Part shown: one piece after another, positions 1 to 64,000 of the stretch
Numbering within the stretch: the first letter of the stretch is position 1
How the letters are laid out: each line of letters begins with the position of its first letter
Virus record (IMG/VR): IMGVR_UViG_3300045391_006539
Source of the DNA: a virus
Lineage: Duplodnaviria > Caudoviricetes
DNA length: 64,000 nucleotides
Direction: 5' to 3' (one strand)
The notes under the pieces: generated by a model
The model's input: the letters and a program-made list of their open reading frames with translations, nothing else
Told to the model about the DNA's origin: nothing
Databases searched by the model: none
Made by a program: the position numbers and the translations under genes

Positions 1-2
1 CT

Positions 3-779
3 CAGAGCGAGCAGGTGCAGAGCGGCAACGCTGGTACGGGTCTCGAAACCAATGACGACATGATGCACGGCGAGCAGCCGGTGGAACCCATCAAGAACGC
101 CTCGGCCTTGGTGCAGGCCAACCTGGCCAAGGTGTCCTCGGCACTCGGCGCGGCCATGGGTGTGCGCAACGCCGTGCGCAATACGGCCGTCGATGCCGTC
201 TCCAAGGGCAAGGCCCTTGGTCAGAAGGGTGTCGACTGGGCGAAGGCCAACCCCAAGAAGGCCATCGGCATCGGCGCAGGCGCCGCGGCCGTGGGCGGTG
301 GTGCTGCTCTCGCCTCGCGCAAGAAGGAGGGCTCCGCCCCCATCGCGCTCATCCGGAAGCTGGCGGAAGATGCCATCAATCCGGCGCACATCGACTCACC
401 AGCGAGCGTCAACCCCGCCGAGCCCCCGCCTGGTGCGAGCGCGAGCGAAGAGGGCGTGCCGAGCGAGCCCGGTGACGTGACCAGCCAGAAGCGGATGATT
501 GCCTCCAACCAGGCAGCCATCGACTACACGAAGCGCGAGGCCAAGGCAGACCCCAAGAAGGACGTCGCCCAGGTCGTGACCGAGCCGCCGCTGTCGAGCA
601 CGACGGACAAGGTGCTCGAGCAGGCCTTCGATGCCACGGGTCAGGCCGGCGTGAAGATTTCGTCGGCGGGTGGTCTGCGCAAGACCGCCATGCAGGTGAG
701 CGCCCAGCGCGTCATCCTCGACCGCTTGCTCAAGCAGGCGAGCGCCGACGTGGAGAAGTCCCAGGGCGCGAGCGCCTGA
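3..779 (+). CDS. 5'-truncated Ala/Gly-rich head-region protein with K-x-A motifs (putative internal head/scaffold protein)
   Basis: Frame is open to the window edge; motifs RKLAE, RKTAM, LKQAS; Gly-zipper AIGIGAGAAAVGGGAALAS; lies upstream of capsid genes. Confidence 0.6.
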   Translation, partial: QSEQVQSGNAGTGLETNDDMMHGEQPVEPIKNASALVQANLAKVSSALGAAMGVRNAVRNTAVDAVSKGKALGQKGVDWAKANPKKAIGIGAGAAAVGGGAALASRKKEGSAPIALIRKLAEDAINPAHIDSPASVNPAEPPPGASASEEGVPSEPGDVTSQKRMIASNQAAIDYTKREAKADPKKDVAQVVTEPPLSSTTDKVLEQAFDATGQAGVKISSAGGLRKTAMQVSAQRVILDRLLKQASADVEKSQGASA

Positions 780-793
780 GCGAAGGAGGTCAA

Positions 794-1150
794 ATGGACA
801 AGCAGAGTGCAGCCAAGGTCGCGCAGGTGCTCCAAGAGGCGGGGGAGACCATCCTCAGCCTGAGTGCCGAGCGTGACAAACTGGCTTCCGAGAACGCGGC
901 CTACAAGCGCCGTGAGGAAGCCACCAAAGTCGCGAGTGTGCTCCACGACAAGGGCATCGACCGTGACATGGAGTTTCCCGAGCTGGTATCGAAGCTCGAG
1001 AAGGAAGCAGAGGCAGGCCGTCTCCCAGAGATTGCCCGCGCTGCAGAGTGGATTGGTCCACAGATGAGCTTCGGCTCCACCAATCACGACGAGAACGTTG
1101 GTTCGGGTGGCGACATGCTGACCAACTACCTCGTTGGTTCTGTCGGCTAG
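794..1150 (+). CDS. Putative capsid scaffolding/assembly protein
   Basis: SD AAGGAGG at 783-789; helical coiled-coil character; DKLAS/TKVAS motifs; two genes before the MCP. Confidence 0.5.
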   Translation: MDKQSAAKVAQVLQEAGETILSLSAERDKLASENAAYKRREEATKVASVLHDKGIDRDMEFPELVSKLEKEAEAGRLPEIARAAEWIGPQMSFGSTNHDENVGSGGDMLTNYLVGSVG

Positions 1151-1169
1151 ACCAGAGGAGACCAAGTAA

Positions 1170-1691
1170 ATGAGCACCATTCAGAAGGTCAACTTTGAGA
1201 TAGTCAGCGACTTGTTGAAGAACCAAGTGCGTGACTTCGCGCTTGCCGACAAGACCATCGCTGAACCTCTCAACACAACCGCACTCGTCGACGGCGAGTG
1301 GTTCATCATCGACTCGAGCTACAAGGCGGCGCGGGCCACGGCCATCAACGCGGCCAACAACGTGGCAACGCAGACGTCCTACGTGGTGTGGTCCGAGCGT
1401 GGGCGTACCGACGTGCTGGCCATGGCGCAGCGCAAGGTTCCGCTCATCTTCCTCGGCGATTTCGAGGCAGACACGCGCATCTTCGACGCCACTGCAACGC
1501 CGAGCGGCGGCGCGGCCATCACGACCGTGGGCCAGCCCCTGAAGGTCGCGAGCATCGACATCGGCGGCAAAATCGTGTGCGGTCTCGTCGGCGCCGTCGC
1601 GGGCGATGGCGAGCCCATCGTTGGCCGCGTCACCCGCTTGCCCGCCAACAACGGCGGCAAGCTTCGTTTCGTCCGAGCCAGCAGCATCTGA
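1170..1691 (+). CDS. Putative head decoration/cement protein
   Basis: 173 aa beta-rich ORF with SD GAGGAG, immediately before the MCP (positional inference). Confidence 0.5.
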   Translation: MSTIQKVNFEIVSDLLKNQVRDFALADKTIAEPLNTTALVDGEWFIIDSSYKAARATAINAANNVATQTSYVVWSERGRTDVLAMAQRKVPLIFLGDFEADTRIFDATATPSGGAAITTVGQPLKVASIDIGGKIVCGLVGAVAGDGEPIVGRVTRLPANNGGKLRFVRASSI

Positions 1692-1718
1692 GCTCAGAAA
1701 GGAAAGAGGACACAGACC

Positions 1719-2834
1719 ATGGTTTCAGGTCGCATGCTCAACGAGTCCTTTGCTCAGAAGCTGAACACGGCTGATGGCAAAGAGAAAGTCGCCGAATTCG
1801 GCGGCGCCTACATCCGGGACAAGCTGCGCGAGGTTTCCTTCGTGCGCAAAATCATCCCCCCGGAGAACGTGACGCGCGCGGATTGCCAGCGCTCCGTCAA
1901 CCACGACACGCTCGTGAAGATTGTCGATATCGAGCCCAAGAGCCGCGCGATGACGGTGACCTTCCGTGGCGCTCCGTCGGCTCGCTTCATCCGCGGCGAC
2001 CGCGCCGAGGTGGCCTTCTTCACCATCTCCAGCGAGATGTTCCAGAAGACCGAGCAGGAGCTCCTCGCCTACGAGATGCCCATCACGAAAATCATCGAGG
2101 AGAACTCGGTGAAGGACATCCAGGAAATCGAGGACCGCGAGTTCGTCATCCACATCGAGGCGGCAGTCCAGGCGCTGCAGACCGAGGCCAACAGCGGCAC
2201 CCCGGCGGCGCTGGCAGCGAGCACCATCGGCACGACGGTGGAGTTCTCCATCATCAAGGGCGAGCTCGCCCGCGCCGATTCGGCAGACACGGCGACGGTG
2301 CAGCCCATCCAGCGGCCCGACATCGTCAACCTGTTCAAGCTGCTCGACACCAACCGTCTGCGTTGTGAGCGCCTGCTCATGACGGAGCCGGACTGGGACG
2401 ACCTGCTGCAGTGGACGGTCGAGGACTTCGGCGACAAGATTCAGTCCGAGACGGCCATCGATGGCTACAAGTACAACACGGTGCTGGGGCGGCCTTACAT
2501 CCGCACCATCAAGACGGACATCCTGCGTCCGGGCAACGTGTATGCCTTCACGAAGCCGGAGTTTTTCGGGAAGTTCTACGTCCTGAACAACACCAAGTTC
2601 TACATCGACAAAGTCGCGAACACCATCACGTTTCAGGCGTGGGAAGACATCGCGATGTCGGTCATCAACGTGGCGTCCGTGCGCAAGCTGGAGCTCTACT
2701 CCGGCAATGCCAACCCGAACGCGGGTAACCAGAGCCTCATCGCCAACTTCGTGCCGGTGGACGAAGACCAGCTCGGCGCAGTGAACAACCGCGTGAGCGC
2801 CGGCCTCAAGTTCCCGTCGGTGACCCAGTACTGA
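1719..2834 (+). CDS. Major capsid protein (HK97 fold, inferred)
   Basis: 371 aa, very strong codon bias, SD, followed by a terminator; IRDKLRE.SF.RKI.PP N-arm and KDIQEIEDREF spine-helix-like segment; precedes neck/sheath/tube genes. Confidence 0.8.
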   Translation: MVSGRMLNESFAQKLNTADGKEKVAEFGGAYIRDKLREVSFVRKIIPPENVTRADCQRSVNHDTLVKIVDIEPKSRAMTVTFRGAPSARFIRGDRAEVAFFTISSEMFQKTEQELLAYEMPITKIIEENSVKDIQEIEDREFVIHIEAAVQALQTEANSGTPAALAASTIGTTVEFSIIKGELARADSADTATVQPIQRPDIVNLFKLLDTNRLRCERLLMTEPDWDDLLQWTVEDFGDKIQSETAIDGYKYNTVLGRPYIRTIKTDILRPGNVYAFTKPEFFGKFYVLNNTKFYIDKVANTITFQAWEDIAMSVINVASVRKLELYSGNANPNAGNQSLIANFVPVDEDQLGAVNNRVSAGLKFPSVTQY

Positions 2835-2850
2835 CGGAGCGCGAGACGTA

Positions 2851-2881
2851 ACCATAGGGCTCGCGTTCGCGTGAGCATGGT
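2851..2881 (+). promoter_or_regulatory. RNA hairpin with UUCG loop after the MCP stop
   Basis: GCTCGCG-TTCG-CGTGAGC (2859-2876), extended by ACCAT/ATGGT. Confidence 0.55.
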
Positions 2882-2882
2882 C

Positions 2883-2925
2883 AGAAACGGGCGTCGGTGC
2901 CGGATGGACCGGCGCCCTTTCTGTT
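2883..2925 (+). terminator. Intrinsic terminator after MCP
   Basis: Stem GGGCGTCGGT (2889-2898) / ACCGGCGCCC (2908-2917), then TTTCTGTT. Confidence 0.7.
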
Positions 2926-2938
2926 CGAGGAGATAGAC

Positions 2939-3640
2939 ATGCCCATTCTAGGTTCAGGACAGTTCACCTCACAGAAGGCGCAGCGGCCTCACCTTCTGCG
3001 TGGTGCAGGCGGTATCGCAGGCGAAATTGCCGACCTGCGCGAAGACATCAAGGCAGACTTCACTCCGAACGCCGCCATCGCGGTCGAGGAGTTCACCAAC
3101 TTGCCGGCGGCTGGCGCGGCGCTCATCTCGACGGCGGCATCGGTCACCGTCGCGCCTCGCTCACCGACGCTGCTCGCGCTCGCCGCGAACATCAGCCCGC
3201 CCCGCAACATCACGGTGACGACGGCTGGTGGTACGCCTGCCGACGCGCCGGCAACCACGCTCATTACGGGCACCGACATCAACGGCGACGTGATGACCGA
3301 GACCATCAACGTGGCCCAGACAGCGACCATCGCGGCGGGCGTGAAGACCTTTGCCTCGGTGACCTCCATCCTGGAGGCCGCTGCGCAGGGTACGGATGCC
3401 ACGCTGAGCTACGGCATCGGCGTCGCCGTGGGCCTCAAGAAGAAGGTCATGACTCGGGCGGGTCTGTTCGCGCTCGTCAAGGAGATTGCTGCGGGCTCGC
3501 TCGCGCCGACGCCCGGAACCTTCGTGGTCCCGGCCACGGCCGTGCCGAACGGGTCGTACGCTCCGAACACCGCGGCGAACGGGACGAACGACTACACCCT
3601 GTTCTACGAGTACGACCCGACCACGAACGAAAACGCGTGA
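2939..3640 (+). CDS. Putative virion structural protein (Thr/Ala-rich, beta-rich)
   Basis: ATG 2939 has SD GAGGAG and lies past the terminator, so preferred over GTG 2897. Confidence 0.55.
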   Translation: MPILGSGQFTSQKAQRPHLLRGAGGIAGEIADLREDIKADFTPNAAIAVEEFTNLPAAGAALISTAASVTVAPRSPTLLALAANISPPRNITVTTAGGTPADAPATTLITGTDINGDVMTETINVAQTATIAAGVKTFASVTSILEAAAQGTDATLSYGIGVAVGLKKKVMTRAGLFALVKEIAAGSLAPTPGTFVVPATAVPNGSYAPNTAANGTNDYTLFYEYDPTTNENA

Positions 3641-3649
3641 GGTGACTTC

Positions 3650-4219
3650 ATGGCCGAAGACACCAAAGACTCAGAGACTGTCGAGGCACCTGCCCCGGCA
3701 GCTCCCAAGACCTACCTGCTGAAGAACGTCAGCCGGGGTCGGGGCAACCGCATCGAGCGGAAGTCCCAGCCCGGTCGTCGTCCCTTCGTGCAGCGGTTTG
3801 CCGGCGGCAACATCGTCGTCCGCCGAGCCCGTCCAGCGCGCATCTCGGAGGCCGCGCTCTTGGCCAACCTCGGAGCCATCAAGAAGGCCGTCGCTGCTCA
3901 TCAGATTGTCGTCACGACGTCTGCTGGTGACATCGTCGACCTCGAGACGTTCCAGGTGACGCCGCAGGTACCGGCGAGTCCGGTGCCCAATCCTCCGCTG
4001 GACTCGGCCAAGAACGACAAGAACGAGAACATCGGCTACGACGTGCCCCCGACTCCGGAAGGCACGGCGGCACACTCCGAGGTCCCCGAGCTCCTCCGTC
4101 AGGGGGAACTACCGGGGGAGTCAGAGCCGCCACCGGAGCCGAGTGGAGAGCCCGAGGTCGAGAAGCCCCATGAGCACTCCCATTCCCACAAGAAGGGGAA
4201 GAAGCGAGGCCACTCATGA
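3650..4219 (+). CDS. Hypothetical protein (Pro-rich; His/Lys-rich C-terminus)
   Basis: SD GAGGTG, high GC3, in operon. Confidence 0.6.
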   Translation: MAEDTKDSETVEAPAPAAPKTYLLKNVSRGRGNRIERKSQPGRRPFVQRFAGGNIVVRRARPARISEAALLANLGAIKKAVAAHQIVVTTSAGDIVDLETFQVTPQVPASPVPNPPLDSAKNDKNENIGYDVPPTPEGTAAHSEVPELLRQGELPGESEPPPEPSGEPEVEKPHEHSHSHKKGKKRGHS

Positions 4220-4560
4220 AAGTCTTCAACATCACGGACGCCTCCACGGCAGCCCTGCGCAATCAGGGACTCGAGAACCAGCACATCAAAGTGGGCGACG
4301 TCATCGTCGCCCCGGGCGCTTCGACGGTCCTTCGAGGCACGGCCAAGGAACGGTCGGAACTCTCGTCCCTCATCAAAGCGGGGGCGGTGGTAGTCGGCAA
4401 ATTGCCCGTTTGGTACGCGGCCAAGCGCAATCTGAGCTTGGATGGAACGCCTTTTGTGGTCTCGGAACCGGTGGCTCAGGTGGTGGAGGCCGACAATCCT
4501 CCGCCCGAGAGCGCGCCGGAATCCGCATCGGTGGCCCCCGAGTCATCGACCGAGGAGTGA
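4216..4560 (+). CDS. Hypothetical protein
   Basis: ATGA overlap with upstream gene. Confidence 0.6.
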   Translation: MKVFNITDASTAALRNQGLENQHIKVGDVIVAPGASTVLRGTAKERSELSSLIKAGAVVVGKLPVWYAAKRNLSLDGTPFVVSEPVAQVVEADNPPPESAPESASVAPESSTEE

Positions 4561-4563
4561 GTC

Positions 4564-5109
4564 ATGGCTGAGCTCCAGTCCGTCATCCCGCTGAGTCCGT
4601 CGATGCAGGCATTCGTGCCGGTCGTGCGGGCCTACATGCGCGACATGCCGGAGCTCAACCGACTCGTCGCGGGAGTGGAGAGCGGGGACCGTTTCATCGC
4701 CTGGTCGGTGCTCGACGCCATCAGTCGGTTCAACGGTACCCCGCACTTCACGAGTCTGTCTCTCGACGACTTGCTCGGTCTGCAGCAACATCACTTGCTG
4801 CTGCGCCTGACGAGTGAGACCATCCTCGAGAGCGTGGGTCTACTGCAGACCCGCAACCACATCAACTACTCGAACGGCGGCATCAACGTCGGCGTCAACG
4901 ACAAGACCCCACTCATCCAGTCCTGGCTGCAGCTCTTCAGCGCACGGACGGAGCAGATGATTTCTCGGGTGAAGGTTGCCATCAACATCCAGGGCATCCT
5001 CGGACCCGAGAACAACGGGGTCCATTCTGAGCTGTGGGCAGTCAATAGCACATACCTGAGCTACGCAGTTCCTCTATTCCTGTTCATCAAGTTCGTCCTC
5101 ATGTCCTGA
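4564..5109 (+). CDS. Putative head-tail adaptor (neck) protein
   Basis: 181 aa, helical with a NYSNGGINVGV beta-hairpin typical of adaptors; downstream of MCP. Confidence 0.55.
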   Translation: MAELQSVIPLSPSMQAFVPVVRAYMRDMPELNRLVAGVESGDRFIAWSVLDAISRFNGTPHFTSLSLDDLLGLQQHHLLLRLTSETILESVGLLQTRNHINYSNGGINVGVNDKTPLIQSWLQLFSARTEQMISRVKVAINIQGILGPENNGVHSELWAVNSTYLSYAVPLFLFIKFVLMS

Positions 5110-5119
5110 TTGGGGCTAC

Positions 5120-5581
5120 ATGGCACTCGCATTTCGAAAGTTCTCTCGGCTCGAGCACGCGACGTCGTTTCTCCAGGGTCACCTCGTCGGAAGCGTGAGC
5201 TTGCTGCGCAATGGCAACTCGCTCTATTTGCATGGCAAGACCCTCATCTTCACGACGCCGAGCGCCACGGTGACGTTCGATGCGACTCCCGATGGCACGC
5301 AGATTCCTCTCACGCTCGCGCAGGTGAAGTCCCAAATCGAGGCGGGCGCGTCGGGCGTGACGTGCCACTTTAGCGAAGGCCGGCTCGACCTGTTCATGGC
5401 GACGCCCGGGTCTATCGCGCTCGACAAGGACGGCACGGCCAATGCCCAGCTCGGCTTCAGTACGACGGCGGACAGCTCGGCGGCGGTCTATGCCGCGCCG
5501 GGTGGGTCTGCGCCAGCGCTCGTCCAGATTGTCCCGGACACGGGCAGCAACTCCTTCGTGGTGGTGACCGATGATGCATGA
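5120..5581 (+). CDS. Putative structural protein with a sheath-insertion-like module
   Basis: GKTLIF..ATVTF..LTLAQVKSQIEA..ANAQLGF resembles the repeats in the sheath ORF. Confidence 0.5.
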   Translation: MALAFRKFSRLEHATSFLQGHLVGSVSLLRNGNSLYLHGKTLIFTTPSATVTFDATPDGTQIPLTLAQVKSQIEAGASGVTCHFSEGRLDLFMATPGSIALDKDGTANAQLGFSTTADSSAAVYAAPGGSAPALVQIVPDTGSNSFVVVTDDA

Positions 5582-8318
5582 GTTCGAACGCGCCCTTTCC
5601 CGCAGTATTCCTCTCGGGGTCTCCGCTGGCTTCTTCCACCGCATCAAGACGGCGGGCTGGGGGGAACCACCGGATGAGACGGGCGCCCTCGAAGGCGCCT
5701 TTGCCGCGCCCATCGAGCAGGTCATCGCCAAGCTCACCGAAGTGGCGGCGGCGAAGTTCCAGCTGATGGTGGCCTACCATGTCTACGCCGAGAGCATGCG
5801 GGGCGTGGCGCAGCATGCCTGCGCCGAGGTCTTCCACGAGCACGCCGAGCAGGAGCGCGCGGCCGGTGAGGCTTACCTCAAACGCACGGCCGTGCTCGGC
5901 AGTGGCCCCGTCCACCTACCCGAGGTGACGACGCCGCCGGCGAGTGCAGACCCGGCGGGCATTCTCATGCTGCTCGCCCGCGCCGAGCAAGAGGCGATTG
6001 CCGCCCAGCGCGAGCTCAAGGCGCTCGTCGGGGAGGACAACCCCCTCTCGTTCCAAATCGAGCAATTCATGGTCGAGGACCAGCACCACCTCGACGAGTG
6101 CTGGCAGATGCTGCCGCAGGACGCCGTTCGTACGCCAGTCATCGACACGGCCCCTGCCGGTATGGTAGAGGCACCAAACGTCGAGGAGGAGACTCCGGCG
6201 CCTGTCGAGGCTCCCGCAGTGCCGAAGTCTCCGTCCAAGACTGCCGGCGCCCTCGCGAACATCGAGAAGACCGTCTTTGACGGCAAGCGTCTCGGAGCCA
6301 AGCCCTTCCAGTCCTTCAATGCTTTCGGCACGCCGAGCAAAGAGGTGCTGATGGCGCTACCGGCAGGTGGCGCAGCCGTGGGCGCGGGTCTAGGCTCGCT
6401 CAGGTCTCTCGTACAGAGCCCCGAAGACAAGGAGCAAGTCCTCGAAACGGGCGGCCCCGTCAGTCAGTTCAAGACTCGGCACCCCGTCATCGCGGGTGCT
6501 CTCGGCGGCGCAGCCCTCGGCGGCAGTGCTGCGCTCGCAGCCAAGGGCCTCATGCGTGGCCGCTCGCCACTCGACCCTACGGGTGGCGTGAAGCCGGCGA
6601 GCGTGCCGCATCTCGTGGGTGGTGCGGGTCTATTCGCAGCGCCATCGGCGGTGGGCATCGTCGACGAGGCACTCGCCCGGAAGCGGGACGAGGCGCTCGC
6701 CAAGAGCGCGAGCATTGCCGAGCTCGGGCGCAAGATGCGTCGTGGTCTGGGGCGCTACGGCGAGCTCGTCTCGGGGAGCAACGCACGGCGCATGGGTCGC
6801 GCGGCACAAAATGCGATGCTCGACGCGCAGCGGGTGGCTGGAAGGGGCGTCGACCAGGCAGCGCGCAGGGGCAAGCACCACGTGCGAACCCACGGCGAGG
6901 AAATCGTTGGTGAGTTCAAGCGTCGCATGGGCAAGGCGACCGAGCTCGGGGACGCGGCGGTCAAGGAGTACGACCTCTCGCGCAAGGTTCAAATCGGTAC
7001 GGGTGCCGGCGCCGTGGGCGCGCTCGGTACGGCCGCGGCCGCCAAGAACCGCTCGGACATGAAGAAAATCGAGCGCACGAATCAGCGGCTCAAGACCGCT
7101 TTCGTCGTCGCGCTCGAGAAGCTCGCCCTCGCTCCGAGCGAGCCTGGCTTTGGCAGCGACCCGTCGGCGGCGCCCATGCCCGGCAACGAGCCCTCGTTCG
7201 TGCCCCAGCCCAGCATGGAAGCCCCCGGTCCCCAGCCGCCCATGGCGCAGCCGCCGGGCACGGGGCAGTACGCTCCGGTCAACTATCTCGAGGCGGAGCT
7301 CACGGGGCGTCGCGTGCAGGAAGCCAACGAGGCCAACTTCTACCGCGCCAAGGCGGACGAGGCGAGCACGCAGGTCGCCAGTATGGGCGAGCAGGTGCAG
7401 TCCATTCAGGGTCAGCTCGACCAACTCTCGGCGCAGGCTGCCGAGAGCCAGTCGCAAATCATGGCCGCCAACGAGGAGGCCATGCGCGCGAACGACCAGA
7501 TGCTCAACCAGGCGACCCTCGCTGCGCGCATGCGCATGGGCATGCAACAGCTACGCGCCCAGATGATGGAAGTCGCGAGCCAAGACCCCGAGCAGCTGGC
7601 AGCGGCTGCCGGTGGCCCGACGCCGATGGACGTCGGACAACAAGCACAGATGGCGGGCGCTCCGGCGGCGGCCCCTGCGGGTTCTCCTGAGGGAGCGTCA
7701 GACCCGACGGGTGGCGCCGGCGGAGCGCCACCGGGTGCTCCGGCAGAGCCCGGTGCAGACCCGGGAACGCCAGCAGCCTCACCCGACCCGGGTGCACCCC
7801 CAGGCTCGCCGTCGGCGGGTGCGGGTGGCCCTCCAGGCGGTGGTGGCGGTGAGGGTGGCGAATCGCAGAAGAGCGACGGCGGTGAGTCGACCGACAAGAA
7901 GAAAGACACTGCCGAGACCACCGTGTCCATCAAGAAGGGCTCGGCGAAGACGGCCGGTCTCATGAACATGCCGAACATGGAGCAGGAGCTCCGGCACATG
8001 GCACCCTACGTTGCTGCTGGCGTGGGCCTCGGTGGGCTCGCGGGCGCGTACGAGGGCTATCACGAGGGGGACAAGGTTCCGAACCTGCAGAAGCGCGTGA
8101 GTGAGCTGCAGGGGACGTTCGGCAAGTCGCTCGAGCTCGCACAGACCCAGGTCGAGCTGGCGAAGGCGGAAGAGGCACGCGCCAACCCGGGCAAGAGCGC
8201 CCTGCGTGGGGGTCTTCGTGGTGCGGCCATCGGCATGACGGCGGGTGCCATCACTCCGCAGGCCATCGGCGGCGTGCGTGAGCTCGGCAAACACATCAAG
8301 CACCTGAGGGCAAACTAA
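5571..8318 (+). CDS. 915-aa multidomain K-x-A protein: N-terminal ferritin-like four-helix domain, Gly-zipper segments, coiled coil
   Basis: Residues ~48-181 follow bacterioferritin helix spacing (Y..Y, HEHAEQE, LKR..VLG, AEQEAI, EDQHHLD); at least 7 K-x-A sites. Confidence 0.65.
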   Translation: MMHEFERALSRSIPLGVSAGFFHRIKTAGWGEPPDETGALEGAFAAPIEQVIAKLTEVAAAKFQLMVAYHVYAESMRGVAQHACAEVFHEHAEQERAAGEAYLKRTAVLGSGPVHLPEVTTPPASADPAGILMLLARAEQEAIAAQRELKALVGEDNPLSFQIEQFMVEDQHHLDECWQMLPQDAVRTPVIDTAPAGMVEAPNVEEETPAPVEAPAVPKSPSKTAGALANIEKTVFDGKRLGAKPFQSFNAFGTPSKEVLMALPAGGAAVGAGLGSLRSLVQSPEDKEQVLETGGPVSQFKTRHPVIAGALGGAALGGSAALAAKGLMRGRSPLDPTGGVKPASVPHLVGGAGLFAAPSAVGIVDEALARKRDEALAKSASIAELGRKMRRGLGRYGELVSGSNARRMGRAAQNAMLDAQRVAGRGVDQAARRGKHHVRTHGEEIVGEFKRRMGKATELGDAAVKEYDLSRKVQIGTGAGAVGALGTAAAAKNRSDMKKIERTNQRLKTAFVVALEKLALAPSEPGFGSDPSAAPMPGNEPSFVPQPSMEAPGPQPPMAQPPGTGQYAPVNYLEAELTGRRVQEANEANFYRAKADEASTQVASMGEQVQSIQGQLDQLSAQAAESQSQIMAANEEAMRANDQMLNQATLAARMRMGMQQLRAQMMEVASQDPEQLAAAAGGPTPMDVGQQAQMAGAPAAAPAGSPEGASDPTGGAGGAPPGAPAEPGADPGTPAASPDPGAPPGSPSAGAGGPPGGGGGEGGESQKSDGGESTDKKKDTAETTVSIKKGSAKTAGLMNMPNMEQELRHMAPYVAAGVGLGGLAGAYEGYHEGDKVPNLQKRVSELQGTFGKSLELAQTQVELAKAEEARANPGKSALRGGLRGAAIGMTAGAITPQAIGGVRELGKHIKHLRAN

Positions 8319-9097
8319 TGCTGGACGCATTTCTGGAAGTCGCGTGTGGCCGTGAGAAGATGGCCGCGCAGAAGACCCGCAACATGGAGCTGCTCGGCAA
8401 GCTCCCGACCGAGACCCTGCAGAAGATTGCCTGCGGCGGACTCGGCGGGTACGGTGGAGAAGGCTGGCTCGAGAAGTTCCAGGGCAGTCCCTTGCTCGGA
8501 CAGGCCATCGCCATCGAGAAGGAAGAACTCGCCATCCAGATGGAGGAAAGTCAGCGGCGTGCTCGCGAGCGCGAGGTGCGAGAGAGCATGGGCTCGTGGG
8601 AAGACACGGCGGCCAAGCGCGACGAGCTCGCCGTCAAGCGACGTCTTTTGGAACTCGAGCTGGTGGGCGGACCCTCCGCTGTCAGCCCCGCGCCGGCTGT
8701 CGAGGAAGACCCGGGGCTCGAGCCCGAGCTCGCTGCTCCCGCCGAAGACCCGGCGGTCGATGTTGCCCCGAGTGAGGGGGCAGCAGCTCCGCCGAAGGGT
8801 CTACGCCCTCACTCCACGGAGGTGGGGAACGGTGGCGCAGACCCGGGTGCGGAGGTAGACACACCCGAGACCGACCCGAGTGAGGCGGCAGACCCACCGA
8901 AGCCCAAGCCCAAAGCCGAGGCCAAGGAGAAGACTGTCGAGAAGACCACCGAGAAGCCGGTGCCGGAGAAGATTGACGTCAAGACCTCTGAGAAGGAGGC
9001 GGCTGCGCGCTTCAAGTTCGCTGCGGCTCGCTTGCGCTTCTCTCAGGCCGTGAAGGAGGCGCAGCCCGCGAACGGGCAGCGTCCCTTTCACCGCTGA
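8318..9097 (+). CDS. K-x-A head-region protein (short form)
   Basis: TAATG overlap start; EKMAA, QKIAC, EKEAA, FKFAA motifs. Confidence 0.65.
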   Translation: MLDAFLEVACGREKMAAQKTRNMELLGKLPTETLQKIACGGLGGYGGEGWLEKFQGSPLLGQAIAIEKEELAIQMEESQRRAREREVRESMGSWEDTAAKRDELAVKRRLLELELVGGPSAVSPAPAVEEDPGLEPELAAPAEDPAVDVAPSEGAAAPPKGLRPHSTEVGNGGADPGAEVDTPETDPSEAADPPKPKPKAEAKEKTVEKTTEKPVPEKIDVKTSEKEAAARFKFAAARLRFSQAVKEAQPANGQRPFHR

Positions 9098-9848
9098 GAA
9101 GACCGCCGGCGTCGCCGCTCCCGCCACGGGTCTCCGTCGGGGGCTGCAGCTCATCTCGGGCAGCCGTCTCGGGCAGCTCGAGCAGGCAGCGGCGCAGCGG
9201 GGCGCGGTGGCCGCGCGGCAGTCGGGTCTCGCCAACCACCACTACCGGGGCGCCTTCCACGCCGCCGACGAGGCGGCGAGCAGCCGCCTCTACCAGCGCT
9301 CGCTCACGAGTGCTCGGGGCTCGGCTCGGACCCATGGTGCCGCCGAGCGCGCCCAGCGCGCGCTCGGGGCGGAGCGGGCCGCAGTGCAGGGCGCTCGGGG
9401 TACGGCGCTTCGGGCTGCTGGCGCCGGGGCGCTCGGGGTGGGTGGAGGTGCGATGGGCATGAACGCCGCCGAGGGTGGCCCCAAGCTCGCGAGCCCCCTG
9501 ACGGCCACCGTGGCCTCGGGCAAGCGCCTGGTCTCGGGGGCGGTCGACGCCCTCGGGAGCACCATGGCAGCGGCTCCCAAGGCCATCTCGGGCGTCGTGC
9601 CCAAGGCGGTCGCCAGCGAGGCAGCGACCGCCGCGGGTAGCCGGCAGGCGGCGCGCGCCGTGGCGAACGAGCGTCGGGTGGCGCAGGCTGCTCGAGCAGC
9701 GGCACCCCCCGTGCCACCACCGGCCGCACCGGTGGCAGCCCCGGCCCTCGACCCGCGCGCTCGCGCACGGCGCATCATCGGCGGCGTGGGTCTCGGGGGT
9801 CTCGGTCTCGGCGCGGTCGCCGCCCACGGTCAACCCGAGGCACGCTGA
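9083..9848 (+). other. Candidate +1 frameshift site CCC-TTT-C and extension frame (fusion ~509 aa)
   Basis: +1 frame open 9054-9848 with no ATG/GTG/TTG before 9207; reads F-T-A-E-K-T-A-G right after the site. Confidence 0.5.
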
Positions 9849-9851
9849 GAC

Positions 9852-10748
9852 GTGGCCATCGGCATCTCCGTCGACGACGTGGTCGTGCGTTCCCTGGACG
9901 TCGACCACTTCGAAGTCTCCTGGAAGCTCAAGCCGACGAGTCAGGACATTCTGGACTACACGTTCCAGGTCCTGCGCTCGGAGGCGGCGATGGGTCCCTT
10001 CGAAGCGGTCTCGGCGGAGATGGACGACCGGTTCTTCTTTGTCGACAACCGCATCGCCAGCGGCAACGACTTCCGGCAGTGGTTCTACACCATCCGGGTC
10101 AAGGACAAGCAGTCGGGCGACACCAAGGACTTCGGTCCCGTCTCGCCCGGTGCTGACGCAGACCTCATCGCCGCGGAGCTGCGCAAACACATCAACCTGC
10201 TGATGCAGGAGTTCATCGGGCGCAGGTGCTGGGTCTTCCCCGTACGCACCTTCGGTCAACGCTGCTCGTGCTGGAACCCGACGTTGCAGAAGCGCACGCG
10301 GAGCCACTGCCTCACTTGCTACGATACGGGCTTCGTGCGCGGCTATATGACGCCCATCGAAGTCTGGGCCAGCATCGACCCGGATACGAAGAACGAGCAG
10401 AACATGACGCTGGGTCCGACCCAGCAGAGCAACACCTCGGCGAAGCTCGGCTTCTTCCCACCCGTCAAACCGCGCGACGTCATCGTCGAGGCGGAGAACA
10501 TTCGCTGGCGCATCGTGACCGTGGGTGGGACCGAGCAGGTGCGTGCCCAAGTGCACCAGGAAATCACCCTGCACAAGATTCCCTCGACGGACATCGAGTA
10601 TCGACTACCACTCGACCCGGGCGGCGCGCTGCAGAACTTGTGGCTCTCGCCACCTCGGAACTTCAGCAACCCCCACAACTATGAGGGCTTCACGTCCGAG
10701 GACTACATCAACGCCCAGCGTCTATACACCTCGCGGTTCCCCCAGTGA
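9852..10748 (+). CDS. Putative head-closure/neck protein with Zn-ribbon insertion
   Basis: FN3-like N-terminus; RCSCW..HCLTCYDTGF..GY; PVKPRDVIVE..RWRIV barrel; between head and tail genes. Confidence 0.55.
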   Translation: MAIGISVDDVVVRSLDVDHFEVSWKLKPTSQDILDYTFQVLRSEAAMGPFEAVSAEMDDRFFFVDNRIASGNDFRQWFYTIRVKDKQSGDTKDFGPVSPGADADLIAAELRKHINLLMQEFIGRRCWVFPVRTFGQRCSCWNPTLQKRTRSHCLTCYDTGFVRGYMTPIEVWASIDPDTKNEQNMTLGPTQQSNTSAKLGFFPPVKPRDVIVEAENIRWRIVTVGGTEQVRAQVHQEITLHKIPSTDIEYRLPLDPGGALQNLWLSPPRNFSNPHNYEGFTSEDYINAQRLYTSRFPQ

Positions 10749-11134
10749 TGGACAAGTTTTCGCACTGCCTCGACGTTCTCTCCAAACTGGCGGAGCTCGC
10801 GCCCGACCCCATCAAACCGTCGCCGCCAGACCCGCAGATGCCCCCGGGTCGAGCGCTCAGCCTCGCCAAGACGCTCGGCGTCGGGACACTCGGCCTCGGT
10901 GCCGGTTATCTGGCGGGTGCAGGTCTCGGCAAGGGCATCGAGTACGTGATGGGGCAGCAAGGTGAGAATCCGGCCAGTGCTGCACGCGTCATCGCGCCCG
11001 TGGCGGGCGCCGCCGCCGGTATCATCTATCCTCTCTGGAAGGAACGGGAGCAGCAGGTGCTCCGTCAGGCGGTAGAAAAACGACATGCCTACGAGAGTGC
11101 ACGAAACCAAAACAGGGGCAGGCTTCCCGGGTAG
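10745..11134 (+). CDS. Small K-x-A / Gly-zipper protein
   Basis: FSHCLDVLSKLAE leader; two Gly/Ala hydrophobic segments. Confidence 0.55.
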   Translation: MMDKFSHCLDVLSKLAELAPDPIKPSPPDPQMPPGRALSLAKTLGVGTLGLGAGYLAGAGLGKGIEYVMGQQGENPASAARVIAPVAGAAAGIIYPLWKEREQQVLRQAVEKRHAYESARNQNRGRLPG

Positions 11135-11975
11135 TAGTTTCAAGTACACCCCCCTGCAGCACGTGCGCGTGCTGTGCATCAGCTTCGTTCAGGGCCTCTT
11201 CGCCGAGGCCCCACCGGGTAACTACCGCTGGAGTCCCGATGACGAGCTCAGCGAAATCGTCATTCGTGACGAGAGTCCCATCCAAGTGCGGACCGTGGGT
11301 ATGCGCCCCGCCATCAACTTCACGATGGGTAAGGTCAGCTTCTACAGCCTGGGCATGGATGACATGTTCACCTACGACTTCGATATCGGTCGCAAGGTGA
11401 AGGTAGTCCTGATACCTGGCACGATGAACATCAATGTCTGCTCACGGGTAGACATCGAGGCGCACAATCTGGCATGGGTCGTCTCCGAGCATCTCTGGCT
11501 CTTGCGCGAGCTCTTGCTCAAGGCCGGCTTCTTCGAGATTGGTCGGGGCATCGACGTCTCTCCGCCTTCTCCCGCAGGTTCCATCGTCGCCAATGACTCG
11601 GGTGACGAGTGGTACTGCTCGTCTCTCACGCTGCCCTTCCAGTTCAATCGCAAGAGCGCCTTCACGCCACTCGGTGACAAGATTGCCGAAAGCATCGCAC
11701 TACGCGTGCGCAGTCAGCTCGGTCTCATCGAAGAGGGGCGGGGTGGACCCGCGCTCGCGGGTCACGAGTACCCCGTGAAGGTCTCGACGCAGTTCCCGCC
11801 TTCGTTCGCGCCTCAGGCGAGCGACGTCTACGGCAAGACACCCGACCCAGCGGGTACACGGAACTACCAACTGCCCGTTGCACCGCACCCGCTCAACCCG
11901 AGCAAGCTCGTCGTCATCGAGACCGTGCGTCCCTGGGCAGCGAGTGCTCCGCCTCGTGGTAGACGCATCGTGTAG
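11085..11975 (+). CDS. Putative tail terminator/completion protein
   Basis: Immediately before the sheath; RPAINF and MNINVCSR..EAHNLAW.V patterns like tail-completion folds. Confidence 0.5.
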   Translation: MPTRVHETKTGAGFPGSSFKYTPLQHVRVLCISFVQGLFAEAPPGNYRWSPDDELSEIVIRDESPIQVRTVGMRPAINFTMGKVSFYSLGMDDMFTYDFDIGRKVKVVLIPGTMNINVCSRVDIEAHNLAWVVSEHLWLLRELLLKAGFFEIGRGIDVSPPSPAGSIVANDSGDEWYCSSLTLPFQFNRKSAFTPLGDKIAESIALRVRSQLGLIEEGRGGPALAGHEYPVKVSTQFPPSFAPQASDVYGKTPDPAGTRNYQLPVAPHPLNPSKLVVIETVRPWAASAPPRGRRIV

Positions 11976-12057
11976 GAGAGGGGTGGTCTTCCCTTAATTC
12001 GAGGCTGCGTGGAAGGATTCCCCTCGACGACATGCACAGTCGAGAAGGAGCCGACCA

Positions 12058-15000
12058 ATGAGCGTCCAGCTTGCGCAGCCAGGGGTAGAAATCATCCAGG
12101 AGTTTCAGGCTGCGAGTCCCAGCATCATCACGCCGGCGCTCTTGCCCAACGTGGTCGGTGTCGCCAAGCAAGTCGTGGGACTCAATGTCTCCGACGGTGC
12201 GGGTGGTACGACGCTCAACCCGGACGCGCTACTCCAGCTGCCTGCGCAGTTCACGGCACTCGCCGGTAGCGGTAACCCCAAGGTCTACTCGGGACTCGAT
12301 GGTCTCGACCTGGTTTTCTCCGTCAACAACGGCGTCGACATCACAGTCACCTTTGCGGGCAGCAGTCTGTCCGTCGACGACGTGGTGGCACAGGTCAACG
12401 CGGAACTCACGAGCTCGGGTGTCTCGAGCGTCATCGCCGAGACCTTGGGTGATGAGGGCAACTGGACCCTGCGCACCATCGGTACTGGGTCTTTCCAGAC
12501 CATCGTCGTCAAGGCGACGAGCGATTCGGCGGTGCTCACGGCCTTTGGCATTGGCGCAGGCAAGACCTACGCGGGACTCACTGTCTACAACCAGTACGAA
12601 GTGGTGGTGCCGCCAGCGAGTCTGCCCGACCCGCGTGACAACCTGGCAGAGCTCGCCGTCGAGCAGGACAGCATCCGGGTCTTCTTCTCGCTCGGCGGGT
12701 CCGCGGGGGTGTATGAAGCACTGCGCACCGAGGCCTTCCTCAAAAATGGCGAGGTCAATGATGCGGCCGTCATCACGGGCAACGTCTCGCTCGCAGGCCT
12801 GACCCTGCCGGGTGACATTGGTACGGGCACGTTGATGATTTCGGTCGATGGCGGCGCGGCCCAGACCGTCACTTTCAGCAACCCAGCCAACCCCGCCGCC
12901 ATCGTCAGCCAGATTGCCGGGCAGCTCACGGGTGCGACTCCGTCCCAGTCGGGCAACTTCCTGCGTCTCACGACGACGAGTCTCGGCGCCGATGCCTCCG
13001 TGACCATCACGGGCGGCTCGGTCGCGAGTACGCTCGGTGTCTCGGGTCTGACCGATACGGGCGAGAGCATCCAAGCCATCGACGACGGTGATGGTGATTC
13101 GCTCACGAGTCTGCTCAAGTTCTCGGCCGAGAGTTTCACGGCGAGCGCCACGGCGGCGGTGGTGAGTGCCTTCACGGCAGCGACCAATCCTGCCGATGGT
13201 ACGACCCTCATCCTCTCCGATGGTGGGCAGCCACAGACCATCGTCTTCGACGGCGTCGCGGCCTTTGCCGATATCCTCGCCCAAATCAACGCGGTGGTGG
13301 GCACGGTGGCAGGCGGCAAAATCACGGCGAGCGACGCGGGTTCGAGCAAGCTGCGCCTCACGCACTCGGACACGGGCAGCGACTCGGTCATCAAGATTCT
13401 GGGTGGCACGGCACTGTCTGCGCTCGACCCGAGTACCCCGACGCTGGTGGTCGGCACCTACCGGGGTACGGCCAACGTGCCACTGCCGGGTGATGCGCTC
13501 TACATCGATGGCGCTTTCTACGCCAACATCACTCAGGTGGCCCCGGGTGCAGTCGCGACCAACCTGAAAATCGACAAGCTCGTGCCGGTGAGCACGGACG
13601 TCGGCCGCTACTACTACATCGTGGCCAAGGGTCTACCGACGGCGAACCGTCCCGACCCCAATCTGGTGGTGGACGCAAACGGCAACGTCATCCTCAAGCC
13701 GGAGCAGTTGCGCGACGTCAACGGCAACCCGACGTCCGTGACGGCGCCGATGTACTTGTCCTACTCGGCGGTGCGCAAGGACGTCTCGGCGAGTGCCAAC
13801 CAGCCGGGTCTACTGGTCTTCGACGACACGGCTCAGCTCGAGGAAGTGCTCTCGCCGGTAGACTCGACCAACCCGCTCGCGCTCGGTCTGTTCTTCGCCC
13901 TGCTCAACGCACCCGGCGCGCAGGTGACGGGCCTCGGCGTGGATGAAATCAGCGACGATGCGCCCTACGGCACGCTCGACGCTTTCAGCCGCGCCGCGGG
14001 GTTTCTCGAGGGCAAGGAGGTCTACGCCATTGCGCCGTTGACCCACGACCCCTCGGTGCACCAGGTCTTCAACACCCACGTCTCGGTGATGAGCTCGCCC
14101 TCGAACAAGGCCGAGCGCGTCGCCATCATCAACGTCCAGACTCCGACCACCAAGCCTCACACGTTGGTGGCGAGCGGTGTCGGTGACCGTGCGAGCTCGA
14201 CTACGTTCGACACGGGTATCTCGAACCTGACGGCGCTGGTCTTGAACCAAGGCATCACGCCGACCGGCACCATCCCCGCCGATGAAGGTCTGTTCCTCGA
14301 CCTCGCGAGTGATGGCAACCGCTACTCCATCGAGAGCATCAGTGGTGACTCTGTCACCCTGCGCACGAGCTTCGACGCGGGCGAGAACGACGACGGGTTC
14401 TACACCGCTGCAAACCTCGCCTCGACCGTGGTGCAGACCGCCTTCACGGTCAGCGTCCGGGGTGCAGACCTCACCATCGCTGGACTGCCCGACCTCAATG
14501 GCATTGCCGACACGATTGCCACGACGGGTCGCGGCTATGGCAACCGCCGATTGTGGATGACGTTCCCCGACCAGGTGGGTGCGACCGTCAACGGGCTCGA
14601 GAGTCTGCTGCCGGGTTTCTACGCCTCGGCCGCCATCGCGGGCATGGTCGGGCAGCAGCCGCCGCAGCAGGGCTTCACGCGCTTCCCGATGGCTGGCTTC
14701 ACGCGTGTGGTGGGCAGCAACGACCGCTTCAGCACGACGCAGCTCAACGTGATGGCAGGTGGCGGCGCCTACATCCTCGTCCAGGAAGCCCCAGGCGCAC
14801 CCATCATCAGCCGCTTCGCCATCACGACGGACCTCACGTCCATCGAGGTGCGGGAGACCAGCATCACCCGCATCCTGGACTTCACGGCGAAGTTCTTGCG
14901 GCGCTCGCTGCTCAACTTCATCGGGCGCTTCAACATCACCCAGGGCTTCCTCGACACCCTCGGCAACGTCATCGAGGGTCTCGGCCAGTTCCTCATCGAG

Positions 15001-15132
15001 ACGGGCGTCCTGCTCGGCTTCAACCTGAACCAGATTCAGCAGGACAAGGACGCGCCGGACACGGTGCTCATCGATGTCACGGTCGAGGTGCCCTACCCCT
15101 GCAACTTCATCCGCCTGACGCTGGTCATCTGA
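12058..15132 (+). CDS. Contractile tail sheath protein
   Basis: N-terminal QPGVEIIQE; C-terminal SITRILDF..LR..FIGRFN..VEVPYPCNFIRLTLVI; SD AAGGAG. Confidence 0.85.
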   Translation: MSVQLAQPGVEIIQEFQAASPSIITPALLPNVVGVAKQVVGLNVSDGAGGTTLNPDALLQLPAQFTALAGSGNPKVYSGLDGLDLVFSVNNGVDITVTFAGSSLSVDDVVAQVNAELTSSGVSSVIAETLGDEGNWTLRTIGTGSFQTIVVKATSDSAVLTAFGIGAGKTYAGLTVYNQYEVVVPPASLPDPRDNLAELAVEQDSIRVFFSLGGSAGVYEALRTEAFLKNGEVNDAAVITGNVSLAGLTLPGDIGTGTLMISVDGGAAQTVTFSNPANPAAIVSQIAGQLTGATPSQSGNFLRLTTTSLGADASVTITGGSVASTLGVSGLTDTGESIQAIDDGDGDSLTSLLKFSAESFTASATAAVVSAFTAATNPADGTTLILSDGGQPQTIVFDGVAAFADILAQINAVVGTVAGGKITASDAGSSKLRLTHSDTGSDSVIKILGGTALSALDPSTPTLVVGTYRGTANVPLPGDALYIDGAFYANITQVAPGAVATNLKIDKLVPVSTDVGRYYYIVAKGLPTANRPDPNLVVDANGNVILKPEQLRDVNGNPTSVTAPMYLSYSAVRKDVSASANQPGLLVFDDTAQLEEVLSPVDSTNPLALGLFFALLNAPGAQVTGLGVDEISDDAPYGTLDAFSRAAGFLEGKEVYAIAPLTHDPSVHQVFNTHVSVMSSPSNKAERVAIINVQTPTTKPHTLVASGVGDRASSTTFDTGISNLTALVLNQGITPTGTIPADEGLFLDLASDGNRYSIESISGDSVTLRTSFDAGENDDGFYTAANLASTVVQTAFTVSVRGADLTIAGLPDLNGIADTIATTGRGYGNRRLWMTFPDQVGATVNGLESLLPGFYASAAIAGMVGQQPPQQGFTRFPMAGFTRVVGSNDRFSTTQLNVMAGGGAYILVQEAPGAPIISRFAITTDLTSIEVRETSITRILDFTAKFLRRSLLNFIGRFNITQGFLDTLGNVIEGLGQFLIETGVLLGFNLNQIQQDKDAPDTVLIDVTVEVPYPCNFIRLTLVI

Positions 15133-15140
15133 GGTCTTCG

Positions 15141-16355
15141 ATGCCCCAGAACACGGCACCCATCGCCCTCATCCGCAAGCTCGCGGCTGAGGGCGCGCCG
15201 GCGGAAGTCCCCGAGGGCTATGAGAAGCAGCTCGGCAAGGACTACCAGCGCACGCATCAGAAGCACGTTCAACGTACGGCTCTGCCCACGACCCTCGGTG
15301 CCCTCGGGGGCGCCATCGGTGGCGGTATCCTGAGCGAGCGGCTCACGCGCACGAAGCTGCCTGCGCTCGACTTCATGGGGCAAACGCTCTTACCCGAGTC
15401 CCACATCGCTGGTGACCCGTTCATCGGCGCGCTCGGTGGTGGCGTCATGGGCGGCGCGCTCGGTCATGCTGCAGCCCACCTCTCACCGGAGACCCGGAAA
15501 CTTCGCGACAAGATGCAGTCCATCCAGACCGAGCGTGACGCCCTTGGCGCACGTACGCCCGGGTCTACGACGGTCCTGACCGACGAGAACCTCGACCGGG
15601 ACCGGTACGGGGAGCTCCGTGCCGATGCAGCGCAGGCTCGCCTGAACCTCCGTGAGGCGGGCAAGCCCACACGCGTGGGCGCAGGGCTCGGCGCGCTCGC
15701 TGGGGCAGGTGCCGGTCTGCTCTCGGGTTATCGTGCCAGTGGTGGCAGAGCGTCAGAGATGGCGGCTCACGGACTCCTCGGAACGAGCTTGGGAATCGGC
15801 GCCGGCGCCATCGGCGGCTCGTTGGCCTCTGGACGCTCTTTTCCTCTGGCAATCAGGCGGCAAATCCAGACCGAGGAAGCCCGGCAGCGCTTCCGTCGGG
15901 GCGCGCAGACGCTCGACGCAGAGAAGGAAGCGGCCGCGCGCGCCAACTTCGACAGTCTCTTCGTGGGCCCAGACCCCACACTCGAGGAGACCATCGACGA
16001 GCTCAAGTTCGCGGCCATCGCAGACCCCGAGCTCTTGAAGGTGGCCTACGTGCTCGCCGAAGACGACTTGCTCACGACCTACGAGGCGCTCGGTGGCATC
16101 TACAAGGTCGCCTTTGGTCAGCAGATGTTCGACACGAAGCAGCTCGCGGGTAGTCCTGCCCTCGCCGGTGGCATGAACCAGCGCGCCTCGACCGCCACTC
16201 CCACGCTCGCCCAGCCGGGTGCTCAAGCGCCGCAGTCGCCAGCGGCCCCCAAGGTGCCCACCAGTCAGCCGTCACAGGGTTCGAGCGCTCCTTCTGCTGC
16301 TTCGGCGACGTCCGCACCGTCGACCCCCGGTGCCACGACAATCACCGTGGGTTGA
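15141..16355 (+). CDS. K-x-A / Gly-zipper protein between sheath and tube
   Basis: Start re-called to ATG 15141 (MPQNTAPIALIRKLAA); four GxxxG-type segments; LKFAA, LKVAY, YKVAF. Confidence 0.65.
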   Translation: MPQNTAPIALIRKLAAEGAPAEVPEGYEKQLGKDYQRTHQKHVQRTALPTTLGALGGAIGGGILSERLTRTKLPALDFMGQTLLPESHIAGDPFIGALGGGVMGGALGHAAAHLSPETRKLRDKMQSIQTERDALGARTPGSTTVLTDENLDRDRYGELRADAAQARLNLREAGKPTRVGAGLGALAGAGAGLLSGYRASGGRASEMAAHGLLGTSLGIGAGAIGGSLASGRSFPLAIRRQIQTEEARQRFRRGAQTLDAEKEAAARANFDSLFVGPDPTLEETIDELKFAAIADPELLKVAYVLAEDDLLTTYEALGGIYKVAFGQQMFDTKQLAGSPALAGGMNQRASTATPTLAQPGAQAPQSPAAPKVPTSQPSQGSSAPSAASATSAPSTPGATTITVG

Positions 16356-16361
16356 TAGAAT
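16353..16361 (+). promoter_or_regulatory. Extended -10 promoter (TGA-TAGAAT) for the tail tube gene
   Basis: TGnTANNNT followed by a short leader with SD AGGAG. Confidence 0.5.
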
Positions 16362-16378
16362 CGGACTAGGAGACGAGA

Positions 16379-17134
16379 ATGGCCGGTAACTACAGTGATT
16401 GGGCTCCATACACCAACTACGTCCAGTCGGGTATGGTGGACGGGGCGTACGCGAACGCCGGGTTCACGCTGCTCGCCGCAGGCCCGCCACGCATCGCCAA
16501 CATCGGCGGTGCGGCTGCCTTTGCACAGTCCCTCAATGGGCAGGGGGCGAATCAAATCGTCTTCCCCATCGGCATCGTCCAGAACTTCAGCCTGAGCCAC
16601 AGCCGCAACTTCTCGCGCATCTTCGAGATTGGCTCCGAGCGCAGCTACTTCATCGGTGGCCGCACCATCGGGCAGCTGGGTCTGGCGCGCATCTACTACC
16701 ACGGTGCGTCTCTCCTGCGCGTGCTCTACGCGTACTACCAGGACCTCTTGCCGCCCACGGTGGTGCCGGCGATGTTCCCGAATGCGGGCGCGTCGGTGAT
16801 GAGCAACCCGCACGACGTGGTCATCCCTCCGGGATACGAGAACCTGTACATGAACCTGGCCTCGGACTTGTTCGCGCAGCCCGTGGGTATCATGATGTAC
16901 GTGCGTGACGTCAACCAGGACGCCCTGGGCGCGATGTACTTCGAGGCCTGCTACCTGCCGAATCACAACTGGCAGACCGACAGTCAGGGCGTGCTCATTC
17001 AGGAGAGCGTCTCGGTCCAGTTCGAGCGCGCGGTGCCCGTCGCCATCTCGGCGCTGCAGCTCATCTCGAGCGCCAACCAGAATGCGGGTGGCGCGAACCT
17101 CTCCGAGACCTTCATGGGCATCCCGCAGAGCTGA
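16379..17134 (+). CDS. Tail tube protein
   Basis: IGIVQNFSLSHSR..RIFEIGS and YFEACY..NW..GVLIQESVSVQFE tube-fold patterns; follows the sheath. Confidence 0.75.
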   Translation: MAGNYSDWAPYTNYVQSGMVDGAYANAGFTLLAAGPPRIANIGGAAAFAQSLNGQGANQIVFPIGIVQNFSLSHSRNFSRIFEIGSERSYFIGGRTIGQLGLARIYYHGASLLRVLYAYYQDLLPPTVVPAMFPNAGASVMSNPHDVVIPPGYENLYMNLASDLFAQPVGIMMYVRDVNQDALGAMYFEACYLPNHNWQTDSQGVLIQESVSVQFERAVPVAISALQLISSANQNAGGANLSETFMGIPQS

Positions 17135-17523
17135 TGGCAGCCAAGCCCTACACCCTGAGCGCACTCATCCGCCTCCCGCCCGATGATGGGCAGGAGGCGG
17201 GCGTCCGTGAGTTCTCCACTGCAGGGGTCTTCTCCCACAAAGTGGAGGCCGAGCTCGTCTTCACGGGAACGGGTACCCACGTGGTGAACTTCGGGAGCAT
17301 CCCGAGCACCGGTGCGAAGGCCATCCTGCTCGAGTACGAAGCGACCGACAGCTCCGACCAAGACCCGCTGCTCGTGAGCCTCAACGGCAGTGAAGACACG
17401 TTCCCGGTCTTCTCGGGTGGTGGTCTGATGCTCAGCAATCCCCTACCCGCCGGTGCCGGTGTCACGGCGCTCAGTGTCACGTATGCAGCCGCCTGCATCG
17501 TGAAAGTCACCCTGCTGGCGTAG
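17134..17523 (+). CDS. Hypothetical beta-rich protein
   Basis: TGATG overlap with the tube gene. Confidence 0.55.
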   Translation: MAAKPYTLSALIRLPPDDGQEAGVREFSTAGVFSHKVEAELVFTGTGTHVVNFGSIPSTGAKAILLEYEATDSSDQDPLLVSLNGSEDTFPVFSGGGLMLSNPLPAGAGVTALSVTYAAACIVKVTLLA

Positions 17524-17528
17524 TTCAC

Positions 17529-17900
17529 ATGTTCCTCGCACTCCTTCAGCCGGTGGCGCAAGTCCCGGCTGAAGTCGCGGCCAAGGCGGGGACTACACTG
17601 ATAGAGAGCGGCATACTCGGTACGCTGCTCGTCGTCAGCGTACTCGGTAACGCGGCTCTCATCTGGCTCGCTCTCCGCACCATGAACAAGCGGGTGGAGG
17701 ACGGCAAAGCCCTGCATGCCCTGAGCGAGAAGATGGTAACTACCTTCGCCAGCATGGAGACGGCAGTCGAAGACCTGAACGACGCAGACAAGGCTCAGAC
17801 TATGGCTCTTCAATCCATGAAGAGCACGCTCGACACACTGCTCATGAGCATGGCTGTTCGTGGCGTACCGAACAACCACCCGCCGGGCAAGGTGCGGTGA
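17529..17900 (+). CDS. Membrane protein, holin-like
   Basis: Hydrophobic GILGTLLVVSVLGNAALIWLAL followed by a coiled coil. Confidence 0.45.
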   Translation: MFLALLQPVAQVPAEVAAKAGTTLIESGILGTLLVVSVLGNAALIWLALRTMNKRVEDGKALHALSEKMVTTFASMETAVEDLNDADKAQTMALQSMKSTLDTLLMSMAVRGVPNNHPPGKVR

Positions 17901-18097
17901 TGCTCCAGGCTCTGCTACGGTATCTGGGACTCGATGCCGAGAGCAAACGGCAACGAGCGGAGACGAAAGAACGCCTCGACCGCGCCAATTCACAGCTCGA
18001 CTTGCTTCAGAAGAAGCTCGAAGAGACCAGCCAGAACTCTTTGAAGGAGCAGAAGGCGATTCACAAGACCTTGAGCCAAGGTGGCAGCCGTGGATGA
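17897..18097 (+). CDS. Small coiled-coil protein
   Basis: GTGA overlap; helical and charged. Confidence 0.5.
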   Translation: MMLQALLRYLGLDAESKRQRAETKERLDRANSQLDLLQKKLEETSQNSLKEQKAIHKTLSQGGSRG

Positions 18098-18572
18098 AGA
18101 CACCAGACCCGTAGACCGTGACATCTTGCGTCAGGCCATTGCTGCTTTGCGCGAGGTCAACGCCAATCTCGAGAGCGTGATGCTCCGTAACGACAAGGTC
18201 ATCCGCCGGCAGAACTGGCTCACGGGGCTGTTCCTACTGTCGCTCGGCATGCTCGGTGGGCAGCTCTTCCTGGGCCTTTCTCAGCAGGCGCTGCAGGAGT
18301 CGGCCAAGACCCAGCTCGCCGCACAGGAGCAAGGGCGCATCGAGATGCAGCGCGCGCTCGAGGCGGCCAAGATTCAGGTGCGCGAGCTCGAGACGTCGAT
18401 GAAGCAGCAGCTCCAGGCCGTGCCCACGGTGACGAGTGACAAGGCGGGGCGGCTCAGTCTCGAGGTACCACTCGACGACGCCACCAAACAGGCGGTGAGT
18501 GCGACTCCCACACTCCCTCCCGAGAAGGTGGTGATACCCTTGAAGCCGTCACAGGCGAAGCTCTCGAACTGA
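18090..18572 (+). CDS. Single-pass membrane coiled-coil protein (possible lysis accessory)
   Basis: TM WLTGLFLLSLGMLGGQLFLGL then coiled coil; start GTG 18090 or 18081. Confidence 0.45.
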   Translation: MDEDTRPVDRDILRQAIAALREVNANLESVMLRNDKVIRRQNWLTGLFLLSLGMLGGQLFLGLSQQALQESAKTQLAAQEQGRIEMQRALEAAKIQVRELETSMKQQLQAVPTVTSDKAGRLSLEVPLDDATKQAVSATPTLPPEKVVIPLKPSQAKLSN

Positions 18573-18577
18573 GGTCT

Positions 18578-19351
18578 ATGGACAAGCAGGCAAACCCGGT
18601 CGTCGCCGCCAAGCTCATCGCCGCCATGCTCGGCTCGGGCTTGATGATGGCCGACAGTGCCCATGTCCAGGAACTCCAGGAAGAAGCGGCGGTTCTCAAC
18701 GAGATGAGCCGCATGTACGAGGCGAGGAAGATGCAGCAGACCATCGACAGCCTGAGCACCCAGAAGTTCGCTTCGGCCGAGTGGCATGCCCTGCGCGCGG
18801 TGAAGGTGGCGGCCGCCGTCACGGCCGCCGGCGGGGACTTCGACAAGCTCGCGGCCCTGCTCGAGGCGGAGGGCATGGACAAGGAGGCGCTCGGCGCGCT
18901 CATCGGAGGTCTCGCCCGGCTCGGTGGGGCCGCTCTCAAAGGCCTCGGCGGGGGCGCCAAGGCGCTCGGCGCCGCCAAGCTCCCCTCACTCGGGGGCTCC
19001 GGCGTGGGCGCGTTCCAGAAGGCCTGGCAGGGCGCCGCGCCGGCAGCGCAGGCTACCCAGGGGTACCTGCAGCGCGCTGGCGGCTGGCTCCAGGGACACG
19101 GCGCCTCGCTCGCCGCCAAAGGTCAGGCCAGTGTTGCGGCCGCCGCGCCGGCAGCCGCTGCGAGCAAGCCGCTGCTCGGCATGGGAACCAAGGCCAAGCT
19201 CGTCGGCGCGGGTGCGCTCGCTGGTGCGGGCTACCTCGGATACAAGGGTCTGCAGGCGGGACGAGACTACATGCTGGCGCCGCCGCGGCACAGCATTTAC
19301 GGCACACCCGTCGCGAACAACATCAATCAATACGGAGTGCCGCAGTACTAG
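18578..19351 (+). CDS. K-x-A / Gly-Ala-rich protein
   Basis: DKQAN, QKFAS, VKVAA, DKLAA, DKEAL; amphipathic Gly-rich C-terminal half. Confidence 0.65.
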   Translation: MDKQANPVVAAKLIAAMLGSGLMMADSAHVQELQEEAAVLNEMSRMYEARKMQQTIDSLSTQKFASAEWHALRAVKVAAAVTAAGGDFDKLAALLEAEGMDKEALGALIGGLARLGGAALKGLGGGAKALGAAKLPSLGGSGVGAFQKAWQGAAPAAQATQGYLQRAGGWLQGHGASLAAKGQASVAAAAPAAAASKPLLGMGTKAKLVGAGALAGAGYLGYKGLQAGRDYMLAPPRHSIYGTPVANNINQYGVPQY

Positions 19352-19668
19352 CGGAGCCAGCTAGGGATGACATCGGCGTTCGGAGGCAGGTCTTTTGGAG
19401 GCCTTTCCTCGAGCGCCTCATCGTCCGCCGGTGACGACGTCGAGGCTCTGGAGGAGCTCGCTGACCTTGTCTTCGCCGAGGAGCTCTCGGGATTCGAGGA
19501 TGAGACGGCGGTACTCTTCCGGTTGAAATCCAAGGTCGCATTGTCGAGCAGAGTCTGCTCCATTGGCGACAGGGTCTCGAGAGTCTTGCTTCCGCTCATC
19601 AGTTCCTGCAGCAGTTCGCTCACCCCCGTCTCGTATTTGCTCGGGTCTCGAAGCAGGTCGTCGAACAT
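19348..19668 (-). CDS. Hypothetical protein (106 aa, MFDDLLRD...)
   Basis: Protein-like only from ATG 19668; convergent CTAG stop overlap with the upstream + gene. Confidence 0.45.
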   Translation of the reverse strand: MFDDLLRDPSKYETGVSELLQELMSGSKTLETLSPMEQTLLDNATLDFNRKSTAVSSSNPESSSAKTRSASSSRASTSSPADDEALEERPPKDLPPNADVIPSWLR

Positions 19669-20050
19669 AATCTCGGGGCTTCCAATGAGGTTGGAGAAGA
19701 GCCCCTGCGGACGCGAGGATGGCACGGAGTCGCTTCTTCGAGAGACCAGACTTGACCACGAAGGGAACGTGGGCGGGACTACTGGATGCAATTGCATCAA
19801 TGTAAGCAAGGCCGAGGCCTGTAGTTTCGGCGTCTGTGAGCTCGCGCTGAACTTTCTCGAACTCATTCTCTATCCACCTGCGATGCGTGTGTAGATGGCT
19901 CGCAACTATACCAGTGACCGTGCTGGTGACGCTCATGTACTCGTTGCCGCGCTGGGCCACGCGATGACTCAGAACGACGCAATACTTGCCCAGTAGACGC
20001 CAGAAGTAAGGCGTCATCTTGAGGGCTACCGTGGGAGCGTCTCTTCGCAT
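19418..20050 (-). CDS. Hypothetical protein
   Basis: N-terminal ~125 aa protein-like; 3' part overlaps the next gene. Confidence 0.45.
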   Translation of the reverse strand: MRRDAPTVALKMTPYFWRLLGKYCVVLSHRVAQRGNEYMSVTSTVTGIVASHLHTHRRWIENEFEKVQRELTDAETTGLGLAYIDAIASSSPAHVPFVVKSGLSKKRLRAILASAGALLQPHWKPRDYVRRPASRPEQIRDGGERTAAGTDERKQDSRDPVANGADSARQCDLGFQPEEYRRLILESRELLGEDKVSELLQSLDVVTGGR

Positions 20051-20107
20051 AGACCCAGTAGATTCTCTCGAATTTTCAGTGGACTATGAACTATGAAGGA
20101 TGCACAG

Positions 20108-20134
20108 TCAAAGGGCCTGCGTCGATAGGGAAAA
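20108..20134 (+). promoter_or_regulatory. Sigma28-like promoter TCAA-N15-AGGGAAAA
   Basis: Same spacing as eight other copies; one mismatch in ATAA. Confidence 0.55.
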
Positions 20135-20200
20135 AGAGTGTGGGCGCGAATCTCGCACTAGAGGCAGGTTGCCCCTGAGAGCGTCGCGATAGGAGAGACC

Positions 20201-20932
20201 ATGGCAAAACTAGAGACTGCCGACCAATTCATCGAACAAGTCAAGAACGGGAAATACGAGACCAAGGTCAACGCGCAGCGTGCTGCGGGGCGAACCCGTC
20301 TGTCAGATGGCGAGAAGAAGAAGGCTTTCGCCTTCCTCGACAAGCACTTTGGCGTAGATGCCGCGCCGGCGTCAACCACCCCCAAGACTTCCAAACGTCT
20401 CGCGAAGGTTTCACGCAAGAAGAAAGTCACACGCCCGAAGAAGACTACCCCGAGCGAGGTCGCGGTGACCGAGCCCGCGGCGGCAGCCGCGTCCAAGCCA
20501 GCCAAGACGGCCAAGAAGGTCGTGACCAAGACCCGCAAAGCGCCGGTCGAGGCGGCTCCCGAGGGAACGCTGCCCATCAGCCCGAGCGAGGTCAACTCGG
20601 TCGCCGACGTGCTCAAGCTCATCGACTCCACCGTGAGTCAGAGCGTGTCCATCGTTGGCGCTCTGCGCACGGCCAACGACCTGCACGAAGCGGGCGACAT
20701 CGCGACGGGCGTCAGTACCATCAAGCTGGCCCTGGTGGGTGCAGCCCAGCTCCTGCATCAGAACGTGGTGGCGCCGCTCAACAGGGCGGGGACTCAGGCC
20801 GATGCAGAAGTGGCACAGCGACTGCAGGAAGTCATCAACGCGAGCGTCGACGGACCCGCTCAGCAGAATGCATCCGTGCAGCACGCGGGTTACGTGCCAC
20901 CGCCACCCGCGTTCGAGTCTCAACTGTCCTGA
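20201..20932 (+). CDS. Lys/Ala-rich, histone-H1-like putative DNA-binding protein
   Basis: KTSKRLAKVSRKKKVTRPKK..ASKPAKTAKKVVTKTRK; SD AGGAG. Confidence 0.5.
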   Translation: MAKLETADQFIEQVKNGKYETKVNAQRAAGRTRLSDGEKKKAFAFLDKHFGVDAAPASTTPKTSKRLAKVSRKKKVTRPKKTTPSEVAVTEPAAAAASKPAKTAKKVVTKTRKAPVEAAPEGTLPISPSEVNSVADVLKLIDSTVSQSVSIVGALRTANDLHEAGDIATGVSTIKLALVGAAQLLHQNVVAPLNRAGTQADAEVAQRLQEVINASVDGPAQQNASVQHAGYVPPPPAFESQLS

Positions 20933-21369
20933 GCAGGTCGCCTCTTTCTCCACAGGATGCCGATGCTGTGAACGTCGTCCGTGACTTCGGGCTCTCCCAG
21001 CAGGCGTATGTCCCCACTCGTATGGATTGGAATCGACCAGCCTCGGCTTCCGTGGTGAGATTCTAAGACCACCGAGACTTCGCGCTCCTTCTGCTCGGCG
21101 AGGAGGAGCGCGTAGGCCCGGGTCTTTTGCACGAAGGCGTGCAGCGTCTCGGGCCAGCTCGTCTTGTTCGTGGGCAGGTCGAGCACGCACGCGCCGTTGA
21201 CGGGCAAGCCATCCTCTCCGAGGATGGTCTCGCTCGGCCAAGCGATGACGAATGGGTCTACCTGGCGTCGCTCTCGCCAGCTCTCATAGACGCTCTTGAG
21301 ACCGCGGGCGGCCTCTGCCTTGATATTGTCCCAGATGAAGCGTTCGCTCGTGTAGTATCGGTTGTCCAT
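20920..21369 (-). CDS. Hypothetical protein (MDNRYY...)
   Basis: Start re-called to ATG 21369 to avoid a long overlap with the divergent gene. Confidence 0.55.
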   Translation of the reverse strand: MDNRYYTSERFIWDNIKAEAARGLKSVYESWRERRQVDPFVIAWPSETILGEDGLPVNGACVLDLPTNKTSWPETLHAFVQKTRAYALLLAEQKEREVSVVLESHHGSRGWSIPIHTSGDIRLLGEPEVTDDVHSIGILWRKRRPAQDS

Positions 21370-21640
21370 GGCTGCTCGTGACAGCTTGGAGGGTCTACGC
21401 AAGGAGCTCAAGCTCCGTGAGTCGAGAATCGCTCGAGCCACGCATTCCCTACGGGTAGACGTGGGTCCACTGGAGGGTGATGGCTTCACCGTCACTGCGG
21501 TTTGGCCCCATGGGTCCTGGCAGCGACGCTTTTCGTACGCGGACTGTCATCAATTCGGGACCTTCCCGCCGCGTAAGAAGACAGGCTGTAGTCTCAGTCG
21601 AGACATCATTCAAGCCATCCACACCCAACGAGGCATATGA
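21368..21640 (+). CDS. Hypothetical protein
   Basis: ATG 21368; ends in ATGA overlap with the next gene. Confidence 0.5.
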   Translation: MAARDSLEGLRKELKLRESRIARATHSLRVDVGPLEGDGFTVTAVWPHGSWQRRFSYADCHQFGTFPPRKKTGCSLSRDIIQAIHTQRGI

Positions 21641-22143
21641 GCAGACCGACCAGCATGGAGCATGCGAAACCCATTGAGGAGTACCTGGCCGCCGGCGAGG
21701 AGGTCGTGCCACGCACTACTTGGTTCTATTTTGGCTACGACTGGCAATCACGCGAGAAGCAGGTCTTCCTGAACGAGCCGAGCGAGGACCTCCAGCGCTC
21801 TCTGGTGCAGGAAGGCAAGTGGCACCATCTCTACAAGCTGCAGGTCGAACTGCCCGTACCTGCGGAAGTCGATGAGCGTACGGAGATTCGCGTCTCGGAG
21901 ACCGCCGACCTGCGCGTCGAGGTCATGCTCGACGCAAAGGACTACGCCGAGAGTGAGCGGCTCTCCTATGCGTTCGCCCGCCGTCTGTATGGCATTACGC
22001 CGTATGTGATACCGGCGACGAGGACCATCAAACAGACGAACTACACCTGGAAGACGAACCTGGATGAGAAAGGCGAGGGTCCACACGTCTTCATCGTGGA
22101 GCGTGATGGGCAACGGCTCCGGGTTACAGTAGAGGAACTATGA
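21637..22143 (+). CDS. Hypothetical protein
   Basis: Translationally coupled ORF. Confidence 0.6.
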   Translation: MSRPTSMEHAKPIEEYLAAGEEVVPRTTWFYFGYDWQSREKQVFLNEPSEDLQRSLVQEGKWHHLYKLQVELPVPAEVDERTEIRVSETADLRVEVMLDAKDYAESERLSYAFARRLYGITPYVIPATRTIKQTNYTWKTNLDEKGEGPHVFIVERDGQRLRVTVEEL

Positions 22144-22862
22144 TTATCGGCATCCTCGGATTCGCTCAGACAGGCAAAGATACCATCGCCAATCTACTCG
22201 CCGAACATGGCGCCCAGAAGATTGGCTTTGCCGACGAGCTCAAGCGCATCACGATGCAGCTCTTCGGCTTCACTCCCGAGCAGATGTGGGGCACCAAAGA
22301 GCAGAAGGAAGCCCCGGATTTGCGATACCCGCGTCTCCATTCCATCACGTATTACAACGATGAGCCGGGCAGCGTCAGGGTCAAGTGCCTATGCTGCGGT
22401 CTCGAGAGTCCCAGTGACGACATCGATGTGGTCAACGCGACGTACGAGGCTCCGTGTTACCTCAACGGGCGCTACGCATTGAAGACCCTAGGTACCGAGG
22501 GCGCTCGTGCGTGCTGGGATGGTATCTGGGTGCAGAAGGCCGTCCAAAACGCTCGTGGGATAGAGCGCGGTCTTTGGTACGACGTGCGGCAGGGTTTCGG
22601 GACCTCGTTTCACGACCATGCGGCCCCAACGACGGCCGTCTTCATCGATTGCCGCTTCGAGAACGAGGTCGTGGGCATCCAGGCTGCGGGTGGTCGGGTC
22701 TACCGCATCAAACGACCGGGCTACGAGAAGCCCATGTTCGACCACCCGAGCGAGACGGAACAACTACGCATACCCGATGATAAGCTCCAGGGTGTGATTC
22801 ACAACGACGGCACACTGGAAGACCTGAAGGCGAAAGCCATCGGGCTCCTCTCGGAGAGGTGA
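22140..22862 (+). CDS. Deoxynucleoside monophosphate kinase (T4 gp1-like)
   Basis: IIGILGFAQTGKDT P-loop, FADELK, LKTLGTE..R, DCRFENE, HPSE. Confidence 0.88.
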   Translation: MIIGILGFAQTGKDTIANLLAEHGAQKIGFADELKRITMQLFGFTPEQMWGTKEQKEAPDLRYPRLHSITYYNDEPGSVRVKCLCCGLESPSDDIDVVNATYEAPCYLNGRYALKTLGTEGARACWDGIWVQKAVQNARGIERGLWYDVRQGFGTSFHDHAAPTTAVFIDCRFENEVVGIQAAGGRVYRIKRPGYEKPMFDHPSETEQLRIPDDKLQGVIHNDGTLEDLKAKAIGLLSER

Positions 22863-22865
22863 GGC

Positions 22866-23255
22866 ATGACGGCACGTACGTTCCAGCTCTCTCAGGAGGA
22901 ATACGAGTCGCTCATTGCGCTCGCACGCCAGGGCGCCCAGCTCTCGGGCAACCAGAGCCGTGTGCGCCAGCTCGAGGAATGGCTGAAGCTCATCGAAAAA
23001 CAGAATGGCGTGAGTCGAAGTGTGGTGACGGTCTTGTGGCAGGAGCTCGATGAGCCGCTACCTCCGGGCACGTTCTTCCCCACGACCTGGCCACCGACGC
23101 TCAAGCGCACCGTCGAGCTCATCGGTAGACTCGTCTCCCGCGCCGACATCGACGCGGTGCTCTCGGCGCATGCCAAGAACCCGACCAGCGTGATGTGTAC
23201 CAAAGACCCCAATGGAGTCGTGGGCCTCACGCCCATCGACCAATTCTTCGTTTAG
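22866..23255 (+). CDS. Hypothetical protein
   Basis: SD GAGGTG; high GC3. Confidence 0.6.
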   Translation: MTARTFQLSQEEYESLIALARQGAQLSGNQSRVRQLEEWLKLIEKQNGVSRSVVTVLWQELDEPLPPGTFFPTTWPPTLKRTVELIGRLVSRADIDAVLSAHAKNPTSVMCTKDPNGVVGLTPIDQFFV

Positions 23256-23258
23256 CGC

Positions 23259-23525
23259 ATGCCAACCATCGATGTGAGTCAGCTGCCGTCCTACGTCCTC
23301 CTGTTCGAAGACATCGAGGCGACGTGTACGGTCGATGGCTGGAAGAAGAAGTTCAAATTCGTCAACGGCATGAGGCTTCGGGTGGGTGACCCTTTGCCTC
23401 GCGGTGAAGACCCGAACTTTGATACATGCATGCGATGCAAGAGAAAGTCGATGCGAGTGACGAAGGTCCCGGAGGCCCCGTCCCCACTCCCGCCACGTGG
23501 CTTCTGGAGGGTTCCCACCGAATAG
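23259..23525 (+). CDS. Hypothetical small protein (CxxC)
   Basis: In operon; CMRC. Confidence 0.55.
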   Translation: MPTIDVSQLPSYVLLFEDIEATCTVDGWKKKFKFVNGMRLRVGDPLPRGEDPNFDTCMRCKRKSMRVTKVPEAPSPLPPRGFWRVPTE

Positions 23526-23548
23526 TCGTCGGCCCAGAGCCAGGACAG

Positions 23549-23878
23549 ATGACGGTGCACGGAGACTTCGGTCCCGTCGCCGTCGTGGAGGGACAAGTCA
23601 GTTGCCGTCCCATCGAGAGTGCCGCTCAGCGCTTTCGTGGGGTGGTCTACGACTTCGACCACCTCTGGTGGACGCACACCGGGATGATTCTGCTCTTGCA
23701 GGGGGTCATCTTGCCGAATCTCGTTGGCCCCGTGATGACCATCATCCGTGGTCAGCACAGCGAAGTCTGGCGCCCACGTCCCTGCGTGCGTGACGTGCGC
23801 TTCGTAGTTCAGATGGACAATCCAGAGGGTCTGTCCTGCGGCGACATCTTCCAGCTCGCCGTGGGTCTAGGCCTCTGA
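23549..23878 (+). CDS. Hypothetical protein
   Basis: ATG 23549 with AGGA upstream; GC3-rich codons. Confidence 0.45.
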   Translation: MTVHGDFGPVAVVEGQVSCRPIESAAQRFRGVVYDFDHLWWTHTGMILLLQGVILPNLVGPVMTIIRGQHSEVWRPRPCVRDVRFVVQMDNPEGLSCGDIFQLAVGLGL

Positions 23879-23909
23879 CTTCCCTTCTTGCTAGGATTGT
23901 ATATACGAT

Positions 23910-25208
23910 GTGTCGACAATTGAGAGGCCCATGGTCCGACGAACCGTGACGCAGGGCTCGAGCAAGGGCGTGGTGGAGCTCCCCAATCCCACCGGTGAGG
24001 TGTTCATCGCGCCAGGCGTCGGTGCCGAAGGCACGGCCAAGGCGCAGGGCTACCAGGCGGGCATCCACGCGCGGCGTGGGTCGTTGCCCAAGCAGGACCT
24101 GCCCCTCAACCCAGACCGGCCACTGGTGCCACACCTCTCGGGTGGACCCACCTCGGGCGGACGTCCCCAAACGATGGCCGAGTTCGCCGCCAGCGAGCGC
24201 GGACAGATACCCAGGGGACCCGCACCCGCCCCGGGCGGGAACTCCATCATCATGGAAGGTGCGCCCCGCCCCCAGGCGCCCCCCGCCGCGCCGCCGCGGC
24301 TGAAGCTCCTCCCCAACGACGTCCTGCCGACCCAGGCCAAGGACGACCCCGAGTACCGCCAGGGCTACGGGTCCGAGTTCGCTGCCAACCAGCCCAACCT
24401 GGCGGCCAAGTACGGGGTCATCCGGGGCGGTACCTTCATCCCGCCTCAGAAGCTCGTCGCCGACACGGGGCAAGCCAAGCTGCGACCTGACACCGTGGCG
24501 GGCCTGCAGGCGCTTCAGCAGCACCTGCAGCAGGGAAATGCACCCGAGCCTGCGCCTGATGCCGAGGACCTCGCGGCGGAGAAAGCCGTGGCAGAGGGCC
24601 TCGGTGGCTCGGCAGCGCGCATCGGGGGCGTCGACCCGGGTTCGGAGACCAAGCCGCGCGACAGCGACGACGAGCGCGCCAAGGCCCTCAAGCGCGCCAT
24701 CGACCAGATGGACGCCTTCGAGTTCAACCAGTGGCGCCAGCTCACCATGCGCCAGATTCTCCACTCCGAAGAGGAGCGCGAGACCATCGAGAAGCGTCTA
24801 CAGCCGCTCGACATCGGCGACATCCTGATGAAGGGGGTCATCCGCCAACGCATCCCCATCATCCCCGGTAAGTACGAGCTCACGCTGCAGTCCTACGAGG
24901 GTCAGGTCGAGCTCGCGCTCAAGCGCCTGGTCATGATGGAGAGTCGCAGCGTCGACGTCGGTGAGCAATACCTACTCGACAAGCACTCGTTCATGAGCAT
25001 CGCCGTCGGCCTGCACAAAATCAACGACACGGTCTACCCCGATGTCTTTGACGCCAATGGGGTCTTCGACGACAAGTTGTTCTTCACCAAATTCAACCGC
25101 GTGATGCGCTTGCCACTGCACATGCTCGCCAGTATCGGGGTCAACCTGATGTGGTTCGAAATGCGGGTGCGCAAGCTCTACTCGGCTACCGCACTGGGAA
25201 ATGGCTAG
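23910..25208 (+). CDS. Tail assembly chaperone-like protein with a long Pro-rich N-terminus
   Basis: Ends in an in-frame G-GGA-AAT slippery heptamer just before the stop; start 23910 or 23931. Confidence 0.6.
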   Translation: MSTIERPMVRRTVTQGSSKGVVELPNPTGEVFIAPGVGAEGTAKAQGYQAGIHARRGSLPKQDLPLNPDRPLVPHLSGGPTSGGRPQTMAEFAASERGQIPRGPAPAPGGNSIIMEGAPRPQAPPAAPPRLKLLPNDVLPTQAKDDPEYRQGYGSEFAANQPNLAAKYGVIRGGTFIPPQKLVADTGQAKLRPDTVAGLQALQQHLQQGNAPEPAPDAEDLAAEKAVAEGLGGSAARIGGVDPGSETKPRDSDDERAKALKRAIDQMDAFEFNQWRQLTMRQILHSEEERETIEKRLQPLDIGDILMKGVIRQRIPIIPGKYELTLQSYEGQVELALKRLVMMESRSVDVGEQYLLDKHSFMSIAVGLHKINDTVYPDVFDANGVFDDKLFFTKFNRVMRLPLHMLASIGVNLMWFEMRVRKLYSATALGNG

Positions 25209-25624
25209 GGACTCCCGAAGGCTGGTCACGAGCAAATCTCTTGCTCAAGACCCTGCGAGCGCCACCCGAACCCGGGACGCTTCGGGAGTCCATGCTGAAT
25301 CTGCTGCTCATGAAGCAAGAAGCCATCGAGCACGCACGGTTCAGAGCGCTCTCTCAGATAGTCATCGACAAGGACAAGGGCATCGAAGCATTTGAGGAGT
25401 ACATGAAGACGGCCTTCCCGTACTTGGAGGCCACGAAGAAGAAAGACCGCAAAGAGTCCATCGACAAGCTCCTCGCAGAGATTGGTAAAGGAGCCATCGC
25501 CATTCGTCCCATCGCCACCCCCACCATGCGCAGCCGTATCTCCGAGGCCAAACAGAAGCGCATCGCACCCCAGTCCAAAGAAGAAGAGCAGAAACTCTAC
25601 AAGCGCATCGGCCGTAGCATATGA
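25196..25624 (+). other. -1 programmed frameshift site G GGA AAT and extension frame (gpGT-like, ~571 aa fusion)
   Basis: Heptamer 25196-25202 in X-XXY-YYZ phase; -1 frame open to 25624 and protein-like from WLGTPEGW. Confidence 0.75.
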
Positions 25625-26016
25625 CCACCATTCTCGGACCCAGACAGACCACGGCAGAGGCCTACTTCTGTCCAAAGTGCCAGAGCCCAGTCGAGGTGCC
25701 CGTGACCCTGCTGGGCGTGCCTGGTGACGTGCGCTGCTCGTGTGGTTGGTACGGCATGCACACCGAGCTCGCCGTCTCCAAGTTCAAGCACGAGTTCGCG
25801 AGTGACGAGGAGATTGCAAACCGCATGTCGAGTGACCTGCGCAATCTCCTCGCCAAGACGGCGGGTTCGAGCTACGCGGCGTTCCTGCTCAAGTGGGGCT
25901 TTCTCGACCAGCCTGTCCAGCGAGCGCAGCTCGCCCGTTATCTGCAGGACATCGCCAAGGCCGTCGTTCCAGCCATCATCGAGACGCGCAAGAAGCTGGT
26001 CGAGGAAAAGTCATGA
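25621..26016 (+). CDS. Zn-ribbon protein
   Basis: CPKC..CSCGW. Confidence 0.6.
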   Translation: MTTILGPRQTTAEAYFCPKCQSPVEVPVTLLGVPGDVRCSCGWYGMHTELAVSKFKHEFASDEEIANRMSSDLRNLLAKTAGSSYAAFLLKWGFLDQPVQRAQLARYLQDIAKAVVPAIIETRKKLVEEKS

Positions 26017-26345
26017 TGGATGACCCTCTTCGAGACGAAGACGACGAGGCGCCTCGAGCCCCGGAGGTCAAACCCGACAGCAACGGACTTTTCTGTTTTC
26101 TGAATGGCGAGCGCGAATGCGGGGCAGACTGCATGGCCTACCTCACCGAGCCAAACAGCGAATCCCCGCATCTCGGTCTCCAACAGAAGAACTGCATACT
26201 GCTCGTGTCCGTCGAGCGCCTCGGAAGGTCTACTGCTGGCATCGCCAGTCTGGTCAACAAGGCCCAGCAGGCATCTGCTAAGGAGGCGGCTGACCGCATG
26301 CGACAGTCGCATCCCTCCCCTCCAGACCCACGAGGCACGAAATGA
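26013..26345 (+). CDS. Cys-containing hypothetical protein
   Basis: ATGA overlap start; CFL..RECGADCMAY..NC. Confidence 0.6.
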   Translation: MMDDPLRDEDDEAPRAPEVKPDSNGLFCFLNGERECGADCMAYLTEPNSESPHLGLQQKNCILLVSVERLGRSTAGIASLVNKAQQASAKEAADRMRQSHPSPPDPRGTK

Positions 26346-26947
26346 AGGCCACCATCACCTCCGTCGACCAGAACTACGTGCTGGCAACGAAGTCGGTACT
26401 CAACTTCCTCACGTTCGAGTTGCCGAGTGGTCGGCGCTTCCAAGTCCCCGTCGATGACGGGGTGGTCGAAGCCATCATTGGTGAATCGAATCAGTCGAAG
26501 GCGCACACGGACACCACTGGGTATCTACAACACGCGCCGGTCGAGCCCATACCATCCGTGAGCCGTCAGCTCGATTCTCTGTTCGAGGAGGCGCCACCCG
26601 CCAACGTCTCCATCGAGACGAGTGTGCAGCACGTCGAATGGGCGAGTCTACCAGATGCTCAACTGCCCCAGCAGGCCAAGAACGTCATGCAGGCGAGCGG
26701 TGTCGCCCCCGTCCTTCCACGTGAGGACTTCGAGCGGCTGCGAGAGCAAATCATGGCCAAGCTCTCGCAACGTCAGGAAGTCGGCAAGGTGGATTGGAGC
26801 TCGGGTGCTCGACGCGCGCCGACGCGAGTTGCTCGGCGCACGGTGCCACAAGACGAGTTCGGCAACCCCATCCCACCGGGTGGCGTCATCGAACCAGACC
26901 CCGGTGAGACCCGTGACGAGGACGATGATGGGGTCCAACAGGCATGA
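26342..26947 (+). CDS. Hypothetical protein
   Basis: ATGA-coupled. Confidence 0.6.
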   Translation: MKATITSVDQNYVLATKSVLNFLTFELPSGRRFQVPVDDGVVEAIIGESNQSKAHTDTTGYLQHAPVEPIPSVSRQLDSLFEEAPPANVSIETSVQHVEWASLPDAQLPQQAKNVMQASGVAPVLPREDFERLREQIMAKLSQRQEVGKVDWSSGARRAPTRVARRTVPQDEFGNPIPPGGVIEPDPGETRDEDDDGVQQA

Positions 26948-27417
26948 TTACCCTCGCCTGCCTCGAGTGCCGACTCGCGTTGCGCACGAGCAGCGAGAAG
27001 CACGACGAGGTCAACTTCCTCATCGGGATGTACTCGGAGTGGTACCCCGACCGCTATCCGTGCCCACGCAGCGAGTGCAAGGGGAAGATGACACTCACCG
27101 ACGCCATCGCCGCGGACGAGCTCGAATATCTCGAGATGCACGACGTCACGCCACAGGAGGCGTTTCAGGCGCTCCAGGGTATGGGTCTACCGAGTGAGAA
27201 AGCGTGCACGGTCGAGGGCGTACGGGCGGCATTTGCCCAGAGAGTCATCGAGCTCGATGTCGCTCCCGTACCGGGCACGCAGCGGGTGCTGCTGCGCTCG
27301 CTCAAGGTCGAGGATGGAACGCGCCTGTTCGTCGCCTCCAGCCCCTTCGGAGCCGTCGTCTACCGCATCGCCCCACCTCGTTCCGTGACCCGGGAGGTTC
27401 TCAGTGAGAATCTTTGA
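26944..27417 (+). CDS. Zn-ribbon hypothetical protein
   Basis: CLEC..CPRSEC; ATGA-coupled. Confidence 0.6.
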   Translation: MITLACLECRLALRTSSEKHDEVNFLIGMYSEWYPDRYPCPRSECKGKMTLTDAIAADELEYLEMHDVTPQEAFQALQGMGLPSEKACTVEGVRAAFAQRVIELDVAPVPGTQRVLLRSLKVEDGTRLFVASSPFGAVVYRIAPPRSVTREVLSENL

Positions 27418-28123
27418 CGACGTCGTCTTGCTCGAATACCGGCGTGAGAACGACGCCTACACTTTCGCGGGTAGTATCACCATCAAGGGGCAGCACGAAG
27501 AGGCCTTCCAAGGCGCCTCGTTTGTGGACATGCTCGAGCGTGCCGGGGCGGTGCTCCGGCAGTATCTGGGCTACCGCCTCATCCTCAAGCGGGGCGAAGC
27601 TCCTTACCCCATGGCCTTGCCGGAGAACATCGAGGAACTACTCCGAGACGACACGGCCGAGGCAATTCGGAGGCTCACCATTCCCCCACAACGCATCGAG
27701 ATTCGAGACCGACCCACCCGTGGCAAGAAAGACACCTTGCTCGGGGAACTTCGGCATGGCTTCGACACCCTCGCCGACGCCCTGGGCGACGAGCTCTACC
27801 TGCGACTGCAGGTGCGCCGAGATGGGTCATGGGCAGAGGACCCGGCATCCGGGCGCTGGCTACCCGTCAGTGCAGACCAACTCTGTGGCAACCTCCGCAT
27901 CGTCGAGGTCAGCCCCTATCGAGGGGCGTGGTGCACCGCTCGTACCAGCGACGTGCTCGCGCTCGGCCTCGGTCGTTACTACCTCCCACGCCGCTGGAAT
28001 CCCAGCCGTGGCTGGATTTCACACACTGCTCTCGTCGAGATGTACGAGACCTATCAGAAGGAGAAAGCCGATGCTACCAGCACGAGGAGTGACGACTCCG
28101 CAGAATCAGGGCTCCCCGCGTAA
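27404..28123 (+). CDS. Hypothetical protein
   Basis: GTG start with SD GGAGG. Confidence 0.6.
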   Translation: MRIFDDVVLLEYRRENDAYTFAGSITIKGQHEEAFQGASFVDMLERAGAVLRQYLGYRLILKRGEAPYPMALPENIEELLRDDTAEAIRRLTIPPQRIEIRDRPTRGKKDTLLGELRHGFDTLADALGDELYLRLQVRRDGSWAEDPASGRWLPVSADQLCGNLRIVEVSPYRGAWCTARTSDVLALGLGRYYLPRRWNPSRGWISHTALVEMYETYQKEKADATSTRSDDSAESGLPA

Positions 28124-28388
28124 CGAGGGTCCCGCCAACACCGTCGTCAGCGTGGCGCCAGCCCAGTTCGTCGCCGTCGAGTATTTCGACGCCGACGGCC
28201 GTCGACACCGGGACGTGGCCCTGGATGTGGGTGGCGAGTACTGGTTCGCACGGGATGGGGAGGCGTGGACGGGTGACCTGCGTCAGGCCAAGCCGTGGCT
28301 GCGCGATGGCATCAAAGCCAAACTGCCACTGCCCGAGGCGACCCGTATCACGGACAACGTGGACGTCCTACCCGCCGTCACTGCATGA
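28071..28388 (+). CDS. Hypothetical protein
   Basis: ATG 28071 with SD AAGGAG. Confidence 0.55.
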   Translation: MLPARGVTTPQNQGSPRNEGPANTVVSVAPAQFVAVEYFDADGRRHRDVALDVGGEYWFARDGEAWTGDLRQAKPWLRDGIKAKLPLPEATRITDNVDVLPAVTA

Positions 28389-28741
28389 AGTTCCAGAGCC
28401 TCGGCAGCGACCGCGTTCTCGTACGTCTCGACCCCCGCCGGACCCACACGCGCGGGGGTCTCGTCATCCCTGACACCGAGGCGCAGATGATTCGCACCGG
28501 GGTCATCTTGCAGACGGGCCCTGGCAAGTGGGTGAAAACCCGGCGTCGAGTAACCCAGGACTACCGCGAGGTTCTACGTCCCATCGAGGCGCGTGTAGGT
28601 GAAAGGGTAGCGTTTTTCATCGGTTCGGTAGATACTAAGAGCGGCCAAGCAGTTTCCTTCCATCTACGAGAGGACGAAAGACTGATTCGAGAAGAGGACG
28701 TGCTCTTCGTAATCGAGGAAGGAGACGTGGAGGTGACCTGA
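28385..28741 (+). CDS. groES: Co-chaperonin GroES (Cpn10)
   Basis: DRVLV..TRGGLVIPD..TGVILQTGPG..VGERV.F..LIREEDVLFVIE; start re-called to ATG 28385. Confidence 0.85.
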   Translation: MKFQSLGSDRVLVRLDPRRTHTRGGLVIPDTEAQMIRTGVILQTGPGKWVKTRRRVTQDYREVLRPIEARVGERVAFFIGSVDTKSGQAVSFHLREDERLIREEDVLFVIEEGDVEVT

Positions 28742-29136
28742 TGGAACCCTTGAAGAACACCAAGCCGGTCATGGCGGAAATGCTCGTTCGGCACGTCTTT
28801 GGCGAGTCGGAGAGCTTCGAACGCGTGTGTGCTCAGCGCGGAATGAACCTGACGGAGGCCGTCCACCAAGCCCTCAAGAGCTGGGTGGGACAGGCACTCC
28901 TCACGGCTCACTCCGAGCCGGCGCTGCCCGTCATTGGCATGCTCCCCGACCCCTCGGACTGTCCGCATGGTCAGGAGGCGCACTTCATCGACCTGGTCGA
29001 GCATGACCTGGCCGTACTCCGCCAGCGGCAGCAGGCCTGCTTTCGGGACAAGAACCAGGGTGAGCTCGCCAAGACCACCCAGGCCATCGAGACCCACATT
29101 CAGGCCTTGGCCGCGCTGCGCGAGCGGGTGGCATGA
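28741..29136 (+). CDS. Hypothetical protein
   Basis: TGATG-coupled, SD GGAGG. Confidence 0.55.
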   Translation: MEPLKNTKPVMAEMLVRHVFGESESFERVCAQRGMNLTEAVHQALKSWVGQALLTAHSEPALPVIGMLPDPSDCPHGQEAHFIDLVEHDLAVLRQRQQACFRDKNQGELAKTTQAIETHIQALAALRERVA

Positions 29137-29393
29137 GATTCGTCCACCTCACGAGTCCCGGGCGCCTGGAGTTCAATTGGCTCTGGGCGCCGACGTGGGT
29201 CGGGATGAACAACCAGTTGAAGGGTCAGCTCGAGCGGGACCTCGGTGAGGCAGTGCGTGTGGCGGGGATGCCCGCCACCGAGGAGAACCTCGACCAAATT
29301 CACGAGGTCTTGCTCGACTTGCTCGTCGAGCGTTACCCCGAGGTGCCGGGTCTGCGGGACTATCTCGACGGTATCAAGTTCGTACGGCCATGA
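29133..29393 (+). CDS. Hypothetical protein
   Basis: ATGA-coupled. Confidence 0.55.
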   Translation: MRFVHLTSPGRLEFNWLWAPTWVGMNNQLKGQLERDLGEAVRVAGMPATEENLDQIHEVLLDLLVERYPEVPGLRDYLDGIKFVRP

Positions 29394-29572
29394 CGACCAA
29401 GAAGAAGGGAAAAGACTCCAATCCGCACGTCTCCATCCGCATCCCCTTGAAGCTTCGTGACGACATCAATGACTACGCCAAGCGTCACAACACGACGGTC
29501 TCGGTGCTCACGCGTAGTTATTACGAGCAGCTTCTCGCGGCAGATGGTCCGCAAGATGCAGAGCAAATCTGA
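29390..29572 (+). CDS. Ribbon-helix-helix (CopG/Arc-like) DNA-binding protein
   Basis: HVSIRIPLKLRDDINDYAKRHNTTVSVLTR. Confidence 0.7.
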   Translation: MTTKKKGKDSNPHVSIRIPLKLRDDINDYAKRHNTTVSVLTRSYYEQLLAADGPQDAEQI

Positions 29573-30150
29573 TGGAAGGCTACGAGGAGAAGACCAGCTC
29601 CGTCACGGTTCCAAAGAACACTGGCGTCGAGGGCTTCATGCGTACGCTCAGGGGCATCCTCGAGCTACGCAACGTGCAGAGCATTGCCATCGACGCACGT
29701 GGCACGGTGAGTTACACGCGCTACGTTCGGCAAGGTGAGACTCCAGTCCAGCTCGCCGTCGACTATACGAGCGTCGAGCCTTGGGCCATCATCCGTAATG
29801 GCGAGCTCGAGGAGGTGGATACGCGAGGACTGCCCGCGGCGAGCGTCGTCGCACTCCTCTTCAACCGTGTGGCGAGTGAGGGGCTCGTACCCATCGCCTT
29901 TGCTTCTGGAGCAGGCACGTTCTTCTGGAGCTGGCACGAAGAAACGAGTGGCATACGCCTCTCGCGTCGTGGTCAGGTCTACGGACTGCCTCTCTACATC
30001 GACCGGCAGATGCCCGACCATTCCCTAGTTCTCTGTGCTGCCCATGTGCGCGGAAGTCTCGTAGACTGCCATCGTTTTCTCACGGTGACGATGGCTCTGC
30101 CGCTTTCGGTGCAGGCCATACCGCCGCCGACGGAGGTGCAGATACTATGA
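29572..30150 (+). CDS. Hypothetical protein
   Basis: Coupled ORF. Confidence 0.6.
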   Translation: MEGYEEKTSSVTVPKNTGVEGFMRTLRGILELRNVQSIAIDARGTVSYTRYVRQGETPVQLAVDYTSVEPWAIIRNGELEEVDTRGLPAASVVALLFNRVASEGLVPIAFASGAGTFFWSWHEETSGIRLSRRGQVYGLPLYIDRQMPDHSLVLCAAHVRGSLVDCHRFLTVTMALPLSVQAIPPPTEVQIL

Positions 30151-30635
30151 GCTACGAAAGCAAGGCAGCCGTGCTGCAGGCCGGCATCGTTCCAGAGACC
30201 ATGCTCAAAGAGCTCGAGCGTTGGGGATTGTCCGTGCCGCCCACCATCATCGAGGAGAACCAGCGCCTCGCGCTCGAGAACATCCGCGAGGCACTCGAGA
30301 GCCGTGAGCTCGTAGAGGTGCGCATTACGGACCTCGATGCTCTGCGCTCGTATCACGAGAGGAGCCGCACCGGTCGCCTCTACTTCGGGGCACATCGGAA
30401 CGGGACCAAGAAGACCCCGACCTTCGTCGAGGTCACGTTCGTGAGGACGGCAGCCGGGGACTACCTCATCCCCTGGACGCACGAGGACATCTATGACCTC
30501 ATGCTCGATGACACCACCTATCTCAAGCCGGTGGGTGAACCACGCGTCTACTTCTCCGACGTCTCGGAGCTCTATTACGGTAGGCGGAAGTTTTTCATGG
30601 TCTGCCGCCCCGCTCCCGAAGAGGTCAAGCGATGA
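30147..30635 (+). CDS. Hypothetical protein
   Basis: Coupled ORF. Confidence 0.6.
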   Translation: MSYESKAAVLQAGIVPETMLKELERWGLSVPPTIIEENQRLALENIREALESRELVEVRITDLDALRSYHERSRTGRLYFGAHRNGTKKTPTFVEVTFVRTAAGDYLIPWTHEDIYDLMLDDTTYLKPVGEPRVYFSDVSELYYGRRKFFMVCRPAPEEVKR

Positions 30636-31072
30636 GCCTCCAGGAGCGCTTCAGTGAACTCTGTGCCGCACTGCAGGCCAAGAGTGGCGCAACGGTAGTA
30701 CCGGGTAGTGAGACCATCACCCCAACCCAGGTTCGTTTCAACGTCCGCGTCCAGCCTGGTAACGATGCCCGGCGTTGGCTCAAACTCACCAAGAACATCT
30801 TGATTCTGGCGCGTACGGCGCGTTGGACCACGGATATCTCTCGACAGTACTTCCTCGACCCTACGGACGAAGTCCGCTGGGGCTGGCGCCTCATCTTTCA
30901 GGGGCAGGAACTCGAGTCTTCCCTCGCTCTGCTCGCGCAGTCCGTGCGCAGTTACGCCATCCAGGCCTCACAGCAGCTCGAAGAAGTACCCCTGCATGGC
31001 AGCCCAAATCGTTCGAGGGGTGCCGGTCTCACGGGTACGGTACCCGTTGGTCCTTTCGCCACCCGAGGATGA
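30632..31072 (+). CDS. Hypothetical protein
   Basis: Coupled ORF. Confidence 0.6.
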   Translation: MSLQERFSELCAALQAKSGATVVPGSETITPTQVRFNVRVQPGNDARRWLKLTKNILILARTARWTTDISRQYFLDPTDEVRWGWRLIFQGQELESSLALLAQSVRSYAIQASQQLEEVPLHGSPNRSRGAGLTGTVPVGPFATRG

Positions 31073-31075
31073 GCC

Positions 31076-31723
31076 ATGCCCGTCGCTCCAGTTCTCTACT
31101 CCGACACTCCCGAAGCCACGCCACGCATCCTCACCGAGGAGGAGAAGGCAGCCCTGGCTCAGGACCAGGTCATCCAGGACTTGAAGCGCGCCGCTGCCGG
31201 CGTGGCCAAGTTCAAAATCGAGCTCATGTTCACGGCTCAGTTCTCCATCATCAAGCCCGTGCAGGGTGTGGTGAGCTTCTGGGAGAGTGGGTCGAAGCTG
31301 CACGGTGGTGGTGACACCATCATTCACTTCTGCCCCGGCAAACGGCTCGGTAAGAACCAGTGTGAGCACTACATCCCAGACCCTTCTCACGGCTATGGGT
31401 TTCTGGTCTGTCCGGCGTGCAACAACCTCTGGAACGGTGACCAGGTCTATGGCCAGGTCCTCGCTCGTCTCACGGCGCAGGACTGGGCGAAGCTGCTCGA
31501 AAAGTACTACCGCAAGCTGGACATGAACTGCGATATCGTCATCAAGTACCAGCGTGAGGACATTCGCAATGCACATCGCCACCGGCTCCAGGTGGACAAG
31601 CTCGCCGACGTGCGTTCGGCGCCCAAACGGCTGCGGCGTATCTACACCCTGCAGAGCCTGATGGCAGACATGGCCGGTGGGTCGAGCCTGTACGATAGGA
31701 TATTGTCCTTTGTGAAGGCCTGA
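31076..31723 (+). CDS. Hypothetical Zn-binding protein
   Basis: FCPG..QCEH..VCPACN. Confidence 0.6.
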   Translation: MPVAPVLYSDTPEATPRILTEEEKAALAQDQVIQDLKRAAAGVAKFKIELMFTAQFSIIKPVQGVVSFWESGSKLHGGGDTIIHFCPGKRLGKNQCEHYIPDPSHGYGFLVCPACNNLWNGDQVYGQVLARLTAQDWAKLLEKYYRKLDMNCDIVIKYQREDIRNAHRHRLQVDKLADVRSAPKRLRRIYTLQSLMADMAGGSSLYDRILSFVKA

Positions 31724-31726
31724 ATC

Positions 31727-32092
31727 ATGTCCAAACCCCTCCGCACCAACCCCGCCTACGCCCACCTCGCCTATCAGAAGTCTCTCATCAACAAGACTAT
31801 CCTGTATTTGAGGCGGACCTTCCTGGGCGACGAAATCAGCGACCCACGCGAGATTCTGGTCTGTGAGGAGGTCTTCCAGCAAGACCAGCAGGTCCCGCAG
31901 GAGGCCGTACAGCACTACATCGAGAAGCTCACCGAGGAGGCGGCAGGTCTCGACGTGGAGCTCCGACGCTTCCAGCTCGTCGCTCCCATCAACTCTCCGC
32001 CAGGTCGCAATGAACAGAAAAACCAAAAGGGCCCAAGGAAGCAACACCCGAAGGGCGGTGCGCAGCACGGCCAAGGCCGCCGGACTCACTGA
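31727..32092 (+). CDS. Hypothetical protein
   Basis: In operon, GC3-rich. Confidence 0.55.
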   Translation: MSKPLRTNPAYAHLAYQKSLINKTILYLRRTFLGDEISDPREILVCEEVFQQDQQVPQEAVQHYIEKLTEEAAGLDVELRRFQLVAPINSPPGRNEQKNQKGPRKQHPKGGAQHGQGRRTH

Positions 32093-32621
32093 GCCGACTG
32101 CCGACGAGAAGGACCCTGCGTTCCTCGCGCTGCAGGTCAAGGCCCTGCGCACGAGCGTCCAGCAGCTCATCGACACCCAAGGACTCAACCTCCGGAGCAT
32201 CTCCGAGGCATTCCAGATGGTGGACTTGCATCAGCAGGTGCTCACACGCGTTGCTCGTCACGTGACCGCGGCCGTGGTGCGCGTACGCAGGCTGCAAGTC
32301 GACGGGGACGTCGACATGCACACCTCCGACTTTGCCGAGCTCAAGCTGCTAGAAGAGGGCGGCCTCGACATGGAAGGCTACTACCGAGAGCGCACTCAGG
32401 TCATCGAGCTCGCTGGTAGTCAGGACCTCGCCGACCTCGCCGTGTCCTTCTGGGCCAAGGGACTATCGGTCGAGGATTCGATACGTCGTGCTAAGTTGAG
32501 CACTCGTAACGAACAGTCCGTCCCCGACTCGGAAGAAGAGTACGAGGACCAGTTCTTTGGAGGCACGAGTGGCCAAGATAATCACCAGCAAGTCCCGCCG
32601 AGCGCCAGTGAGGGTGGGTAA
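32010..32621 (+). CDS. Hypothetical protein
   Basis: Start re-called to ATG 32010 (MNRKTKR). Confidence 0.55.
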   Translation: MNRKTKRAQGSNTRRAVRSTAKAAGLTEPTADEKDPAFLALQVKALRTSVQQLIDTQGLNLRSISEAFQMVDLHQQVLTRVARHVTAAVVRVRRLQVDGDVDMHTSDFAELKLLEEGGLDMEGYYRERTQVIELAGSQDLADLAVSFWAKGLSVEDSIRRAKLSTRNEQSVPDSEEEYEDQFFGGTSGQDNHQQVPPSASEGG

Positions 32622-32778
32622 CGTCGACGTCCACTACGGCAATGCGCCACAGATGGGCGGCTTCAAGCACTTTCGCGCGGGCTACGAGCTTGCCAAGCCC
32701 ACAACGCTCGCCGATGGTCGCGAAGGTTTCGTGACCCCCACGGGCAAGACCTTCACCATCAAAAAGATGAGTTCTTGA
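32569..32778 (+). CDS. Small basic hypothetical protein
   Basis: GTG 32569 with SD GGAGG. Confidence 0.55.
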   Translation: MAKIITSKSRRAPVRVGNVDVHYGNAPQMGGFKHFRAGYELAKPTTLADGREGFVTPTGKTFTIKKMSS

Positions 32779-33169
32779 GCATCGCCCAGCTGTAGTCCTG
32801 AGGCATGGTGCCGACGATATCGAAACCATGCTTGCGGTAGAGAGCAAGGGCTGCATCATTGCCCTTGCGTACCGTGAGCATGGTTTTTGACGTGAGGCTG
32901 GATGCCGTTTTCAGGAGTGCCGAAGCGACTCCCGTTCGCCGATACTTCTCGCGCACACCGAGACGTAAGATGTCGGTGATGAGCTCGTCCCTGCGGCAGA
33001 GGGTGTAGCCCACGAGCGTTTCTCCGTCGTAGACTACCCAGCTCGTGCCTTGCTGAACTTCATGGGCCAGCGTACGCTCATTGAAGTTATTGTCGGGGAA
33101 CAGTTCGTACTCGACGTCGAACAAGTTCTCGATGTCATTCTGATTTGCCAGACGGAGAGTGAATTTCAT
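32759..33169 (-). CDS. GNAT-family (RimI-like) N-acetyltransferase
   Basis: ILRLGVREKYRRTGVASALL motif A; LTVRKGNDAALALYRKHGF motif B; fold starts at MKFTLR. Confidence 0.85.
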   Translation of the reverse strand: MKFTLRLANQNDIENLFDVEYELFPDNNFNERTLAHEVQQGTSWVVYDGETLVGYTLCRRDELITDILRLGVREKYRRTGVASALLKTASSLTSKTMLTVRKGNDAALALYRKHGFDIVGTMPQDYSWAMLKNSSF

Positions 33170-33410
33170 GAGTTTAGACGTGTCGAAGTTGATGGTAGAG
33201 GTATGCGTCATCACTGATGAGAGCCTCGGTGCAGACTCCGTAGACGTGGACACTGCCGACCGTCAGGTCATTGAGGCTGTCGTAGACCAAGACATCGAAG
33301 CCTTCGCAGATTTCTATACCAGGTTTCTGAAGAACGGTAGTCTCATCCCATTTGAACGAGCTGCCATCAAGACCTACATCGCCTGGAAGCTCGGTCTCGG
33401 TAAGAAGTGA
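33168..33410 (+). CDS. Hypothetical protein
   Basis: ATG 33168, GGAG upstream. Confidence 0.55.
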   Translation: MSLDVSKLMVEVCVITDESLGADSVDVDTADRQVIEAVVDQDIEAFADFYTRFLKNGSLIPFERAAIKTYIAWKLGLGKK

Positions 33411-33802
33411 TGCCGGGTCCCGCCATTCGGGGCCGCTGCATCAAGGAGATAGAAGTGCCCAAGAAATCTGGAGTCCACTACGAGTGTGAGCGCTGCGAGC
33501 GCGACTGGTTCAGTGAGAAGGAAGTCGACACGGCCAAGATTGTCGTGCGCTTTCAGAGTCCGAGCGCGGCCTCGCTCGATGCGGAGTACGACATCCTCTG
33601 TGATAGTTGTGCCCAGACCGTGGAGAATCTAGTGCGTTCCATCGCGCGCGAGCTCAAGAAACTCCCTGCGGACAAGTCCAAGGCTAAGAAAGAGAGGCCG
33701 AGCCTCTCTCCCCCCAATGGCTCTATGACAGTCGCTGAGACAGAGCCACCATCGAGAGCGCTGGATGTCCATGCTCCCGCTTCCCACGCCAAGTCACGAT
33801 GA
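33407..33802 (+). CDS. Zn-finger hypothetical protein
   Basis: YECERC..ILCDSC; true start may be downstream at VPKK. Confidence 0.55.
   Translation: MMPGPAIRGRCIKEIEVPKKSGVHYECERCERDWFSEKEVDTAKIVVRFQSPSAASLDAEYDILCDSCAQTVENLVRSIARELKKLPADKSKAKKERPSLSPPNGSMTVAETEPPSRALDVHAPASHAKSR
33682..33709 (-). terminator. Intrinsic terminator with TAGCC tail
   Basis: Stem AGAGAGGC/GCCTCTCT; minus strand continues TTCTTAGCC; just past the stop at 33723. Confidence 0.6.
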
Positions 33803-34385
33803 GCGTGTGTGGGATTCCTTGTAAGTCCCCACGCCGTTCGATTCTGAAGGACGCACTCGGTATCATCCGCAAGAGGTAGGCGTTACTTCCTTGCGGCATC
33901 TTGCCTTTGCACACGATGGTCACTCCTTGTGGGGGGAACATCGAATCGTAGGTTCTCCGAACGCGTTTCGTCTTTTCGTCCACCCACTCCGTGAATGCCG
34001 AGCTCTTGAATTTGACCCGGCCCTTCTGCTCCGTCGTCTCGACGAGGACTAGAGCATCATCGCTTCGTTCATGCTCCCGAATGACCACACCCGACCTCGA
34101 TAGGTCGGCACGCAGGAGTGCTGGTGACTCTTTCTCCACGGTCATCACCAGCTTTCTGATTCGTCTGAGTTCTTCCTGACTCAAGCTCCTATCCTTGTAC
34201 ATCCCGCGAGAGAGGCACTCGCGCAACCGACTCGAGACTCGATAACGAGCGGCCAGTAGTCCACTACTGAGCCTCGAATCCAGTGCGACGCGTGCGTCGC
34301 CCACTTCTATGCAAAATCCCCCGGTCTCCGTCTCGCTCAAATGAATGCCGACGATGGCGTCCTCGTCGACACGATAACATCGCAT
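33723..34385 (-). CDS. Hypothetical protein
   Basis: SD GAGGAGGAG; own promoter and terminator. Confidence 0.65.
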   Translation of the reverse strand: MRCYRVDEDAIVGIHLSETETGGFCIEVGDARVALDSRLSSGLLAARYRVSSRLRECLSRGMYKDRSLSQEELRRIRKLVMTVEKESPALLRADLSRSGVVIREHERSDDALVLVETTEQKGRVKFKSSAFTEWVDEKTKRVRRTYDSMFPPQGVTIVCKGKMPQGSNAYLLRMIPSASFRIERRGDLQGIPHTLIVTWRGKREHGHPALSMVALSQRLS

Positions 34386-34417
34386 TTCTCCTCCTCGATG
34401 AATGCGCTCTACATTTC

Positions 34418-34444
34418 TTATCCCGTCAGTCTCATCAATTTTTC
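34418..34444 (-). promoter_or_regulatory. Sigma28-like promoter GAAA-N15-CGGGATAA
   Basis: Motif copy 33 nt upstream of ATG 34385. Confidence 0.65.
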
Positions 34445-34445
34445 A

Positions 34446-34494
34446 GGCTAGTGAGAAGTCTGTCGTGGACGCCGTGTCACTCATGGACACGGCG
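34446..34494 (-). terminator. Hairpin plus TAGCC tail (atypical spacing)
   Basis: CGCCGTGTC/GACACGGCG stem 34470-34494; GGCTA at 34446 on +. Confidence 0.4.
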
Positions 34495-34526
34495 CCTCTC
34501 CTTTCTTCTCTTTCGGTCTACCGAGC

Positions 34527-35030
34527 TCAGCTCTGGGGAGCACCCAGCGCAAGGCGCACCTGACCCGACTCGATGAGTCCCTTGGTCGCGTCGATGGCCT
34601 GTTGTTCACGTGCACCTCGACCCCATTTGCTGCCGACATAGGTCACACCAGCGTAGGTGGCCACGAGGGTGACACCAACGACGACGGATGGGATGGCGAC
34701 CTGTGCGAACTGCTGCGTGTAGGTCTTCGCAGACTGCCCATTGCCTGCCAGCTTCTCGAGGGCGGAGGTCAGCCGAGTGAAGCTGTCACCTTCCGTACCA
34801 CCCGCGGGCGGGATGTCGGTCTTGTTGGTCTTGCTGGTCTTCTCGGTCTCGGTCTTCTCGGTCTCGGTCTTCATGACTTCTAGTTCTCCTTCGAGGGGAT
34901 AGTCTTCCCCTTCATCATCGTTATTCCCGGAATCGAGCCATTTTTGCTCGGGGTCCAGACTCGACAACTTGCCACCGGCGTTCTTCATCTCGCCTTGTAG
35001 CTCTCGTGACAGGTCTTCGATGTTGCCCAT
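34527..35030 (-). CDS. Single-pass membrane protein; possible internal start at 34874
   Basis: TM VAIPSVVVGVTLVATYAGVTYV; KTETE repeat. Confidence 0.55.
   Translation of the reverse strand: MGNIEDLSRELQGEMKNAGGKLSSLDPEQKWLDSGNNDDEGEDYPLEGELEVMKTETEKTETEKTSKTNKTDIPPAGGTEGDSFTRLTSALEKLAGNGQSAKTYTQQFAQVAIPSVVVGVTLVATYAGVTYVGSKWGRGAREQQAIDATKGLIESGQVRLALGAPQS
34921..34947 (-). promoter_or_regulatory. Sigma28-like promoter GCAA-N15-GGGAATAA (intragenic)
   Basis: Exact motif 47 nt upstream of in-frame ATG 34874, which has SD AAGGAG. Confidence 0.6.
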
Positions 35031-35039
35031 GTGAGCACC

Positions 35040-35300
35040 TCATCGCTGCTGTGCTGCTCTCCTGTAATGAGCCTGCAGCTCTACTCCACGAGCAAGGATG
35101 TCGATGGCACCACGAGCCTCGAGTTCCGCGATATCTTCATTCGAGAGAGTGACGTCGAGCACGACGTTGTGGTGCTGCGTCGCACCCTCGGCTGCCTTCT
35201 TCAAGGCACGCCTGGGTATGACGATTTCTCGCAAGACGCGATTGGTGATGCCGACGACTGGGACTGCCGCGATGTATGCGATGACTGGGATGAAAAACAT
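35040..35300 (-). CDS. Small membrane-anchored protein
   Basis: SD GGAGG; hydrophobic N-terminus. Confidence 0.6.
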   Translation of the reverse strand: MFFIPVIAYIAAVPVVGITNRVLREIVIPRRALKKAAEGATQHHNVVLDVTLSNEDIAELEARGAIDILARGVELQAHYRRAAQQR

Positions 35301-35319
35301 GTTCCTACCTCCAGATGTG

Positions 35320-35346
35320 TTATTCCCGAATCACCACTGGAATTGA
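35320..35346 (-). promoter_or_regulatory. Sigma28-like promoter TCAA-N15-GGGAATAA
   Basis: Motif copy 20 nt upstream of ATG 35300. Confidence 0.7.
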
Positions 35347-35348
35347 GT

Positions 35349-35394
35349 GGCTAAAAAGAGGCACTCGTGGGTGGGATAGCCCTACGAGTGCCTC
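35349..35394 (-). terminator. Strong intrinsic terminator with TAGCC tail
   Basis: 14-position inverted repeat 35358-35371 / 35381-35394 (one imperfect pair); minus strand continues TTTTTAGCC. Confidence 0.75.
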
Positions 35395-35475
35395 GGAGCC
35401 TGCATCTGACTCCGACGGAAAGACGAGCATGCAGAGGCGTCGACTCACTCTGAATGGGAAGTCTCGTTCTCCATC
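35350..35475 (-). ncRNA. Candidate small RNA or micro-ORF transcript (~125 nt)
   Basis: Bounded by promoter 35483-35509 and terminator 35349-35394; the only ORF contained inside is 9 codons. Confidence 0.4.
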
Positions 35476-35482
35476 AGATTGG

Positions 35483-35509
35483 TTATCCCAGGTCCCGCAC
35501 CGTTTTTGC
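35483..35509 (-). promoter_or_regulatory. Sigma28-like promoter GCAA-N15-TGGGATAA
   Basis: Exact motif copy in an intergenic region. Confidence 0.65.
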
Positions 35510-35513
35510 GGGG

Positions 35514-35522
35514 TGCTAGCAT
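35514..35522 (+). promoter_or_regulatory. Extended -10 (TGC-TAGCAT), leaderless start of tape measure
   Basis: 6 nt before ATG 35529; no SD. Confidence 0.5.
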
Positions 35523-35528
35523 CTACCG

Positions 35529-38500
35529 ATGCCTCTCAGCAGCATGGAAATGGCCCAGATGACTGGCTTCTACCAGAACCAGTCTGCGCAGCAGATGCAC
35601 AACGCCAGTATGATTGGTATGGGCATGCCCATCGGCGATGCCTTTGCCAGTGGCACCATGAATCGAGTGGGGGCAGTGGCTGGCCCTCTCGCCGTGGGCG
35701 CGCTCGGACTAGACCCACTGAGCATCGGTCTTTCTGCTGGTGCATGGGGTGCGAGTCGCGGCATGGGCATGATGGGCGCCGCTGGATTGGGCCTGGGTGC
35801 AGGCCTCGCTTCCATGCCCATCTCGATGGCCGTGGGTTACGGCGTCAATCAGATGTTCGCCGGAGCCCAGCAACAGCAGGCCTTCGGGGGCATGATGAAC
35901 TCGACCTTCCGCTTCGCCAACAACTACGGCGGCCATGGCTTCGGTCGAGGGGGTCTAGCCGACATCGGCAGCATGATGCGGAACATGTCGACCGAACAGG
36001 GTCCAGCGGGTCAGATGGTGGGCTTCGAGGAGCTCGGCCGACTCGCCTCCAACATGGGACGCATGGGCATGGCCCAGGGCGTACGTGACGCCAAGGACTT
36101 CAGCACCAAGTTCCGGGAGATGGTCAAGACCGTCAAGGAAATCGCCGAAGCCATGGGCACCTCACTCGAAGAGGCGCAGAAGATGATGCAGGCCATGAAG
36201 GGGTCTGGGGTCTTCGGCAACCAGAACGCCGCGCAATTCGCCCAGCGCATCCGCTCGGGTGCCGTCGCCGGTGGCATGGCCACGAGCGAGCTCACGGGCA
36301 TGATGAGTGTCGGCTCCCAGATATCCCGCATGGTGGGTGGGCGTGGTCGTGCCGGCGCCGCAGGTGGCATCGAGACCCTGACCAACATCGGCGTGGCGCA
36401 GCAGATGGGTCTCCTCAGTGAGGAGGACGTCTACAACGTCACGGGTCTGACGGGCGCCGAGGGACGCCGCGCCATGGCCACCCGACAGATGGAGCAGAGC
36501 GCTCGCTTCCTTCAGTCTTCCAATGGTCGCCGCTTCCTCGCCTCCATCGCAGGCCGAGATGGGCAGCTCGACGCGGGCTCGGTCGCGGAAATCATGGCGG
36601 GTGGCGTGGGCACCGACCGCACCATGCAGATGGCTGGGCGGAACCTCTCGAAGATTGGTCGAGCCAACTTCATTCGCAATGAGGGGCGCTTGCGAGGCGC
36701 TGCGCTCGAGCAGTTTGGAGGCCTCGCTCCGATGCTGCAGATGAGCCAGTGGCTCGGTGAGCGAGGCATCGACGTCAACGAGGGCAACGACCGTGCCATG
36801 GTCTTCATGCAGCGGCACTTGGGCATGGGCAACGACGAGGCCGAGATGATGCTGCGCCAAGTGCGTGAGCTGCCACAGATTCTCCGCCAGCGCCAGCTCT
36901 CGAGCCAGGACGATGACTACTCGAAGCGCCTCAGTGAGCGCAAGAGCATGACTGGTCTCGAAGGCATCAAGAACAAGTTCGAGAAGGCCAAGGCCGAGGT
37001 CAACTCTGCGCTCCAGCAGGTGGGTGCCGACATCCACGATGGCATCGCCAGCTACATCGAAGGAGCCGTCAATCGCATGACAGATAACTATGTGAAGGAG
37101 ACGCGGCAGGGCGTGTCCGAGGCCTTCCGCACGATGATGGGTGGTGGCGCGCTCGGTGCCGGTGCTGCTGCCGATGTCTTTGGCATTGGGGGTGGCGCGT
37201 TCAGCTCTTCGGCGGCGCGCTCGAGCACACTTTTCCGGTCGGGCCGGAGCGACCTCGCCATCTTCCAGGACCGAGACGCTACACGCTTTGCCAAGGCCGG
37301 CTTTGCTTTCAAGGGTGGGGACATCATGGCCCACACCAACACGGTTGCTGCAGTCAACAACGCCTTCCGGGGTGGAGACTCGAATCTCGCGGGGCGTGCG
37401 GGCATCCAGTCACTCGGGGCTGCGGGTGCCGATGCCTTCAAGCAAGCCTTGCTCGGTCAGAGCATCTCGGGTCGCGGCTTCGACCGACTCGATAGCTTTG
37501 GTCAGTTCCTACTGGGCCAATCGGGTGGAAACCGTGCGGGTACGGACCTCTTCAACCGTTATCGGGGCGCGAGTCGTGAGGAACAGGCGCAAATCATGGC
37601 GGCCTACTCGGGTGAGGGTGGCGCTGGACAGAGTCAGGCCGACTACTTCAGCGACCCAGGCTTCCGTGGGGTCTATGGCGTGAGCGGCAACTTCACGATG
37701 GGTGAGGGCGCCGACAAGGTCGGCAGCGCCTTTGGTCGGGGCGGCAAGCGCGGTATGTTCGCCGGGTCTGCAACGAGCGCCGACACGGCCGTGGGCAAGT
37801 TCCTGCTCTCCGAGGATGGCAAGAAGCTCACCGACCGCATGATGAGCAACAACGCCAAGACGCGCGACGAGGCCAAGCTCCAGGTCGAGAAGGAGATTCT
37901 CACGCTCCAGAAGAAGGAAGACCTGACCAAGGAGGAGACGGCACGCTTGCGGGGTCTGAAGGGCATGCTCTTCGCCCAGCGCCTCACTGAGATGGAGGTC
38001 AAGGGCGCCTCTGCCAAGGAACTCGATGCCGAAGCGGCACGCCTCGGTGACTTGTATGGCATCAGTGCAAACGAGGTCCGCAGCAACGCGGCGACCATCG
38101 GTGCTCTGGCCATTGGCAACAAGGACGCGGCGCTCGTGCAGGCCAGTGAGCAGTTTGGAGACCAGGCTAGGTTGAACGCTGCTGGTCTATCTCGTGCGGG
38201 TCTGGTCTCGGGCAGTGGTGCGACGCTCACACTCAATGCTGCTGCAGCCGATAAGCTCGGTGGTGGCACGGCGGGACAGGCCTTCCTCAAGGCCATGGTC
38301 ACCAAGCAACAAGCTCTATCTCAGATGGGGCCTGGGGTGAGCGCCGACAAGATTCGAGAGCTGGCCGCCACGGCAAACAATGCAGCTCAGGGCATGAACG
38401 CCGAGCTCGCGAACATGAGCGTGGAGGACCAGCGCAAGTTCGCCCGTGCTCTCGCTGGTGTGGAGGGTGCCGAGGAAGAAGCGGGGACGGTCGGACGCGT

Positions 38501-38981
38501 GGCGACGCTCAGTGGACGACTCAAGAAGGCGGGCAAGGGGGCTGGGGGCATTCTCTCGGCAGCGGGTGCGCTCGGTGCATCTGGACTCGACAAGGAGGGC
38601 ATCCAGAAACTCCTCAAGGAGGGCGGCATTGGCGCCGTGGCCAAGGCCGTCGCCGGGAGCATTGGCAAGGGAGACCTGGTCAACAATTCGGGCTTCATGG
38701 CAGACCTCGAGAAGACCCTCGGTAGTGTCGAAGGGGGTCAGTTCAGTGCTGGCGGTGTGGGCCTAGAAAAGCTCCTTGGCAACGAGACGGTCAGCAAGTC
38801 GCGACTCGAGAAGGAAGCCGCCGAGGACCCGAACAAGAACCTCGCGAACATCGCGACCGATATGAAGACGTCGGCAGAGAAGCTCGGTCTCATTCACACG
38901 GTCCTCAGCGAGATGAAGGAGCGCGCCACCAAGAACCCCGAAGAGGGCTTCTGGGGCGGTATCATGGGAGGTGGCGGATGA
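35529..38981 (+). CDS. Tape measure protein
   Basis: 1150 aa, Gly/Ala/Met-rich, helical, N-terminal hydrophobic segments, almost no Cys/Pro. Confidence 0.7.
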   Translation: MPLSSMEMAQMTGFYQNQSAQQMHNASMIGMGMPIGDAFASGTMNRVGAVAGPLAVGALGLDPLSIGLSAGAWGASRGMGMMGAAGLGLGAGLASMPISMAVGYGVNQMFAGAQQQQAFGGMMNSTFRFANNYGGHGFGRGGLADIGSMMRNMSTEQGPAGQMVGFEELGRLASNMGRMGMAQGVRDAKDFSTKFREMVKTVKEIAEAMGTSLEEAQKMMQAMKGSGVFGNQNAAQFAQRIRSGAVAGGMATSELTGMMSVGSQISRMVGGRGRAGAAGGIETLTNIGVAQQMGLLSEEDVYNVTGLTGAEGRRAMATRQMEQSARFLQSSNGRRFLASIAGRDGQLDAGSVAEIMAGGVGTDRTMQMAGRNLSKIGRANFIRNEGRLRGAALEQFGGLAPMLQMSQWLGERGIDVNEGNDRAMVFMQRHLGMGNDEAEMMLRQVRELPQILRQRQLSSQDDDYSKRLSERKSMTGLEGIKNKFEKAKAEVNSALQQVGADIHDGIASYIEGAVNRMTDNYVKETRQGVSEAFRTMMGGGALGAGAAADVFGIGGGAFSSSAARSSTLFRSGRSDLAIFQDRDATRFAKAGFAFKGGDIMAHTNTVAAVNNAFRGGDSNLAGRAGIQSLGAAGADAFKQALLGQSISGRGFDRLDSFGQFLLGQSGGNRAGTDLFNRYRGASREEQAQIMAAYSGEGGAGQSQADYFSDPGFRGVYGVSGNFTMGEGADKVGSAFGRGGKRGMFAGSATSADTAVGKFLLSEDGKKLTDRMMSNNAKTRDEAKLQVEKEILTLQKKEDLTKEETARLRGLKGMLFAQRLTEMEVKGASAKELDAEAARLGDLYGISANEVRSNAATIGALAIGNKDAALVQASEQFGDQARLNAAGLSRAGLVSGSGATLTLNAAAADKLGGGTAGQAFLKAMVTKQQALSQMGPGVSADKIRELAATANNAAQGMNAELANMSVEDQRKFARALAGVEGAEEEAGTVGRVATLSGRLKKAGKGAGGILSAAGALGASGLDKEGIQKLLKEGGIGAVAKAVAGSIGKGDLVNNSGFMADLEKTLGSVEGGQFSAGGVGLEKLLGNETVSKSRLEKEAAEDPNKNLANIATDMKTSAEKLGLIHTVLSEMKERATKNPEEGFWGGIMGGGG

Positions 38982-39244
38982 AATCACTACTCTTTCAGCA
39001 GGACGTCACCAACTTCGTAGAGCCCGAGTCGTGTGCTCCAGGGCGGCAGGAGAAGTCCATTGCCGTCAAGAAGGACGGGCGGGTCTATCGCTACGTCGTG
39101 CGGGACAAGGTCTATCCCGAAGACCCATACCTCGTACTCGTTCGTGCAGCAGCCTTCGCCATCCAGACGGGTGAGCCTTACAACGGCACACCACCCAATC
39201 GCAGTGTGAGGGACTTTCTCATCAAACAGGCCATCGTCATCTAG
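38978..39244 (+). CDS. Hypothetical protein
   Basis: ATGA-coupled to the tape measure gene. Confidence 0.55.
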   Translation: MKSLLFQQDVTNFVEPESCAPGRQEKSIAVKKDGRVYRYVVRDKVYPEDPYLVLVRAAAFAIQTGEPYNGTPPNRSVRDFLIKQAIVI

Positions 39245-39256
39245 TAAATTGGGACC

Positions 39257-40717
39257 ATGTCGTTCTCCTTTGCTATTGCGCTAGACAAGCTCGCTGACAT
39301 CTCGACCGAGCTCAAGGACTACCAGCAGCGGGTGGTCGAGCGCATACAGGAGAAGGGTCGCCCGGGGCTCGTGGTTGCCCACGGTCTCGGTACGGGTAAG
39401 ACCCTCTCTTCCATCGCAGCGCAGGACGCGCTCGAGACACCGGCGACGGTGGTGGTCCCCGCCGCACTCAAGGCGAACTACGAGAAGGAGCGGGCCCGAC
39501 ATCTGACGGGTAAGAAGCAGCCCATCAAGCTCGAGTCGCTGCAGAACGTGGCGCGTGCGGGTATCCCCAAGAGCCAGCTCCTCGTCGTAGATGAGGCCCA
39601 TCGGGGCCGAGACCCGGCGAGCGCCACCTTCAAGGCCATCCGAGATGCCAAAGCGGACAAGAAGATGCTGCTCACGGCCAGCCCCTTTTACAACAGCCCC
39701 CACGACCTCGCCCCGCTCATCAACGTGGCGGCGAACGAGCGGGTGCTGCCCAACGACAAGAAGGAGTTCGACGCCCGTTACACACGCTTCCGCCCAGTCT
39801 ATCCGAGTCTCTGGGGTCGGTTGCGGGGTGACAAACCTGGCGAGGTGCAGGAGCTCAACCCCCGTCGGCGTGGCGAGCTCAAGAGCATCTATGACAAGTG
39901 GGTGGACTACCAACCGGGTGGCACCGAGGGCTTTCCCACTGTCACACGTGAAGACGTGGATGTGCCCATGAACAGCGAGCAGCTCGGGGTCTACGACACG
40001 TTGATGGACACGGCGCCGAGCTGGGTCTCGCGCAAGGTGAAGAGTGGTCTGCCTCCCAGCAAGGCCGAGGCGACCCAGCTCAACGCCTTCCTCACCGGTG
40101 CGCGCCAGGCGAGTCTATCGACCGCACCATTCGTTCAGGGCGATACGAAAGTCCACGAAACCAAGATTCAAAAGGCCTTCGAGAACCTGCGGAAGGAGCT
40201 CGAGACCAACCCTGACGCGCGGGCCGTGGTCTATAGCAACTTCCTCCAGGGTGGCATCCGTCCCTATGCCAATCGCCTCACGGCCGCCGGCATTCCCTTT
40301 GGTGAGTACACGGGCGAGATTCCCAGGACCCAACGCGACCAGCTCGTTCGGGACTACAACGAGGGCAAGAAGAGGGTGATGCTGCTTTCGAGTGCGGGTG
40401 GAGAAGGCCTAGACCTCAAGGGCACGCGCCTCATGCAGGTACTGGAGCCGCATTGGAACCGAGAGAAATTACTCCAGGTCGAGGGTCGCGGCATTCGCTA
40501 TGGCAGCCACGAGCATCTTCCAGAGGACCAGCGCAACGTGCGCGTCCAGACCTATCGAGCCACGCGTCCTCGCCAGGGCTTGCTCGAGCACCTACACGTC
40601 AGCAAGCCGGGCGGTGGTGTAGACGAGTACCTGAGCACGCGCAGCAAGGAGAAGGAAGACTTGAACGAGCAGTTCCGGAGTCTCTTGGCTCAGCAGCGTG
40701 AAGATAAGCAGGGCTAG
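39257..40717 (+). CDS. SNF2-like superfamily 2 helicase with a K-x-A leader
   Basis: LKDYQ, HGLGTGKT, VVDEAH, LLTASP, SSAGGEGLDL, EPHWN..QVEGRGIR. Confidence 0.88.
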   Translation: MSFSFAIALDKLADISTELKDYQQRVVERIQEKGRPGLVVAHGLGTGKTLSSIAAQDALETPATVVVPAALKANYEKERARHLTGKKQPIKLESLQNVARAGIPKSQLLVVDEAHRGRDPASATFKAIRDAKADKKMLLTASPFYNSPHDLAPLINVAANERVLPNDKKEFDARYTRFRPVYPSLWGRLRGDKPGEVQELNPRRRGELKSIYDKWVDYQPGGTEGFPTVTREDVDVPMNSEQLGVYDTLMDTAPSWVSRKVKSGLPPSKAEATQLNAFLTGARQASLSTAPFVQGDTKVHETKIQKAFENLRKELETNPDARAVVYSNFLQGGIRPYANRLTAAGIPFGEYTGEIPRTQRDQLVRDYNEGKKRVMLLSSAGGEGLDLKGTRLMQVLEPHWNREKLLQVEGRGIRYGSHEHLPEDQRNVRVQTYRATRPRQGLLEHLHVSKPGGGVDEYLSTRSKEKEDLNEQFRSLLAQQREDKQG

Positions 40718-40740
40718 AGAAAGAGCCCACGGGAGCTCTT
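40712..40740 (-). terminator. Intrinsic terminator with TAGCC tail
   Basis: AAGAGC/GCTCTT stem; minus strand continues TCTCTAGCC; between convergent genes. Confidence 0.55.
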
Positions 40741-40748
40741 CCAAGACT

Positions 40749-41351
40749 TCAGTTCGGGAGGTTGCGGACCCCCTTCGTGTGTCGGTGGAGTGAAAGTGTC
40801 TGACCAGCCGCTGAGGCTTGTTGCTGGAGTGGGGCAGAGAGGATTTGGACCTGCTCTCGTAGCTCAGTAAATTGAGTTGAGAGTGCTGTTAGGGCAGCTC
40901 TGAGCTCTTCATTCTCTGCCATCAACTGCTTGAGCTGCTCTTGGGATGGAGCGCCCAGAGGGATGTTAGCCCGACGCCACTCCTTCAAGTGCTGGGCGTT
41001 ATGGAGGATGAACTGAGCTGCGCGTGGAGACCTGCTCAGCTGACAATGAACATACATATCGGTCTCAGTCCAGAGAACCATGTCTTTCCGAACTCGCTTC
41101 ACACCGAAGCTATCTTTGTGCTCTCGCACTAGTCCAATGATGGACTCATGCAATGCGTTACGTGTACTTGAAGTACATCTAACCGGGTTGAACAGGGTTG
41201 GGTTTCGGTCGAAGTTCCTCCATATCGTCTGGGTTTCTACGTCCAGCGCTGACGCCAGCATGGGTGTGGTGGTCACTGCATCATCTGGTGGAAGGGCAAT
41301 GATTGCGAAGTCGATGTCGAACAACTTGTACGAAGCAAACTGGTATTTCAT
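40749..41351 (-). CDS. ORF6N/antirepressor-like DNA-binding protein with C-terminal coiled coil
   Basis: LASALDVET..RNFDRN..F and LWTE..QLSRSPRAAQF resemble the ORF6N pattern; SD GGAGG. Confidence 0.65.
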   Translation of the reverse strand: MKYQFASYKLFDIDFAIIALPPDDAVTTTPMLASALDVETQTIWRNFDRNPTLFNPVRCTSSTRNALHESIIGLVREHKDSFGVKRVRKDMVLWTETDMYVHCQLSRSPRAAQFILHNAQHLKEWRRANIPLGAPSQEQLKQLMAENEELRAALTALSTQFTELREQVQILSAPLQQQASAAGQTLSLHRHTKGVRNLPN

Positions 41352-41389
41352 CTAGTCCTCCACGAACCAGGTTGTTTGGCTCGTATCTA

Positions 41390-41416
41390 TTATGCCGCTG
41401 CTCGTAGAGTTCTTGC
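41390..41416 (-). promoter_or_regulatory. Sigma28-like promoter GCAA-N15-CGGCATAA
   Basis: Motif copy 39 nt upstream of ATG 41351. Confidence 0.65.
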
Positions 41417-41437
41417 AGGTTCCTGTAGACTAAGCTC

Positions 41438-43045
41438 ATGACTGTGTTTGTCGAATTGGTCACAGACGCGTTCGAGGAGAACCTCTCGAACCAGCTCATC
41501 AGCCGCGCCCGCAATGGCACGAGTGGCGGTGGCGCAGGCAATCGCGTCGCGCGTCGCCCCACACGCGGTCTCGAAATCAAGGACGACACCTACGCGGCGC
41601 TCAAGGTCGTGCTCAGCGATGGCAGCGAGCTCGAGCTCGTCGATTCGAGTAGTCCCACGGGCTACAGCACGACGGGCTATACCAACTTCATCCTCCAGAG
41701 CGTGCAGGAAGTGCGCATGGAGAAGCACCAACTCGTCGAGACGTTCGGGGCGAACTACATCTACTTCTTCGGAGAGAGTCCGCGCTTCCTCGACGTCTCT
41801 GCCGTCATCATCAACTCCCATGACTTCAACTGGGAGGCAGAGTGGTGGGAGAACTACGAGCAGAACTTCCGCGGCACGCGCCTCGTCGAGAAGGGCGGGC
41901 GGCTCTACATGTTCTACGACGACAACATCGTCGAGGGTTACATGCTGATGTGCCAGGCGAGCAAGCAGAGCTCGGAGCCGCATCTCATTCCCATCAGCTT
42001 CAAGCTCTTCCTCACGAACTACCGCAACATCAGTCGCATGTCGGACCCACACTTCCCCATCCGGGACGAGCTCGTGGTGGTCGACGTGGTCGACGTCCCG
42101 ACCTCGGACCGGGGTGACAACCGCGGCGCGGCGAGTGTGGCAGCCCTCCCCGACCGGCAGTCCGTGGCCGACGCCGCCGAGGGGACCCTCGCCGAGGGTC
42201 CTCGCCTCTCCGAGGCCCTGCGCGACGCGCGGGCGCTCCCCCTCCGGAGCCTGACCGCCGACAACAGCGACGAGTTCGTGGGGCTCCTGCCCACACCGGC
42301 GGCGGCGCCCATGGCCATCGTCCCGGCGAGGAGCCGCGCGGAGGCCCTCGGCGTGCCCCCAGCCGACTTTCGGAGGCTCGAGACGGACGACCTGCACCAG
42401 ACGAGCACCCGGGAGCTCGAGGCCTCTGGCGCGGAGGTGGACGACCCCTCGACCCTCTCCAGCCTGGGGCTCATGCCGACCTTCTCGAGCGACGCGCGCT
42501 CGGGGGCGACCTTCGGTCCCTCGGCCAATGCCGGGGTGGGTGCCAACGCGGGCTTCGGCATCGGCTTCGGCGGGGGCACCGAGACGCTCGGCCTGGCTGC
42601 GAGCTCGACCACTACCCTCGACCCCCTGGGCGCCATCTTCGGCGGCGGCAAGACCTCGAGCACCATCGACCCGGAGCTCGACAGCCGCTTCACCGAGGGC
42701 GTGGGTGACGCCGAGTACGGCTACCGGAGCGAGTTCTCACTCGGGCGCGCGGGCTTCGGGCAGGTGGGCTACGGCGACCTCGGTGGTCCTGGCTTCGGCG
42801 CGGGTGTCGGCGCTGCAGGCGACCCGGGCTTCAAAGACCCCTCGCGCTTCACGTTCGCCGGCGTCGTTCAGAACAAGGCGGCCTTCAACAAGTTCAAGAA
42901 GCCCAAGCCCACCCAGAACGTGTTTGGCGCCGGCGCAGGTCTCGGCTCGAGCTCGAGCGGGCTTTCGGGAGGCGCAGGTGTGCGTGTCGGAGGCAAGGTG
43001 AGTGCGTTCTCCTTCGTCAGTACCGGCGGGACGTTGAAGTTGTAG
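41438..43045 (+). CDS. Putative baseplate/tube-initiator protein with Gly/Phe-rich C-terminus
   Basis: NFILQSVQEVRMEK.Q.VETFG..Y.YFFGE.PR tube-like fold; downstream of tape measure; TAGACT 6 nt before ATG. Confidence 0.55.
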   Translation: MTVFVELVTDAFEENLSNQLISRARNGTSGGGAGNRVARRPTRGLEIKDDTYAALKVVLSDGSELELVDSSSPTGYSTTGYTNFILQSVQEVRMEKHQLVETFGANYIYFFGESPRFLDVSAVIINSHDFNWEAEWWENYEQNFRGTRLVEKGGRLYMFYDDNIVEGYMLMCQASKQSSEPHLIPISFKLFLTNYRNISRMSDPHFPIRDELVVVDVVDVPTSDRGDNRGAASVAALPDRQSVADAAEGTLAEGPRLSEALRDARALPLRSLTADNSDEFVGLLPTPAAAPMAIVPARSRAEALGVPPADFRRLETDDLHQTSTRELEASGAEVDDPSTLSSLGLMPTFSSDARSGATFGPSANAGVGANAGFGIGFGGGTETLGLAASSTTTLDPLGAIFGGGKTSSTIDPELDSRFTEGVGDAEYGYRSEFSLGRAGFGQVGYGDLGGPGFGAGVGAAGDPGFKDPSRFTFAGVVQNKAAFNKFKKPKPTQNVFGAGAGLGSSSSGLSGGAGVRVGGKVSAFSFVSTGGTLKL

Positions 43046-43066
43046 TCCCTCATTAGAATCGAGGGC

Positions 43067-44089
43067 ATGGCTCTCAAAACCGGTACGATTCGAACCATCA
43101 CCGACGAGGAAATCGCACGCGTCGATGCCGAGGTACGTGACCTGCGTGCCCGCATCGCCGAGTACGAAGCCGCGGCGACACAACCCCTTCCTTCTGCGAA
43201 GACTGGGCTCTGGGTAGACGGCCCCACCCTCAAGACCAAGACGGGCGCACCTGCGAACTGGCGCGGCATGGAGCTCCTCTGGGGTCCCACCGCCGACAGT
43301 CAGGCGACCCAGCTCTGCAAGAACATCAAGGCTTTCGGTGCCAATGCCATCTCGCCCTTGTTCCAGCAGGGTCAGGAGGGCGTCATCGATGTGCGCGAGT
43401 GTTTGGCGGCTGCGCGTGCCGAGGGCTTGATGGTGGGTGTCAACGCCGACAACACGAGCGGTGGCACGGGCTGGATTCGCCGCAGTGACATCGTCGATGC
43501 TTGCAATCACTCCGACCACGTCATGCTCGAAAGTGAGGTCGAGCTCGGGTCCATCGACACGATGACTCGGGACATCTGGTTCGCAAACGCCAAGAAGTTC
43601 ATCACGGGTATGCGCGATGCAGGTCATACGTCACCCATCAAGATTGGCGCGCCGACGGGTGGACGTCTACCGCACTGGTCGCTTCGGGTGGGCGACCTGC
43701 TCGTCGACCATGACCCACGGCACAATCTCATCTTCACATGGCAGGCGTACTGGGCTGCAGACCTCACCCGCTGGCAGTTCTCGACCGAGGCGGGCATGGA
43801 GAACGAAGGCGTCGCCGGCGCACTCGAGATGGCTGACGCCATCGCTGCGAGCGGCCTGTGCTTCATCGTGGGCCTCGACGGCGCCGATGACGTCGGGGTG
43901 ACGCCCTGGAAGGAGCTCGCCACGCGCCTGCACCAGAAGGGCATTGGTTGGCAGTGGTGGGCCTGGATGGTGGGTGACTCGTTCGGCAACGGCATCGTGG
44001 CCAGCACCATGGACACGTCGCCCAAGGGTCCCTTTGGTCCTGGCGTGCGAGACCTGATGCGCACGCAGTCCGCACTCGCGCAGCTCTGA
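43067..44089 (+). CDS. GH5 (mannanase/cellulase-like) TIM-barrel protein with N-terminal coiled coil; nucleophile appears lost
   Basis: GLWVDGPTL..RG, GANAI, MRDAG, DPRHNLIF, FIVGLDG in place of IGEFG, GIGWQWWAW. Confidence 0.7.
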   Translation: MALKTGTIRTITDEEIARVDAEVRDLRARIAEYEAAATQPLPSAKTGLWVDGPTLKTKTGAPANWRGMELLWGPTADSQATQLCKNIKAFGANAISPLFQQGQEGVIDVRECLAAARAEGLMVGVNADNTSGGTGWIRRSDIVDACNHSDHVMLESEVELGSIDTMTRDIWFANAKKFITGMRDAGHTSPIKIGAPTGGRLPHWSLRVGDLLVDHDPRHNLIFTWQAYWAADLTRWQFSTEAGMENEGVAGALEMADAIAASGLCFIVGLDGADDVGVTPWKELATRLHQKGIGWQWWAWMVGDSFGNGIVASTMDTSPKGPFGPGVRDLMRTQSALAQL

Positions 44090-44119
44090 CGACCGGCCGC
44101 AGTTGGTAGAGTGACCTAG

Positions 44120-47100
44120 ATGGGCAACGCCTACGGGACACGTCTCCGACTGCGGCTCTTTCTCGAGGGCATCGAGGTGCCCATCATCAGCGCCAACGTG
44201 CGCTCGGCGCCGAATAGTCCTTCGGCCGCCTCCATTCAGATTCCACCCCTGCCCGAGGGCACGCGCTTTCTACCGCGCACGCTCGTACACGTCTACTTCC
44301 TCGACCTCTACGAGCAGACGAGCCCCCTCATCCGCAAGCTGCCCGATGGCGCCGGCGCCCACCAGAAGGCGCTCGACGGCAAGCCACCGGCGACAGACCC
44401 GACCGAGGGCACGCAGAGTCTCGGGCAGGGGATGCTGGATAGTCCCAACGGGCAGTACAAGCTGCTGTTCGGGGGCGAGGTCGTCGGCTTCCAGTGGACC
44501 AAGAACGCCTCGGCGCGCTCGCTCGTCTTGCAGTGCCTGGACTGGTCGAACTATTGGGACTATGCCTACCAGTGGGGCAACACCGACATCTTCGGCCCCG
44601 GTATCAAGGCGGTCTTTTCGGGCGGCGCGACCAATCTGTTCACGGACTTCTTGACCAGCAAGGGCAGCGCGCTCACGCGCATCGCCACCTCGGGCAAGTG
44701 CAACTCGTTTCCCAAGCTGCGGGGCCTCGCTGCGGGCATCGTCCGGCTCATCGAGGCCATCGGTGGGTCTTTCTACCCAAAGGCCTCTCCAGGACAAACG
44801 CCCAAGAAGCTCGCGGGTCAGAACCTGTTCTTCTCCAGTGCCGAGCTGCGTCTGCACATCACGCACATGGTGGCGGCCTTCGAAGACGACCCGACGAGTT
44901 CGAAGATACTCCGGCGCCAGGGCTATGCCGGTATGTTCGACCGCATGCTGGGTGGGCTCGGAGCTCAGGTGAGCATCCGCAAGGCCATCAATGCCTTGCA
45001 GGGCGTGATGTTCCATGAGACGTACGGGCAGCCCTGTCCCTACTTCAAGCCGAGCAGCTCGAACCAGACCGAGACCGTTACGGTACGAGGTGCCGATGAC
45101 CCCCGTCTCGCTCCACTCGTGCAAGCAGCCCAAGAGGCCCTCGGCGTGGTCAAGGGACTACGCTCGGCGCCGCGCGCCGACCTCATCGACATCGCAGACA
45201 ACCCCGCGGCCGTCGCCTCCGCCGAAGGCGTGCGTAACACCCAGACCGAATTCCTGACCGTGGTACGCCAAAACCTGCGTCAGGCCATCGCTGCCATCGG
45301 GTCTCGCGCGCCGGCAAGTCTCACGGGCAAGCTGAGCCAGGCAGCCATGCTCAGCGGAAAAGCAGCCGTTGCGCGCAGCAAGGTCAGCGTTCAAGCCACC
45401 GAGCTCGGTTACAAGGACTACTACGCATTACTCGACAAAATCATCGCTCTTCTCACTACGGCAATCAGCACCAAGTCGGCGCGCGTGACGCGCATCATTC
45501 AGGGCGACCCGCCACGCTTGAACCAGCACATCCTGCGTCCCGACATCTGGTTCGGAGCCCCGCCGCGCTGCAACGTGCTCTTCCCCGATGACTACGACTC
45601 GCTCAGCTACCAGCGCATGTTCCTCGAAGAGCCCACGCGCTTCCTGCTCAAGACCAACGATGAGTTCTTCGGCGAGGACTTCCTCTTCGACAAGTTCTAC
45701 TTCGCCCCGCAAGCAGGGAGTGTGAGCAAGGACAAGGCGCGCATCCTCGACGTGCTGAGGAACGACATGCTCGAGCACGAGCTCTTCACCGGCATCCTGC
45801 CCGTATTCGAGAAGATGGGCGAGTTCAACGTCTTCGCTGCCAAGAGCGGCACCGACAAGACCACGAGCAAGAACGGCCTGGCCCAGCGCAGCACCAACTT
45901 CCTCTACTTCAAGCACCGCTTCGCCTCACGCCAGATGCAAATCTCGGGGCGCTTCAATCCCTACATCGCCGTGGGCTTCCCGGGTCTCGTCATTGACAAG
46001 TACGTCGACCAGGTCACCATCCGCACCTACAACGACCTGCTCGCTCGCGAGAACGACCGGCGCACGGTCAACGGCCTCGACAACCTGAGCCCCTCGCGCG
46101 TGCTCGGCACCAATTTCCTCGCCAATTTCACCGAGGTGAGCCACCACGTCTCCCAGGCCGAGAGCACTGGACGCACGCTCATCAACTGCGGCTACGCTCG
46201 TCAGCCCGACGAGAGCATCGAGTTCCTCGGCGCTTTACCCGAGGAGCAGCTCGTACGCAAGCGGCAAGACAAGGACGCCCTGAGGGCGACAGACGTCGCC
46301 GCCATCACACCCCCGAAACTCGGTGCCATCGGGCCCATGGGTGGCAAGATAGTCAACGTCACCGATGTCACGTCCCAATACACTCGGCAATCCGGGTCGA
46401 GCAAACCTCTTCCTCTCTTTGGACGCACGCGCCGAGACCAAGGTGGGCAGCTCCGAGCCCCGCGCGTCCAAGTCGGGGTACCCACATCTGGAGCAGCTCT
46501 TCAGTCTCCCGATGTATCAACTCTCACAGGAGGACGAGATGTTCCTGTTGTCTTCCGCGCTTATCGAGTGGACGAGGAAATAGCGCGGTACAAGAAGGAG
46601 CCCGTCATCCTACCGGCGGAGGAGTTCATCCGCCCCGGTTGGTATGGTGACATCTGGAGTCCGCCCAACATCGGCAAGGTCTACGAAGACTTCTTCGGCA
46701 CGGGAGCCATCACCGACTCCCAAAGCGTGACCGACGCAAACATGGGCAATCGCTCGGTGCCGAGTGAAGACATGGCCGATGCGAATCTCGAGGCGAGCCA
46801 AGCCGAGGCTTCTGACGACCCCCGGCGCTTTGCTCCAGCCGTGGTGGCTCTCGACAAGAATGCGAGCATCCAGCAAGCTGTGGACTTCCTTCTGCTCACC
46901 TACAGCTTTGCCAAGCTGAGTGGGGCAGACGTCGACCAATTCGTCAGGAGTTACACATGGCGACCCATCGCCACGATGGTAGATATGCTCGGCACCTCAG
47001 ACCTGAAGTTCAGCAACGACGGTCAGAAGGTACTGAGCGGCATCGAAGGCTTTCACTCGAGAGCTTTCGGCCCGTACGACAACCTGTTCGGGCTCGTCAA

Positions 47101-47236
47101 TCCAGAGATAGAAAACATTCTTGGCATCAAACGTGGGAGTACCGCCGCTCAAAAAGCCGATACTCGAAAGCGCAGATACGAGGCGGTGCAGAGCTATGTG
47201 AGCGCTCTGCTGTTCAGCCGTGGTTTGCTGGGTTGA
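44120..47236 (+). CDS. Putative baseplate hub protein (gp27/VgrG-like)
   Basis: RLFLEGIEVP..A.IQIP, LFGGEVVG..RSLVLQC.D, GRFNPYIAVGFPG; 1038 aa; tail context. Confidence 0.6.
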   Translation: MGNAYGTRLRLRLFLEGIEVPIISANVRSAPNSPSAASIQIPPLPEGTRFLPRTLVHVYFLDLYEQTSPLIRKLPDGAGAHQKALDGKPPATDPTEGTQSLGQGMLDSPNGQYKLLFGGEVVGFQWTKNASARSLVLQCLDWSNYWDYAYQWGNTDIFGPGIKAVFSGGATNLFTDFLTSKGSALTRIATSGKCNSFPKLRGLAAGIVRLIEAIGGSFYPKASPGQTPKKLAGQNLFFSSAELRLHITHMVAAFEDDPTSSKILRRQGYAGMFDRMLGGLGAQVSIRKAINALQGVMFHETYGQPCPYFKPSSSNQTETVTVRGADDPRLAPLVQAAQEALGVVKGLRSAPRADLIDIADNPAAVASAEGVRNTQTEFLTVVRQNLRQAIAAIGSRAPASLTGKLSQAAMLSGKAAVARSKVSVQATELGYKDYYALLDKIIALLTTAISTKSARVTRIIQGDPPRLNQHILRPDIWFGAPPRCNVLFPDDYDSLSYQRMFLEEPTRFLLKTNDEFFGEDFLFDKFYFAPQAGSVSKDKARILDVLRNDMLEHELFTGILPVFEKMGEFNVFAAKSGTDKTTSKNGLAQRSTNFLYFKHRFASRQMQISGRFNPYIAVGFPGLVIDKYVDQVTIRTYNDLLARENDRRTVNGLDNLSPSRVLGTNFLANFTEVSHHVSQAESTGRTLINCGYARQPDESIEFLGALPEEQLVRKRQDKDALRATDVAAITPPKLGAIGPMGGKIVNVTDVTSQYTRQSGSSKPLPLFGRTRRDQGGQLRAPRVQVGVPTSGAALQSPDVSTLTGGRDVPVVFRAYRVDEEIARYKKEPVILPAEEFIRPGWYGDIWSPPNIGKVYEDFFGTGAITDSQSVTDANMGNRSVPSEDMADANLEASQAEASDDPRRFAPAVVALDKNASIQQAVDFLLLTYSFAKLSGADVDQFVRSYTWRPIATMVDMLGTSDLKFSNDGQKVLSGIEGFHSRAFGPYDNLFGLVNPEIENILGIKRGSTAAQKADTRKRRYEAVQSYVSALLFSRGLLG

Positions 47237-47373
47237 CGGGCCCCACCGCGACGAATCACTGCGTCTACACCATCACCAATAGTGCGACGGGCTCGACGCT
47301 GGTCTACGAGGATGGGCGCCTGCGGAAGATAATCGACCACAACACGGGCGGCCTCACCATCACTGTTTACTAG
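47233..47373 (+). CDS. Possible 46-aa protein
   Basis: TTG start overlapping the hub stop (TTGA); coding-like GC3. Confidence 0.3.
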   Translation: MTGPTATNHCVYTITNSATGSTLVYEDGRLRKIIDHNTGGLTITVY

Positions 47374-47627
47374 TCTTTGGGCTCCATGGCAGTGGCGGCG
47401 CCCGAGAGATTGAGCTCGACTCCAGACGTTAGATAGTCGATGGCCTGCTTCAGGGCCTGGAGCTCATGTTCATCGAGAGTGACTCCTTCTCGTTTGTGTG
47501 AATGAGCATGCAGGCGCACGCCTACATCAGGATGAACGATGAGCCAGACACTGTCGTTCTCATAGACATCCTTGGGATGCTTGATGACCATCTCGAACCC
47601 GTCTTTTGGAAGTTTGAGTTTCTCCAT
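47370..47627 (-). CDS. Hypothetical protein (MEKLKLPK...)
   Basis: Start re-called to ATG 47627 to avoid overlap with the + gene. Confidence 0.5.
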   Translation of the reverse strand: MEKLKLPKDGFEMVIKHPKDVYENDSVWLIVHPDVGVRLHAHSHKREGVTLDEHELQALKQAIDYLTSGVELNLSGAATAMEPKD

Positions 47628-47688
47628 GACGCGCAGGATGCCACCCGTCTTCCCCGAAATCCAGGCCGAGTGGTAAAACATCGGGACG

Positions 47689-49062
47689 ATGCCTTCACTC
47701 CTCCGCTGGAAGTTGCCGAAATCCCGGACTGGGCGTAGACCCATCAGCGTCGCCAAACTCTTGAAGCGGGAAGCAGAGGGTGTCGTCTTCAAGAAGCATG
47801 GCTTCAAGCTCGATGGGGAGACCACCTTTCAAGGACTCGGCATCGCCATCGAGAATGGCGTGGGTTCGACGCGCAAGGGAAAGGATGCTGACGGTACTCC
47901 GTGGTCTATTACCTACAAGTCTCCGTATGGTTATGTGCGGGGGACCAAAGGCGCAGACGGAGAAGAGGTCGATTGCTACGTCGGACCCGAGCGAGATGCC
48001 GATACCGCTTACGTCGTTCACCAAAAGAAGGATGACGGTAGTTACGACGAAGACACGGTCATGCTGGGCTACGCTTCCAAAGCCGACGCCAAGGCTGACA
48101 TTCTGCGTCACTACTCCAATCCCAAGTACGTTGGCGAAGTTGTCCCAGTCGCGATGGACCGGCTCCAGAAGCTTTTCTCTTCAGGCGAGAAACTGGTCAA
48201 GATTAGCGCTGCGACCCATGATTACGACTACCCCGAACTGGACCCTCACGAGACTGGCGGTGCTGCCCGCCCCTGGCGTCGGCGAGAGGAAGCACCTCCG
48301 AGAGACGAGGTAGAAATCATGCCCACACCCAAGGTCGAGCAGCGCGGAGACTACGCAGGGACCTCTTACGCCGGCACGCTGGCGACTCCAGGTGGCTTCG
48401 AGGACCTCGGCAAGACGGCGCAAGGCCTTCGGGCACTGAACTACATGAGCCGAGACTGGGTCAAGGAGGGCATGGACCCAGGTACGCCCATGAGCCCGCC
48501 CCGCTTTCCGAAGATGGACCGGGTGCGTGACAACACGCTCGAGCTCCAGAGTCACGGGTTGCACGTCAACGACATCTCGCCCGAATACGTGGCGGATAAC
48601 AAGGAAGCGGCAGCACGCCGTGGCTTCTTCGACCATCTGCAGAAGGTGGCCTTCCAGAACGGCATCCCGCCCTGGCGGGGGTCACTCGGAGAGTTCGAGG
48701 CCTTCGTGAGCGAGAAGCTCGCCGAGGTGACGCGTGAACAAGCCAACGAGGCTGTAGAACGCCTCGATGCCATCGAGCACAGCCGGCCCACGCTCGGGCA
48801 GCTCTCGCGGGGCGCCCTCATCGGTTCGCTCGTGGGTCCTATCTCGAGCAACACGAGCAAGCTCATCTCGTCAGGGCATCTACACAGTCCACGAGACATC
48901 GCCGGGCAGATTGCCGGCGGAGTGGTCTTCGGTACGGCAGCACCTCTTCTCAAATACAAGGTCGAGAGCGGCGCCGAGCGCAAGGTCCTCGAGGACTACA
49001 TCAACCAGGGTCACGGGGGGCGTCTCGCCACCCAGATTGAACACAAGCTGGGAGAGTCATGA
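47689..49062 (+). CDS. Polyvalent-protein-type inorganic pyrophosphatase (InPase) domain followed by K-x-A segments
   Basis: IAIEN..GS.R.G.D..G.PW....YGY..GT.GADGE.VD.YVGP..VVHQ..YDE..VMLGY; VKISA, GKTAQ, QKVAF, EKLAE. Confidence 0.75.
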   Translation: MPSLLRWKLPKSRTGRRPISVAKLLKREAEGVVFKKHGFKLDGETTFQGLGIAIENGVGSTRKGKDADGTPWSITYKSPYGYVRGTKGADGEEVDCYVGPERDADTAYVVHQKKDDGSYDEDTVMLGYASKADAKADILRHYSNPKYVGEVVPVAMDRLQKLFSSGEKLVKISAATHDYDYPELDPHETGGAARPWRRREEAPPRDEVEIMPTPKVEQRGDYAGTSYAGTLATPGGFEDLGKTAQGLRALNYMSRDWVKEGMDPGTPMSPPRFPKMDRVRDNTLELQSHGLHVNDISPEYVADNKEAAARRGFFDHLQKVAFQNGIPPWRGSLGEFEAFVSEKLAEVTREQANEAVERLDAIEHSRPTLGQLSRGALIGSLVGPISSNTSKLISSGHLHSPRDIAGQIAGGVVFGTAAPLLKYKVESGAERKVLEDYINQGHGGRLATQIEHKLGES

Positions 49063-49307
49063 AATTCGAATATTGCCTGGAAGCACTGGAGAAGCACGCG
49101 GGTCTCGGTGACAGCCTCAAGCGGCTGGCGCTGACGGAGATTCCGGGTACGAAGCCTTGGGTCATCCAGCCCGCAAAGGCCACGGCCTCAGCAGGCTTTG
49201 GCAAGGCCACGCGCAGTATGAGCGGCGTGCGCCCAGCCACCAAACGACTCGCGAGTGGTGCCTATGACGTGAGCCACATGGCTCGACAGATGGGGCTCGA
49301 CAAGTAA
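49059..49307 (+). CDS. Small K-x-A protein
   Basis: MKFEYCLEALEKHAG leader; ATGA-coupled. Confidence 0.6.
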   Translation: MKFEYCLEALEKHAGLGDSLKRLALTEIPGTKPWVIQPAKATASAGFGKATRSMSGVRPATKRLASGAYDVSHMARQMGLDK

Positions 49308-49310
49308 GCC

Positions 49311-50396
49311 ATGCCTGCTTGGATTCACCAGAGGGCGCGGCACATCATGTCCAGGAACCCGGACATGGAGGAAGGACTCGCCTTTGCACTGGCGACACAG
49401 CAATCCCATGCGCTCGGGAAGAGTCCAAAGTCCTACGGTACGGAAGAAGGCCGCTCGACGGCCAAGAAGAAGTACAAGGACCCCAAGGTCATGAAGAAGA
49501 CCGCCTTCGTCGAAGCGCTGCCGAGTCTCACGGGACTCGCCACGGGCTATGGTCCAGGGCGCGGCATTGCCGGCAACACGGCGGCCGTGCTCGCGCCCGA
49601 GGGCCGCGTGCATCGGTCGGACAACATGGCCCGCAATCTCGGAGCCGTGGCCGTACCCGTCGGTGGTCTCGTGGCCATGGGCCTCACGCATCACAAGGGC
49701 CTGGCGGGCAAACTCGGCAAGCTGGTCGAGGGCAAGTTCCCAAGAGGCCTCATCGCCGACCCGAACATCGAGCAGGAGCTCGTGCGGGTGGGTACTCCTG
49801 CCGCTGCAGCCATGGGTGGCAGCCTCGCCGGCGGTGCCCTCATGGGTGGCCTCGTGGGTGGCATTCAGAGACTCCGTGGCCCCCTCGGTCGTGACAAGGA
49901 GGCCTCCATCGACATGGGCGCAACCATGTTCACCCTGACCAAGAGCGCCTTCAACACCAACCAGTACTCGGGCGTGATGAACCCACCGAGCATGGTCTAC
50001 GCGAGTGGCATTCCAGGCTTCCAAGAACCGCCCGTGAAGACGGCAGGGCCACCGCCGCCCGAGGAGGATGAACCTCTACCCCGGTCCAAGATGGCGAGCG
50101 CTCTCGAACAACTCGAAGAGCGCGAGCTTCATGGGCCTGGCATTCGCGTGCCCAACGTGGTGCTCTCGGCCGTGGAGGATGGCGTGCGCTTTGGTCGGCG
50201 CTACGTGCACGCGGAGGACCAGGAGAAGACGGGTGCCTCGGGCATGTTCACACCCATGAGCCAGCTCGGCAAGGCCAAGAGCGTGGGTCTACCCAAGGTG
50301 ACCACCCCACCCGGTCCCTCCATCGCCCAAATATCGAAACCCACAGGGTTTGGTCGCCCCATCTCGGGAGCCGCGAAGGGCAACAACATCATCTGA
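49311..50396 (+). CDS. K-x-A / Gly-zipper protein
   Basis: KKTAF, DKEAS, TKSAF, VKTAG, SKMAS. Confidence 0.65.
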   Translation: MPAWIHQRARHIMSRNPDMEEGLAFALATQQSHALGKSPKSYGTEEGRSTAKKKYKDPKVMKKTAFVEALPSLTGLATGYGPGRGIAGNTAAVLAPEGRVHRSDNMARNLGAVAVPVGGLVAMGLTHHKGLAGKLGKLVEGKFPRGLIADPNIEQELVRVGTPAAAAMGGSLAGGALMGGLVGGIQRLRGPLGRDKEASIDMGATMFTLTKSAFNTNQYSGVMNPPSMVYASGIPGFQEPPVKTAGPPPPEEDEPLPRSKMASALEQLEERELHGPGIRVPNVVLSAVEDGVRFGRRYVHAEDQEKTGASGMFTPMSQLGKAKSVGLPKVTTPPGPSIAQISKPTGFGRPISGAAKGNNII

Positions 50397-50409
50397 GAAC
50401 CTGGGATAA
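50383..50409 (+). promoter_or_regulatory. Sigma28-like promoter ACAA-N15-TGGGATAA
   Basis: Motif copy; ATG 50418 lies 8 nt after it. Confidence 0.6.
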
Positions 50410-50417
50410 TGCCGGTG

Positions 50418-51035
50418 ATGAAAGACACCGGCTGTCCCATCGTGGATAGGTGCCTCGAGTACCTGCGCGCAGCCGCCGACTTGCGCCTCATGGCGACGGT
50501 GGGCGCCGTTCACGAGCTTCTCTACCGCTACGACTCCATCCCCTCGTCGCCTTACCATACGCAACTTCGTGGCTTCATCGCCATCGAAGAGATGGTCAGG
50601 GCGACAAATTACTACATCCGAGCGCAGGGACGCAACGAGCTCCTGTGCTCCTGCGCTCGCTCTTGGGCAGGGCTGACACAGCAGCTCGACCAGTTGAACG
50701 AGCTCCGTGGGTCGCTCGAGCTCGAACGCACGGAACTCGAACTGCAAGGGGCTCCAAGAACCCTCGAGCTCAGCCTTCCACTCTCTTCCACACGTGAACA
50801 GACGGAAGCACGGTTCCGGCTCTTTCGCGAGTATCGCGTCACGACCCATCTGCTCACCGTCTACGGGGGCATAGAGAACGCCGTGCGAGTCTTGCGCCCA
50901 TACCTCAGGAACTATCTGGTCTCGGTGTCTTCCGTGGGCGTAGACCTCACACAGGTCTTTCACGAGGTGTACGGAGAGAAGGCCATTAATGAGATTCTCC
51001 AAACGACGAACATCATGATGAGTGTGCAGCTATGA
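50418..51035 (+). CDS. Hypothetical protein
   Basis: Start 50418 preferred because ATG 50409 overlaps the promoter. Confidence 0.55.
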   Translation: MKDTGCPIVDRCLEYLRAAADLRLMATVGAVHELLYRYDSIPSSPYHTQLRGFIAIEEMVRATNYYIRAQGRNELLCSCARSWAGLTQQLDQLNELRGSLELERTELELQGAPRTLELSLPLSSTREQTEARFRLFREYRVTTHLLTVYGGIENAVRVLRPYLRNYLVSVSSVGVDLTQVFHEVYGEKAINEILQTTNIMMSVQL

Positions 51036-51361
51036 CGGAACCGAGATACGTCACATTGCGAATGACTGCCGAGCACACACGCCAGCTCGCGGGTGGTGAT
51101 TGGTGGAACGGGACTCTCGAGGTGAGCTTCGAGACCCTCTACCCAGACATGGTGGGCATCATCGCCAAAAAACTCGATGGCATGGTGGTTCACGAAGGTG
51201 ACAGCATGAGCGGTCAAATCATCGACATGCTCAAGGAGCAGCTCGAACAGAAAGACCGTGAGATGGCCATCTACAAATTCAACACGGAGGCTGAACTCCA
51301 GCGGCTGCGAGCACTGGAGGCGCAGCTCAATTCCTTGGCTGCAATGCAGGTGATACGATAG
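51032..51361 (+). CDS. Hypothetical coiled-coil protein
   Basis: ATGA-coupled. Confidence 0.55.
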   Translation: MTEPRYVTLRMTAEHTRQLAGGDWWNGTLEVSFETLYPDMVGIIAKKLDGMVVHEGDSMSGQIIDMLKEQLEQKDREMAIYKFNTEAELQRLRALEAQLNSLAAMQVIR

Positions 51362-51366
51362 ACCGC

Positions 51367-51729
51367 ATGAAGAGCGAGCAAGACTTCCTCACCTATCTCG
51401 ACAAGACCTCCGAAGCCCTGGAGACCAACGACACGACCTCGACGAGCGCCACTGCCGAGGTCTACTCTTCACAGAAGAGTGAGGAGTGTACCGACCACGA
51501 ACCCGTGGAGTTCTCAGACACGGCGCAGAGCAGCAGCAAGGACGTGCGTGAAGGTGTCCTCGACCGCGTGCTCATCCACACGCAGAAGGAGCGGGCCCTC
51601 ATCGGCAACATCCTCGACGGCAAGAGCGTCGAAACACAAGCCATCCAACTCCGCCCTGTCGAGAAGGTCTCTCACCCCCGTTCTCAGACATTGATGGAGC
51701 AGACCCGAAATCTCCTCAACCGAGTCTGA
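51367..51729 (+). CDS. Hypothetical protein with a K-x-S variant leader
   Basis: FLTYLDKTS; TGA-TACGAT 7 nt before ATG. Confidence 0.55.
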   Translation: MKSEQDFLTYLDKTSEALETNDTTSTSATAEVYSSQKSEECTDHEPVEFSDTAQSSSKDVREGVLDRVLIHTQKERALIGNILDGKSVETQAIQLRPVEKVSHPRSQTLMEQTRNLLNRV

Positions 51730-51771
51730 AAGACTCACGGTTAGAGAGGAATAACGACCATGGAGGAAACC

Positions 51772-52524
51772 ATGGCAAAGAAAACTCCAATCGACGAGTA
51801 TTTCTCGGCAAAACTGGAGAAGCACGCGCAGCGTGACGCACGTGACATCGAGATGTGGCAGACGTGGAAAGGTAACCCCAACCCCACGACGCTCGAGCCC
51901 CTCCTCGACCGCTTCAAACCGACGTTCAATACGGCCGTGCGTAATTGGAAGGCGCCCAATACGAACGAGGCAGCGTTTCGAGCCGAGCTCATGACGCATG
52001 CCATCGGCGCCTTCGAGAACTACGACCCCACGCGTGGTGCGAGCCTGTCGACGCACCTCACTCGGCGCATCGAGAAGGCCAAGCGTTTCAACACGCGAGT
52101 CCAGAACCTCGCATACATCCCCGAGGACAAGGTCAAGTACATCGGCCCCATCGACTCGGCTGCCGACGACCTGCGTGACGAGCTCAATCGAGACCCGACC
52201 CACGCCGAGATTGGGGCGCGTGTGGGCCTCTCCGGCAAGCGAGTCAAGGAGATTCAGAGTCTACGCCGCGCCGACATCCGTGGCTCGGCCTTCGCGAGCG
52301 ACCCGGTGGGCCACACCTCGAGTCGGGACCAGGAAGTCATTTCCCTCTTGCGTCACGAGCTCAAGCCGGGGGATGAACAAACGGTCTTCGACCACATCTA
52401 CGGTCTCAACGGCAAGGCCAAGAACGAGAGCACGGGCACCATCGCTCGTCTCATGGGCAAGAGCGAGTCCCAGATATCTCGCATCAAGAATACTATCGCC
52501 AACAAGTACAAGCAGTTCGCTTGA
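51772..52524 (+). CDS. RNA polymerase sigma factor (sigma70 family group 3, FliA/WhiG/SigB-like)
   Basis: Region 2 AFENYDPTRGASLSTH; region 3 LRDELNRDPTHAEIGARVGLS; region 4 IYGL..IARLMGKSESQISRIK; ATG 51772 with SD GGAGG (alternative 51760). Confidence 0.85.
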   Translation: MAKKTPIDEYFSAKLEKHAQRDARDIEMWQTWKGNPNPTTLEPLLDRFKPTFNTAVRNWKAPNTNEAAFRAELMTHAIGAFENYDPTRGASLSTHLTRRIEKAKRFNTRVQNLAYIPEDKVKYIGPIDSAADDLRDELNRDPTHAEIGARVGLSGKRVKEIQSLRRADIRGSAFASDPVGHTSSRDQEVISLLRHELKPGDEQTVFDHIYGLNGKAKNESTGTIARLMGKSESQISRIKNTIANKYKQFA

Positions 52525-52529
52525 ATAGT

Positions 52530-52594
52530 CCCGCTTCGAGCGGGCATCTGACGGCCATCGAGGGTTTTCTCTGACTTTCCCCTCGGTGGCCGTC
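52530..52594. promoter_or_regulatory. Two tandem hairpins after the sigma gene
   Basis: CCCGCT-TCG-AGCGGG (52530-52544); GACGGCCATCGAGGG / CCCTCGGTGGCCGTC (52550-52594). Confidence 0.55.
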
Positions 52595-52609
52595 GCCATT
52601 TGGAGGTTC

Positions 52610-52891
52610 ATGAACGAAGTAGAAGTGAGAAGTGACGGTAGGACCGTGTGGGTGAACAGTGGGGTCTCTGGAGCGTGCGTCGGGCGCTTCAGTCGGTTCG
52701 GTATCGACATCCACAACGACTTGGAAGTACAGATGGCGAACGGTGGTCAGTGCCTCGACTGCACGCACCACCATCCAAGTCTCGCTGACTGGCAACGGTT
52801 TCGCAAAGGCATGCTCGACTTCTATGAGGTCGAGGTCGAGGAGAAGCATAGACCCCGCTGGGTGAAAGCCGATGACACCCAAGCGCCGTGA
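52610..52891 (+). CDS. Hypothetical protein
   Basis: ATG 52610 after GGAGG; CLDCTH. Confidence 0.55.
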   Translation: MNEVEVRSDGRTVWVNSGVSGACVGRFSRFGIDIHNDLEVQMANGGQCLDCTHHHPSLADWQRFRKGMLDFYEVEVEEKHRPRWVKADDTQAP

Positions 52892-53072
52892 GGAACTACG
52901 CGGTCTCGACGCGTCTCTAACTGTCGAGGAGATGAAAGAGGGCTGGCATTGGTGCGATGAGTTCGATGGACTGCTGACGCAGGGCGAGATAATGAGCGAG
53001 AAAGACAATCTCGTCTGCCTCTGCGGGTTCGACCGTAGGCGGGTGGACGAGTACCTAGCGGAGAAGAAGTAG
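52872..53072 (+). CDS. Small hypothetical protein
   Basis: GWHWCDEFDG..CLCG; abuts thyX. Confidence 0.55.
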   Translation: MTPKRREELRGLDASLTVEEMKEGWHWCDEFDGLLTQGEIMSEKDNLVCLCGFDRRRVDEYLAEKK

Positions 53073-54023
53073 ATGGCACGTTCTGTAAACATACTCCTCG
53101 ATTCCATGTCCCCGCGTGGTCACCGGCTGACCACGTATCTCGTCTCCATCCCGCGCATCCTGCTGGCGGAGTGGAATACGCACTGCGTGTTCGCACGCAA
53201 CAGTGCCAGCAGTCGTGCGGTGCCCACGAAAAAGATGATTGAACGGGTCCAGACCGACCCGTTCATCCCCTCGAAGTGGGGCAAGAACCAGAAGGGGATG
53301 ACGGCGGTCGAGGAAATCATCGGGGAGCTCGCCTTCGAATGTGAGCGCGAATGGCTGCACGCTCGCGACAACGCGGTCTACCAATCCCAGAAGCTGCTCG
53401 AGCTGGGTGTACACAAGCAGCTCACCAACCGTTTGCTCGAACCCTTCATGTGGCATGAGCTCATCAACACGGCGACCGAGTACTCGAACTTCTTCAATCT
53501 GAGGAACCACAAGGAGGCTCACCCTGACTTCCAGCCCATCGCCGCCGAGATGGAGAGGCTCTACAGGGTCAATGAGCCCGTCCATCTCGGGGAGGGGTCA
53601 TGGCACGCTCCCTTTGCCAAGTACGACGAGAACCTCGGCTCCCAGATGCGGGAAATCACCGCAGGGCGTTGTGCTCGTCTCAGCTACTTGACCCATGACG
53701 GGGCATATGACCCGCCTGCCGACATTGGTGTCCATGACAAGCTCCTGAGCAATGGACACATGAGCCCGCTCGAGCATGCAGCTCGTCCCATGGATGACCG
53801 GGAGTACGAATACTTCTTCAAACAGCCCAAGTTCGAGTGGGACCGCATCAACCAGATGTTCATTCATCTGAGTGACCCAGAAGGCGGCCTTCTTTACACT
53901 CACTTTTGCGCGAAGTTCCAGGGCTGGGTTCAGTACCGCAAAGAGATTCCTCATGAGGAGGACTATCTTGGGTACTTGAAGCAACGTGAGCAGCAAGTAA
54001 AAACCCAGAGCGATGCGGAATGA
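53073..54023 (+). CDS. thyX: FAD-dependent thymidylate synthase
   Basis: PR.LLAEWNTHCVFARNSASSRA (variant of the RHRx7S motif), GVHKQ..NRLL, FFNLR..AHP, CARLSY, HMSPLEH. Confidence 0.85.
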   Translation: MARSVNILLDSMSPRGHRLTTYLVSIPRILLAEWNTHCVFARNSASSRAVPTKKMIERVQTDPFIPSKWGKNQKGMTAVEEIIGELAFECEREWLHARDNAVYQSQKLLELGVHKQLTNRLLEPFMWHELINTATEYSNFFNLRNHKEAHPDFQPIAAEMERLYRVNEPVHLGEGSWHAPFAKYDENLGSQMREITAGRCARLSYLTHDGAYDPPADIGVHDKLLSNGHMSPLEHAARPMDDREYEYFFKQPKFEWDRINQMFIHLSDPEGGLLYTHFCAKFQGWVQYRKEIPHEEDYLGYLKQREQQVKTQSDAE

Positions 54024-54041
54024 GACTGACGGAGGTCCCAT

Positions 54042-54449
54042 ATGACTATGAAGAAGCTCATCGCTCTATCGCTCGTTCTGTTCTGTGGTTGCGAACAACA
54101 GGAAGTCGGCTTCGACACACTGGAAACGGCGCGTCTTCAGGCCCGTGAGAACGCCAAGTGGAATGCCCAGAACTTTCGGCAGAACGACCCACGCTTCACT
54201 GGTATGGACATAGTAGTTCGAGGTGACAGCACCCAAGCCCCGAACTGCCCACAAGGTGATGGCTGGGCGAGTGTGGACTATCTGTCAACAGACAAAAAGA
54301 CCACCATCAAGGCCAAGTGCTCCACGGTCTCGGCTGCCGTGAGTTGCATGACGGACGAGGATTTCAAGAGCAAGTCGTACGCTCAAGAGGATGGGCACTG
54401 CCAGAACACCAACAAGGTGCCCTTCCCGTTCCGTAAAATCGTCGAGTGA
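54042..54449 (+). CDS. Putative lipoprotein
   Basis: MKKLIALSLVLFCG-C signal/lipobox; several Cys. Confidence 0.65.
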   Translation: MTMKKLIALSLVLFCGCEQQEVGFDTLETARLQARENAKWNAQNFRQNDPRFTGMDIVVRGDSTQAPNCPQGDGWASVDYLSTDKKTTIKAKCSTVSAAVSCMTDEDFKSKSYAQEDGHCQNTNKVPFPFRKIVE

Positions 54450-55126
54450 TGCTCAGCTACCTGCAACAATACGGCTTACAGCTCATCGAGCAGACTCGAG
54501 TAGATTACGTCATCGGTATCGATGAGGTCGGGCTCGGCGCGTGCGCCGGGCCCCTGCTCGTCTGTGGCGCGGTCTTCGAGAAGAGCTGGCGCCATCCCGA
54601 GGTCAAGGACTCCAAGCAGTTCTCTGGTGGTGGACGCATCGCACACGAGAAGCGCATACGAGTCCTCGAGCAGCACATCAAGCCCGCCGTGCGTTTTCAA
54701 GCCTTGGAACTCGTCACGCACGGTGATATCGACAAGCTCGGGCTGGAAGACGCCGTCCAGGATGCCACTCGGCGTGTCGCCATCCGCTGTACGCGCTACT
54801 ACCGAGACCAGCTCGTGGTGGTGGACGGTGACCATTTCCCCCGTCTCAGCCGAGTCAAGGCTGTCGTGGCCATACCCAAGGGTGACGCGCTGGTCCCTGC
54901 CGTGAGTGCCGCCAGCATCATCGCGAAAACGACGCGGGACGCCGCAATGTTGCTTTCTGCAGAGCTATATCCTGGTTACGGCTTCGAACAGCACATGGGC
55001 TATGGCGTCCCCAGTCACATTGAAGCAATCAAACGACTCGGCCCTTGTCAAATCCATCGCTTGAGTTACAAGCCCGTGCGCGACGCAGCAACATCGTGGG
55101 CCGCGCGCCAGCCGATGGTACCCTAA
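54446..55126 (+). CDS. rnhB: Ribonuclease HII
   Basis: GIDEVG.G..AGP, KDSK, VDG, KGD..VSAASIIAK..RD, GYG, HRLSY. Confidence 0.92.
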   Translation: MMLSYLQQYGLQLIEQTRVDYVIGIDEVGLGACAGPLLVCGAVFEKSWRHPEVKDSKQFSGGGRIAHEKRIRVLEQHIKPAVRFQALELVTHGDIDKLGLEDAVQDATRRVAIRCTRYYRDQLVVVDGDHFPRLSRVKAVVAIPKGDALVPAVSAASIIAKTTRDAAMLLSAELYPGYGFEQHMGYGVPSHIEAIKRLGPCQIHRLSYKPVRDAATSWAARQPMVP

Positions 55127-55199
55127 TGAAGCGGCATGTCATCTGGCGAATGTGGCCGCCGAAGCAGGGTGGCATGCCGCCCTTCGGGTAAAATGCGTC

Positions 55200-55421
55200 A
55201 TGGCCGTTTCCATCGAAGAGCGCAATGCCCGTCTCGACGCCCTCGGCACCGCCATCTCTCAGTGGGCGGCACAGCGCCGAGACTACCTGCAGAAACAAGT
55301 TGCATTCAGTAAACGCTTGCTCAAAGGTAGGACTGGGTCGGAGCGCCTCAACCAAGCCTCCGTGGAGAGCGCGACGGCACTCACCGTAGACCAAATCAAC
55401 GAATTTCTTACAGGTGGTTGA
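55200..55421 (+). CDS. Hypothetical protein
   Basis: ATG 55200, 5 nt after TAAAAT. Confidence 0.55.
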   Translation: MAVSIEERNARLDALGTAISQWAAQRRDYLQKQVAFSKRLLKGRTGSERLNQASVESATALTVDQINEFLTGG

Positions 55422-55451
55422 TGCGAGTACCAACTTCACCGGGGAGTGAGC

Positions 55452-55739
55452 ATGAGCGAAACTGTAGATGAAGTGGGCGCGGGCACAGAGACACCCGCGC
55501 CCCCGACGCACGTGAGCGACATCGAACGGCTGACGGTGGCGAATCTGGCGCTGACCAGCCGCGTGCTCTTGAACGACCGCAAAGAGCTCATCGTGCAGCT
55601 GCAAAAGACGGACATCAAGCTCGCCGAGACCCGCGACCTCATCCGTAAGGCGCAGGAAGAACTAGCGAAGAAGTACGGCATCGACTTCTCCAAACAGCAG
55701 ATTGAGGTCGATACTGGGCGCATCATCCCCGCACCCTGA
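55452..55739 (+). CDS. Coiled-coil hypothetical protein
   Basis: ATG after GGGGAG. Confidence 0.55.
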   Translation: MSETVDEVGAGTETPAPPTHVSDIERLTVANLALTSRVLLNDRKELIVQLQKTDIKLAETRDLIRKAQEELAKKYGIDFSKQQIEVDTGRIIPAP

Positions 55740-55751
55740 AAGACCTCATCG

Positions 55752-56774
55752 ATGCCAAACGTAGTCCTCAGCGCCACGCCCATTGCGACGCGCGGCGAAA
55801 TCATGCTCGTCGAGCTCCAAGCCGTGACCCAGGACGAGGACTGGGTCGGTCTCTACAGTCAACTGCAGTTCTTCCGCTCGACCCAGGGTCCCTCGGGGCC
55901 TTGGGAGGAGCTCACGGCGCCCACGTGGACGCGGCCGCGACTGCCCGCCGGCGCGGGGGATGCGCCGGTAGACCCCGTCACCGGCCCAGCTCTCTTCATC
56001 GTGAATGCCGAGCTCGTGCTCGTGAACAACGGGCAGACCCGGACTATCACGTTCACGGGTTCGGACCCTCTCACCACGGCGCAAGCGGCAGCGCAGGTGG
56101 TGAGTCAGGGTGGCGGCCTCTTCGATGCCCATGTCGCCGAGAATGGTCAGTTCGTCGTCGAGGCCACCCTGCCTGGTCTACAGAGCCAGCTCATGGTTTT
56201 ACCGAGTGATGGCTCCATCATTCTCGGCTTTTCCACGACCGAGCCGGGCAACACGGCCACTGGTCGTGACGTGCGCCTCGGACTCGTCGAGGGCACGACG
56301 ACCTACCCGCTCATCGACTACTTCGGAAGTCGGGACTACTACTACCGCACGCGCTACTTCGACCCGCTCACGGGCGCCCAGAGCGAGCCGAGCGCCGTCT
56401 TTCAGGTAGGCACCCCCTTACCACCCGAGGACATCGTCATCGGCTGGGTCTCCATGGTGGACGGACGGGGTGTCCCCATGTCGTATGAAGTTCGTGTCTA
56501 CACGGAATCCAGTGGTGGACCAGTCGACGCGTTCGTGGTCGTGGGCAGCACCCAGGTTGCCCGCGGCGACGAGAACGGGCGCGCCGAGTTCCGCTTGCTG
56601 CGTGGGCAGCGCGTCAGCGTATCGATTCAGGGCACCAACCTCGTGCGCACGCTCACCGTTCCCATCGACCCGGACGTGACGAGCTTCAACCTACTCGGCA
56701 GTGATGTCGGGCCCTTCGACGTCTATCGGGCTGCAGTCCCCGAGCTCATCACAGCCGAACGCCGCACGCTGTGA
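55752..56774 (+). CDS. Putative virion structural protein (FN3-like, sheath-like module, prealbumin-like fold)
   Basis: FFRSTQGPSGPWEEL..YYYRTRY; LVLVNNGQTRTITF..TTAQAAAQV; DENGRAEFRL. Confidence 0.5.
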   Translation: MPNVVLSATPIATRGEIMLVELQAVTQDEDWVGLYSQLQFFRSTQGPSGPWEELTAPTWTRPRLPAGAGDAPVDPVTGPALFIVNAELVLVNNGQTRTITFTGSDPLTTAQAAAQVVSQGGGLFDAHVAENGQFVVEATLPGLQSQLMVLPSDGSIILGFSTTEPGNTATGRDVRLGLVEGTTTYPLIDYFGSRDYYYRTRYFDPLTGAQSEPSAVFQVGTPLPPEDIVIGWVSMVDGRGVPMSYEVRVYTESSGGPVDAFVVVGSTQVARGDENGRAEFRLLRGQRVSVSIQGTNLVRTLTVPIDPDVTSFNLLGSDVGPFDVYRAAVPELITAERRTL

Positions 56775-57079
56775 GCATCGACATCGACACGGTCCTGCGC
56801 GTCCTCGACGCATGTGACCGTGAGTTAGAGAAAGAACCTCTCATTAGCTTCGTAGTCCCCAAGCGAGGGGGCGGCACGGGACAAGTGTTTCTGAAATGGC
56901 GTCGGGGCTGGGGTCTCAAGGACTACATCAGGGACCCAGCTCTCACTGGCATCATCAGCTTGTACCAGGCTGCTCACTCGCGTATCGTTGACCATCGCAA
57001 CATCAAGCGACGTCTGACGTACACGCCGAATCAGGGGGACGAGATTCGGTTCATCAGAACGAAACCATCTCGAGTGTGA
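56771..57079 (+). CDS. Hypothetical protein
   Basis: GTGA-coupled. Confidence 0.5.
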   Translation: MSIDIDTVLRVLDACDRELEKEPLISFVVPKRGGGTGQVFLKWRRGWGLKDYIRDPALTGIISLYQAAHSRIVDHRNIKRRLTYTPNQGDEIRFIRTKPSRV

Positions 57080-57082
57080 CCT

Positions 57083-57955
57083 TTGGCAAATGAAGCCGTA
57101 GACGTGTTCGTGAAGGACCAGCTGGACCAATCGCTCTCGGGCGTCATCGTCCGCATCTTCAATCCCACGACGCACGTTCCGTACACGCAGCAGGAAACAG
57201 ACACCAATGGACAAGCGAGTTTCCTGCTCGAACCAGGCAATTACGAGATGCGGTTCTATCGCTACCGCACCACGTTTTCCCAGCCCCAGTTCTTCGAGGT
57301 GGTCGCCGACCAGCTCAATCAGTTCGACGTCAGCGCCGAAGTTTTCATCCCTCCCATCTCGAACGATGCACGCCTCTGTCGCTGCTCGGGGCTCTTTCGA
57401 AACCCCGATGGGTCAGCGCAGGCGTATCTCGACATGAGCTTCTATCCCGACTTCGCACCCATCTTGCTCGAAGAGACGGGCGTCGTGCCGAGGCACGTGA
57501 ACATCCGCACGAACGAAGATGGCTACGCCAGCATCGATTTGATTCGTGGTGGCTGCTACCGAGTGACGGTCGAGGGTCTCGACAACGAAGAGCGCTACGT
57601 GCGCGTGCCGCTGCTCGCGAGCACGAATCTACCCGACCTGCTCTTCCCCGTCGTCGAACGCATCGTCTTCGACCCCGCGGGGCCCTGGACCATCGCCGTC
57701 GATGCCGAGCTCGAGGTGACGCCCACGGTCTATGACAGCGCCGGCGCCATCCTCGCGGGCACGGGTCAGAACGACGTCGACTGGCGCTCGAGCGACCTCG
57801 ACGTGCTCGGACTACAGGTCAAGCAGACCACGCTCGTCTTGCGCGGCATCGCGACGGGCTCGGCCGAGCTCCGCGCGGGGCGCCGTGACCTCTCCATCAT
57901 CGTCATCCCCTCCATCCCCATTGCCGGACAACCCATTGCAGTGACGGTACCGTGA
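57083..57955 (+). CDS. Putative structural protein with two prealbumin-like repeats and an Ig-like domain
   Basis: TDTNGQASFLLEPGNY; TNEDGYASIDLIRGGCY; VDWRSSD..GIATGSA; TTG start. Confidence 0.55.
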   Translation: MANEAVDVFVKDQLDQSLSGVIVRIFNPTTHVPYTQQETDTNGQASFLLEPGNYEMRFYRYRTTFSQPQFFEVVADQLNQFDVSAEVFIPPISNDARLCRCSGLFRNPDGSAQAYLDMSFYPDFAPILLEETGVVPRHVNIRTNEDGYASIDLIRGGCYRVTVEGLDNEERYVRVPLLASTNLPDLLFPVVERIVFDPAGPWTIAVDAELEVTPTVYDSAGAILAGTGQNDVDWRSSDLDVLGLQVKQTTLVLRGIATGSAELRAGRRDLSIIVIPSIPIAGQPIAVTVP

Positions 57956-58773
57956 CAGACACCCACGCCCTGCTCACCCTCCAGGCCGCTCAGGTCGCCG
58001 CCATGGCGCTCCGAGCCATCTCCAGCATCCAGCCAATCCTCGGGCCGCCCAATGGCGAGGTGAGCGGGTTCCGCGAGGCCCTCACGGCCCTGCGCGCGCT
58101 CTACCAAGAGCCCGGGATACCGGTACCCAAGGCCCCGCGTCGCCTGCGCCGGCGACCCCAGGCCCAGCCCCGGGTGCACCTGCCCAAACGGCTCTCCGAG
58201 CGGCCCCCACCGCCCCCTCCCGAGCCCGTGGCGCTCGAGGTGGACGAGGAGAGCCCCTGGGACCCCGAGCCCCTCTACGAGGCCTCCCGGTGCCAGGCGT
58301 TCCTCATGGAGGTCATCCGGCGCGCGGCCCACGACTATGTGCTGTACCGCCAGCACAAGCGCATGGACCTCAAGATGCTGGCCGAACAGGCCTTCACCTG
58401 GCTCTTCGAGGAGGAGCCTGGTCACCCGGCCTGGAAGCAGCGCGAGCGAGCGCTGTTCAAAGTGGTCGATGGGGTTTCGGGGGACGAGGTGGTCGAGGTG
58501 GGCAGTCGGCGGCTGACGAGCTTCCTGTCCATCTGTGAGGCATGCAACCTAGACCCTGGGGCAGTGCGCGACAGAGTCCGCGAGATGACTGTCGAATCCA
58601 TCATGCGCACGGGTAGACACGTCGAGCGTCGCAAGCCGCGCGCCAACGCAGACGCGACCAGTATCGAGACACATGCCATCGTCGTAGACATCGACATGGA
58701 CGCGCTCGATGCCGAGGCTCAGAGCGACTACTACGATTCGCGTGACTCCTATGGCATAGACCATTCGTGGTGA
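57952..58773 (+). CDS. Hypothetical protein
   Basis: EVIRRAAHDY..A..WLF..SFLSICEACNLDP..VR pattern of small phage proteins. Confidence 0.55.
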   Translation: MTDTHALLTLQAAQVAAMALRAISSIQPILGPPNGEVSGFREALTALRALYQEPGIPVPKAPRRLRRRPQAQPRVHLPKRLSERPPPPPPEPVALEVDEESPWDPEPLYEASRCQAFLMEVIRRAAHDYVLYRQHKRMDLKMLAEQAFTWLFEEEPGHPAWKQRERALFKVVDGVSGDEVVEVGSRRLTSFLSICEACNLDPGAVRDRVREMTVESIMRTGRHVERRKPRANADATSIETHAIVVDIDMDALDAEAQSDYYDSRDSYGIDHSW

Positions 58774-58776
58774 CAC

Positions 58777-58803
58777 TCAATTCTTCCCCGAACGCCGGGA
58801 TAA
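58777..58803 (+). promoter_or_regulatory. Sigma28-like promoter TCAA-N15-CGGGATAA
   Basis: Motif copy 41 nt upstream of ATG 58845. Confidence 0.7.
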
Positions 58804-58844
58804 AACGGGTGTAGGACCACAACCTGCATCAATGGGAGAACGTA

Positions 58845-59423
58845 ATGAGTGATGAACGGAGTGGGGAGAAGAAGCGCTGGCTCGTGCGGACTTGGGATGT
58901 CCCTACGACCATGTCTGGAGTGAACAAGACTGTCGAGGCTGCAAACATCGAAGCGCAGCTCAACGAGCTCGCCGCCAATGACTACGACATCCATGCCGTC
59001 GACCTCGACCAGAAGCTCGTGGTCGGTCGCCTCGATGACGAAAAAGTACAGAGCCATGTCTTTGCAACGTTCGGGAGCAACGCGCCAGTGCAGCCCCAGC
59101 CCACCGAACACCCCTCAACGGACAGCTCTACAGAATTCGAGCTCATGGGGATGCACACGACTGAACTGCTCAACAATCTGAGTTCGGTCGTTGCTGCCAT
59201 CCGCTATCTACCCGAGAGTGTCGTCAACGACCGCATCACCTTCCTCGCCAGGGAGTTCGGTCGTGGCAAACCACATGATGAAGTCGTCAAGAGCCTCGAC
59301 GACATCAAGAGATGTCATAGCACTCATCTCTCGCACTGCTCGGCGGGCTGCCCTCGAGACAAGGTCTACGCGATGGTGACCAAGAGTCTCCAGGACCATC
59401 TCGCAGCGAACCCTTTGAGTTGA
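58845..59423 (+). CDS. Hypothetical protein
   Basis: SD GGGAG; own promoter; ends at the convergent hairpin. Confidence 0.6.
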   Translation: MSDERSGEKKRWLVRTWDVPTTMSGVNKTVEAANIEAQLNELAANDYDIHAVDLDQKLVVGRLDDEKVQSHVFATFGSNAPVQPQPTEHPSTDSSTEFELMGMHTTELLNNLSSVVAAIRYLPESVVNDRITFLAREFGRGKPHDEVVKSLDDIKRCHSTHLSHCSAGCPRDKVYAMVTKSLQDHLAANPLS

Positions 59424-59425
59424 GG

Positions 59426-59462
59426 GGCTAAAGAAAGCGCGCCCCATGTAGGGGGCGCGCTT
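59426..59462 (-). terminator. Intrinsic, probably bidirectional terminator with TAGCC tail
   Basis: AAGCGCGCCCC/GGGGCGCGCTT 11-bp stem; minus strand continues TCTTTAGCC. Confidence 0.75.
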
Positions 59463-59481
59463 CCTGCGTTCTGCTTAGCAT

Positions 59482-60111
59482 TCAGTTCGAGTAGCAGAGC
59501 GCACGGGCGAGAATCTCGACGCCGCCCGGATTGGTTTTGCTGTAGAAGCAGGACCAGGTGTTGAACTCGACATCCGGGAAGCTGCCCGTGATGGCCACCG
59601 TCGTGCCACCCGAGGTGATGACGCAGCCGCCACCGATGAGCGTGTCACCCTCGTCGCAGGGCGAGAGTACTTGACCAGACATCGCACTCACACTGCCACG
59701 GCTGTCAGCTTGGTAGATGTGGCTCGAGTCGAACCCGCCTGCTACCCCTGCGGGGCCTTGTAGACCACGTGGGCCTTGCGCGCCCTGAGCGCCCGCGGGA
59801 CCCTGCGGTCCTTGAGCACCTGCCGAACCCGCGGGACCTGCCGGACCACGCTCGCCAGCGGGGCCCTGCTCGCCTTGCGCACCCGGCTCGCCCTTGGAGC
59901 CTCGAGGTCCCTCGGGACCAGCAGCACCGGGTTCGCCTTGTGGACCCTGGGGGCCCGGTTCTGCGGAACACTCACACGAGGCCGGCTGCTCCTCGGTAGT
60001 CTCGTCAGCTTTCGCGTCTGGCGCGAAGTCGACTTTCATGCCGCCGCAGGCGACGAAGGCGATGGTGATGATGGACGTGATGATGGACTTCGAAACGTTG
60101 GACTTCTTCAT
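59482..60111 (-). CDS. Collagen-like lipoprotein
   Basis: Start re-called to MKKSNVSK; FVA-C lipobox; 24 Gly-X-Y triplets; Cys-containing C-terminal domain. Confidence 0.75.
59740..59955 (-). repeat. Collagen (Gly-X-Y)24 repeat
   Basis: [12 protein letters not shown]...GLQGPAGVA. Confidence 0.9.
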
Positions 60112-60137
60112 GGTTGTTGTTTTCCCTCTCGATATAG

Positions 60138-60164
60138 TTATGCCCGAAATCCGATAGAATTTGC
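60138..60164 (-). promoter_or_regulatory. Sigma28-like promoter GCAA-N15-GGGCATAA
   Basis: Motif copy 27 nt upstream of ATG 60111. Confidence 0.7.
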
Positions 60165-60168
60165 GTCC

Positions 60169-60321
60169 ATGGACACCGTTGCAGTCATCATCACCATCCT
60201 GCTCTGGCTCGCTGTTGCTCTCATCATGAATAAGGCCTGGGTCTCGATAGCCTGCATGGTCATGATTGCTCTCACGTGTATCGCGTACGTCGTCCCTCTC
60301 CTCCGAAAGCGAAAAGAATGA
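60169..60321 (+). CDS. 50-aa two-TM membrane protein
   Basis: [30 protein letters not shown]; ATGA overlap with the next gene. Confidence 0.5.
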
Positions 60322-60965
60322 GTAACTCACCCCTCTCCGAGGCCCTCTATCGCAAGAACATCTTCACACCGCGCGTGCTCATCGATGTCGATGACGTCTG
60401 CGCGCAGTTCCGTGCTGCGTACGTCGCTCTCGCCAACCAGTACTACCAAGAATCAGCCGTCAATCCCAAGTTCTGGTCTGTCGAAGACACCCATTCGGCC
60501 TGGGACGTGGAATCGGCGATGGGCCTCACTCCAGCCGAGCAGGCAGCCATCTGGCAGCAGGTCAATACGAGCTCGTTTGCTGCCCAGCTCGAACCTGTGA
60601 CTGGGTCTGTGCAGGCCATCAAGCGCATTGCCAAGCGCTACGAGGTCGGCTTCGTCACCAAGCCCTTGAAGAGTAGCCCCACATGGACGTACGACAGGAA
60701 GAAGTGGCTCAAGAAGCACTTCGGACAGCTCGGTGAGAACGTCGTGAGCACGGCCCTCAAGGGTTGGGTCGATGGGGACTATCTCATCGAGGACCGATTG
60801 CCCATGGCGCAGCAGTGGGTCGAGCAACGCCTCTTACGTGGGCATCCACGCATCACGCCCATCGGCATCATCTACGCCTGGCCCTACAATGAACTACCCG
60901 AGGTCTACCACAACCTCGTGCGCTTCTCGGACTGGGAAAGCATCTTGGACTATCTCGGATGTTGA
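60318..60965 (+). CDS. 5'(3')-deoxyribonucleotidase (HAD, NT5C-like)
   Basis: [30 protein letters not shown]...W. Confidence 0.82.
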
Positions 60966-61333
60966 GCATCACAGAGCCTGCACCTGCCCCAGTCTGGTTG
61001 AGAATCGTCGTGGCCTTGTTCATCGCAAGTATCATGCTCGCGCTGGTGGTCTACGTCCTCTGGGTCGAACTCGGAGTGAGGCGCGAGAAGTTCGCAGGCA
61101 TTGCACGTATCCGAGAAGATACACGACTCCTGGGAATATACGGCGAGTGGTTCAACTCTCTATCTGCGGGTGACCTACCACCCGATTACTTCAAGGCCAT
61201 CCTTCACGAGAGCGATATCATCCTAGACCGAGCCAAGAAAGACCAGCCCATCTATGACCTCATCCAAATCAGGCTCCGGGGAACCCCCTACGAGCGAAAA
61301 CTGCGAGAAGGACAGTCAGACAAACGTCGATGA
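60959..61333 (+). CDS. Membrane protein
   Basis: TM VWLRIVVALFIASIMLALVVYVLWV. Confidence 0.55.
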   Translation: MLSITEPAPAPVWLRIVVALFIASIMLALVVYVLWVELGVRREKFAGIARIREDTRLLGIYGEWFNSLSAGDLPPDYFKAILHESDIILDRAKKDQPIYDLIQIRLRGTPYERKLREGQSDKRR

Positions 61334-61370
61334 GCCCAAGCCCAGCGAGGTGAAGACTGAGGAAGTAGTC

Positions 61371-61655
61371 ATGGCCAAGGTCCTCGACATTCGCGACCGG
61401 CTACCCCCACTCGTTTTAGGGGATAACCCTTGTGGACGAGTCGCAACCAAACTGCTCGCCGTACTCACCAACGACGAGAACGAACCCTACGTGCACATCG
61501 CTGCATTGATTGTCACGAGCCATACGCTCCAGCGTCTGCTCAAAGAGGGCTATGGCACGAGTGAAGAAGAGATGCACTACATCCGTGAGCGCGCACACGA
61601 GATGGCCGAGAACATGCGCGTCGAACTCACCTTCAAGAAAGGACCCATGAAGTGA
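61371..61655 (+). CDS. Hypothetical protein
   Basis: ATG 61371 after GAGGA. Confidence 0.5.
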   Translation: MAKVLDIRDRLPPLVLGDNPCGRVATKLLAVLTNDENEPYVHIAALIVTSHTLQRLLKEGYGTSEEEMHYIRERAHEMAENMRVELTFKKGPMK

Positions 61656-61858
61656 GACTGAACCGCGTTGGAGAGGTCTATGGCCGACTCCGTGTCTTGA
61701 GGGCGATGGGCGTCCTGGTCACCCATGACGGACGTACACAGTCATTGTCACAATGGTCGAAGGAACTCGGGATAGGAACGAGCACCCTATCGAGTCGTTA
61801 CCACCGAGGTTTACCAGCGAAGGAGATACTCAGCCGTGTCGGTCTCAGACGTCGATGA
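61652..61858 (+). pseudogene. Internally deleted HNH homing-endonuclease remnant
   Basis: N-terminal VGEVYGRLRVL joined to C-terminal THDGRTQSLSQWSKELGI..STL.SR..RG HTH; no HNH core. Confidence 0.55.
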
Positions 61859-62981
61859 ATGGAATGGTGTTGGTCCGCTCCCTACTCTCTATGGACGTGC
61901 CGCAGGAGGTGCCACTCAAGAATGGGTGTGCTGGGTTGAAGGCTCAGACGTATGTGTACGCTGGGGGCAGCGTGGTGGGCAGATGCAAACCGCCCGATTC
62001 ACATGCGTTGCCAAGAATGCGGGTAGGGTGAATGCCACAACAGCTGAGCAGCAAGCTGTGAAAGAGGCTCGCTCGAAGTGGCGCAAAATGGTCAAGGTCA
62101 AATACAACGAGAACATCGAGATGGCAGGGGTGACCGAGCGCATCAAGCCCATGCTCGCAGAGACCTTCGCAGAACACGAGCACAAGCTGAAATACCCGGT
62201 CACCGTCCAACCCAAGCTCAATGGCCATCGTTGCCTCGCGTATCGAAAGAACGGCGAGGTGTTTCTACAGTCACGCAAGGGTGACCAGATTCGTTTGCCT
62301 CACGTCATCAACGACCTCCAGAACGTGCTCACTGGGTCTGGTCCCGTCCTAGATGGAGAGCTGTACATCCATGGCATGAGCCTCCAGAACATTGGCGCGC
62401 TCATCCGCCGTCCGAGACCCGAATCGCTCGCACTCGTCTACTGTGTCTTCGATGTACTTTTCACCTCCGGGGATACAGGTTCGTGGCTGGACCGATTGAC
62501 GTGGCTCGAGAGCTTCTTCCAAACGTATAGCCACCACTATCCGCTCGGAAGAGCTCTCTGGAAGGTTCCAGGTATCGACGCCCACTCCAAGCAGGAGGTC
62601 ATCGACATCAAAAAGATGTTCATGAACGAGGGGTATGAGGGCGCCATCGTACGGGCCCATGAAGGCGAGTATCGAATGGGCCATCGCAGTGCAGAACTCC
62701 TGAAGCTCAAGGACTGGAAAGATGGTGAGTATCCCATCGTCGGCTTCACCGTGGGTCGCGGCAAGTTCGAGAACGCGCCCATCTTCACGTGCAGAACCCC
62801 AGAAGGCAAGGACTTCGAGGTGACGCCCATGGGCACAGCCCCGGAACGCTATCAACTCCTGCTCGAAGCTCCGGGGCTCATTGGCAAATTGCTGACTGTG
62901 AAATATGCCGAGCTCACCGAAGAGGGGAAACCCTCTCATGCCCGTGGCGTGGCAATTCGTGACGAGAGTGACCTCTCGTGA
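61836..62981 (+). CDS. ATP-dependent DNA ligase with N-terminal WGR-like domain
   Basis: PMLA, QPKLNGHR (motif I), SRKG, LDGELY, VFDV, GYEGAIVR, LLKLK, OB fold TVKY..LT..GKP. Confidence 0.9.
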   Translation: MSVSDVDEWNGVGPLPTLYGRAAGGATQEWVCWVEGSDVCVRWGQRGGQMQTARFTCVAKNAGRVNATTAEQQAVKEARSKWRKMVKVKYNENIEMAGVTERIKPMLAETFAEHEHKLKYPVTVQPKLNGHRCLAYRKNGEVFLQSRKGDQIRLPHVINDLQNVLTGSGPVLDGELYIHGMSLQNIGALIRRPRPESLALVYCVFDVLFTSGDTGSWLDRLTWLESFFQTYSHHYPLGRALWKVPGIDAHSKQEVIDIKKMFMNEGYEGAIVRAHEGEYRMGHRSAELLKLKDWKDGEYPIVGFTVGRGKFENAPIFTCRTPEGKDFEVTPMGTAPERYQLLLEAPGLIGKLLTVKYAELTEEGKPSHARGVAIRDESDLS

Positions 62982-63583
62982 ACCCCGCAACACAGACTGG
63001 ACACATCAGCGACTGGAAGGTCACTTATCAGAACCTGACCCGTTGGCAGCGATTCAAGGCTCATGCCTGGGGCACACTGGCCTCTCACACAGAAGCCCAG
63101 TGGTTGAAAGCCAATGGTTGGACGTGCGTGGGTCCCAACCAATGGCTCTTGCCACTGTGGCATCCGCACAAGGAGAGAGCCTCATGCCCCAGTCGTGGGC
63201 ACTCGCGCTTCGACCACTCCTCAGTCGATGGGGAGCGTCGGTCACGCAAGATAGCCGAACCCTACGACCAGAACCACGCAGCAAACTCTCAGCGGAAGTA
63301 CTTCCGTGCTGAACACATTTGCCCCGCCACGGGGCAAATCTCATCCACGGCTCGCTACTCGAGATTCGTGTACATCTCGCATTGGTTACACGGTGTGGGC
63401 CTCGCATGTGCAGCCTATGGAGGAGGGGCTTACGGGCGTGCAGGGTCTCTCGGGTGGCGACCCGGTCTGTTTTTCCTAGCGGCCGCCCTGTGCTTGTGTT
63501 TATCTTGGCTCAGTTTCTTCAAGTCCCGACGTGAGTTCGAACTCGACCTCGTGGAACGAAGACTCGGAAGGCAAGGTTCATGA
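62978..63583 (+). CDS. Hypothetical membrane protein
   Basis: GTGA-coupled; C-terminal hydrophobic segments. Confidence 0.45.
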   Translation: MNPATQTGHISDWKVTYQNLTRWQRFKAHAWGTLASHTEAQWLKANGWTCVGPNQWLLPLWHPHKERASCPSRGHSRFDHSSVDGERRSRKIAEPYDQNHAANSQRKYFRAEHICPATGQISSTARYSRFVYISHWLHGVGLACAAYGGGAYGRAGSLGWRPGLFFLAAALCLCLSWLSFFKSRREFELDLVERRLGRQGS

Positions 63584-63618
63584 CATGAGCGCATTGGTGG
63601 CCATCGAATTGGTGGTAG

Positions 63619-64000
63619 ATGCAAAACGAGTGGAGCAAGAGAACGCGCTATTGGTCACGGTGGGCACCCATCGTGAGAACGACTCCGAGCGGCAAGACAA
63701 TGTTCGTCTGCCTCATCTGCGGCGAGTCGACTCCAGCACCGAGAAACGATTGTCCGGAGTGGGAAGAACCACACGGAGAGCGATTCGACCGTCTCGACCC
63801 GAGACTCGCTGATAGGTTCGAGAGCGACTTTCACAACCTCAATTCATGCAGGAGTGTCGAACTACTCATCAATGTAGCCATCGACCGACACGCAGATAGA
63901 TTCAAAGAGGACCTGGTCGAAGACCATCTTCGACCAGAATCCGAGAAGTATTGTGGGCTCTGCCATGGCTGGGGCTGTCAATCGTGCCTCGGCAAAGGCA
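63619..64000 (+). CDS. 3'-truncated protein with Zn-finger motifs
   Basis: Open from ATG 63619 to the edge; CLICG and CGLCHGWGCQSCLGKG (DnaJ-type CxxCxGxG). Confidence 0.5.
   Translation, partial: MQNEWSKRTRYWSRWAPIVRTTPSGKTMFVCLICGESTPAPRNDCPEWEEPHGERFDRLDPRLADRFESDFHNLNSCRSVELLINVAIDRHADRFKEDLVEDHLRPESEKYCGLCHGWGCQSCLGKG

Follow-up and report, generated by a model that had tools for sequence, protein, structure and literature searches.

A conserved Lys-x-Ala signal on head-core proteins of a large soil myovirus and its relatives, most likely the site at which their own T4-like head protease cuts

The window analysed, a stretch of 64,000 nucleotides, is the structural half of the ~190 kb genome of a myovirus from soil that has not been cultured and is a distant relative of Salmonella phage Arash. 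All genes and sites of the window given below lie on the + strand. ORF 3 (3..779) encodes the C-terminal 258 aa of a head-core protein, whose full length (~380 aa) was taken from contigs carrying the same genes. Its conserved site, K-L-A at 357-365, is followed by E-D-A-I-N-P-A; among 66 distinct orthologs, nearly all retain K and A, x being variable. ORF 794 (794..1150) corresponds to a scaffold-like helical protein of 118 aa with four K-x-A sites (815-823, 878-886, 926-934 and 1001-1009), and 4-5 K-x-A positions are kept in 59 orthologs at ~37% identity. The major capsid protein (1719..2834), which matches the major head protein family PHROG 2522 and is 30% identical to Arash gp226, has a candidate N-terminal site, K-V-A at 1785-1793 (residues 23-25). 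The 44 orthologs shown retain K-[IVML]-A-E and Arash has K-E-A at the corresponding place; as the entire N-arm is conserved, this site alone is weak evidence. In locus L004 and in more than 50 loci the gene ordering is: candidate protease, acidic K.A-rich protein, ORF 3, ORF 794, ORF 1170, capsid protein.

ORF 5571 (5571..8318) encodes a multi-module head protein of 915 aa, formed by a leader (residues 1-28), a Dps-like ferritin bundle (~48-180) and low-complexity modules. The bundle matches Pfam PF00210 (E 1.6e-9) and, using Foldseek, the Dps-like proteins PA4880, Sulfolobus DPSL and thioferritin with a probability of 1.00. We assign it to the Dps-like branch of the ferritin-like superfamily, as a four-helix bundle with the family signature. 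Sites are located at 5646-5654, 6237-6245, 7092-7100, 7119-7127 and 7947-7955 and, with less certainty, at 6591-6599 and 6702-6710. The seven sites named for this protein by the initial annotation were found at residues 26, 223, 341, 378, 508, 517 and 793, and an eighth K-x-A is present at residue 875. K26 is invariant in 19 orthologs; the family has 12 invariant columns, K26 among them, and a mean column identity of 41%. The second site, ~200 aa further on, keeps its position in the orthologs but not its flanks. In the structure model the leader helix ends at K26-T-A28, the bundle is predicted with pLDDT >90 and the site at 223-225 falls in a disordered linker. A stretch containing E-x-x-H is also seen in the orthologs.

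The 259-aa protein of ORF 8318 (8318..9097) has a leader M-L-D-x-F-L-x-V and the site K-M-A at 8357-8365; all 30 of 30 distinct orthologs exhibit a K-x-A, mostly K-T-A or K-K-A, in their N-terminal 45 residues. The leader of the small Gly-rich protein of ORF 10745 (10745..11134) ends with K-L-A at 10784-10792. Between the homologs of ORF 9852 and ORF 11085, this same position is occupied by more than 25 diverse genes with a similar start, the first ~12-20 residues ending in D-E-L-x-K-I/L-A or a close form. ORF 15141 (15141..16355), located between sheath and tube, encodes a 404-aa Gly/Ala-rich protein whose leader site, K-L-A at 15177-15185, shares with the ORF 3 site the 9-residue run P-I-A-L-I-R-K-L-A. 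BLAST retrieved one ortholog only for this protein, and some genes at its position in relatives (L116, L118, L120, L139/L140) start with a similar short leader and a K-x-A. In the Ala/Gly-rich protein of ORF 18578 (18578..19351; 257 aa), K-F-A-S is found at 18764-18772 and a further site at 18845-18853; a K-x-A follows a conserved T-I-D-x-L at the matching place in 2 of 3 orthologs, three being a thin sample.

The SNF2-type helicase of ORF 39257 (39257..40717; Pfam Helicase_C and SNF2) has a 13-residue leader, in which K-L-A at 39287-39295 is the sole K.A in 486 aa (2.9 expected); orthologs keep F-x-D-E-L-x-K-I-A before the helicase core, the distant ones having L-G-x-K-L-A-D. Likewise, the leader (~23 residues) of a sigma-70-type factor (51760..52524; Pfam Sigma70_r3/r4) carries K-H-A at 51820-51828, the sole K.A in 254 aa, and 89% of 18 distinct orthologs have a K-x-A in the N-terminal 45 residues, after N-P-x-D-x-Y-L. 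ORF 47689 (47689..49062) contains an InPase domain (Pfam PF18823, E 1.2e-35) and matches PHROG families of minor head proteins and DarB-like giant virion proteins. In its orthologs K-x-A-[FY]-x-L-x-G immediately precedes the domain. In this genome that conserved site (47794-47802) reads K-H-G. The 82-aa protein of ORF 49059 (49059..49307), for which no orthologs were found by BLAST, has a leader ending with its sole K.A, K-H-A at 49092-49100, and relatives' genes at this position often begin with a similar leader. ORF 49311 (49311..50396; 361 aa) comprises a conserved N-domain of 57 aa followed by Gly-rich modules, with K-T-A-F at 49497-49505 and K-T-A-G at 50037-50045; its orthologs have K-[LM]-A or K-H-A-S soon after the N-domain.

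The initial annotation had placed the sites after short leaders or at borders between dissimilar segments and viewed the proteins as assemblies of modules. Ortholog alignments and two structure models bear out these positions, and modules are swapped between proteins at such sites. For instance, in L032 an InPase domain of the ORF 47689 type follows a site of this kind at the C-terminus of the protease protein, and in L114 an N-domain of the ORF 49311 type is fused ahead of a helicase, with K-R-A-S and the helicase leader in between. Among ~150 related loci, K and A are kept and x is variable, and the sites of head-module proteins are located where N-terminal leaders end or where modules meet. 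The typical flanks are hydrophobic-Glu-Lys-(Thr/Leu/Val/Ile)-Ala-(Ser/Ala), with an invariant Lys and a small residue, usually Ala, two positions on. In three head-core families of weak conservation no gapped pair is more over-represented than K.A, at 2.0 to 4.6 times expectation: 4.6 for ORF 794 (283 against 62 expected, rank 1 of 344), 2.2 for the upstream acidic protein (rank 1) and 2.0 for ORF 3 (rank 1 of 374). In the protease family it reaches 2.1 times expectation (rank 2). It is not over-represented in tail proteins, which are at or below expectation; observed to expected ratios on the tail side and in other families were 0.84 for the sheath, 0.44 for ORF 9852, 0.77 for the baseplate protein of ORF 44120 and 0.93 for the tape measure. 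The family z-scores overstate significance because orthologs share ancestry and are not independent, for which the pair ranks and the reversed-sequence control correct only in part.

Unrelated proteins begin with a common leader, approximately F-x-D-E-L-x-K-I/L-A; they include the SNF2-type helicase and varied small Gly-rich proteins. Among 2,891 distinct ORFs of the related loci, the pattern [DE][ELQM][LMF].K[ILVTQ]A was counted 111 times, against 3 in the reversed sequences used as control, and 53% of its occurrences fell within the first 30 residues (12% expected). The strict form F.[DE]E[LMF].K.A was counted 36 times against 0, with 86% in the first 30 residues. As for T4-type leaders, a motif ends the leader on several otherwise different proteins: the helicase, the sigma factor, ORF 5571, ORF 8318, the ORF 10745-type proteins and the protease.

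Arash, which is cultured, displays the same pattern as its uncultured relatives. K.A occurs at 2-4 times expectation, with the same flanks, in the head-module proteins gp218, gp220, gp222, gp223 and gp225, and its sheath has 0 K.A for 3.0 expected. According to the Arash paper, virions contain the helicase gp217, the sigma factor gp10, gp220, gp222, gp223 and gp225, and pack the phage RNA polymerase. No leader was found in the sequences of gp217 and gp10, nor on the phage RNA polymerase of five relatives; the leader is therefore not always needed for packaging. The Arash paper also gives tryptic coverages of 96-100% in virions for gp223 and gp220, which have 8-10 sites; that of gp223, with eight K.A sites, is 100%, which argues against complete cutting after Ala in gp223 but not against cutting after Lys. 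Such coverage would fit a different reading, in which the leader and its K-x-A are an uncut docking or recognition signal for the scaffold, the portal, a chaperone or a Lys-modifying or cross-linking enzyme, while the gp21-fold protein acts on other sites or only on itself. We consider this unlikely, since the motif terminates disordered leaders or lies in the disordered linkers that join folded modules, places where proteases cut, and since modules are exchanged at these very sites. Moreover, the motif is densest in the scaffold-like proteins adjoining the protease gene and in the protease itself, as in T4 gp22 and gp21, and no modifying enzyme was seen in the head module.

The initial annotation had anticipated a prohead protease outside the window. 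A candidate was found in the relatives, beside the scaffold-like and capsid genes in all those examined (L008:4874-6586 and orthologs) and three genes upstream of ORF 3, the first gene of the window; in the present genome it would lie just outside the window. The candidate is a protein of ~570 aa that includes a Cys-rich insert and has a long C-terminal part, and its own disordered leader ends with F-E-K-T-A-S. It is homologous to Arash gp222 (E down to 3e-39), itself matching PHROG 18299 'head maturation protease' (E 2e-6). Searches of Pfam and of PDB sequences gave no match for the candidate, hhalign did not match it to T4 gp21, and PF03420 was not detected in five complete relatives. Its AF2 model (pLDDT 76) has as best Foldseek match 5jbl, T4 gp21 (probability 0.90, E 0.058). 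The comparison with T4 gp21 gave a VIA Z of 8.0 and a Z of 7.9 (rmsd 2.8, 131/165 residues; top of 48,161 chains), a Z of ~8 being at the edge of the values that unrelated models can reach. The match to T4 gp21 exceeds that to the next fold by 1.5 Z, with 79% of its chain covered. The VZV, PrV, HCMV and KSHV proteases came behind it, at Z 4.5-6.2, and ~20 herpesvirus protease entries appear in the Foldseek and VIA lists. From the model, the candidate thus appears to share the fold of T4 gp21 and of the herpesvirus proteases, although its Z is borderline in absolute terms. H117/H118, S174 (also S185) and H216 are invariant in 26 sequences and are the putative catalytic residues; assemblin-type enzymes have theirs in the order His, Ser, His. 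Inteins are inserted in the gene right after H-H, right after D-V-S-M-G and before C-S-I-C, coinciding with the invariant motifs.

An alternative is that a host protease or another phage protease cuts the sites and that the gp21-fold protein is a structural or MCE-like barrel. MCE-domain proteins do reach Z 5-6.5 against the model, the sequence searches in Pfam and PDB were without match, and the catalytic residues are assigned by conservation and order. We nevertheless hold this to be quite improbable in view of the margin and coverage of the gp21 match, the herpesvirus protease entries, the 'head maturation protease' family matched by Arash gp222, the assemblin-type order of the invariant residues and the three intein insertion points; in addition, a limited search found no other protease family.

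The instances of K-x-A listed by the initial annotation were all present in the ORFs named. As a marker of a protein set, the bare motif did not stand up: 95 K.A were counted in the 82 proteins of the window, against 96.0 +/- 9.0 expected from within-protein shuffles, and about half of them fall, at chance level, in proteins with no other sign of processing, such as the tape measure (7 K.A) and the baseplate ORF 44120 (6 K.A), both at expectation. Within residues 3-32, 12 proteins have a K.A for 10.3 expected (p 0.32). ThyX and the dNMP kinase, in which the initial annotation had not seen the pattern, contain a single K.A each, as expected by chance. Under the same control of composition, enrichment was obtained for tighter forms only. 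K.A[SGAF] was found 46 times for 29 expected, a value reached by 0 of 500 shuffles. Hydrophobic-[ESRDK]-K-x-A, a pattern picked after looking, was found 5 times in the first 32 residues for 0.8 expected (0 of 400 shuffles). These window counts, and the helical, Ala-rich nature of several carriers, would suit a mere by-product of composition and of helical or coiled-coil sequence in the Lys/Ala-rich proteins of a high-GC phage, with no common function, but this already disfavoured explanation is the least probable of all, given that K.A ranks first of ~350-370 gapped pairs in three unrelated, weakly conserved families with x variable, that the extended leader clusters at N-termini and almost vanishes from composition-keeping reversed sequences, that K26 is invariant in a divergent family, and that the helicase and the sigma factor each have their sole K.A in a leader.

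The sites do not follow the rule of cleavage after Glu in (L/I/S/A/G)-x-E. As their fixed residues are Lys and Ala, with Glu enriched only at the position preceding Lys, the system would work like that of T4 with a different motif class. In T4, where gp21 removes the leaders of IPI-III and Alt and degrades the gp22 scaffold, a protease of the same fold is likewise encoded beside the scaffold and capsid genes and bears removable ends of its own; sites are numerous in scaffold-like proteins, cargo proteins of unrelated kinds start with a short leader that a site terminates, and the motif has two fixed positions around one free residue. Unlike here, Glu is the residue after which T4 cuts, in (L/I)-x-E. 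No sequence similarity was detected to gp21, which has neither the ~570-aa length nor the Cys-rich insert and long C-terminal part of the candidate, and a helicase, a sigma factor and a Dps-like module are among the proposed cargo here. The prohead proteases phiKZ gp175 and SPN3US gp245 also cut after Glu, in S/A/G-x-E and A-x-E (PMC10052503). These phages too are large myoviruses whose heads contain many processed proteins, ejection proteins included, and whose virions carry RNA polymerase; the present lineage is unrelated to them in capsid and polymerase arrangement, and its motif has no acidic residue at a fixed position. The proposed Lys-x-Ala rule differs from the Glu-ending one of T4 and of phiKZ-type phages.

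By the sequence patterns, two registers of cutting both fit, K-x-A| and hydrophobic-x-K|x-A. Herpesvirus assemblin cuts (V/L/I)-x-A|S, with a hydrophobic P3. The fold and the His/Ser/His order of the putative catalytic residues appear to be shared with it and, were the cut after Ala, so would be P1 Ala and a frequent P1' Ser (Ser right after Ala is enriched 3.1-fold), whereas P3 would here be Lys. The HK97 gp4 protease, of family S78, cuts after Lys103 to release the delta domain of the capsid protein, and HK97 is not known to have separate cargo leaders. A cut of the form hydrophobic-x-K| would make the present enzyme another prohead protease with Lys at P1, of a different sequence family from that of HK97. 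Encapsulin cargo offers a further likeness, a ferritin-like or Dps-like domain with a short terminal peptide that would steer it into an HK97-fold shell; in encapsulin systems the tag is usually C-terminal, is left uncut and has another sequence, and here the peptide is N-terminal and would be tied to a protease.

From this ensemble we infer that the head would be built around a core of scaffold-like and cargo proteins, processed by a serine protease of the T4 gp21/herpesvirus assemblin fold. The many sites in ORF 794, ORF 3 and the upstream acidic protein would allow degradation of the core. In the capsid protein, the protease, the Dps-like module, the helicase, the sigma factor and the small Gly-rich proteins, the single site ending an N-terminal leader of 12-35 residues may allow a targeting peptide to be clipped off once the protein has entered the prohead. 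Multi-module proteins would be split at the sites on their module borders, and the cut would be either K-x-A|, resembling A|S in herpesviruses, or hydrophobic-x-K|, which is the T4 rule in which Lys replaces Glu. Processing of core and cargo by a gp21/assemblin-fold protease at a Lys-x-Ala signal is, as a whole, the explanation that we favour as probable. The analogous protease system with Lys-x-Ala specificity proposed by the initial annotation is supported in part: for a gp21/assemblin-fold protease that itself bears the motif, for the conservation of sites in head-module proteins and for the swapping of modules at such sites, though not for the bare motif.

In this large phage and ~300 relatives, a short conserved Lys-x-Ala signal is carried by head-core proteins and by others that are probably packed in the capsid, and is most likely where their own T4-like head protease cuts. 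A more specific reading, which we put forward tentatively and would not yet back over its alternatives, is that a prohead protease of the gp21/assemblin fold has shifted its specificity from Glu to a Lys/Ala signal, perhaps with a herpesvirus-type Ala|Ser bond, and that a single cleavable N-terminal address, approximately F-x-D-E-L-x-K-I-A, loads a varied kit into the capsid. If so, the kit delivered together with the DNA would comprise a sigma factor, an SNF2-type helicase, a Dps-like ferritin module, a pyrophosphatase-like module and many small membrane-active proteins.

The initial annotation had proposed Lys-x-Ala (K-x-A) as the mark of capsid-targeted, protease-processed proteins in the window, and all the sites it named are present. 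Taken bare, the motif does not serve as a marker: 95 occurrences were counted in 82 proteins for 96 expected from within-protein shuffles. Within residues 3-32 it is found in 12 window proteins for 10.3 expected, and KTAG ranks just 15th among the over-represented tetrapeptides of the window. The anticipated enrichment over shuffles was thus absent for the bare motif and recovered for tighter forms, namely K-x-A followed by S, G, A or F (46 vs 29) and, close to the N-termini, hydrophobic-[ESRDK]-K-x-A (5 vs 0.8). With the bare motif at chance and the tighter forms enriched, the window by itself provides a hint and not a finding.

The window has a G+C content of 62% and its plus strand holds almost all genes. 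Its major capsid protein (1719-2834; PHROG 2522) shares 30% identity with Salmonella phage Arash gp226. The tail sheath (12058-15132), a tube-position protein matching Arash gp237 (ORF 16379, ORFs being named by their start coordinate), a tape measure by its appearance (ORF 35529), a SNF2-type helicase (ORF 39257) and a sigma-70-type factor (ORF 51760) were also identified. The match of the 1024-residue sheath to other sheaths is confined to residues ~634-1024, its N-terminal 600 residues forming an additional region. ORF 9852 (9852-10748), located after the head genes and before the sheath gene, is homologous to Arash gp234 and carries a Cys cluster, C-x-C ... C-x-x-C, suggestive of a zinc site. 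IMG/VR contains 294 relatives of the capsid protein, many on contigs of 185-195 kb and some with terminal repeats. The only cultured relatives were Arash and three Vibrio phages, and a megablast search with the head region returned no match among GenBank phages. Orthologs were compared over about 150 relative loci, taken from the surroundings of the capsid, tube and baseplate genes.

In ORF 3, the Lys and the Ala two residues on are retained in nearly all of the 66 distinct orthologs, the middle residue being free, and the conserved site is placed exactly at the junction of a variable region and a conserved block. The ORF 794 family (118 residues) retains four to five K-x-A positions at only ~37% identity. 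The ORF 5571 family exhibits a conserved leader, a short N-terminal stretch here ending in K-T-A, whose Lys is among only 12 invariant columns; a second site, ~200 residues downstream, is fixed in position within surroundings that are not conserved. In the orthologs, leaders ending in K-x-A are also placed in front of the helicase core, the sigma domains and the ORF 47689 InPase domain, and they open the ORF 8318 family. The helicase and the sigma factor of the window have a single K-x-A each, in the leader. In the ORF 49311 orthologs, the site lies behind a small N-domain. Over 25 small Gly-rich genes, dissimilar to one another, occupy the ORF 10745 position across the relatives; their first 12-20 residues end in D-E-L-x-K-I/L-A or a close form, giving the same leader as that of the helicase. 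The Lys of the site is never replaced and the Ala is occasionally Gly or Ser. A family-weighted logo displays L, F or M two positions before the Lys, Glu directly before it, T, I, V or L between Lys and Ala, and Ser or Ala behind the Ala. A search of alignment columns for isolated pairs of conserved residues, too low in power for the variable regions, gave 2 hits for K-x-A and 3 for G-x-G, and a pattern search with ORF 47689 as a single protein retrieved only three loci.

The excess of the motif was then calculated by family. The observed/expected ratio was 4.6 for ORF 794, 2.2 for an acidic protein encoded upstream and 2.0 for ORF 3, K-x-A being the top over-represented gapped residue pair in these three families. 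It was 2.1 (rank 2) for the candidate protease family described below, 1.4 for ORF 8318 and 1.3 for ORF 47689. Tail families did not exceed expectation: sheath (0.84), ORF 9852 (0.44), baseplate ORF 44120 (0.77), ORF 41438 (0.74) and tape measure (0.93). Because orthologs are not independent, z-scores are inflated, and ranks together with a reversed-sequence control are fairer measures. The related loci comprise 2,891 distinct ORFs, in which [DE][ELQM][LMF].K[ILVTQ]A was found 111 times forward and 3 times reversed, with 53% of the occurrences within the first 30 residues for 12% expected. The stricter F.[DE]E[LMF].K.A was found 36 times forward and never reversed, 86% of the occurrences being at N-termini.

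The annotation had also placed the sites at leader ends and segment borders, as borne out by the ORF 3 junction, the helicase and sigma leaders and a structural model of ORF 5571 (residues 1-245). In this model, the leader helix stops at K26-T-A28, a Dps-like four-helix bundle with pLDDT above 90 spans residues 48-180, and the second site (223-225) falls within a disordered linker. The best fold matches of the bundle are Dps-like dodecamers, Pseudomonas PA4880 being the best. This first module (5571-6245) of a 915-residue protein is a Dps-like ferritin bundle (Pfam PF00210), and a ferritin-like protein is a probable, if unusual, phage head cargo. Modules move between proteins at K-x-A sites. 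In one relative (L032, 4434-6602), the candidate protease protein terminates in an InPase domain that is preceded by a K-V-A site; in another (L114), the helicase carries an N-domain of the ORF 49311 type at its front, the two being joined through K-R-A-S and the helicase leader.

In the window, the InPase domain (PF18823) is located in 47689-49062; in PHROGs it occurs in families of minor head proteins and of DarB-like giant virion proteins. The N-domain of ORF 49311 (49311-49490) is a conserved 57-residue domain, M-P-x-W-I-H-x-R-A ... G-K-x-P-K-G-Y-G-T, fused ahead of the helicase in L114 (16532-18925) and L090. The motif-bearing ORFs 3, 5571, 9207, 10745, 15141, 18578 and 49311 share recurrent hydrophobic stretches rich in Gly and Ala, and these proteins could be membrane-inserting ejection proteins.

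A prohead protease was to be sought outside the window, and the relatives encode a candidate upstream of the capsid gene. Toward this gene, the order is a ~570-residue protein, the acidic K-x-A-rich protein (230-370 residues), ORF 3, ORF 794, ORF 1170 and the capsid protein. A 246-residue protein considered as the protease was rejected, being the acidic K-x-A-rich, scaffold-like protein. The ~570-residue protein was modelled over its first 284 residues from 26 sequences (pLDDT 76), with residues 1-34 forming a disordered leader that ends in F-E-K-T-A-S. T4 gp21 was the top Foldseek hit (probability 0.90), with many herpesvirus proteases behind it, and VIA-align gave a Z of 8.0 with gp21. In a Foldseek-independent structure search, gp21 again led the ranking of 48,161 chains (Z 7.9, rmsd 2.8, 131/165 residues), 1.5 Z over the next fold, VZV protease being third. 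H117/H118, S174 and H216 are invariant in the family. One to several inteins, identified by Hint and LAGLIDADG domains, interrupt the gene in several relatives (L004:4061-6925; L023, L051, L057, L058, L075, L079 and L081), right after H-H, right after D-V-S-M-G and just before C-S-I-C. Intein insertion at such points is typical of catalytic motifs.

Pfam PF03420 had no match in five complete relatives, profile searches of Pfam and of PDB sequences with the candidate protease returned nothing meaningful, and hhalign of the protease alignment against gp21 reached a probability of 0.1. In PHROGs, two clade members had no match and only the Arash homolog, gp222, matched, to PHROG 18299 'head maturation protease' (E 2e-6), by which gp222 is likely a head maturation protease. 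The annotation of gp222 (146737-148212 in Arash) is no more than 'structural protein'. A Z of 8 is borderline on its own, and we consider the assignment of the ~570-residue protein as the protease quite probable.

At the sequence level, the pattern holds in Arash, at 30% capsid identity. Observed against expected K-x-A counts are 10 vs 3.0 in gp220, 8 vs 3.0 in gp223, 7 vs 1.8 in gp225, 7 vs 3.2 in the probable protease gp222 and 5 vs 2.4 in gp218, with the same flanks in these five proteins as in the window lineage; the Arash sheath has 0 vs 3.0. The Arash capsid protein exhibits K-E-A at the matching N-terminal place.

To our knowledge, every characterised T4 gp21-type protease (T4, phiKZ and SPN3US) cuts after Glu, as documented for the phiKZ and SPN3US prohead proteases (PMC10052503). 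The system predicted here would function in the manner of T4 gp21 and its scaffold and internal proteins, and also resembles those of phiKZ and SPN3US; it is set apart from all three by the residues fixed in the motif, the protease architecture and the cargo. Two registers may be read from the motif. Cutting behind the Ala (K-x-A|, then Ser/Ala) would be akin to cleavage at the A|S bond in herpesviruses, and hydrophobic-x-K|x-A would correspond to the T4 rule, Lys taking the place of Glu. Arash gp223 is reported at 100% tryptic coverage (PMC10585845), which fits better with a cut after Lys, or with incomplete cutting, than with complete cutting after Ala.

By analogy to the T4 targeting sequence, the leader may load proteins into the capsid. 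RNA polymerase subunits, sigma factor and helicase are present in Arash virions (PMC10585845). The leader is absent from the Arash helicase and sigma factor, and no K-x-A leader was found on the RNA polymerase of five relatives (L161-L165); if a route into the particle, it is therefore not the sole one. These polymerases are single-chain beta-beta' proteins with open frames of 2165-3259 residues starting with M-A-Y-L-D.

The Lys/Ala rule is testable at once because a cultured relative, Arash, has the same pattern. If true, the specificity known for the gp21 enzyme fold would become broader, and the connection to herpesvirus assemblin would be strengthened or put to the test. For a large, widespread and uncharacterised lineage of soil phages, a simple sequence rule would also predict the proteins packed into the heads, among them a sigma factor and a helicase, which might serve to start infection.

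What the first reader, a model, noticed from the sequence alone, without database searches (positions are those of the whole stretch)
5646..6248. Ferritin-like domain bracketed by two KTAG sites in a head-region polyprotein
Seen: residues ~48-181 (nt 5712-6113) follow the bacterioferritin four-helix pattern (AYHVY, FHEHAEQER, YLKRTAVLG, AEQEAIA, EDQHHLDE), flanked by IKTAG (5646) and SKTAG (6237). Some ferroxidase ligands look altered: K where helix A normally has Glu, and ERAA rather than ExxH in helix B. Inference: a ferritin/Dps-like module released inside an HK97-type capsid, echoing encapsulin ferritin cargo. It could bind metal, protect DNA or be injected to counter oxidative stress, or be a non-catalytic oligomeriser.
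Basis: partly seen in the sequence, partly recalled or inferred. Interest (0 to 1): 0.75.

Follow-up and report, generated by a model that had tools for sequence, protein, structure and literature searches.

The report
Ferritin-like module on phage structural protein
A large uncultured soil-type phage encodes, among its head and tail genes, a long modular protein that begins with a genuine ferritin-type iron-protein domain whose iron site has been partly dismantled; it belongs to a large undescribed phage family that may carry a mini-ferritin inside the virus particle, although packaging and cutting are not proven.

Summary

New here:
- The protein belongs to a large metagenomic family: 586 representative hits, 167 of them at E<=1e-30.
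- The architecture is fixed: a roughly 28-residue leader ending in K-x-A, then the ferritin domain, then a variable tail.
- The gene position is fixed between the capsid gene and tail genes in all 36 related viral contigs of up to 185 kb.
- 89 of 170 members keep all six di-iron ligands. The window protein sits in a derived clade with coupled changes (E62K, H98A/G/D, L102Y, W146Q, E170D), so it is probably not a ferroxidase.

Not shown: virion packaging, and cleavage at K-x-A. No head protease was identified; there is only a weak candidate. The generic K-x-A tripeptide is not enriched.

The scan noted the same family before on another genome (e1-5611647). I found no cultured phage homologue and no paper on it.

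The parts
5571..8318 (+). 915-aa modular protein (P0001); its start overlaps the end of the upstream ORF 5120-5581
   Evidence: 37 close homologues and 586 profile hits
5571..5654 (+). Basic 28-residue leader (pI 10.7), family consensus ..IPL.EAA.FF.[KR][IL]K-x-A, ending in K26-T-A28
   Evidence: Conserved in both clades of the family; some relatives have variable-length inserts directly after KTA
5646..5657 (+). KTAG site 1 (putative cleavage after A28)
   Evidence: K26 in 145 of 170 members, A28 in 114 of 170
5667..5702 (+). Conserved N-terminal tail PPDETGxLEGxF, which aligns with the N-terminal tail of DpsL PA4880
   Evidence: Invariant P34 D35 G38 L40 E41 G42 F44; alignment to PA4880 residues 22-36; VIA alignment to 8w1e covers model residues 21-185
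5712..6110 (+). Ferritin-family four-helix bundle (residues 48-180). Ligand positions: K62, E95, A98, E139, D170, H173. Also Y69, H91, Y102, Q146, H172
   Evidence: clade comparison
6117..6236 (+). Acidic Pro/Ala-rich linker (pI 4.3), variable in length across homologues
6237..6248 (+). KTAG site 2 (putative cleavage after A225), at an acidic-to-basic transition
   Evidence: K-x-A-[AGSF] at this boundary in 18 of 19 close homologues; charge step at the 95th percentile
6246..7091 (+). Basic module (pI 10.65) with four Gly/Ala-zipper hydrophobic segments (residues 259-277, 305-324, 348-364, 475-491)
   Evidence: conserved in only about 6-11 relatives
7089..7103 (+). LKTAF, the R-L-K-x-A-F site at a basic-to-acidic transition
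   Evidence: Conserved as [NAE]RLK-x-A-[FM] in about 12 close homologues; charge step at the 97th percentile
7101..7955 (+). Acidic module (pI 4.3): coiled coil (Pfam LPP hit, residues 604-649, nt 7380-7517), then Pro/Ala/Gly low-complexity sequence and the conserved TTVSIKKGS block (7917-7943)
   Evidence: the coiled coil is shared by about 68 family members
7947..7958 (+). KTAG site 3
   Evidence: K-x-A-[GD] follows TTVSIKKGS in about half of the close homologues and is absent from the others
7956..8315 (+). Basic C-terminal module (pI 9.4) with two further Gly-zipper segments
1719..2834 (+). Major capsid protein; the N-terminal G-K-E-K-V-A-E contains a K-x-A
   Evidence: phrog_2522; 30% identity to the Arash major capsid protein gp226; K-x-A kept in all 36 aligned orthologues plus Arash and D69
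794..1150 (+). 118-aa helical scaffold-like protein with K-x-A at residues 8, 29 and 45
   Evidence: A-E-K-[VL]-A at residues 45-47 kept in 26-27 of 27 orthologues

Best explanation
P0001 is a modular protein of the structural gene block of an uncultured phage of about 200 kb, distantly related to Salmonella phage Arash.

Shown:
- Its N-terminal 185 residues are a conserved 28-residue basic leader ending in K-T-A, then a DpsL-like tail, then a ferritin-family four-helix bundle of the bacterioferritin / DpsL / mini-bacterioferritin type.
- This unit is the only part conserved across a family of several hundred metagenomic proteins.
- The gene always sits between the capsid gene and the tail genes.
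- Half of the family keeps the complete E / ExxH / E / ExxH di-iron site. The window protein belongs to a derived clade in which the site was remodelled by coupled changes (E62K, H98A, L102Y, W146Q, E170D). The four ligands of one metal position are kept (E95, E139, D170, H173).

Inferred:
- The protein is loaded into the prohead.
- A still unidentified head protease cuts it after K-x-A at 28/29 and 225/226, and probably near 510 and 795.
- This frees a 21-kDa acidic ferritin-like module next to basic Gly-zipper modules.
- In relatives with the intact site, the module would oxidise and sequester Fe2+ inside the capsid or just after ejection, protecting the packed DNA as Dps and DpsL do in cells.
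- In this phage the module has most likely lost ferroxidase chemistry and persists as a single-metal-binding or purely structural (oligomerising) domain.
For: Fold and family.

Family size and fixed architecture: the domain starts near residue 35 of proteins 450-1150 aa long. Only residues 1-185 are conserved family-wide.

Ligand census: EEHEEH in 89 of 170 members and K-E-[AGD]-E-D-H in about 68. The K-type forms essentially one clade: its common ancestor holds 79 tips, 74 of them K-type, with support 0.86. Coupled changes include loss of the aromatic W146, which is 100% conserved in the canonical clade.

Structural-module context:
- Synteny in 36 of 36 IMG/VR loci.
- The capsid protein is homologous to that of Arash.
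- The flanking genes are orthologues of Arash gp222 and gp234, both detected in Arash virions (PMC10585845 Table 2, read).

Cleavage-type evidence:
- KTAG occurs 3 times against 0.037 expected, and [RK][LIVF]K.A twice against 0.13.
- Sites 1 and 2 are positionally conserved.
- The sites coincide with module boundaries and charge reversals.
- K-x-A is also conserved at the capsid protein N-terminus and in the scaffold-like protein.

Precedent: BFVD holds uncultured-phage proteins named 'prohead protease' or 'Dps' of 290-763 aa with the same fold.

Activity of the closest solved relative, Pa DpsL: a 12-mer that oxidises Fe2+ with O2 or H2O2 (PMC11150526).
Against: - There is no virion proteome for any member, and no homologue in 50,697 cultured-phage records.
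- No recognisable head protease: Pfam S78, S77 and ClpP give nothing in five near-complete relatives. The one candidate has a poor model and no sequence-level support.
- The generic K-x-A tripeptide is not enriched in this protein or in the N-termini of the window's proteins (p = 0.18). The motif carries little information, and a K-R-A-A also sits buried in helix B of most homologues.
- Site 3 (KTAG at residue 793) is missing from about half of the close homologues.
- The family leader profile finds no second protein in the window, so a shared targeting signal is not demonstrated.
- Arash and Vibrio phage D69 lack the gene, so it is not essential to this virion type.
- Enrichment z-scores across homologues are inflated by shared ancestry.
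Confidence: 0.5

Rival explanations
1. The protein is an uncleaved virion protein, either ejected or tape-measure-like. It stays in one piece. The ferritin-like bundle serves as an N-terminal oligomerisation hub. The Gly-zipper segments and coiled coil insert into or span the host envelope during infection. The K-x-A motifs are helix-capping or interaction motifs, not cleavage sites.
For: - Six Gly/Ala-zipper hydrophobic segments plus a coiled coil.
- Very weak PHROG hits to tape-measure proteins, E 0.4-0.8.
- No protease found.
- Generic K-x-A is not enriched.
Against: - The gene lies upstream of, not after, the sheath/tube-like genes.
- Family length ranges from 450 to 1150 aa with almost no tail conservation. 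That fits shuffled modules better than a length ruler.
- Exact KTAG occurs three times and [RK][LIVF]K.A is enriched at module boundaries.
- The PHROG hits are not significant.
Confidence: 0.2
2. The protein is a late protein that is not part of the virion. It is a membrane-anchored ferritin-like protein of the infected cell that manages iron or peroxide during replication, for example to supply or protect phage iron enzymes. It happens to be encoded in the late structural operon.
For: - The hydrophobic Gly-zipper segments could be membrane anchors.
- Stand-alone Dps/ferritin genes with no shown virion role are common in phages.
- Arash and D69 virion modules do without this gene.
Against: - The position inside the capsid-to-tail block is invariant in 36 of 36 contigs, co-oriented and overlapping its neighbours.
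- A conserved cleavable-looking leader is not a signal peptide: it is basic and helical with no hydrophobic core.
- The alternating acidic and basic modules are typical of internal head proteins. This last point is inference from general knowledge of T4 and phiKZ-type phages.
Confidence: 0.12
3. The window protein is still an active metalloenzyme. The remodelled site (E95, E139, D170, H173 plus the clade-specific H172, Y102, the conserved H91, and K62) forms a new dinuclear or mononuclear catalytic centre with different chemistry.
For: - The four remaining ligands are almost invariant within the K-type clade.
- The substitutions are coupled and conserved rather than random decay.
- The domain is under strong purifying selection, with 71% mean column identity.
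Against: - Two of the four ligands of one iron position are lost.
- The aromatic residue invariant in the canonical clade (W146) is lost.
- A lysine now points at the site, which commonly substitutes for a metal charge (inference).
- Pfam scores drop from 62-66 bits in canonical members to 38 bits here.
Confidence: 0.12

Closest known systems
Dps-like (DpsL) proteins: P. aeruginosa PA4880 (8w1d/8w1e; PMC11150526), S. solfataricus DPSL (2clb), B. fragilis thioferritin (2vzb)
   Same: - Best sequence match among solved structures (profile E 6e-8).
- Four-helix bundle with the metal site inside one subunit.
- Family members with the canonical site have exactly the bacterioferritin-type ligands of DpsL.
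   Different: - This is a domain of a 915-aa phage structural-module protein, not a free protein of about 170 aa.
- Two ligands are replaced in the window protein.
- There is no conserved DPSL cysteine pair.
- The model shows no short helix in the B-C loop.
- 12-mer assembly is untested.
Mini-bacterioferritin (9qq4; PMC13168243) and B. anthracis ferritin-like protein 2qqy
   Different: - Sequence identity is only 16-20%.
- The position after E95 is Arg, not the Met that ligates haem in bacterioferritin-type proteins.
- The domain is fused to a leader and a long tail.
Encapsulin ferritin-like cargo (Flp/EncFtn, IMEF; review PMC11202242)
   Same: A ferritin-superfamily protein associated with an HK97-fold shell. 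The idea is that the shell encloses an iron-oxidising cargo.
   Different: - The shell here is the capsid of a tailed phage of about 200 kb.
- Loading, if it occurs, would use an N-terminal leader and proteolysis rather than a C-terminal cargo-loading peptide.
- The domain is a full four-helix subunit, unlike the two-helix EncFtn.
- No homology of the targeting system was found.
Capsid-targeted, protease-processed internal head proteins (T4 IPI-III/Alt with the capsid-targeting sequence and gp21; phiKZ/SPN3US head proteins, PMC10052503, PMC5694885)
   Same: A short N-terminal leader ends in a short recurring motif. The same motif recurs at module boundaries and in the capsid and scaffold-like proteins. 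Acidic and basic modules alternate.
   Different: - The motif would be K-x-A, not (L/I)-x-E or (S/A/G)-x-E.
- The protease is unidentified.
- Neither cleavage nor packaging has been observed.
- This comparison rests partly on general knowledge of those systems.
Stand-alone phage Dps/ferritin-like proteins (for example SU10 'DNA-binding protein', Bacillus phage G gp346, Lactobacillus phage LP65 orf120; BFVD hits)
   Same: Ferritin or Dps fold encoded by tailed phages.
   Different: - These are free-standing proteins of 150-240 aa from other sequence families (Foldseek E 3e-3 to 9e-2).
- They are not fused to a leader and tail.
- They are not fixed between capsid and tail genes.

Membership tests
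Ferritin-like domain (Pfam PF00210) | Profile score above the curated gathering cut-off | tested here: met
   38.2 bits for the whole protein and 42.4 bits for residues 1-240, against a cut-off of 24.5
Ferritin-like domain (Pfam PF00210) | Four-helix bundle with a long B-C crossover loop | tested here: met
Ferroxidase-active ferritin/bacterioferritin/DpsL | Six intrasubunit di-iron ligands: E (helix A), ExxH (B), E (C), ExxH (D) | tested here: not met
   The window protein has K62, E95-x-x-A98, E139, D170-x-x-H173. The full set is present in 89 of 170 family members
Bacterioferritin | Haem-ligating Met directly after the helix-B Glu (E. coli Bfr M52, from general knowledge) | tested here: not met
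   R96 follows E95. Other family members have R, M, Q, T, K or H at this position, and it is not conserved
DpsL (Dps-like) | N-terminal tail preceding helix A | tested here: met
   Residues 33-47 are conserved and align with PA4880 residues 22-36; the VIA alignment to 8w1e covers model residues 21-185
DpsL (Dps-like) | Short helix in the B-C loop (Dps fold, PMC11150526) | tested here: inconclusive
   DSSP shows no helix at residues 111-127 of the model, but a predicted loop is weak evidence
DpsL (Dps-like) | Dodecameric cage | not testable with these tools
   This needs SEC-MALS or cryo-EM of the isolated module
DPSL thioferritin subgroup | Conserved cysteine pair near the metal site | tested here: not met
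   C84 and C177 of the window protein are not conserved in homologues
Encapsulin cargo | C-terminal cargo-loading peptide and an adjacent encapsulin shell gene without portal or tail genes | tested here: not met
   The domain is N-terminal in a 915-aa protein. The neighbouring shell gene is the capsid gene of a tailed phage of 180-200 kb with sheath/tube-like genes
Protease-processed, capsid-targeted head proteins (T4 CTS type) | Conserved N-terminal leader ending in the motif that also recurs in the capsid and scaffold proteins | tested here: met
   Leader conserved in both clades; K-x-A conserved at the capsid protein N-terminus and in the scaffold-like protein
Protease-processed, capsid-targeted head proteins (T4 CTS type) | A head maturation protease encoded by the phage | tested here: inconclusive
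Protease-processed, capsid-targeted head proteins (T4 CTS type) | Presence of the processed protein in virions | not testable with these tools
   No cultured member exists. Only the neighbouring orthologues are virion proteins in Arash

The most novel reading that the evidence does not exclude
A widespread clade of uncultured phages of 170-200 kb loads a DpsL-type mini-ferritin into its capsid as protease-released cargo. This would be a viral counterpart of encapsulin ferritin cargo that detoxifies Fe2+ and peroxide next to the packed genome or on entry. The window's sub-clade has then converted the di-iron centre into a new single-metal or metal-free site with a different role.
Probability: 0.35. 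Interest if true: 0.8.

Novelty: new variant of a known kind. Interest (0 to 1): 0.62.

Why it matters
Ferritin-family proteins are known as free cellular cages and as encapsulin cargo. Enzymes packed in phage heads are known too. A ferritin-type domain as the one conserved unit of a phage structural-module protein has not been described in the papers I could search.

If the module is packaged, phage capsids would carry their own iron and peroxide defence. That would give a concrete link between HK97-fold capsids and encapsulin-style iron cargo, an idea raised only as speculation in PMC13669383.

The family also offers a natural experiment. One clade has an intact di-iron site and a sister clade has five coupled substitutions. 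This is directly testable with two recombinant proteins.

Tried and rejected
1. Homodimer prediction of residues 36-186: no verdict. The score was 0.35 against a mark of 0.42. It is not evidence either way.
2. Cultured homologues: tblastn of the whole protein and of residues 1-200, and megablast of 12 kb, against 50,697 phage records found nothing. Arash gp229, which occupies a similar position, is unrelated.
3. Head protease hunt:
   - PHROG, Pfam and PDB searches of the upstream genes found nothing.
   - The fold of the conserved 567-aa protein was poor, pLDDT 56.7. Foldseek found nothing.
   - Profile against PDB and hhalign against T4 gp21 gave nothing.
   - Pfam S78, S77 and ClpP gave no match in five relatives.
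4. A genome-wide 'K-x-A code': the generic tripeptide is not enriched in this protein or in the N-terminal 40 residues of 65 window genes (p = 0.18). Only longer forms (KTAG, [RK][LIVF]K.A) and positional conservation carry weight.
5. A shared leader: a profile of the family leader found no other protein in the window or in L001. The resemblance I saw to the N-terminus of the 567-aa protein (..IPL..[FY]F.K.TA..) is therefore unsupported.
6. The window's own genome is not held. The contig of P0001 could not be fetched, so upstream genes were read from the syntenic relative L001.
7. Literature searches for phage ferritin or Dps in virions or fused to a prohead protease found no relevant paper.
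Full report
**What is there.** ORF 5571-8318 (+) encodes a 915-residue protein, P0001. The finding's coordinates run from the first KTAG (nt 5646) to the end of the second (nt 6248).

The region between the two KTAG sites is a genuine ferritin-family domain:
- Pfam PF00210 matches residues 52-180 at 38-42 bits, against a curated cut-off of 24.5.
- A profile of 36 homologues hits the Dps-like protein PA4880 (8w1d) at E 6e-8, and then DPSL 2clb, thioferritin 2vzb, M-ferritins, 2qqy and mini-bacterioferritin 9qq4.
- An AlphaFold2 model built on 37 homologues has mean pLDDT 85.5, with four helices at 48-75, 79-110, 128-153 and 158-180 and a long B-C loop.

**The metal site.** Residue-by-residue alignments to PA4880 map the six bacterioferritin-type ligands as follows:

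| Canonical ligand | Window protein |
|---|---|
| Helix A Glu | K62 |
| Helix B ExxH | E95 kept, His replaced by A98 |
| Helix C Glu | E139 |
| Helix D ExxH | D170 (for Glu), H173 |

Two of the four ligands of one iron position are gone. The four ligands of the other position are kept, with one Glu changed to Asp.

**The family.** A word-indexed search found 36 homologues of 600-1060 aa, all with PF00210, on contigs of up to about 200 kb. A full HMMER search of 1.84 billion cluster representatives with the domain profile gave 586 hits at E<=1e-3, 285 at E<=1e-10 and 167 at E<=1e-30. In nearly all of the top 150, the domain starts near residue 35 of a protein 450-1150 aa long.

In an alignment of 170 members, 89 have all six canonical ligands (EEHEEH). 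About 68 share the window protein's pattern, K-E-[A/G/D]-E-D-H. On a tree of the domain, the K-type is essentially one clade: its common ancestor holds 79 tips, 74 of them K-type, with support 0.86 and 4 parsimony changes.

Positions that separate the two clades at 75% or better are E62K, L102Y, R104K, W146Q and E170D, along with loss of H98. W146 is 100% conserved in the canonical clade. It aligns with a Tyr of PA4880, which suggests a redox-relevant aromatic residue that the K-clade dropped.

Canonical members also score higher on Pfam Ferritin (62-66 bits) and hit Rubrerythrin. I read this as an ancestral, probably active ferroxidase domain whose site was remodelled once, in the lineage leading to the window phage. 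The direction of change is inferred from the canonical state of cellular relatives. The tree was midpoint-rooted only.

**Architecture.** Only residues 1-185 are conserved family-wide. The tail is shared by 6-20 relatives, except a coiled coil at about 576-675 that is shared by about 68.

The leader is conserved in both clades, with consensus ..G-I-P-L-x-E-A-A-x-F-F-x-[KR]-[IL]-K-x-A. Some members carry variable-length inserts directly after K-T-A. K26 is present in 145 of 170 members and A28 in 114 of 170.

In P0001 the modules alternate in charge:

| Module (residues) | pI |
|---|---|
| Leader, 1-28 | 10.7 |
| Ferritin plus linker, 29-225 (21 kDa) | 4.6 |
| 226-510, four Gly/Ala-zipper segments | 10.65 |
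| 511-795, coiled coil plus Pro/Ala/Gly-rich sequence | 4.3 |
| 796-915 | 9.4 |

**The K-x-A sites.**
- Exact KTAG occurs three times in P0001 (residues 26, 223, 793) against 0.037 expected, and [RK][LIVF]K.A twice against 0.13.
- Site 2 is positionally conserved in 18 of 19 close homologues, as K-[ET]-A-[AGS] or as a K-x-A-F..K-L-A-G pair.
- An R-L-K-x-A-F site near residue 508 is conserved in about 12 homologues. Site 3 follows a conserved TTVSIKKGS block, but only in about half of them.
- Sites 223 and 508 fall on the strongest charge reversals of the protein, at the 95th and 97th percentiles.
- K-x-A is also conserved at the N-terminus of the capsid protein in all 36 aligned orthologues. 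It is present, shifted by two residues, in Arash and Vibrio phage D69. It is conserved as A-E-K-[VL]-A in the 118-aa scaffold-like protein in 26-27 of 27 orthologues.

Against this, the bare tripeptide K-x-A is not enriched in P0001 (8 observed, 7.2 expected). It is not enriched in the N-termini of 65 window genes (p = 0.18). A K-R-A-A also lies buried in helix B of most homologues. The z-scores over 37 homologues (KTAG 19 observed against 1.2 expected) are inflated by common descent. The pattern is what a maturation-protease motif would look like, but cleavage is inferred, not shown.

**Context.** The capsid protein (1719-2834, phrog_2522) is about 30% identical to the major capsid protein of Salmonella phage Arash and to proteins of Vibrio phages D69, D181 and D148. 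These are the only cultured relatives.

In 36 of 36 IMG/VR loci, the gene order is: scaffold-like gene, p173, capsid gene, p181, p153, ferritin gene, p259, p298, p296, p1024. Those contigs reach 185 kb; three of the five whole records examined (177-185 kb) have terminal repeats and four are estimated 100% complete.

The flanking genes have orthologues in Arash (gp222, gp234) and in D69, including a sheath-sized protein. Arash gp222, gp226 and gp234 were detected in purified virions (PMC10585845, Table 2). Arash and D69 lack the ferritin gene and its Gly-zipper neighbours, so this is a clade-specific insertion into a structural module.

**The protease.** No known head-protease family was found. 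One candidate is a 567-aa protein just upstream of the head genes (L001:1002-2705). Its orthologue in the window's genome is P0182, and it is homologous to Arash gp222.

Evidence for the candidate:
- It is very conserved, with more than 1,363 homologues, and sometimes carries inteins or a pyrophosphatase fusion.
- It has invariant His117/His118 and Ser174 in alignment with the Arash and D69 proteins.

**Interpretation.** The most likely reading (confidence about 0.5) is an internal head protein. It would be loaded through its leader and cut at K-x-A, leaving an acidic 21-kDa ferritin-like module in the particle.

The closest solved relative, Pa DpsL, is a 12-mer that oxidises Fe2+ with O2 or H2O2 and stores Fe3+; it also nicks DNA in vitro (PMC11150526). 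For family members with the intact site, an in-capsid or entry-stage iron and peroxide detoxifier is therefore the natural hypothesis. For the window protein the remodelled site argues for loss of ferroxidase chemistry and a metal-binding or structural role.

The rivals are:
- an uncleaved ejection or tape-measure-like protein (0.2);
- a non-virion membrane-anchored late protein (0.12);
- a new catalytic site (0.12).

**Novelty.** Automatic annotation had already labelled some members 'ferritin-like' or 'bacterioferritin'. BFVD lists ferritin-fold domains in uncultured-phage proteins named 'prohead protease' or 'Dps'. Earlier notes of this scan describe the same family on another genome (e1-5611647) and other head-associated phage Dps proteins.

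I found no paper describing it. A 2026 paper only speculates that procapsids might hold cargo-like enzymes (PMC13669383). I rate it a new variant of known kinds: a ferritin-family domain, and protease-processed head proteins.

Noticed in passing
window 336-365 and 15156-15185: The exact 10-residue peptide APIALIRKLA occurs twice. One copy is internal, in the 5'-open ORF 3-779, after a Gly-zipper segment. The other is at residues 6-15 of ORF 15141-16355. Both end in K-L-A followed by an acidic or Ala residue, like a reused leader or boundary element.
   Followed up: partly
L001:1002-2705 (syntenic relative; orthologue of the window genome is P0182, upstream of the window start): This 567-aa protein is at least 67% identical across more than 1,363 metagenomic proteins. 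Some copies are interrupted by inteins (PF14528/PF13403/PF14890) or fused to an InPase pyrophosphatase domain. It has invariant HH..NKD, S-M-G and CSIC..YCxH motifs. Its weak best structural match is T4 protease gp21. It is homologous to the Arash virion protein gp222.
   Followed up: partly
window 8318-9097, 9207-9848, 10745-11134: Three small neighbouring ORFs also carry Gly/Ala-zipper hydrophobic segments and K-x-A motifs. Together with the ferritin gene they form a cassette that Arash and Vibrio phage D69 lack between the p181 and p298 orthologues.
   Followed up: partly
window 12058-15132 and 16379-17134: The 1024-aa and 251-aa proteins are homologous to D69 proteins 0281 and 0282 (via their orthologues in the syntenic relative L001). 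They are probably the tail sheath and tube. No Pfam or PHROG family matches them.
   Followed up: no
window 43067-44089, 47689-49062, 39257-40717: Three proteins with Pfam matches: a GH5 cellulase-like protein (PF00150), a 457-aa protein with an InPase inorganic pyrophosphatase domain (PF18823), and an SNF2-type helicase.
   Followed up: no
family members P0041 and P0106 (tails): Some family members carry a DUF5661 domain (PF18905) in the variable tail after the ferritin domain.
   Followed up: no

Follow-up and report, generated by a model that had tools for sequence, protein, structure and literature searches.

An N-terminally extended phage sigma factor and its probable partner, a phage-encoded bacterial-type RNA polymerase

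The window analysed here, a stretch of 64,000 nucleotides from the Caudoviricetes record IMGVR_UViG_3300045391_006539, is phage DNA with a GC content of about 0.62 and almost every gene on the + strand. It encodes a sigma factor whose N-terminus resembles those of other proteins in the same window, and the locus raises two questions: which RNA polymerase does this sigma serve, and does it travel in the phage particle? The first-pass annotation had answered with a packaged sigma that takes over the host enzyme. A megablast of 20 kb of the window against phage records gave no match, and the comparisons below were made with relatives that carry the sigma.

The open reading frame at 51760/51772-52524 (+), annotated earlier as a sigma factor, is indeed a genuine three-domain sigma-70-family factor. 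The Pfam domains Sigma70_r3 (29.9 bits) and Sigma70_r4 (25.3 bits) both scored over their cut-offs, Sigma70_r2 reached 15.6 bits against a cut-off of 24, and the protein matched PHROG 351. With a profile of 27 homologs searched against PDB, positions 74-170 aligned to regions 2.3-3 of SigA and RpoS (E 1e-10). The AF2 model (pLDDT 85), which includes a C-terminal HTH, has the fold of full-length group-3 sigmas; Foldseek matched it to full-length SigD, SigB, WhiG, sigmaS and SigA with a probability of 1.0 over 220-260 columns, with TM-scores to solved sigmas of only 0.3-0.37 because the domain arrangement differs. The best NCBIfam match was FliA/WhiG (TIGR02479) at 28.3 bits, far under the cut-off of 189.6, and by sequence the protein is FliA-like and lies outside the FliA/WhiG family proper. 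Of the two in-frame ATG codons, 51760 and 51772, the second is preferred since a GGAGG ribosome-binding site, read directly from the sequence at 51762..51766 (+), lies 5 nt upstream of it and an identical protein in the database has 250 aa, the length of the product of 51772..52524 (+). In addition, the 'M-E-x-x-M' starts of homologs correspond to the ribosome site read in frame.

The phage family to which the sigma appears to belong is large (373 sequence-cluster representatives with E<=1e-30) and almost entirely uncultured; Salmonella phage Arash and three Vibrio phages are its only relatives in culture. For comparison we used one Logan contig, two contigs from ENA (198 kb and 14.5 kb) and eighteen from IMG/VR (95-191 kb). 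They share one gene order, in which a hub protein of ~1040 aa, homologous to the Arash gp8 'cell wall hydrolase, structural', is followed by a run of small proteins and then by the sigma. The sigma gene always lies within the virion or ejection gene block. The lineage is one of large, uncultured phages (about 185-190 kb in the complete relatives) with a single-chain bacterial-type beta-beta' RNA polymerase.

The sigma opens with a 19-residue N-terminal extension that ends in K-H-A (51772..51828, +). The N-terminal string quoted in the first-pass annotation is present, as are similar strings in the proteins starting at 49059, 39257 and 51367 and inside the 5571 ORF. We considered whether the extension is merely the Shine-Dalgarno region read in frame and rejected this, as such reading accounts for just the four codons before ATG 51772. 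The extension is kept in 26 of 26 close homologs and, in variant forms, in IMG/VR relatives down to 32% identity, but it is absent from the sigmas of Arash and of the contigs L019 and L020; the expectation that phage homologs keep it thus holds for the related phages and fails for Arash and the low-GC relatives. From the first core motif, D-L-x-L-W-x-x-W, it is 6-8 residues back to the start of the short sigmas (Arash, L019 and L020) and 5-8 residues back to the last K-x-[ASG] of the extended ones. Since the two distances match, a cut after K-x-A would recreate the N-terminus of the short form. Bacillus subtilis SigD begins about 9 residues before the equivalent motif, and we know of no such N-terminal tag in the cellular FliA, SigD or WhiG members. 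In the AF2 model, residues 10-38 form a single unbroken helix with no hinge at the proposed cut.

The extension has to be seen against an N-terminal tag that is real and lineage-wide. This tag has the form hydrophobic-x-[DE]-[DE]-L-x-K-[IL]-A and opens many unrelated proteins of the virion block, a helicase among them. Taken by itself the window gives modest evidence of N-terminal likeness, whereas the evidence from the relatives is very strong. Many non-orthologous proteins encoded upstream of the sigma in the relatives start with [AS]-F-x-D-E-L-x-K-I-A; 18 of 32 matches to a loose D-E-L-x-K-I-A-type pattern start at residues 8-14 of non-orthologous proteins; and a tag profile built with the window left out gave 8 matches of at least 11 bits in two whole relatives, seven of them N-terminal and the eighth at a fusion junction. 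Four genes flanking the sigma of a 35%-GC relative start with M-I-N-x-[ED]-Y-L-[ER]-K-[IV]-A; the sigma there does not.

Several genes of the window carry the tag or a variant of it. The DNA helicase at 39257..40717 (+) (PHROG 62) has an add-on leader of 13-17 residues, its residue 18 aligning with residue 5 of Arash gp217, a helicase without the extension. In the relative G3 the orthologous helicase (56% identity from the first residue) makes up the C-terminal portion of a larger protein (1314 aa), in which the tag lies exactly at the junction of the helicase and InPase domains. InPase domains are a mark of polyvalent proteins predicted to be packed and injected (PMC5512222). The virion-type protein at 47689..49062 (+) also has an InPase domain (Pfam PF18823, 1e-35) and contains two internal leader-like motifs, at 48622-48651 and 48691-48726, the second of which aligns with the beginning of what is a gene of its own in L002; internal copies of the tag fall where other phages have a gene boundary. 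An 82-aa protein at 49059..49307 (+) has in its residues 4-14 the same E-Y-x4-L-E-K-H-A as the sigma leader, and its L002 ortholog retains a K-x-A-G version. A leader, F-x-x-C-L-D-x-L-x-K-L-A, is also present at the N-terminus of a 128-aa protein at 10748..11134 (+), and the G3 gene in that position has the canonical leader. A 120-aa acidic protein at 51367..51729 (+) has a leader variant (family alignment A2), and its family lies directly upstream of the sigma in all high-GC relatives where it was found (10 distinct loci, including the window). PHROG and Pfam searches with the sigma neighbours and the other tag-bearing proteins gave no families. Contrary to the earlier description, 39257 encodes a DNA helicase and not a head-type protein. 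The tag is also found on proteins encoded among the tail genes, which leaves 'head cargo' a putative role.

How the sigma extension relates to this tag is less direct. A profile of the sigma leader found only two weak matches (E 0.2-0.5) among all ORFs of the window, a canonical-tag profile built without sigmas gave no score above 4 bits on sigma N-termini, and Smith-Waterman ranks were ambiguous, with sigma N-termini among the best 3-13% for five lineages and inconspicuous for the others. The misses of the canonical profile and of the alignment ranks imply that the sigma extension is a spaced variant rather than a clean copy. Two patterns derived from the window, where they had been picked post hoc, were set before the sigma representatives were examined, and both are enriched 5-8 fold in the N-extensions of 109 representatives from different 50% clusters; one of them occurs in 30 of the 109, where shuffling gave 5.4 (at most 12 in 500 rounds), although shared ancestry inflates such counts, which are not probabilities. 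Of these 30 occurrences 27 lie within the first 30 residues, and the extensions carry the pattern at 18 times the density of the sigma body. Where a sigma has 40-170 additional residues, the tag-like motif is at the extreme N-terminus and not beside the core. In L049, an independent lineage, the sigma and both of its upstream neighbours have L-x-K-I-A at residues 13-20, and long-spaced copies of the tag are present on non-sigma proteins of the relatives. Judged from these sequences, the sigma most likely carries the lineage tag in a variant spacing.

A shared N-terminal motif need not be a protease site. It could instead stay uncleaved and dock the proteins to one shared assembly partner, such as a scaffold, portal or chaperone, or link the modules of polyvalent proteins, and the internal copies at module junctions would suit either. 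Nor was a protease identified: five complete relatives gave no match to the S78 prohead protease and none to S77, where the S77 control was also silent and the search is uninformative. In SPN3US, moreover, most head proteins are packed uncleaved (PMC10052503). Gene fission and fusion exactly at the motif, on the other hand, fit a removable module, as does the distance from K-x-A to the sigma core that equals that of the leaderless orthologs; neither is decisive. We regard a motif that stays in place as an appreciable possibility, though still an unlikely one, and prefer a tag that most likely helps proteins into the particle and may be cut off after K-x-A.

The window and its relatives also contain a promoter-like motif of sigma28 type. 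The window contains 7 exact copies of CAA-N16-GGVATAA where 0.08 would be expected, in addition to two AAA variants, and a search that tolerated one mismatch gave 13 sites (3.5 expected). The motif's layout (x-CAA, 15 nt, x-GG-V-ATAA) is the sigma28 layout TAAA-N15-GCCGATAA. Exact sites number 12 in G2, 18 in G3, 8 in G006 and 11 in G008, a control pattern giving zero matches in G006 and G008, the two contigs with controls; the motif is absent from G007, G009 and G010. Most sites lie 19-40 nt ahead of small non-structural genes. Nine sigma28-like promoters before non-structural genes had been reported, and most sites agree with that location, but several precede the sigma. An exact CAA-N16-GGGATAA site at 50384..50409 (+) heads the run of genes 50418, 51032, 51367 and sigma, and G3 has a promoter-like box at the orthologous place. 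Another putative promoter of the class lies at 58778. Nearer the sigma, a one-mismatch (AAA) variant is present at 51729..51754 (+), 17 nt before ATG 51772. The relative L009/G2 has an exact box 21 nt ahead of its sigma gene, and exact or near-exact boxes are found 17-24 nt before the sigma in L002, L007, L008 and L015. The motif and its place before the sigma are real, and since the boxes stand before the sigma or its operon, the sigma gene shares its regulation with the genes that its product presumably targets. We infer that this sigma recognizes the sigma28-like promoters. The boxes at 51729-51754 and 50384-50409 are not mentioned in the first-pass annotation.

These positions lend no support to the earlier proposal that the sigma is made late from a structural promoter, as the sigma gene or operon stands behind the sigma28-like class both in the window and in relatives. 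The TGn-TANNNT leaderless promoter that had been assigned to 51367 fares no better: the string is present, but TANNNT-N6-ATG is not enriched (3 against 5 expected), and because 51367 starts 5 nt past the preceding stop, translational coupling is the simpler reading. No sigma-70-type promoters were found in a scan of 47-54 kb. Two other candidates were discarded, namely the classical sigma28 -10 word CCGATAW, which is not enriched in the window (7 against 5.5 expected), and an ACAGTC word spotted by eye in intergenic DNA, which gave no consistent motif.

Direct information on the virion comes from Arash, the sole cultured relative with a virion proteome. The Arash sigma, gp10 (OQ632216; PMC10585845), has 31% identity to the window's sigma over 83% of the protein and lies in the same block after the large hub or cell-wall-hydrolase protein, and the polymerase and helicase of Arash have orthologs in the relatives or the window. 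Gp10 was detected in sucrose-gradient-purified virions with 24 unique peptides and 467 spectra (PMC10585845, Table 2); the two polymerase proteins gp206 and gp216 and the helicase gp217 were detected as well, the RNA polymerase giving the most spectra of all virion proteins, and nearly all of the sigma neighbours gp4-gp17 are virion proteins (PMC10585845). Per residue, the spectra computed from these data come to 2.0 for gp10 (467/234), 2.3 for gp206, 2.0 for gp216 and 2.4 for gp217, as compared with 1.5 for the portal, 4.3 for the major capsid protein and 0.15-0.6 for dNMP kinase and RNR alpha, above which the sigma stands 3-13 times. Parity of sigma, polymerase and helicase is as expected from a stoichiometric polymerase-sigma-helicase cargo. 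In the literature searched, only this proteome table touches on such a packaged sigma (PMC10585845). It makes the idea of a packaged sigma plausible, and lends it support for the phage of the window by homology only. The tag is seen neither on the polymerase nor on the sigmas of Arash and the low-GC relatives, and since the Arash sigma and helicase are in virions without it, the tag is not needed for packaging there. Among the other Arash proteins, gp218 and gp220 are tag-like.

The same data bear on the possibility that the sigma is not packaged at all, but made during infection from its own promoter class to guide a phage polymerase that is either injected alone or newly made, with the extension being a functional part of the sigma (a region-1.2-like helix or a regulatory segment) and no virion tag. 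Purification of the Arash virions consisted of one sucrose gradient; of the 272 proteins, 116 turned up in the preparation, metabolic enzymes among them, and the authors themselves allow for carry-over of abundant enzymes (PMC10585845). The promoter class before the sigma gene is the non-structural one, the modelled helix runs unbroken through the extension, and the canonical-tag profile does not match it. Yet an unpackaged sigma fits poorly with spectra per residue that equal those of the polymerase subunits and exceed those of the metabolic enzymes, or with a gene that never leaves the virion or ejection block. The extension is dispensable in several lineages, and in others it stands at the extreme N-terminus, 40-170 residues from the core, where a core helix is not expected. 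An unpackaged sigma is in our judgement unlikely.

As to the polymerase, one RNA_pol_Rpb2_6 match per genome was found in each of the 10 sigma-bearing relatives searched, and in 8 of the 10 it lies inside open frames of 2072-2493 aa that correspond to Arash gp206 and gp216 joined. An extra ECF-like sigma is present in only 2 of the 5 complete relatives, so that the sigma described here is the constant one, and its co-occurrence with the polymerase is strict among the 10 relatives tested. With an own polymerase in 10 of 10, the natural partner of the sigma would be the phage enzyme and not the host core, and the strict co-occurrence makes the phage's own beta-beta' RNA polymerase almost certainly that partner. 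Both the sigma family and the promoter motif persist in phages of 51-64% GC, whose hosts probably differ, and a pairing internal to the phage fits this. The first-pass version, in which a packaged sigma loses its leader at K-x-A and, once injected, turns the host core enzyme to the nine early promoters, can call on the virion-borne ortholog, the tag-like N-terminus and a sigma fold that could in principle bind bacterial core, but it is very improbable given that all ten relatives encode a bacterial-type polymerase of their own, which Arash packs in large amounts, and that sigma and motif persist across this range of GC.

We therefore favor, at evenly balanced confidence, the reading that the protein is the core sigma of an Arash-like lineage, serving the phage's own beta-beta' polymerase, delivered in the virion and tagged in the high-GC branch. 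The sigma would bind the phage polymerase rather than host core and guide it to sigma28-like promoters before small non-structural genes and before the sigma gene or operon. The virion would take up polymerase, sigma and helicase and pass them on together with the DNA, and we propose that the first phage transcripts therefore need no host factor; fresh sigma would then come from the gene's own promoter class. Sigmas of the high-GC branch, including that of the window, would carry a tag of 19-23 residues, of the type that opens many virion-block proteins and that also marks the module junctions of fused polyvalent proteins. We infer the injection, as well as the role and the cleavage of the tag. 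A more elaborate form of this scheme has a complete initiation complex built in the virion from the single-chain polymerase, the helicase and a sigma made as a tagged precursor and trimmed after K-x-A in the head; once injected, it would fire sigma28-style promoters including the sigma's own, a self-priming loop independent of host transcription factors. In that full form the scheme is rather doubtful.

To our knowledge, the known virion RNA polymerases (N4, phiKZ-like and crAss-like) work without sigma factors. The polymerase proposed here to be in the particle resembles those of N4 (single-subunit) and of phiKZ, AR9 and SPN3US (multisubunit), in which particle-borne polymerase transcribes the early genes without host factors (PMC7598289, PMC10052503). 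No sigma was found in the phages of the phiKZ group (PMC7824862), and unlike these and N4, which lack a sigma-70-family factor, the present lineage has a canonical three-domain sigma beside a bacterial-type beta-beta' chain. As a phage-encoded promoter-specificity factor of the sigma family, the protein is comparable to T4 gp55 and SPO1 gp28 and gp34, which, like their counterparts in group 2 jumbo phages, work with the host core enzyme and are no part of the virion (PMC7824862). FliA, SigD and WhiG provide the best family and fold match and the same promoter layout, a 4-nt -35 word, 15 nt and an 8-nt -10 ending in ATAA, but the family score (28 against a cut-off of 190 bits) sets the phage protein apart. 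In Arash, the sigma and helicase have no extension and the polymerase is split into two genes, unlike in the lineage of the window; the Arash paper lists the proteins and contains no analysis of a packaged holoenzyme, promoter or tag (PMC10585845).

The tag recalls in turn a different set of systems. The capsid targeting sequence of T4 is a short N-terminal peptide common to unrelated internal head proteins. Likewise, one short N-terminal motif is found on several unrelated virion-block proteins here, which also resembles the propeptides of 20-24 residues on the SPN3US head proteins (PMC10052503). The motif of the present lineage, a candidate targeting or propeptide signal, differs from both in being K-x-A, as against cleavage after Glu, and in occurring on tail-region-encoded proteins as well. 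If the favored reading is true, a particle-borne canonical sigma together with a bacterial-type polymerase would constitute a third strategy, besides the sigma-free virion polymerases and the phage sigmas that act on host core. It would provide a compact system for bacterial-type transcription, made of two proteins and a defined promoter, and the N-terminal tag would be a candidate means of loading foreign proteins into capsids.

Just past the sigma stop, two strong hairpins are predicted at 52515..52594 (+) (RNA fold -46.6 kcal/mol, z -4.9). Since the U-run is absent, they do not form a classical terminator, and the pair possibly marks the end of the transcription unit.

The tag, the short N-terminal motif common to many virion-block proteins of this lineage, marks the exact point at which genes have been split or fused. 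In one relative (contig G3, 169276-173220), a single protein of 1314 aa has an N-terminal region followed by an InPase domain, which the tag joins to the helicase, whereas the window has separate genes for the helicase (39257-40717, +) and the InPase protein (47689-49062, +). One family of small tag proteins shares another conserved motif, approximately S-R-x-G-R-R-P-[IM]-[SR]-V-x3-L-L-[KR]-K-E-x2-G-x-[LV]-[FY]-K, which sits about 10-20 residues after the tag. The window InPase protein starts with this motif (47689-47790), and it is also present in proteins from related phage loci L009, L013, L017, L006, L011 and L016.

The major capsid protein (window 1719-2834; PHROG 2522), which is 30% identical to gp226 of the cultured Salmonella phage Arash, has a tag-like stretch close to its N-terminus (S-F-A-Q-K-L ... 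E-K-V-A-E). This stretch is homologous to Arash and is not an add-on.

The small acidic protein encoded at 51367-51729 was analyzed in a family alignment (A2) and is probably disordered. Besides the tag, it contains two conserved segments, an E-T-N-E-D stretch and a C-terminal part. Its gene adjoins the sigma gene on the upstream side in all high-GC relatives where it was found, and the protein could be a sigma partner or an anti-sigma.

Some of the sigma homologs (P0090, P0091, P0093, P0094, P0097, P0119, P0151, P0160 and P0175) carry an extra 40-130 N-terminal residues, in which the tag is separated from the sigma core by a repeated V-x-x-H-x-R ... G-x-K ... V-x-x-H-x-R motif. Arash encodes a second, longer sigma, gp196 (L004 20656-21693), that is absent from its virion list, and an additional ECF-like sigma, about 195 aa long, is encoded by two of the five complete relatives (G001 176097-176585; G005 127294-127812). 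Each of these additional sigmas could serve a later transcription class.

Directly 3' of the window sigma stop codon are two stable hairpins (52515-52594; z -4.9), the second with a stem of 15 bp. They have no U-run, and may be a terminator for the phage polymerase. Two minus-strand ORFs missed by the gene caller, of 200 aa (40749-41351) and 220 aa (33723-34385), lie behind sigma28-like motif promoters (41390-41415 and 34418-34443, respectively) and are probably real genes.
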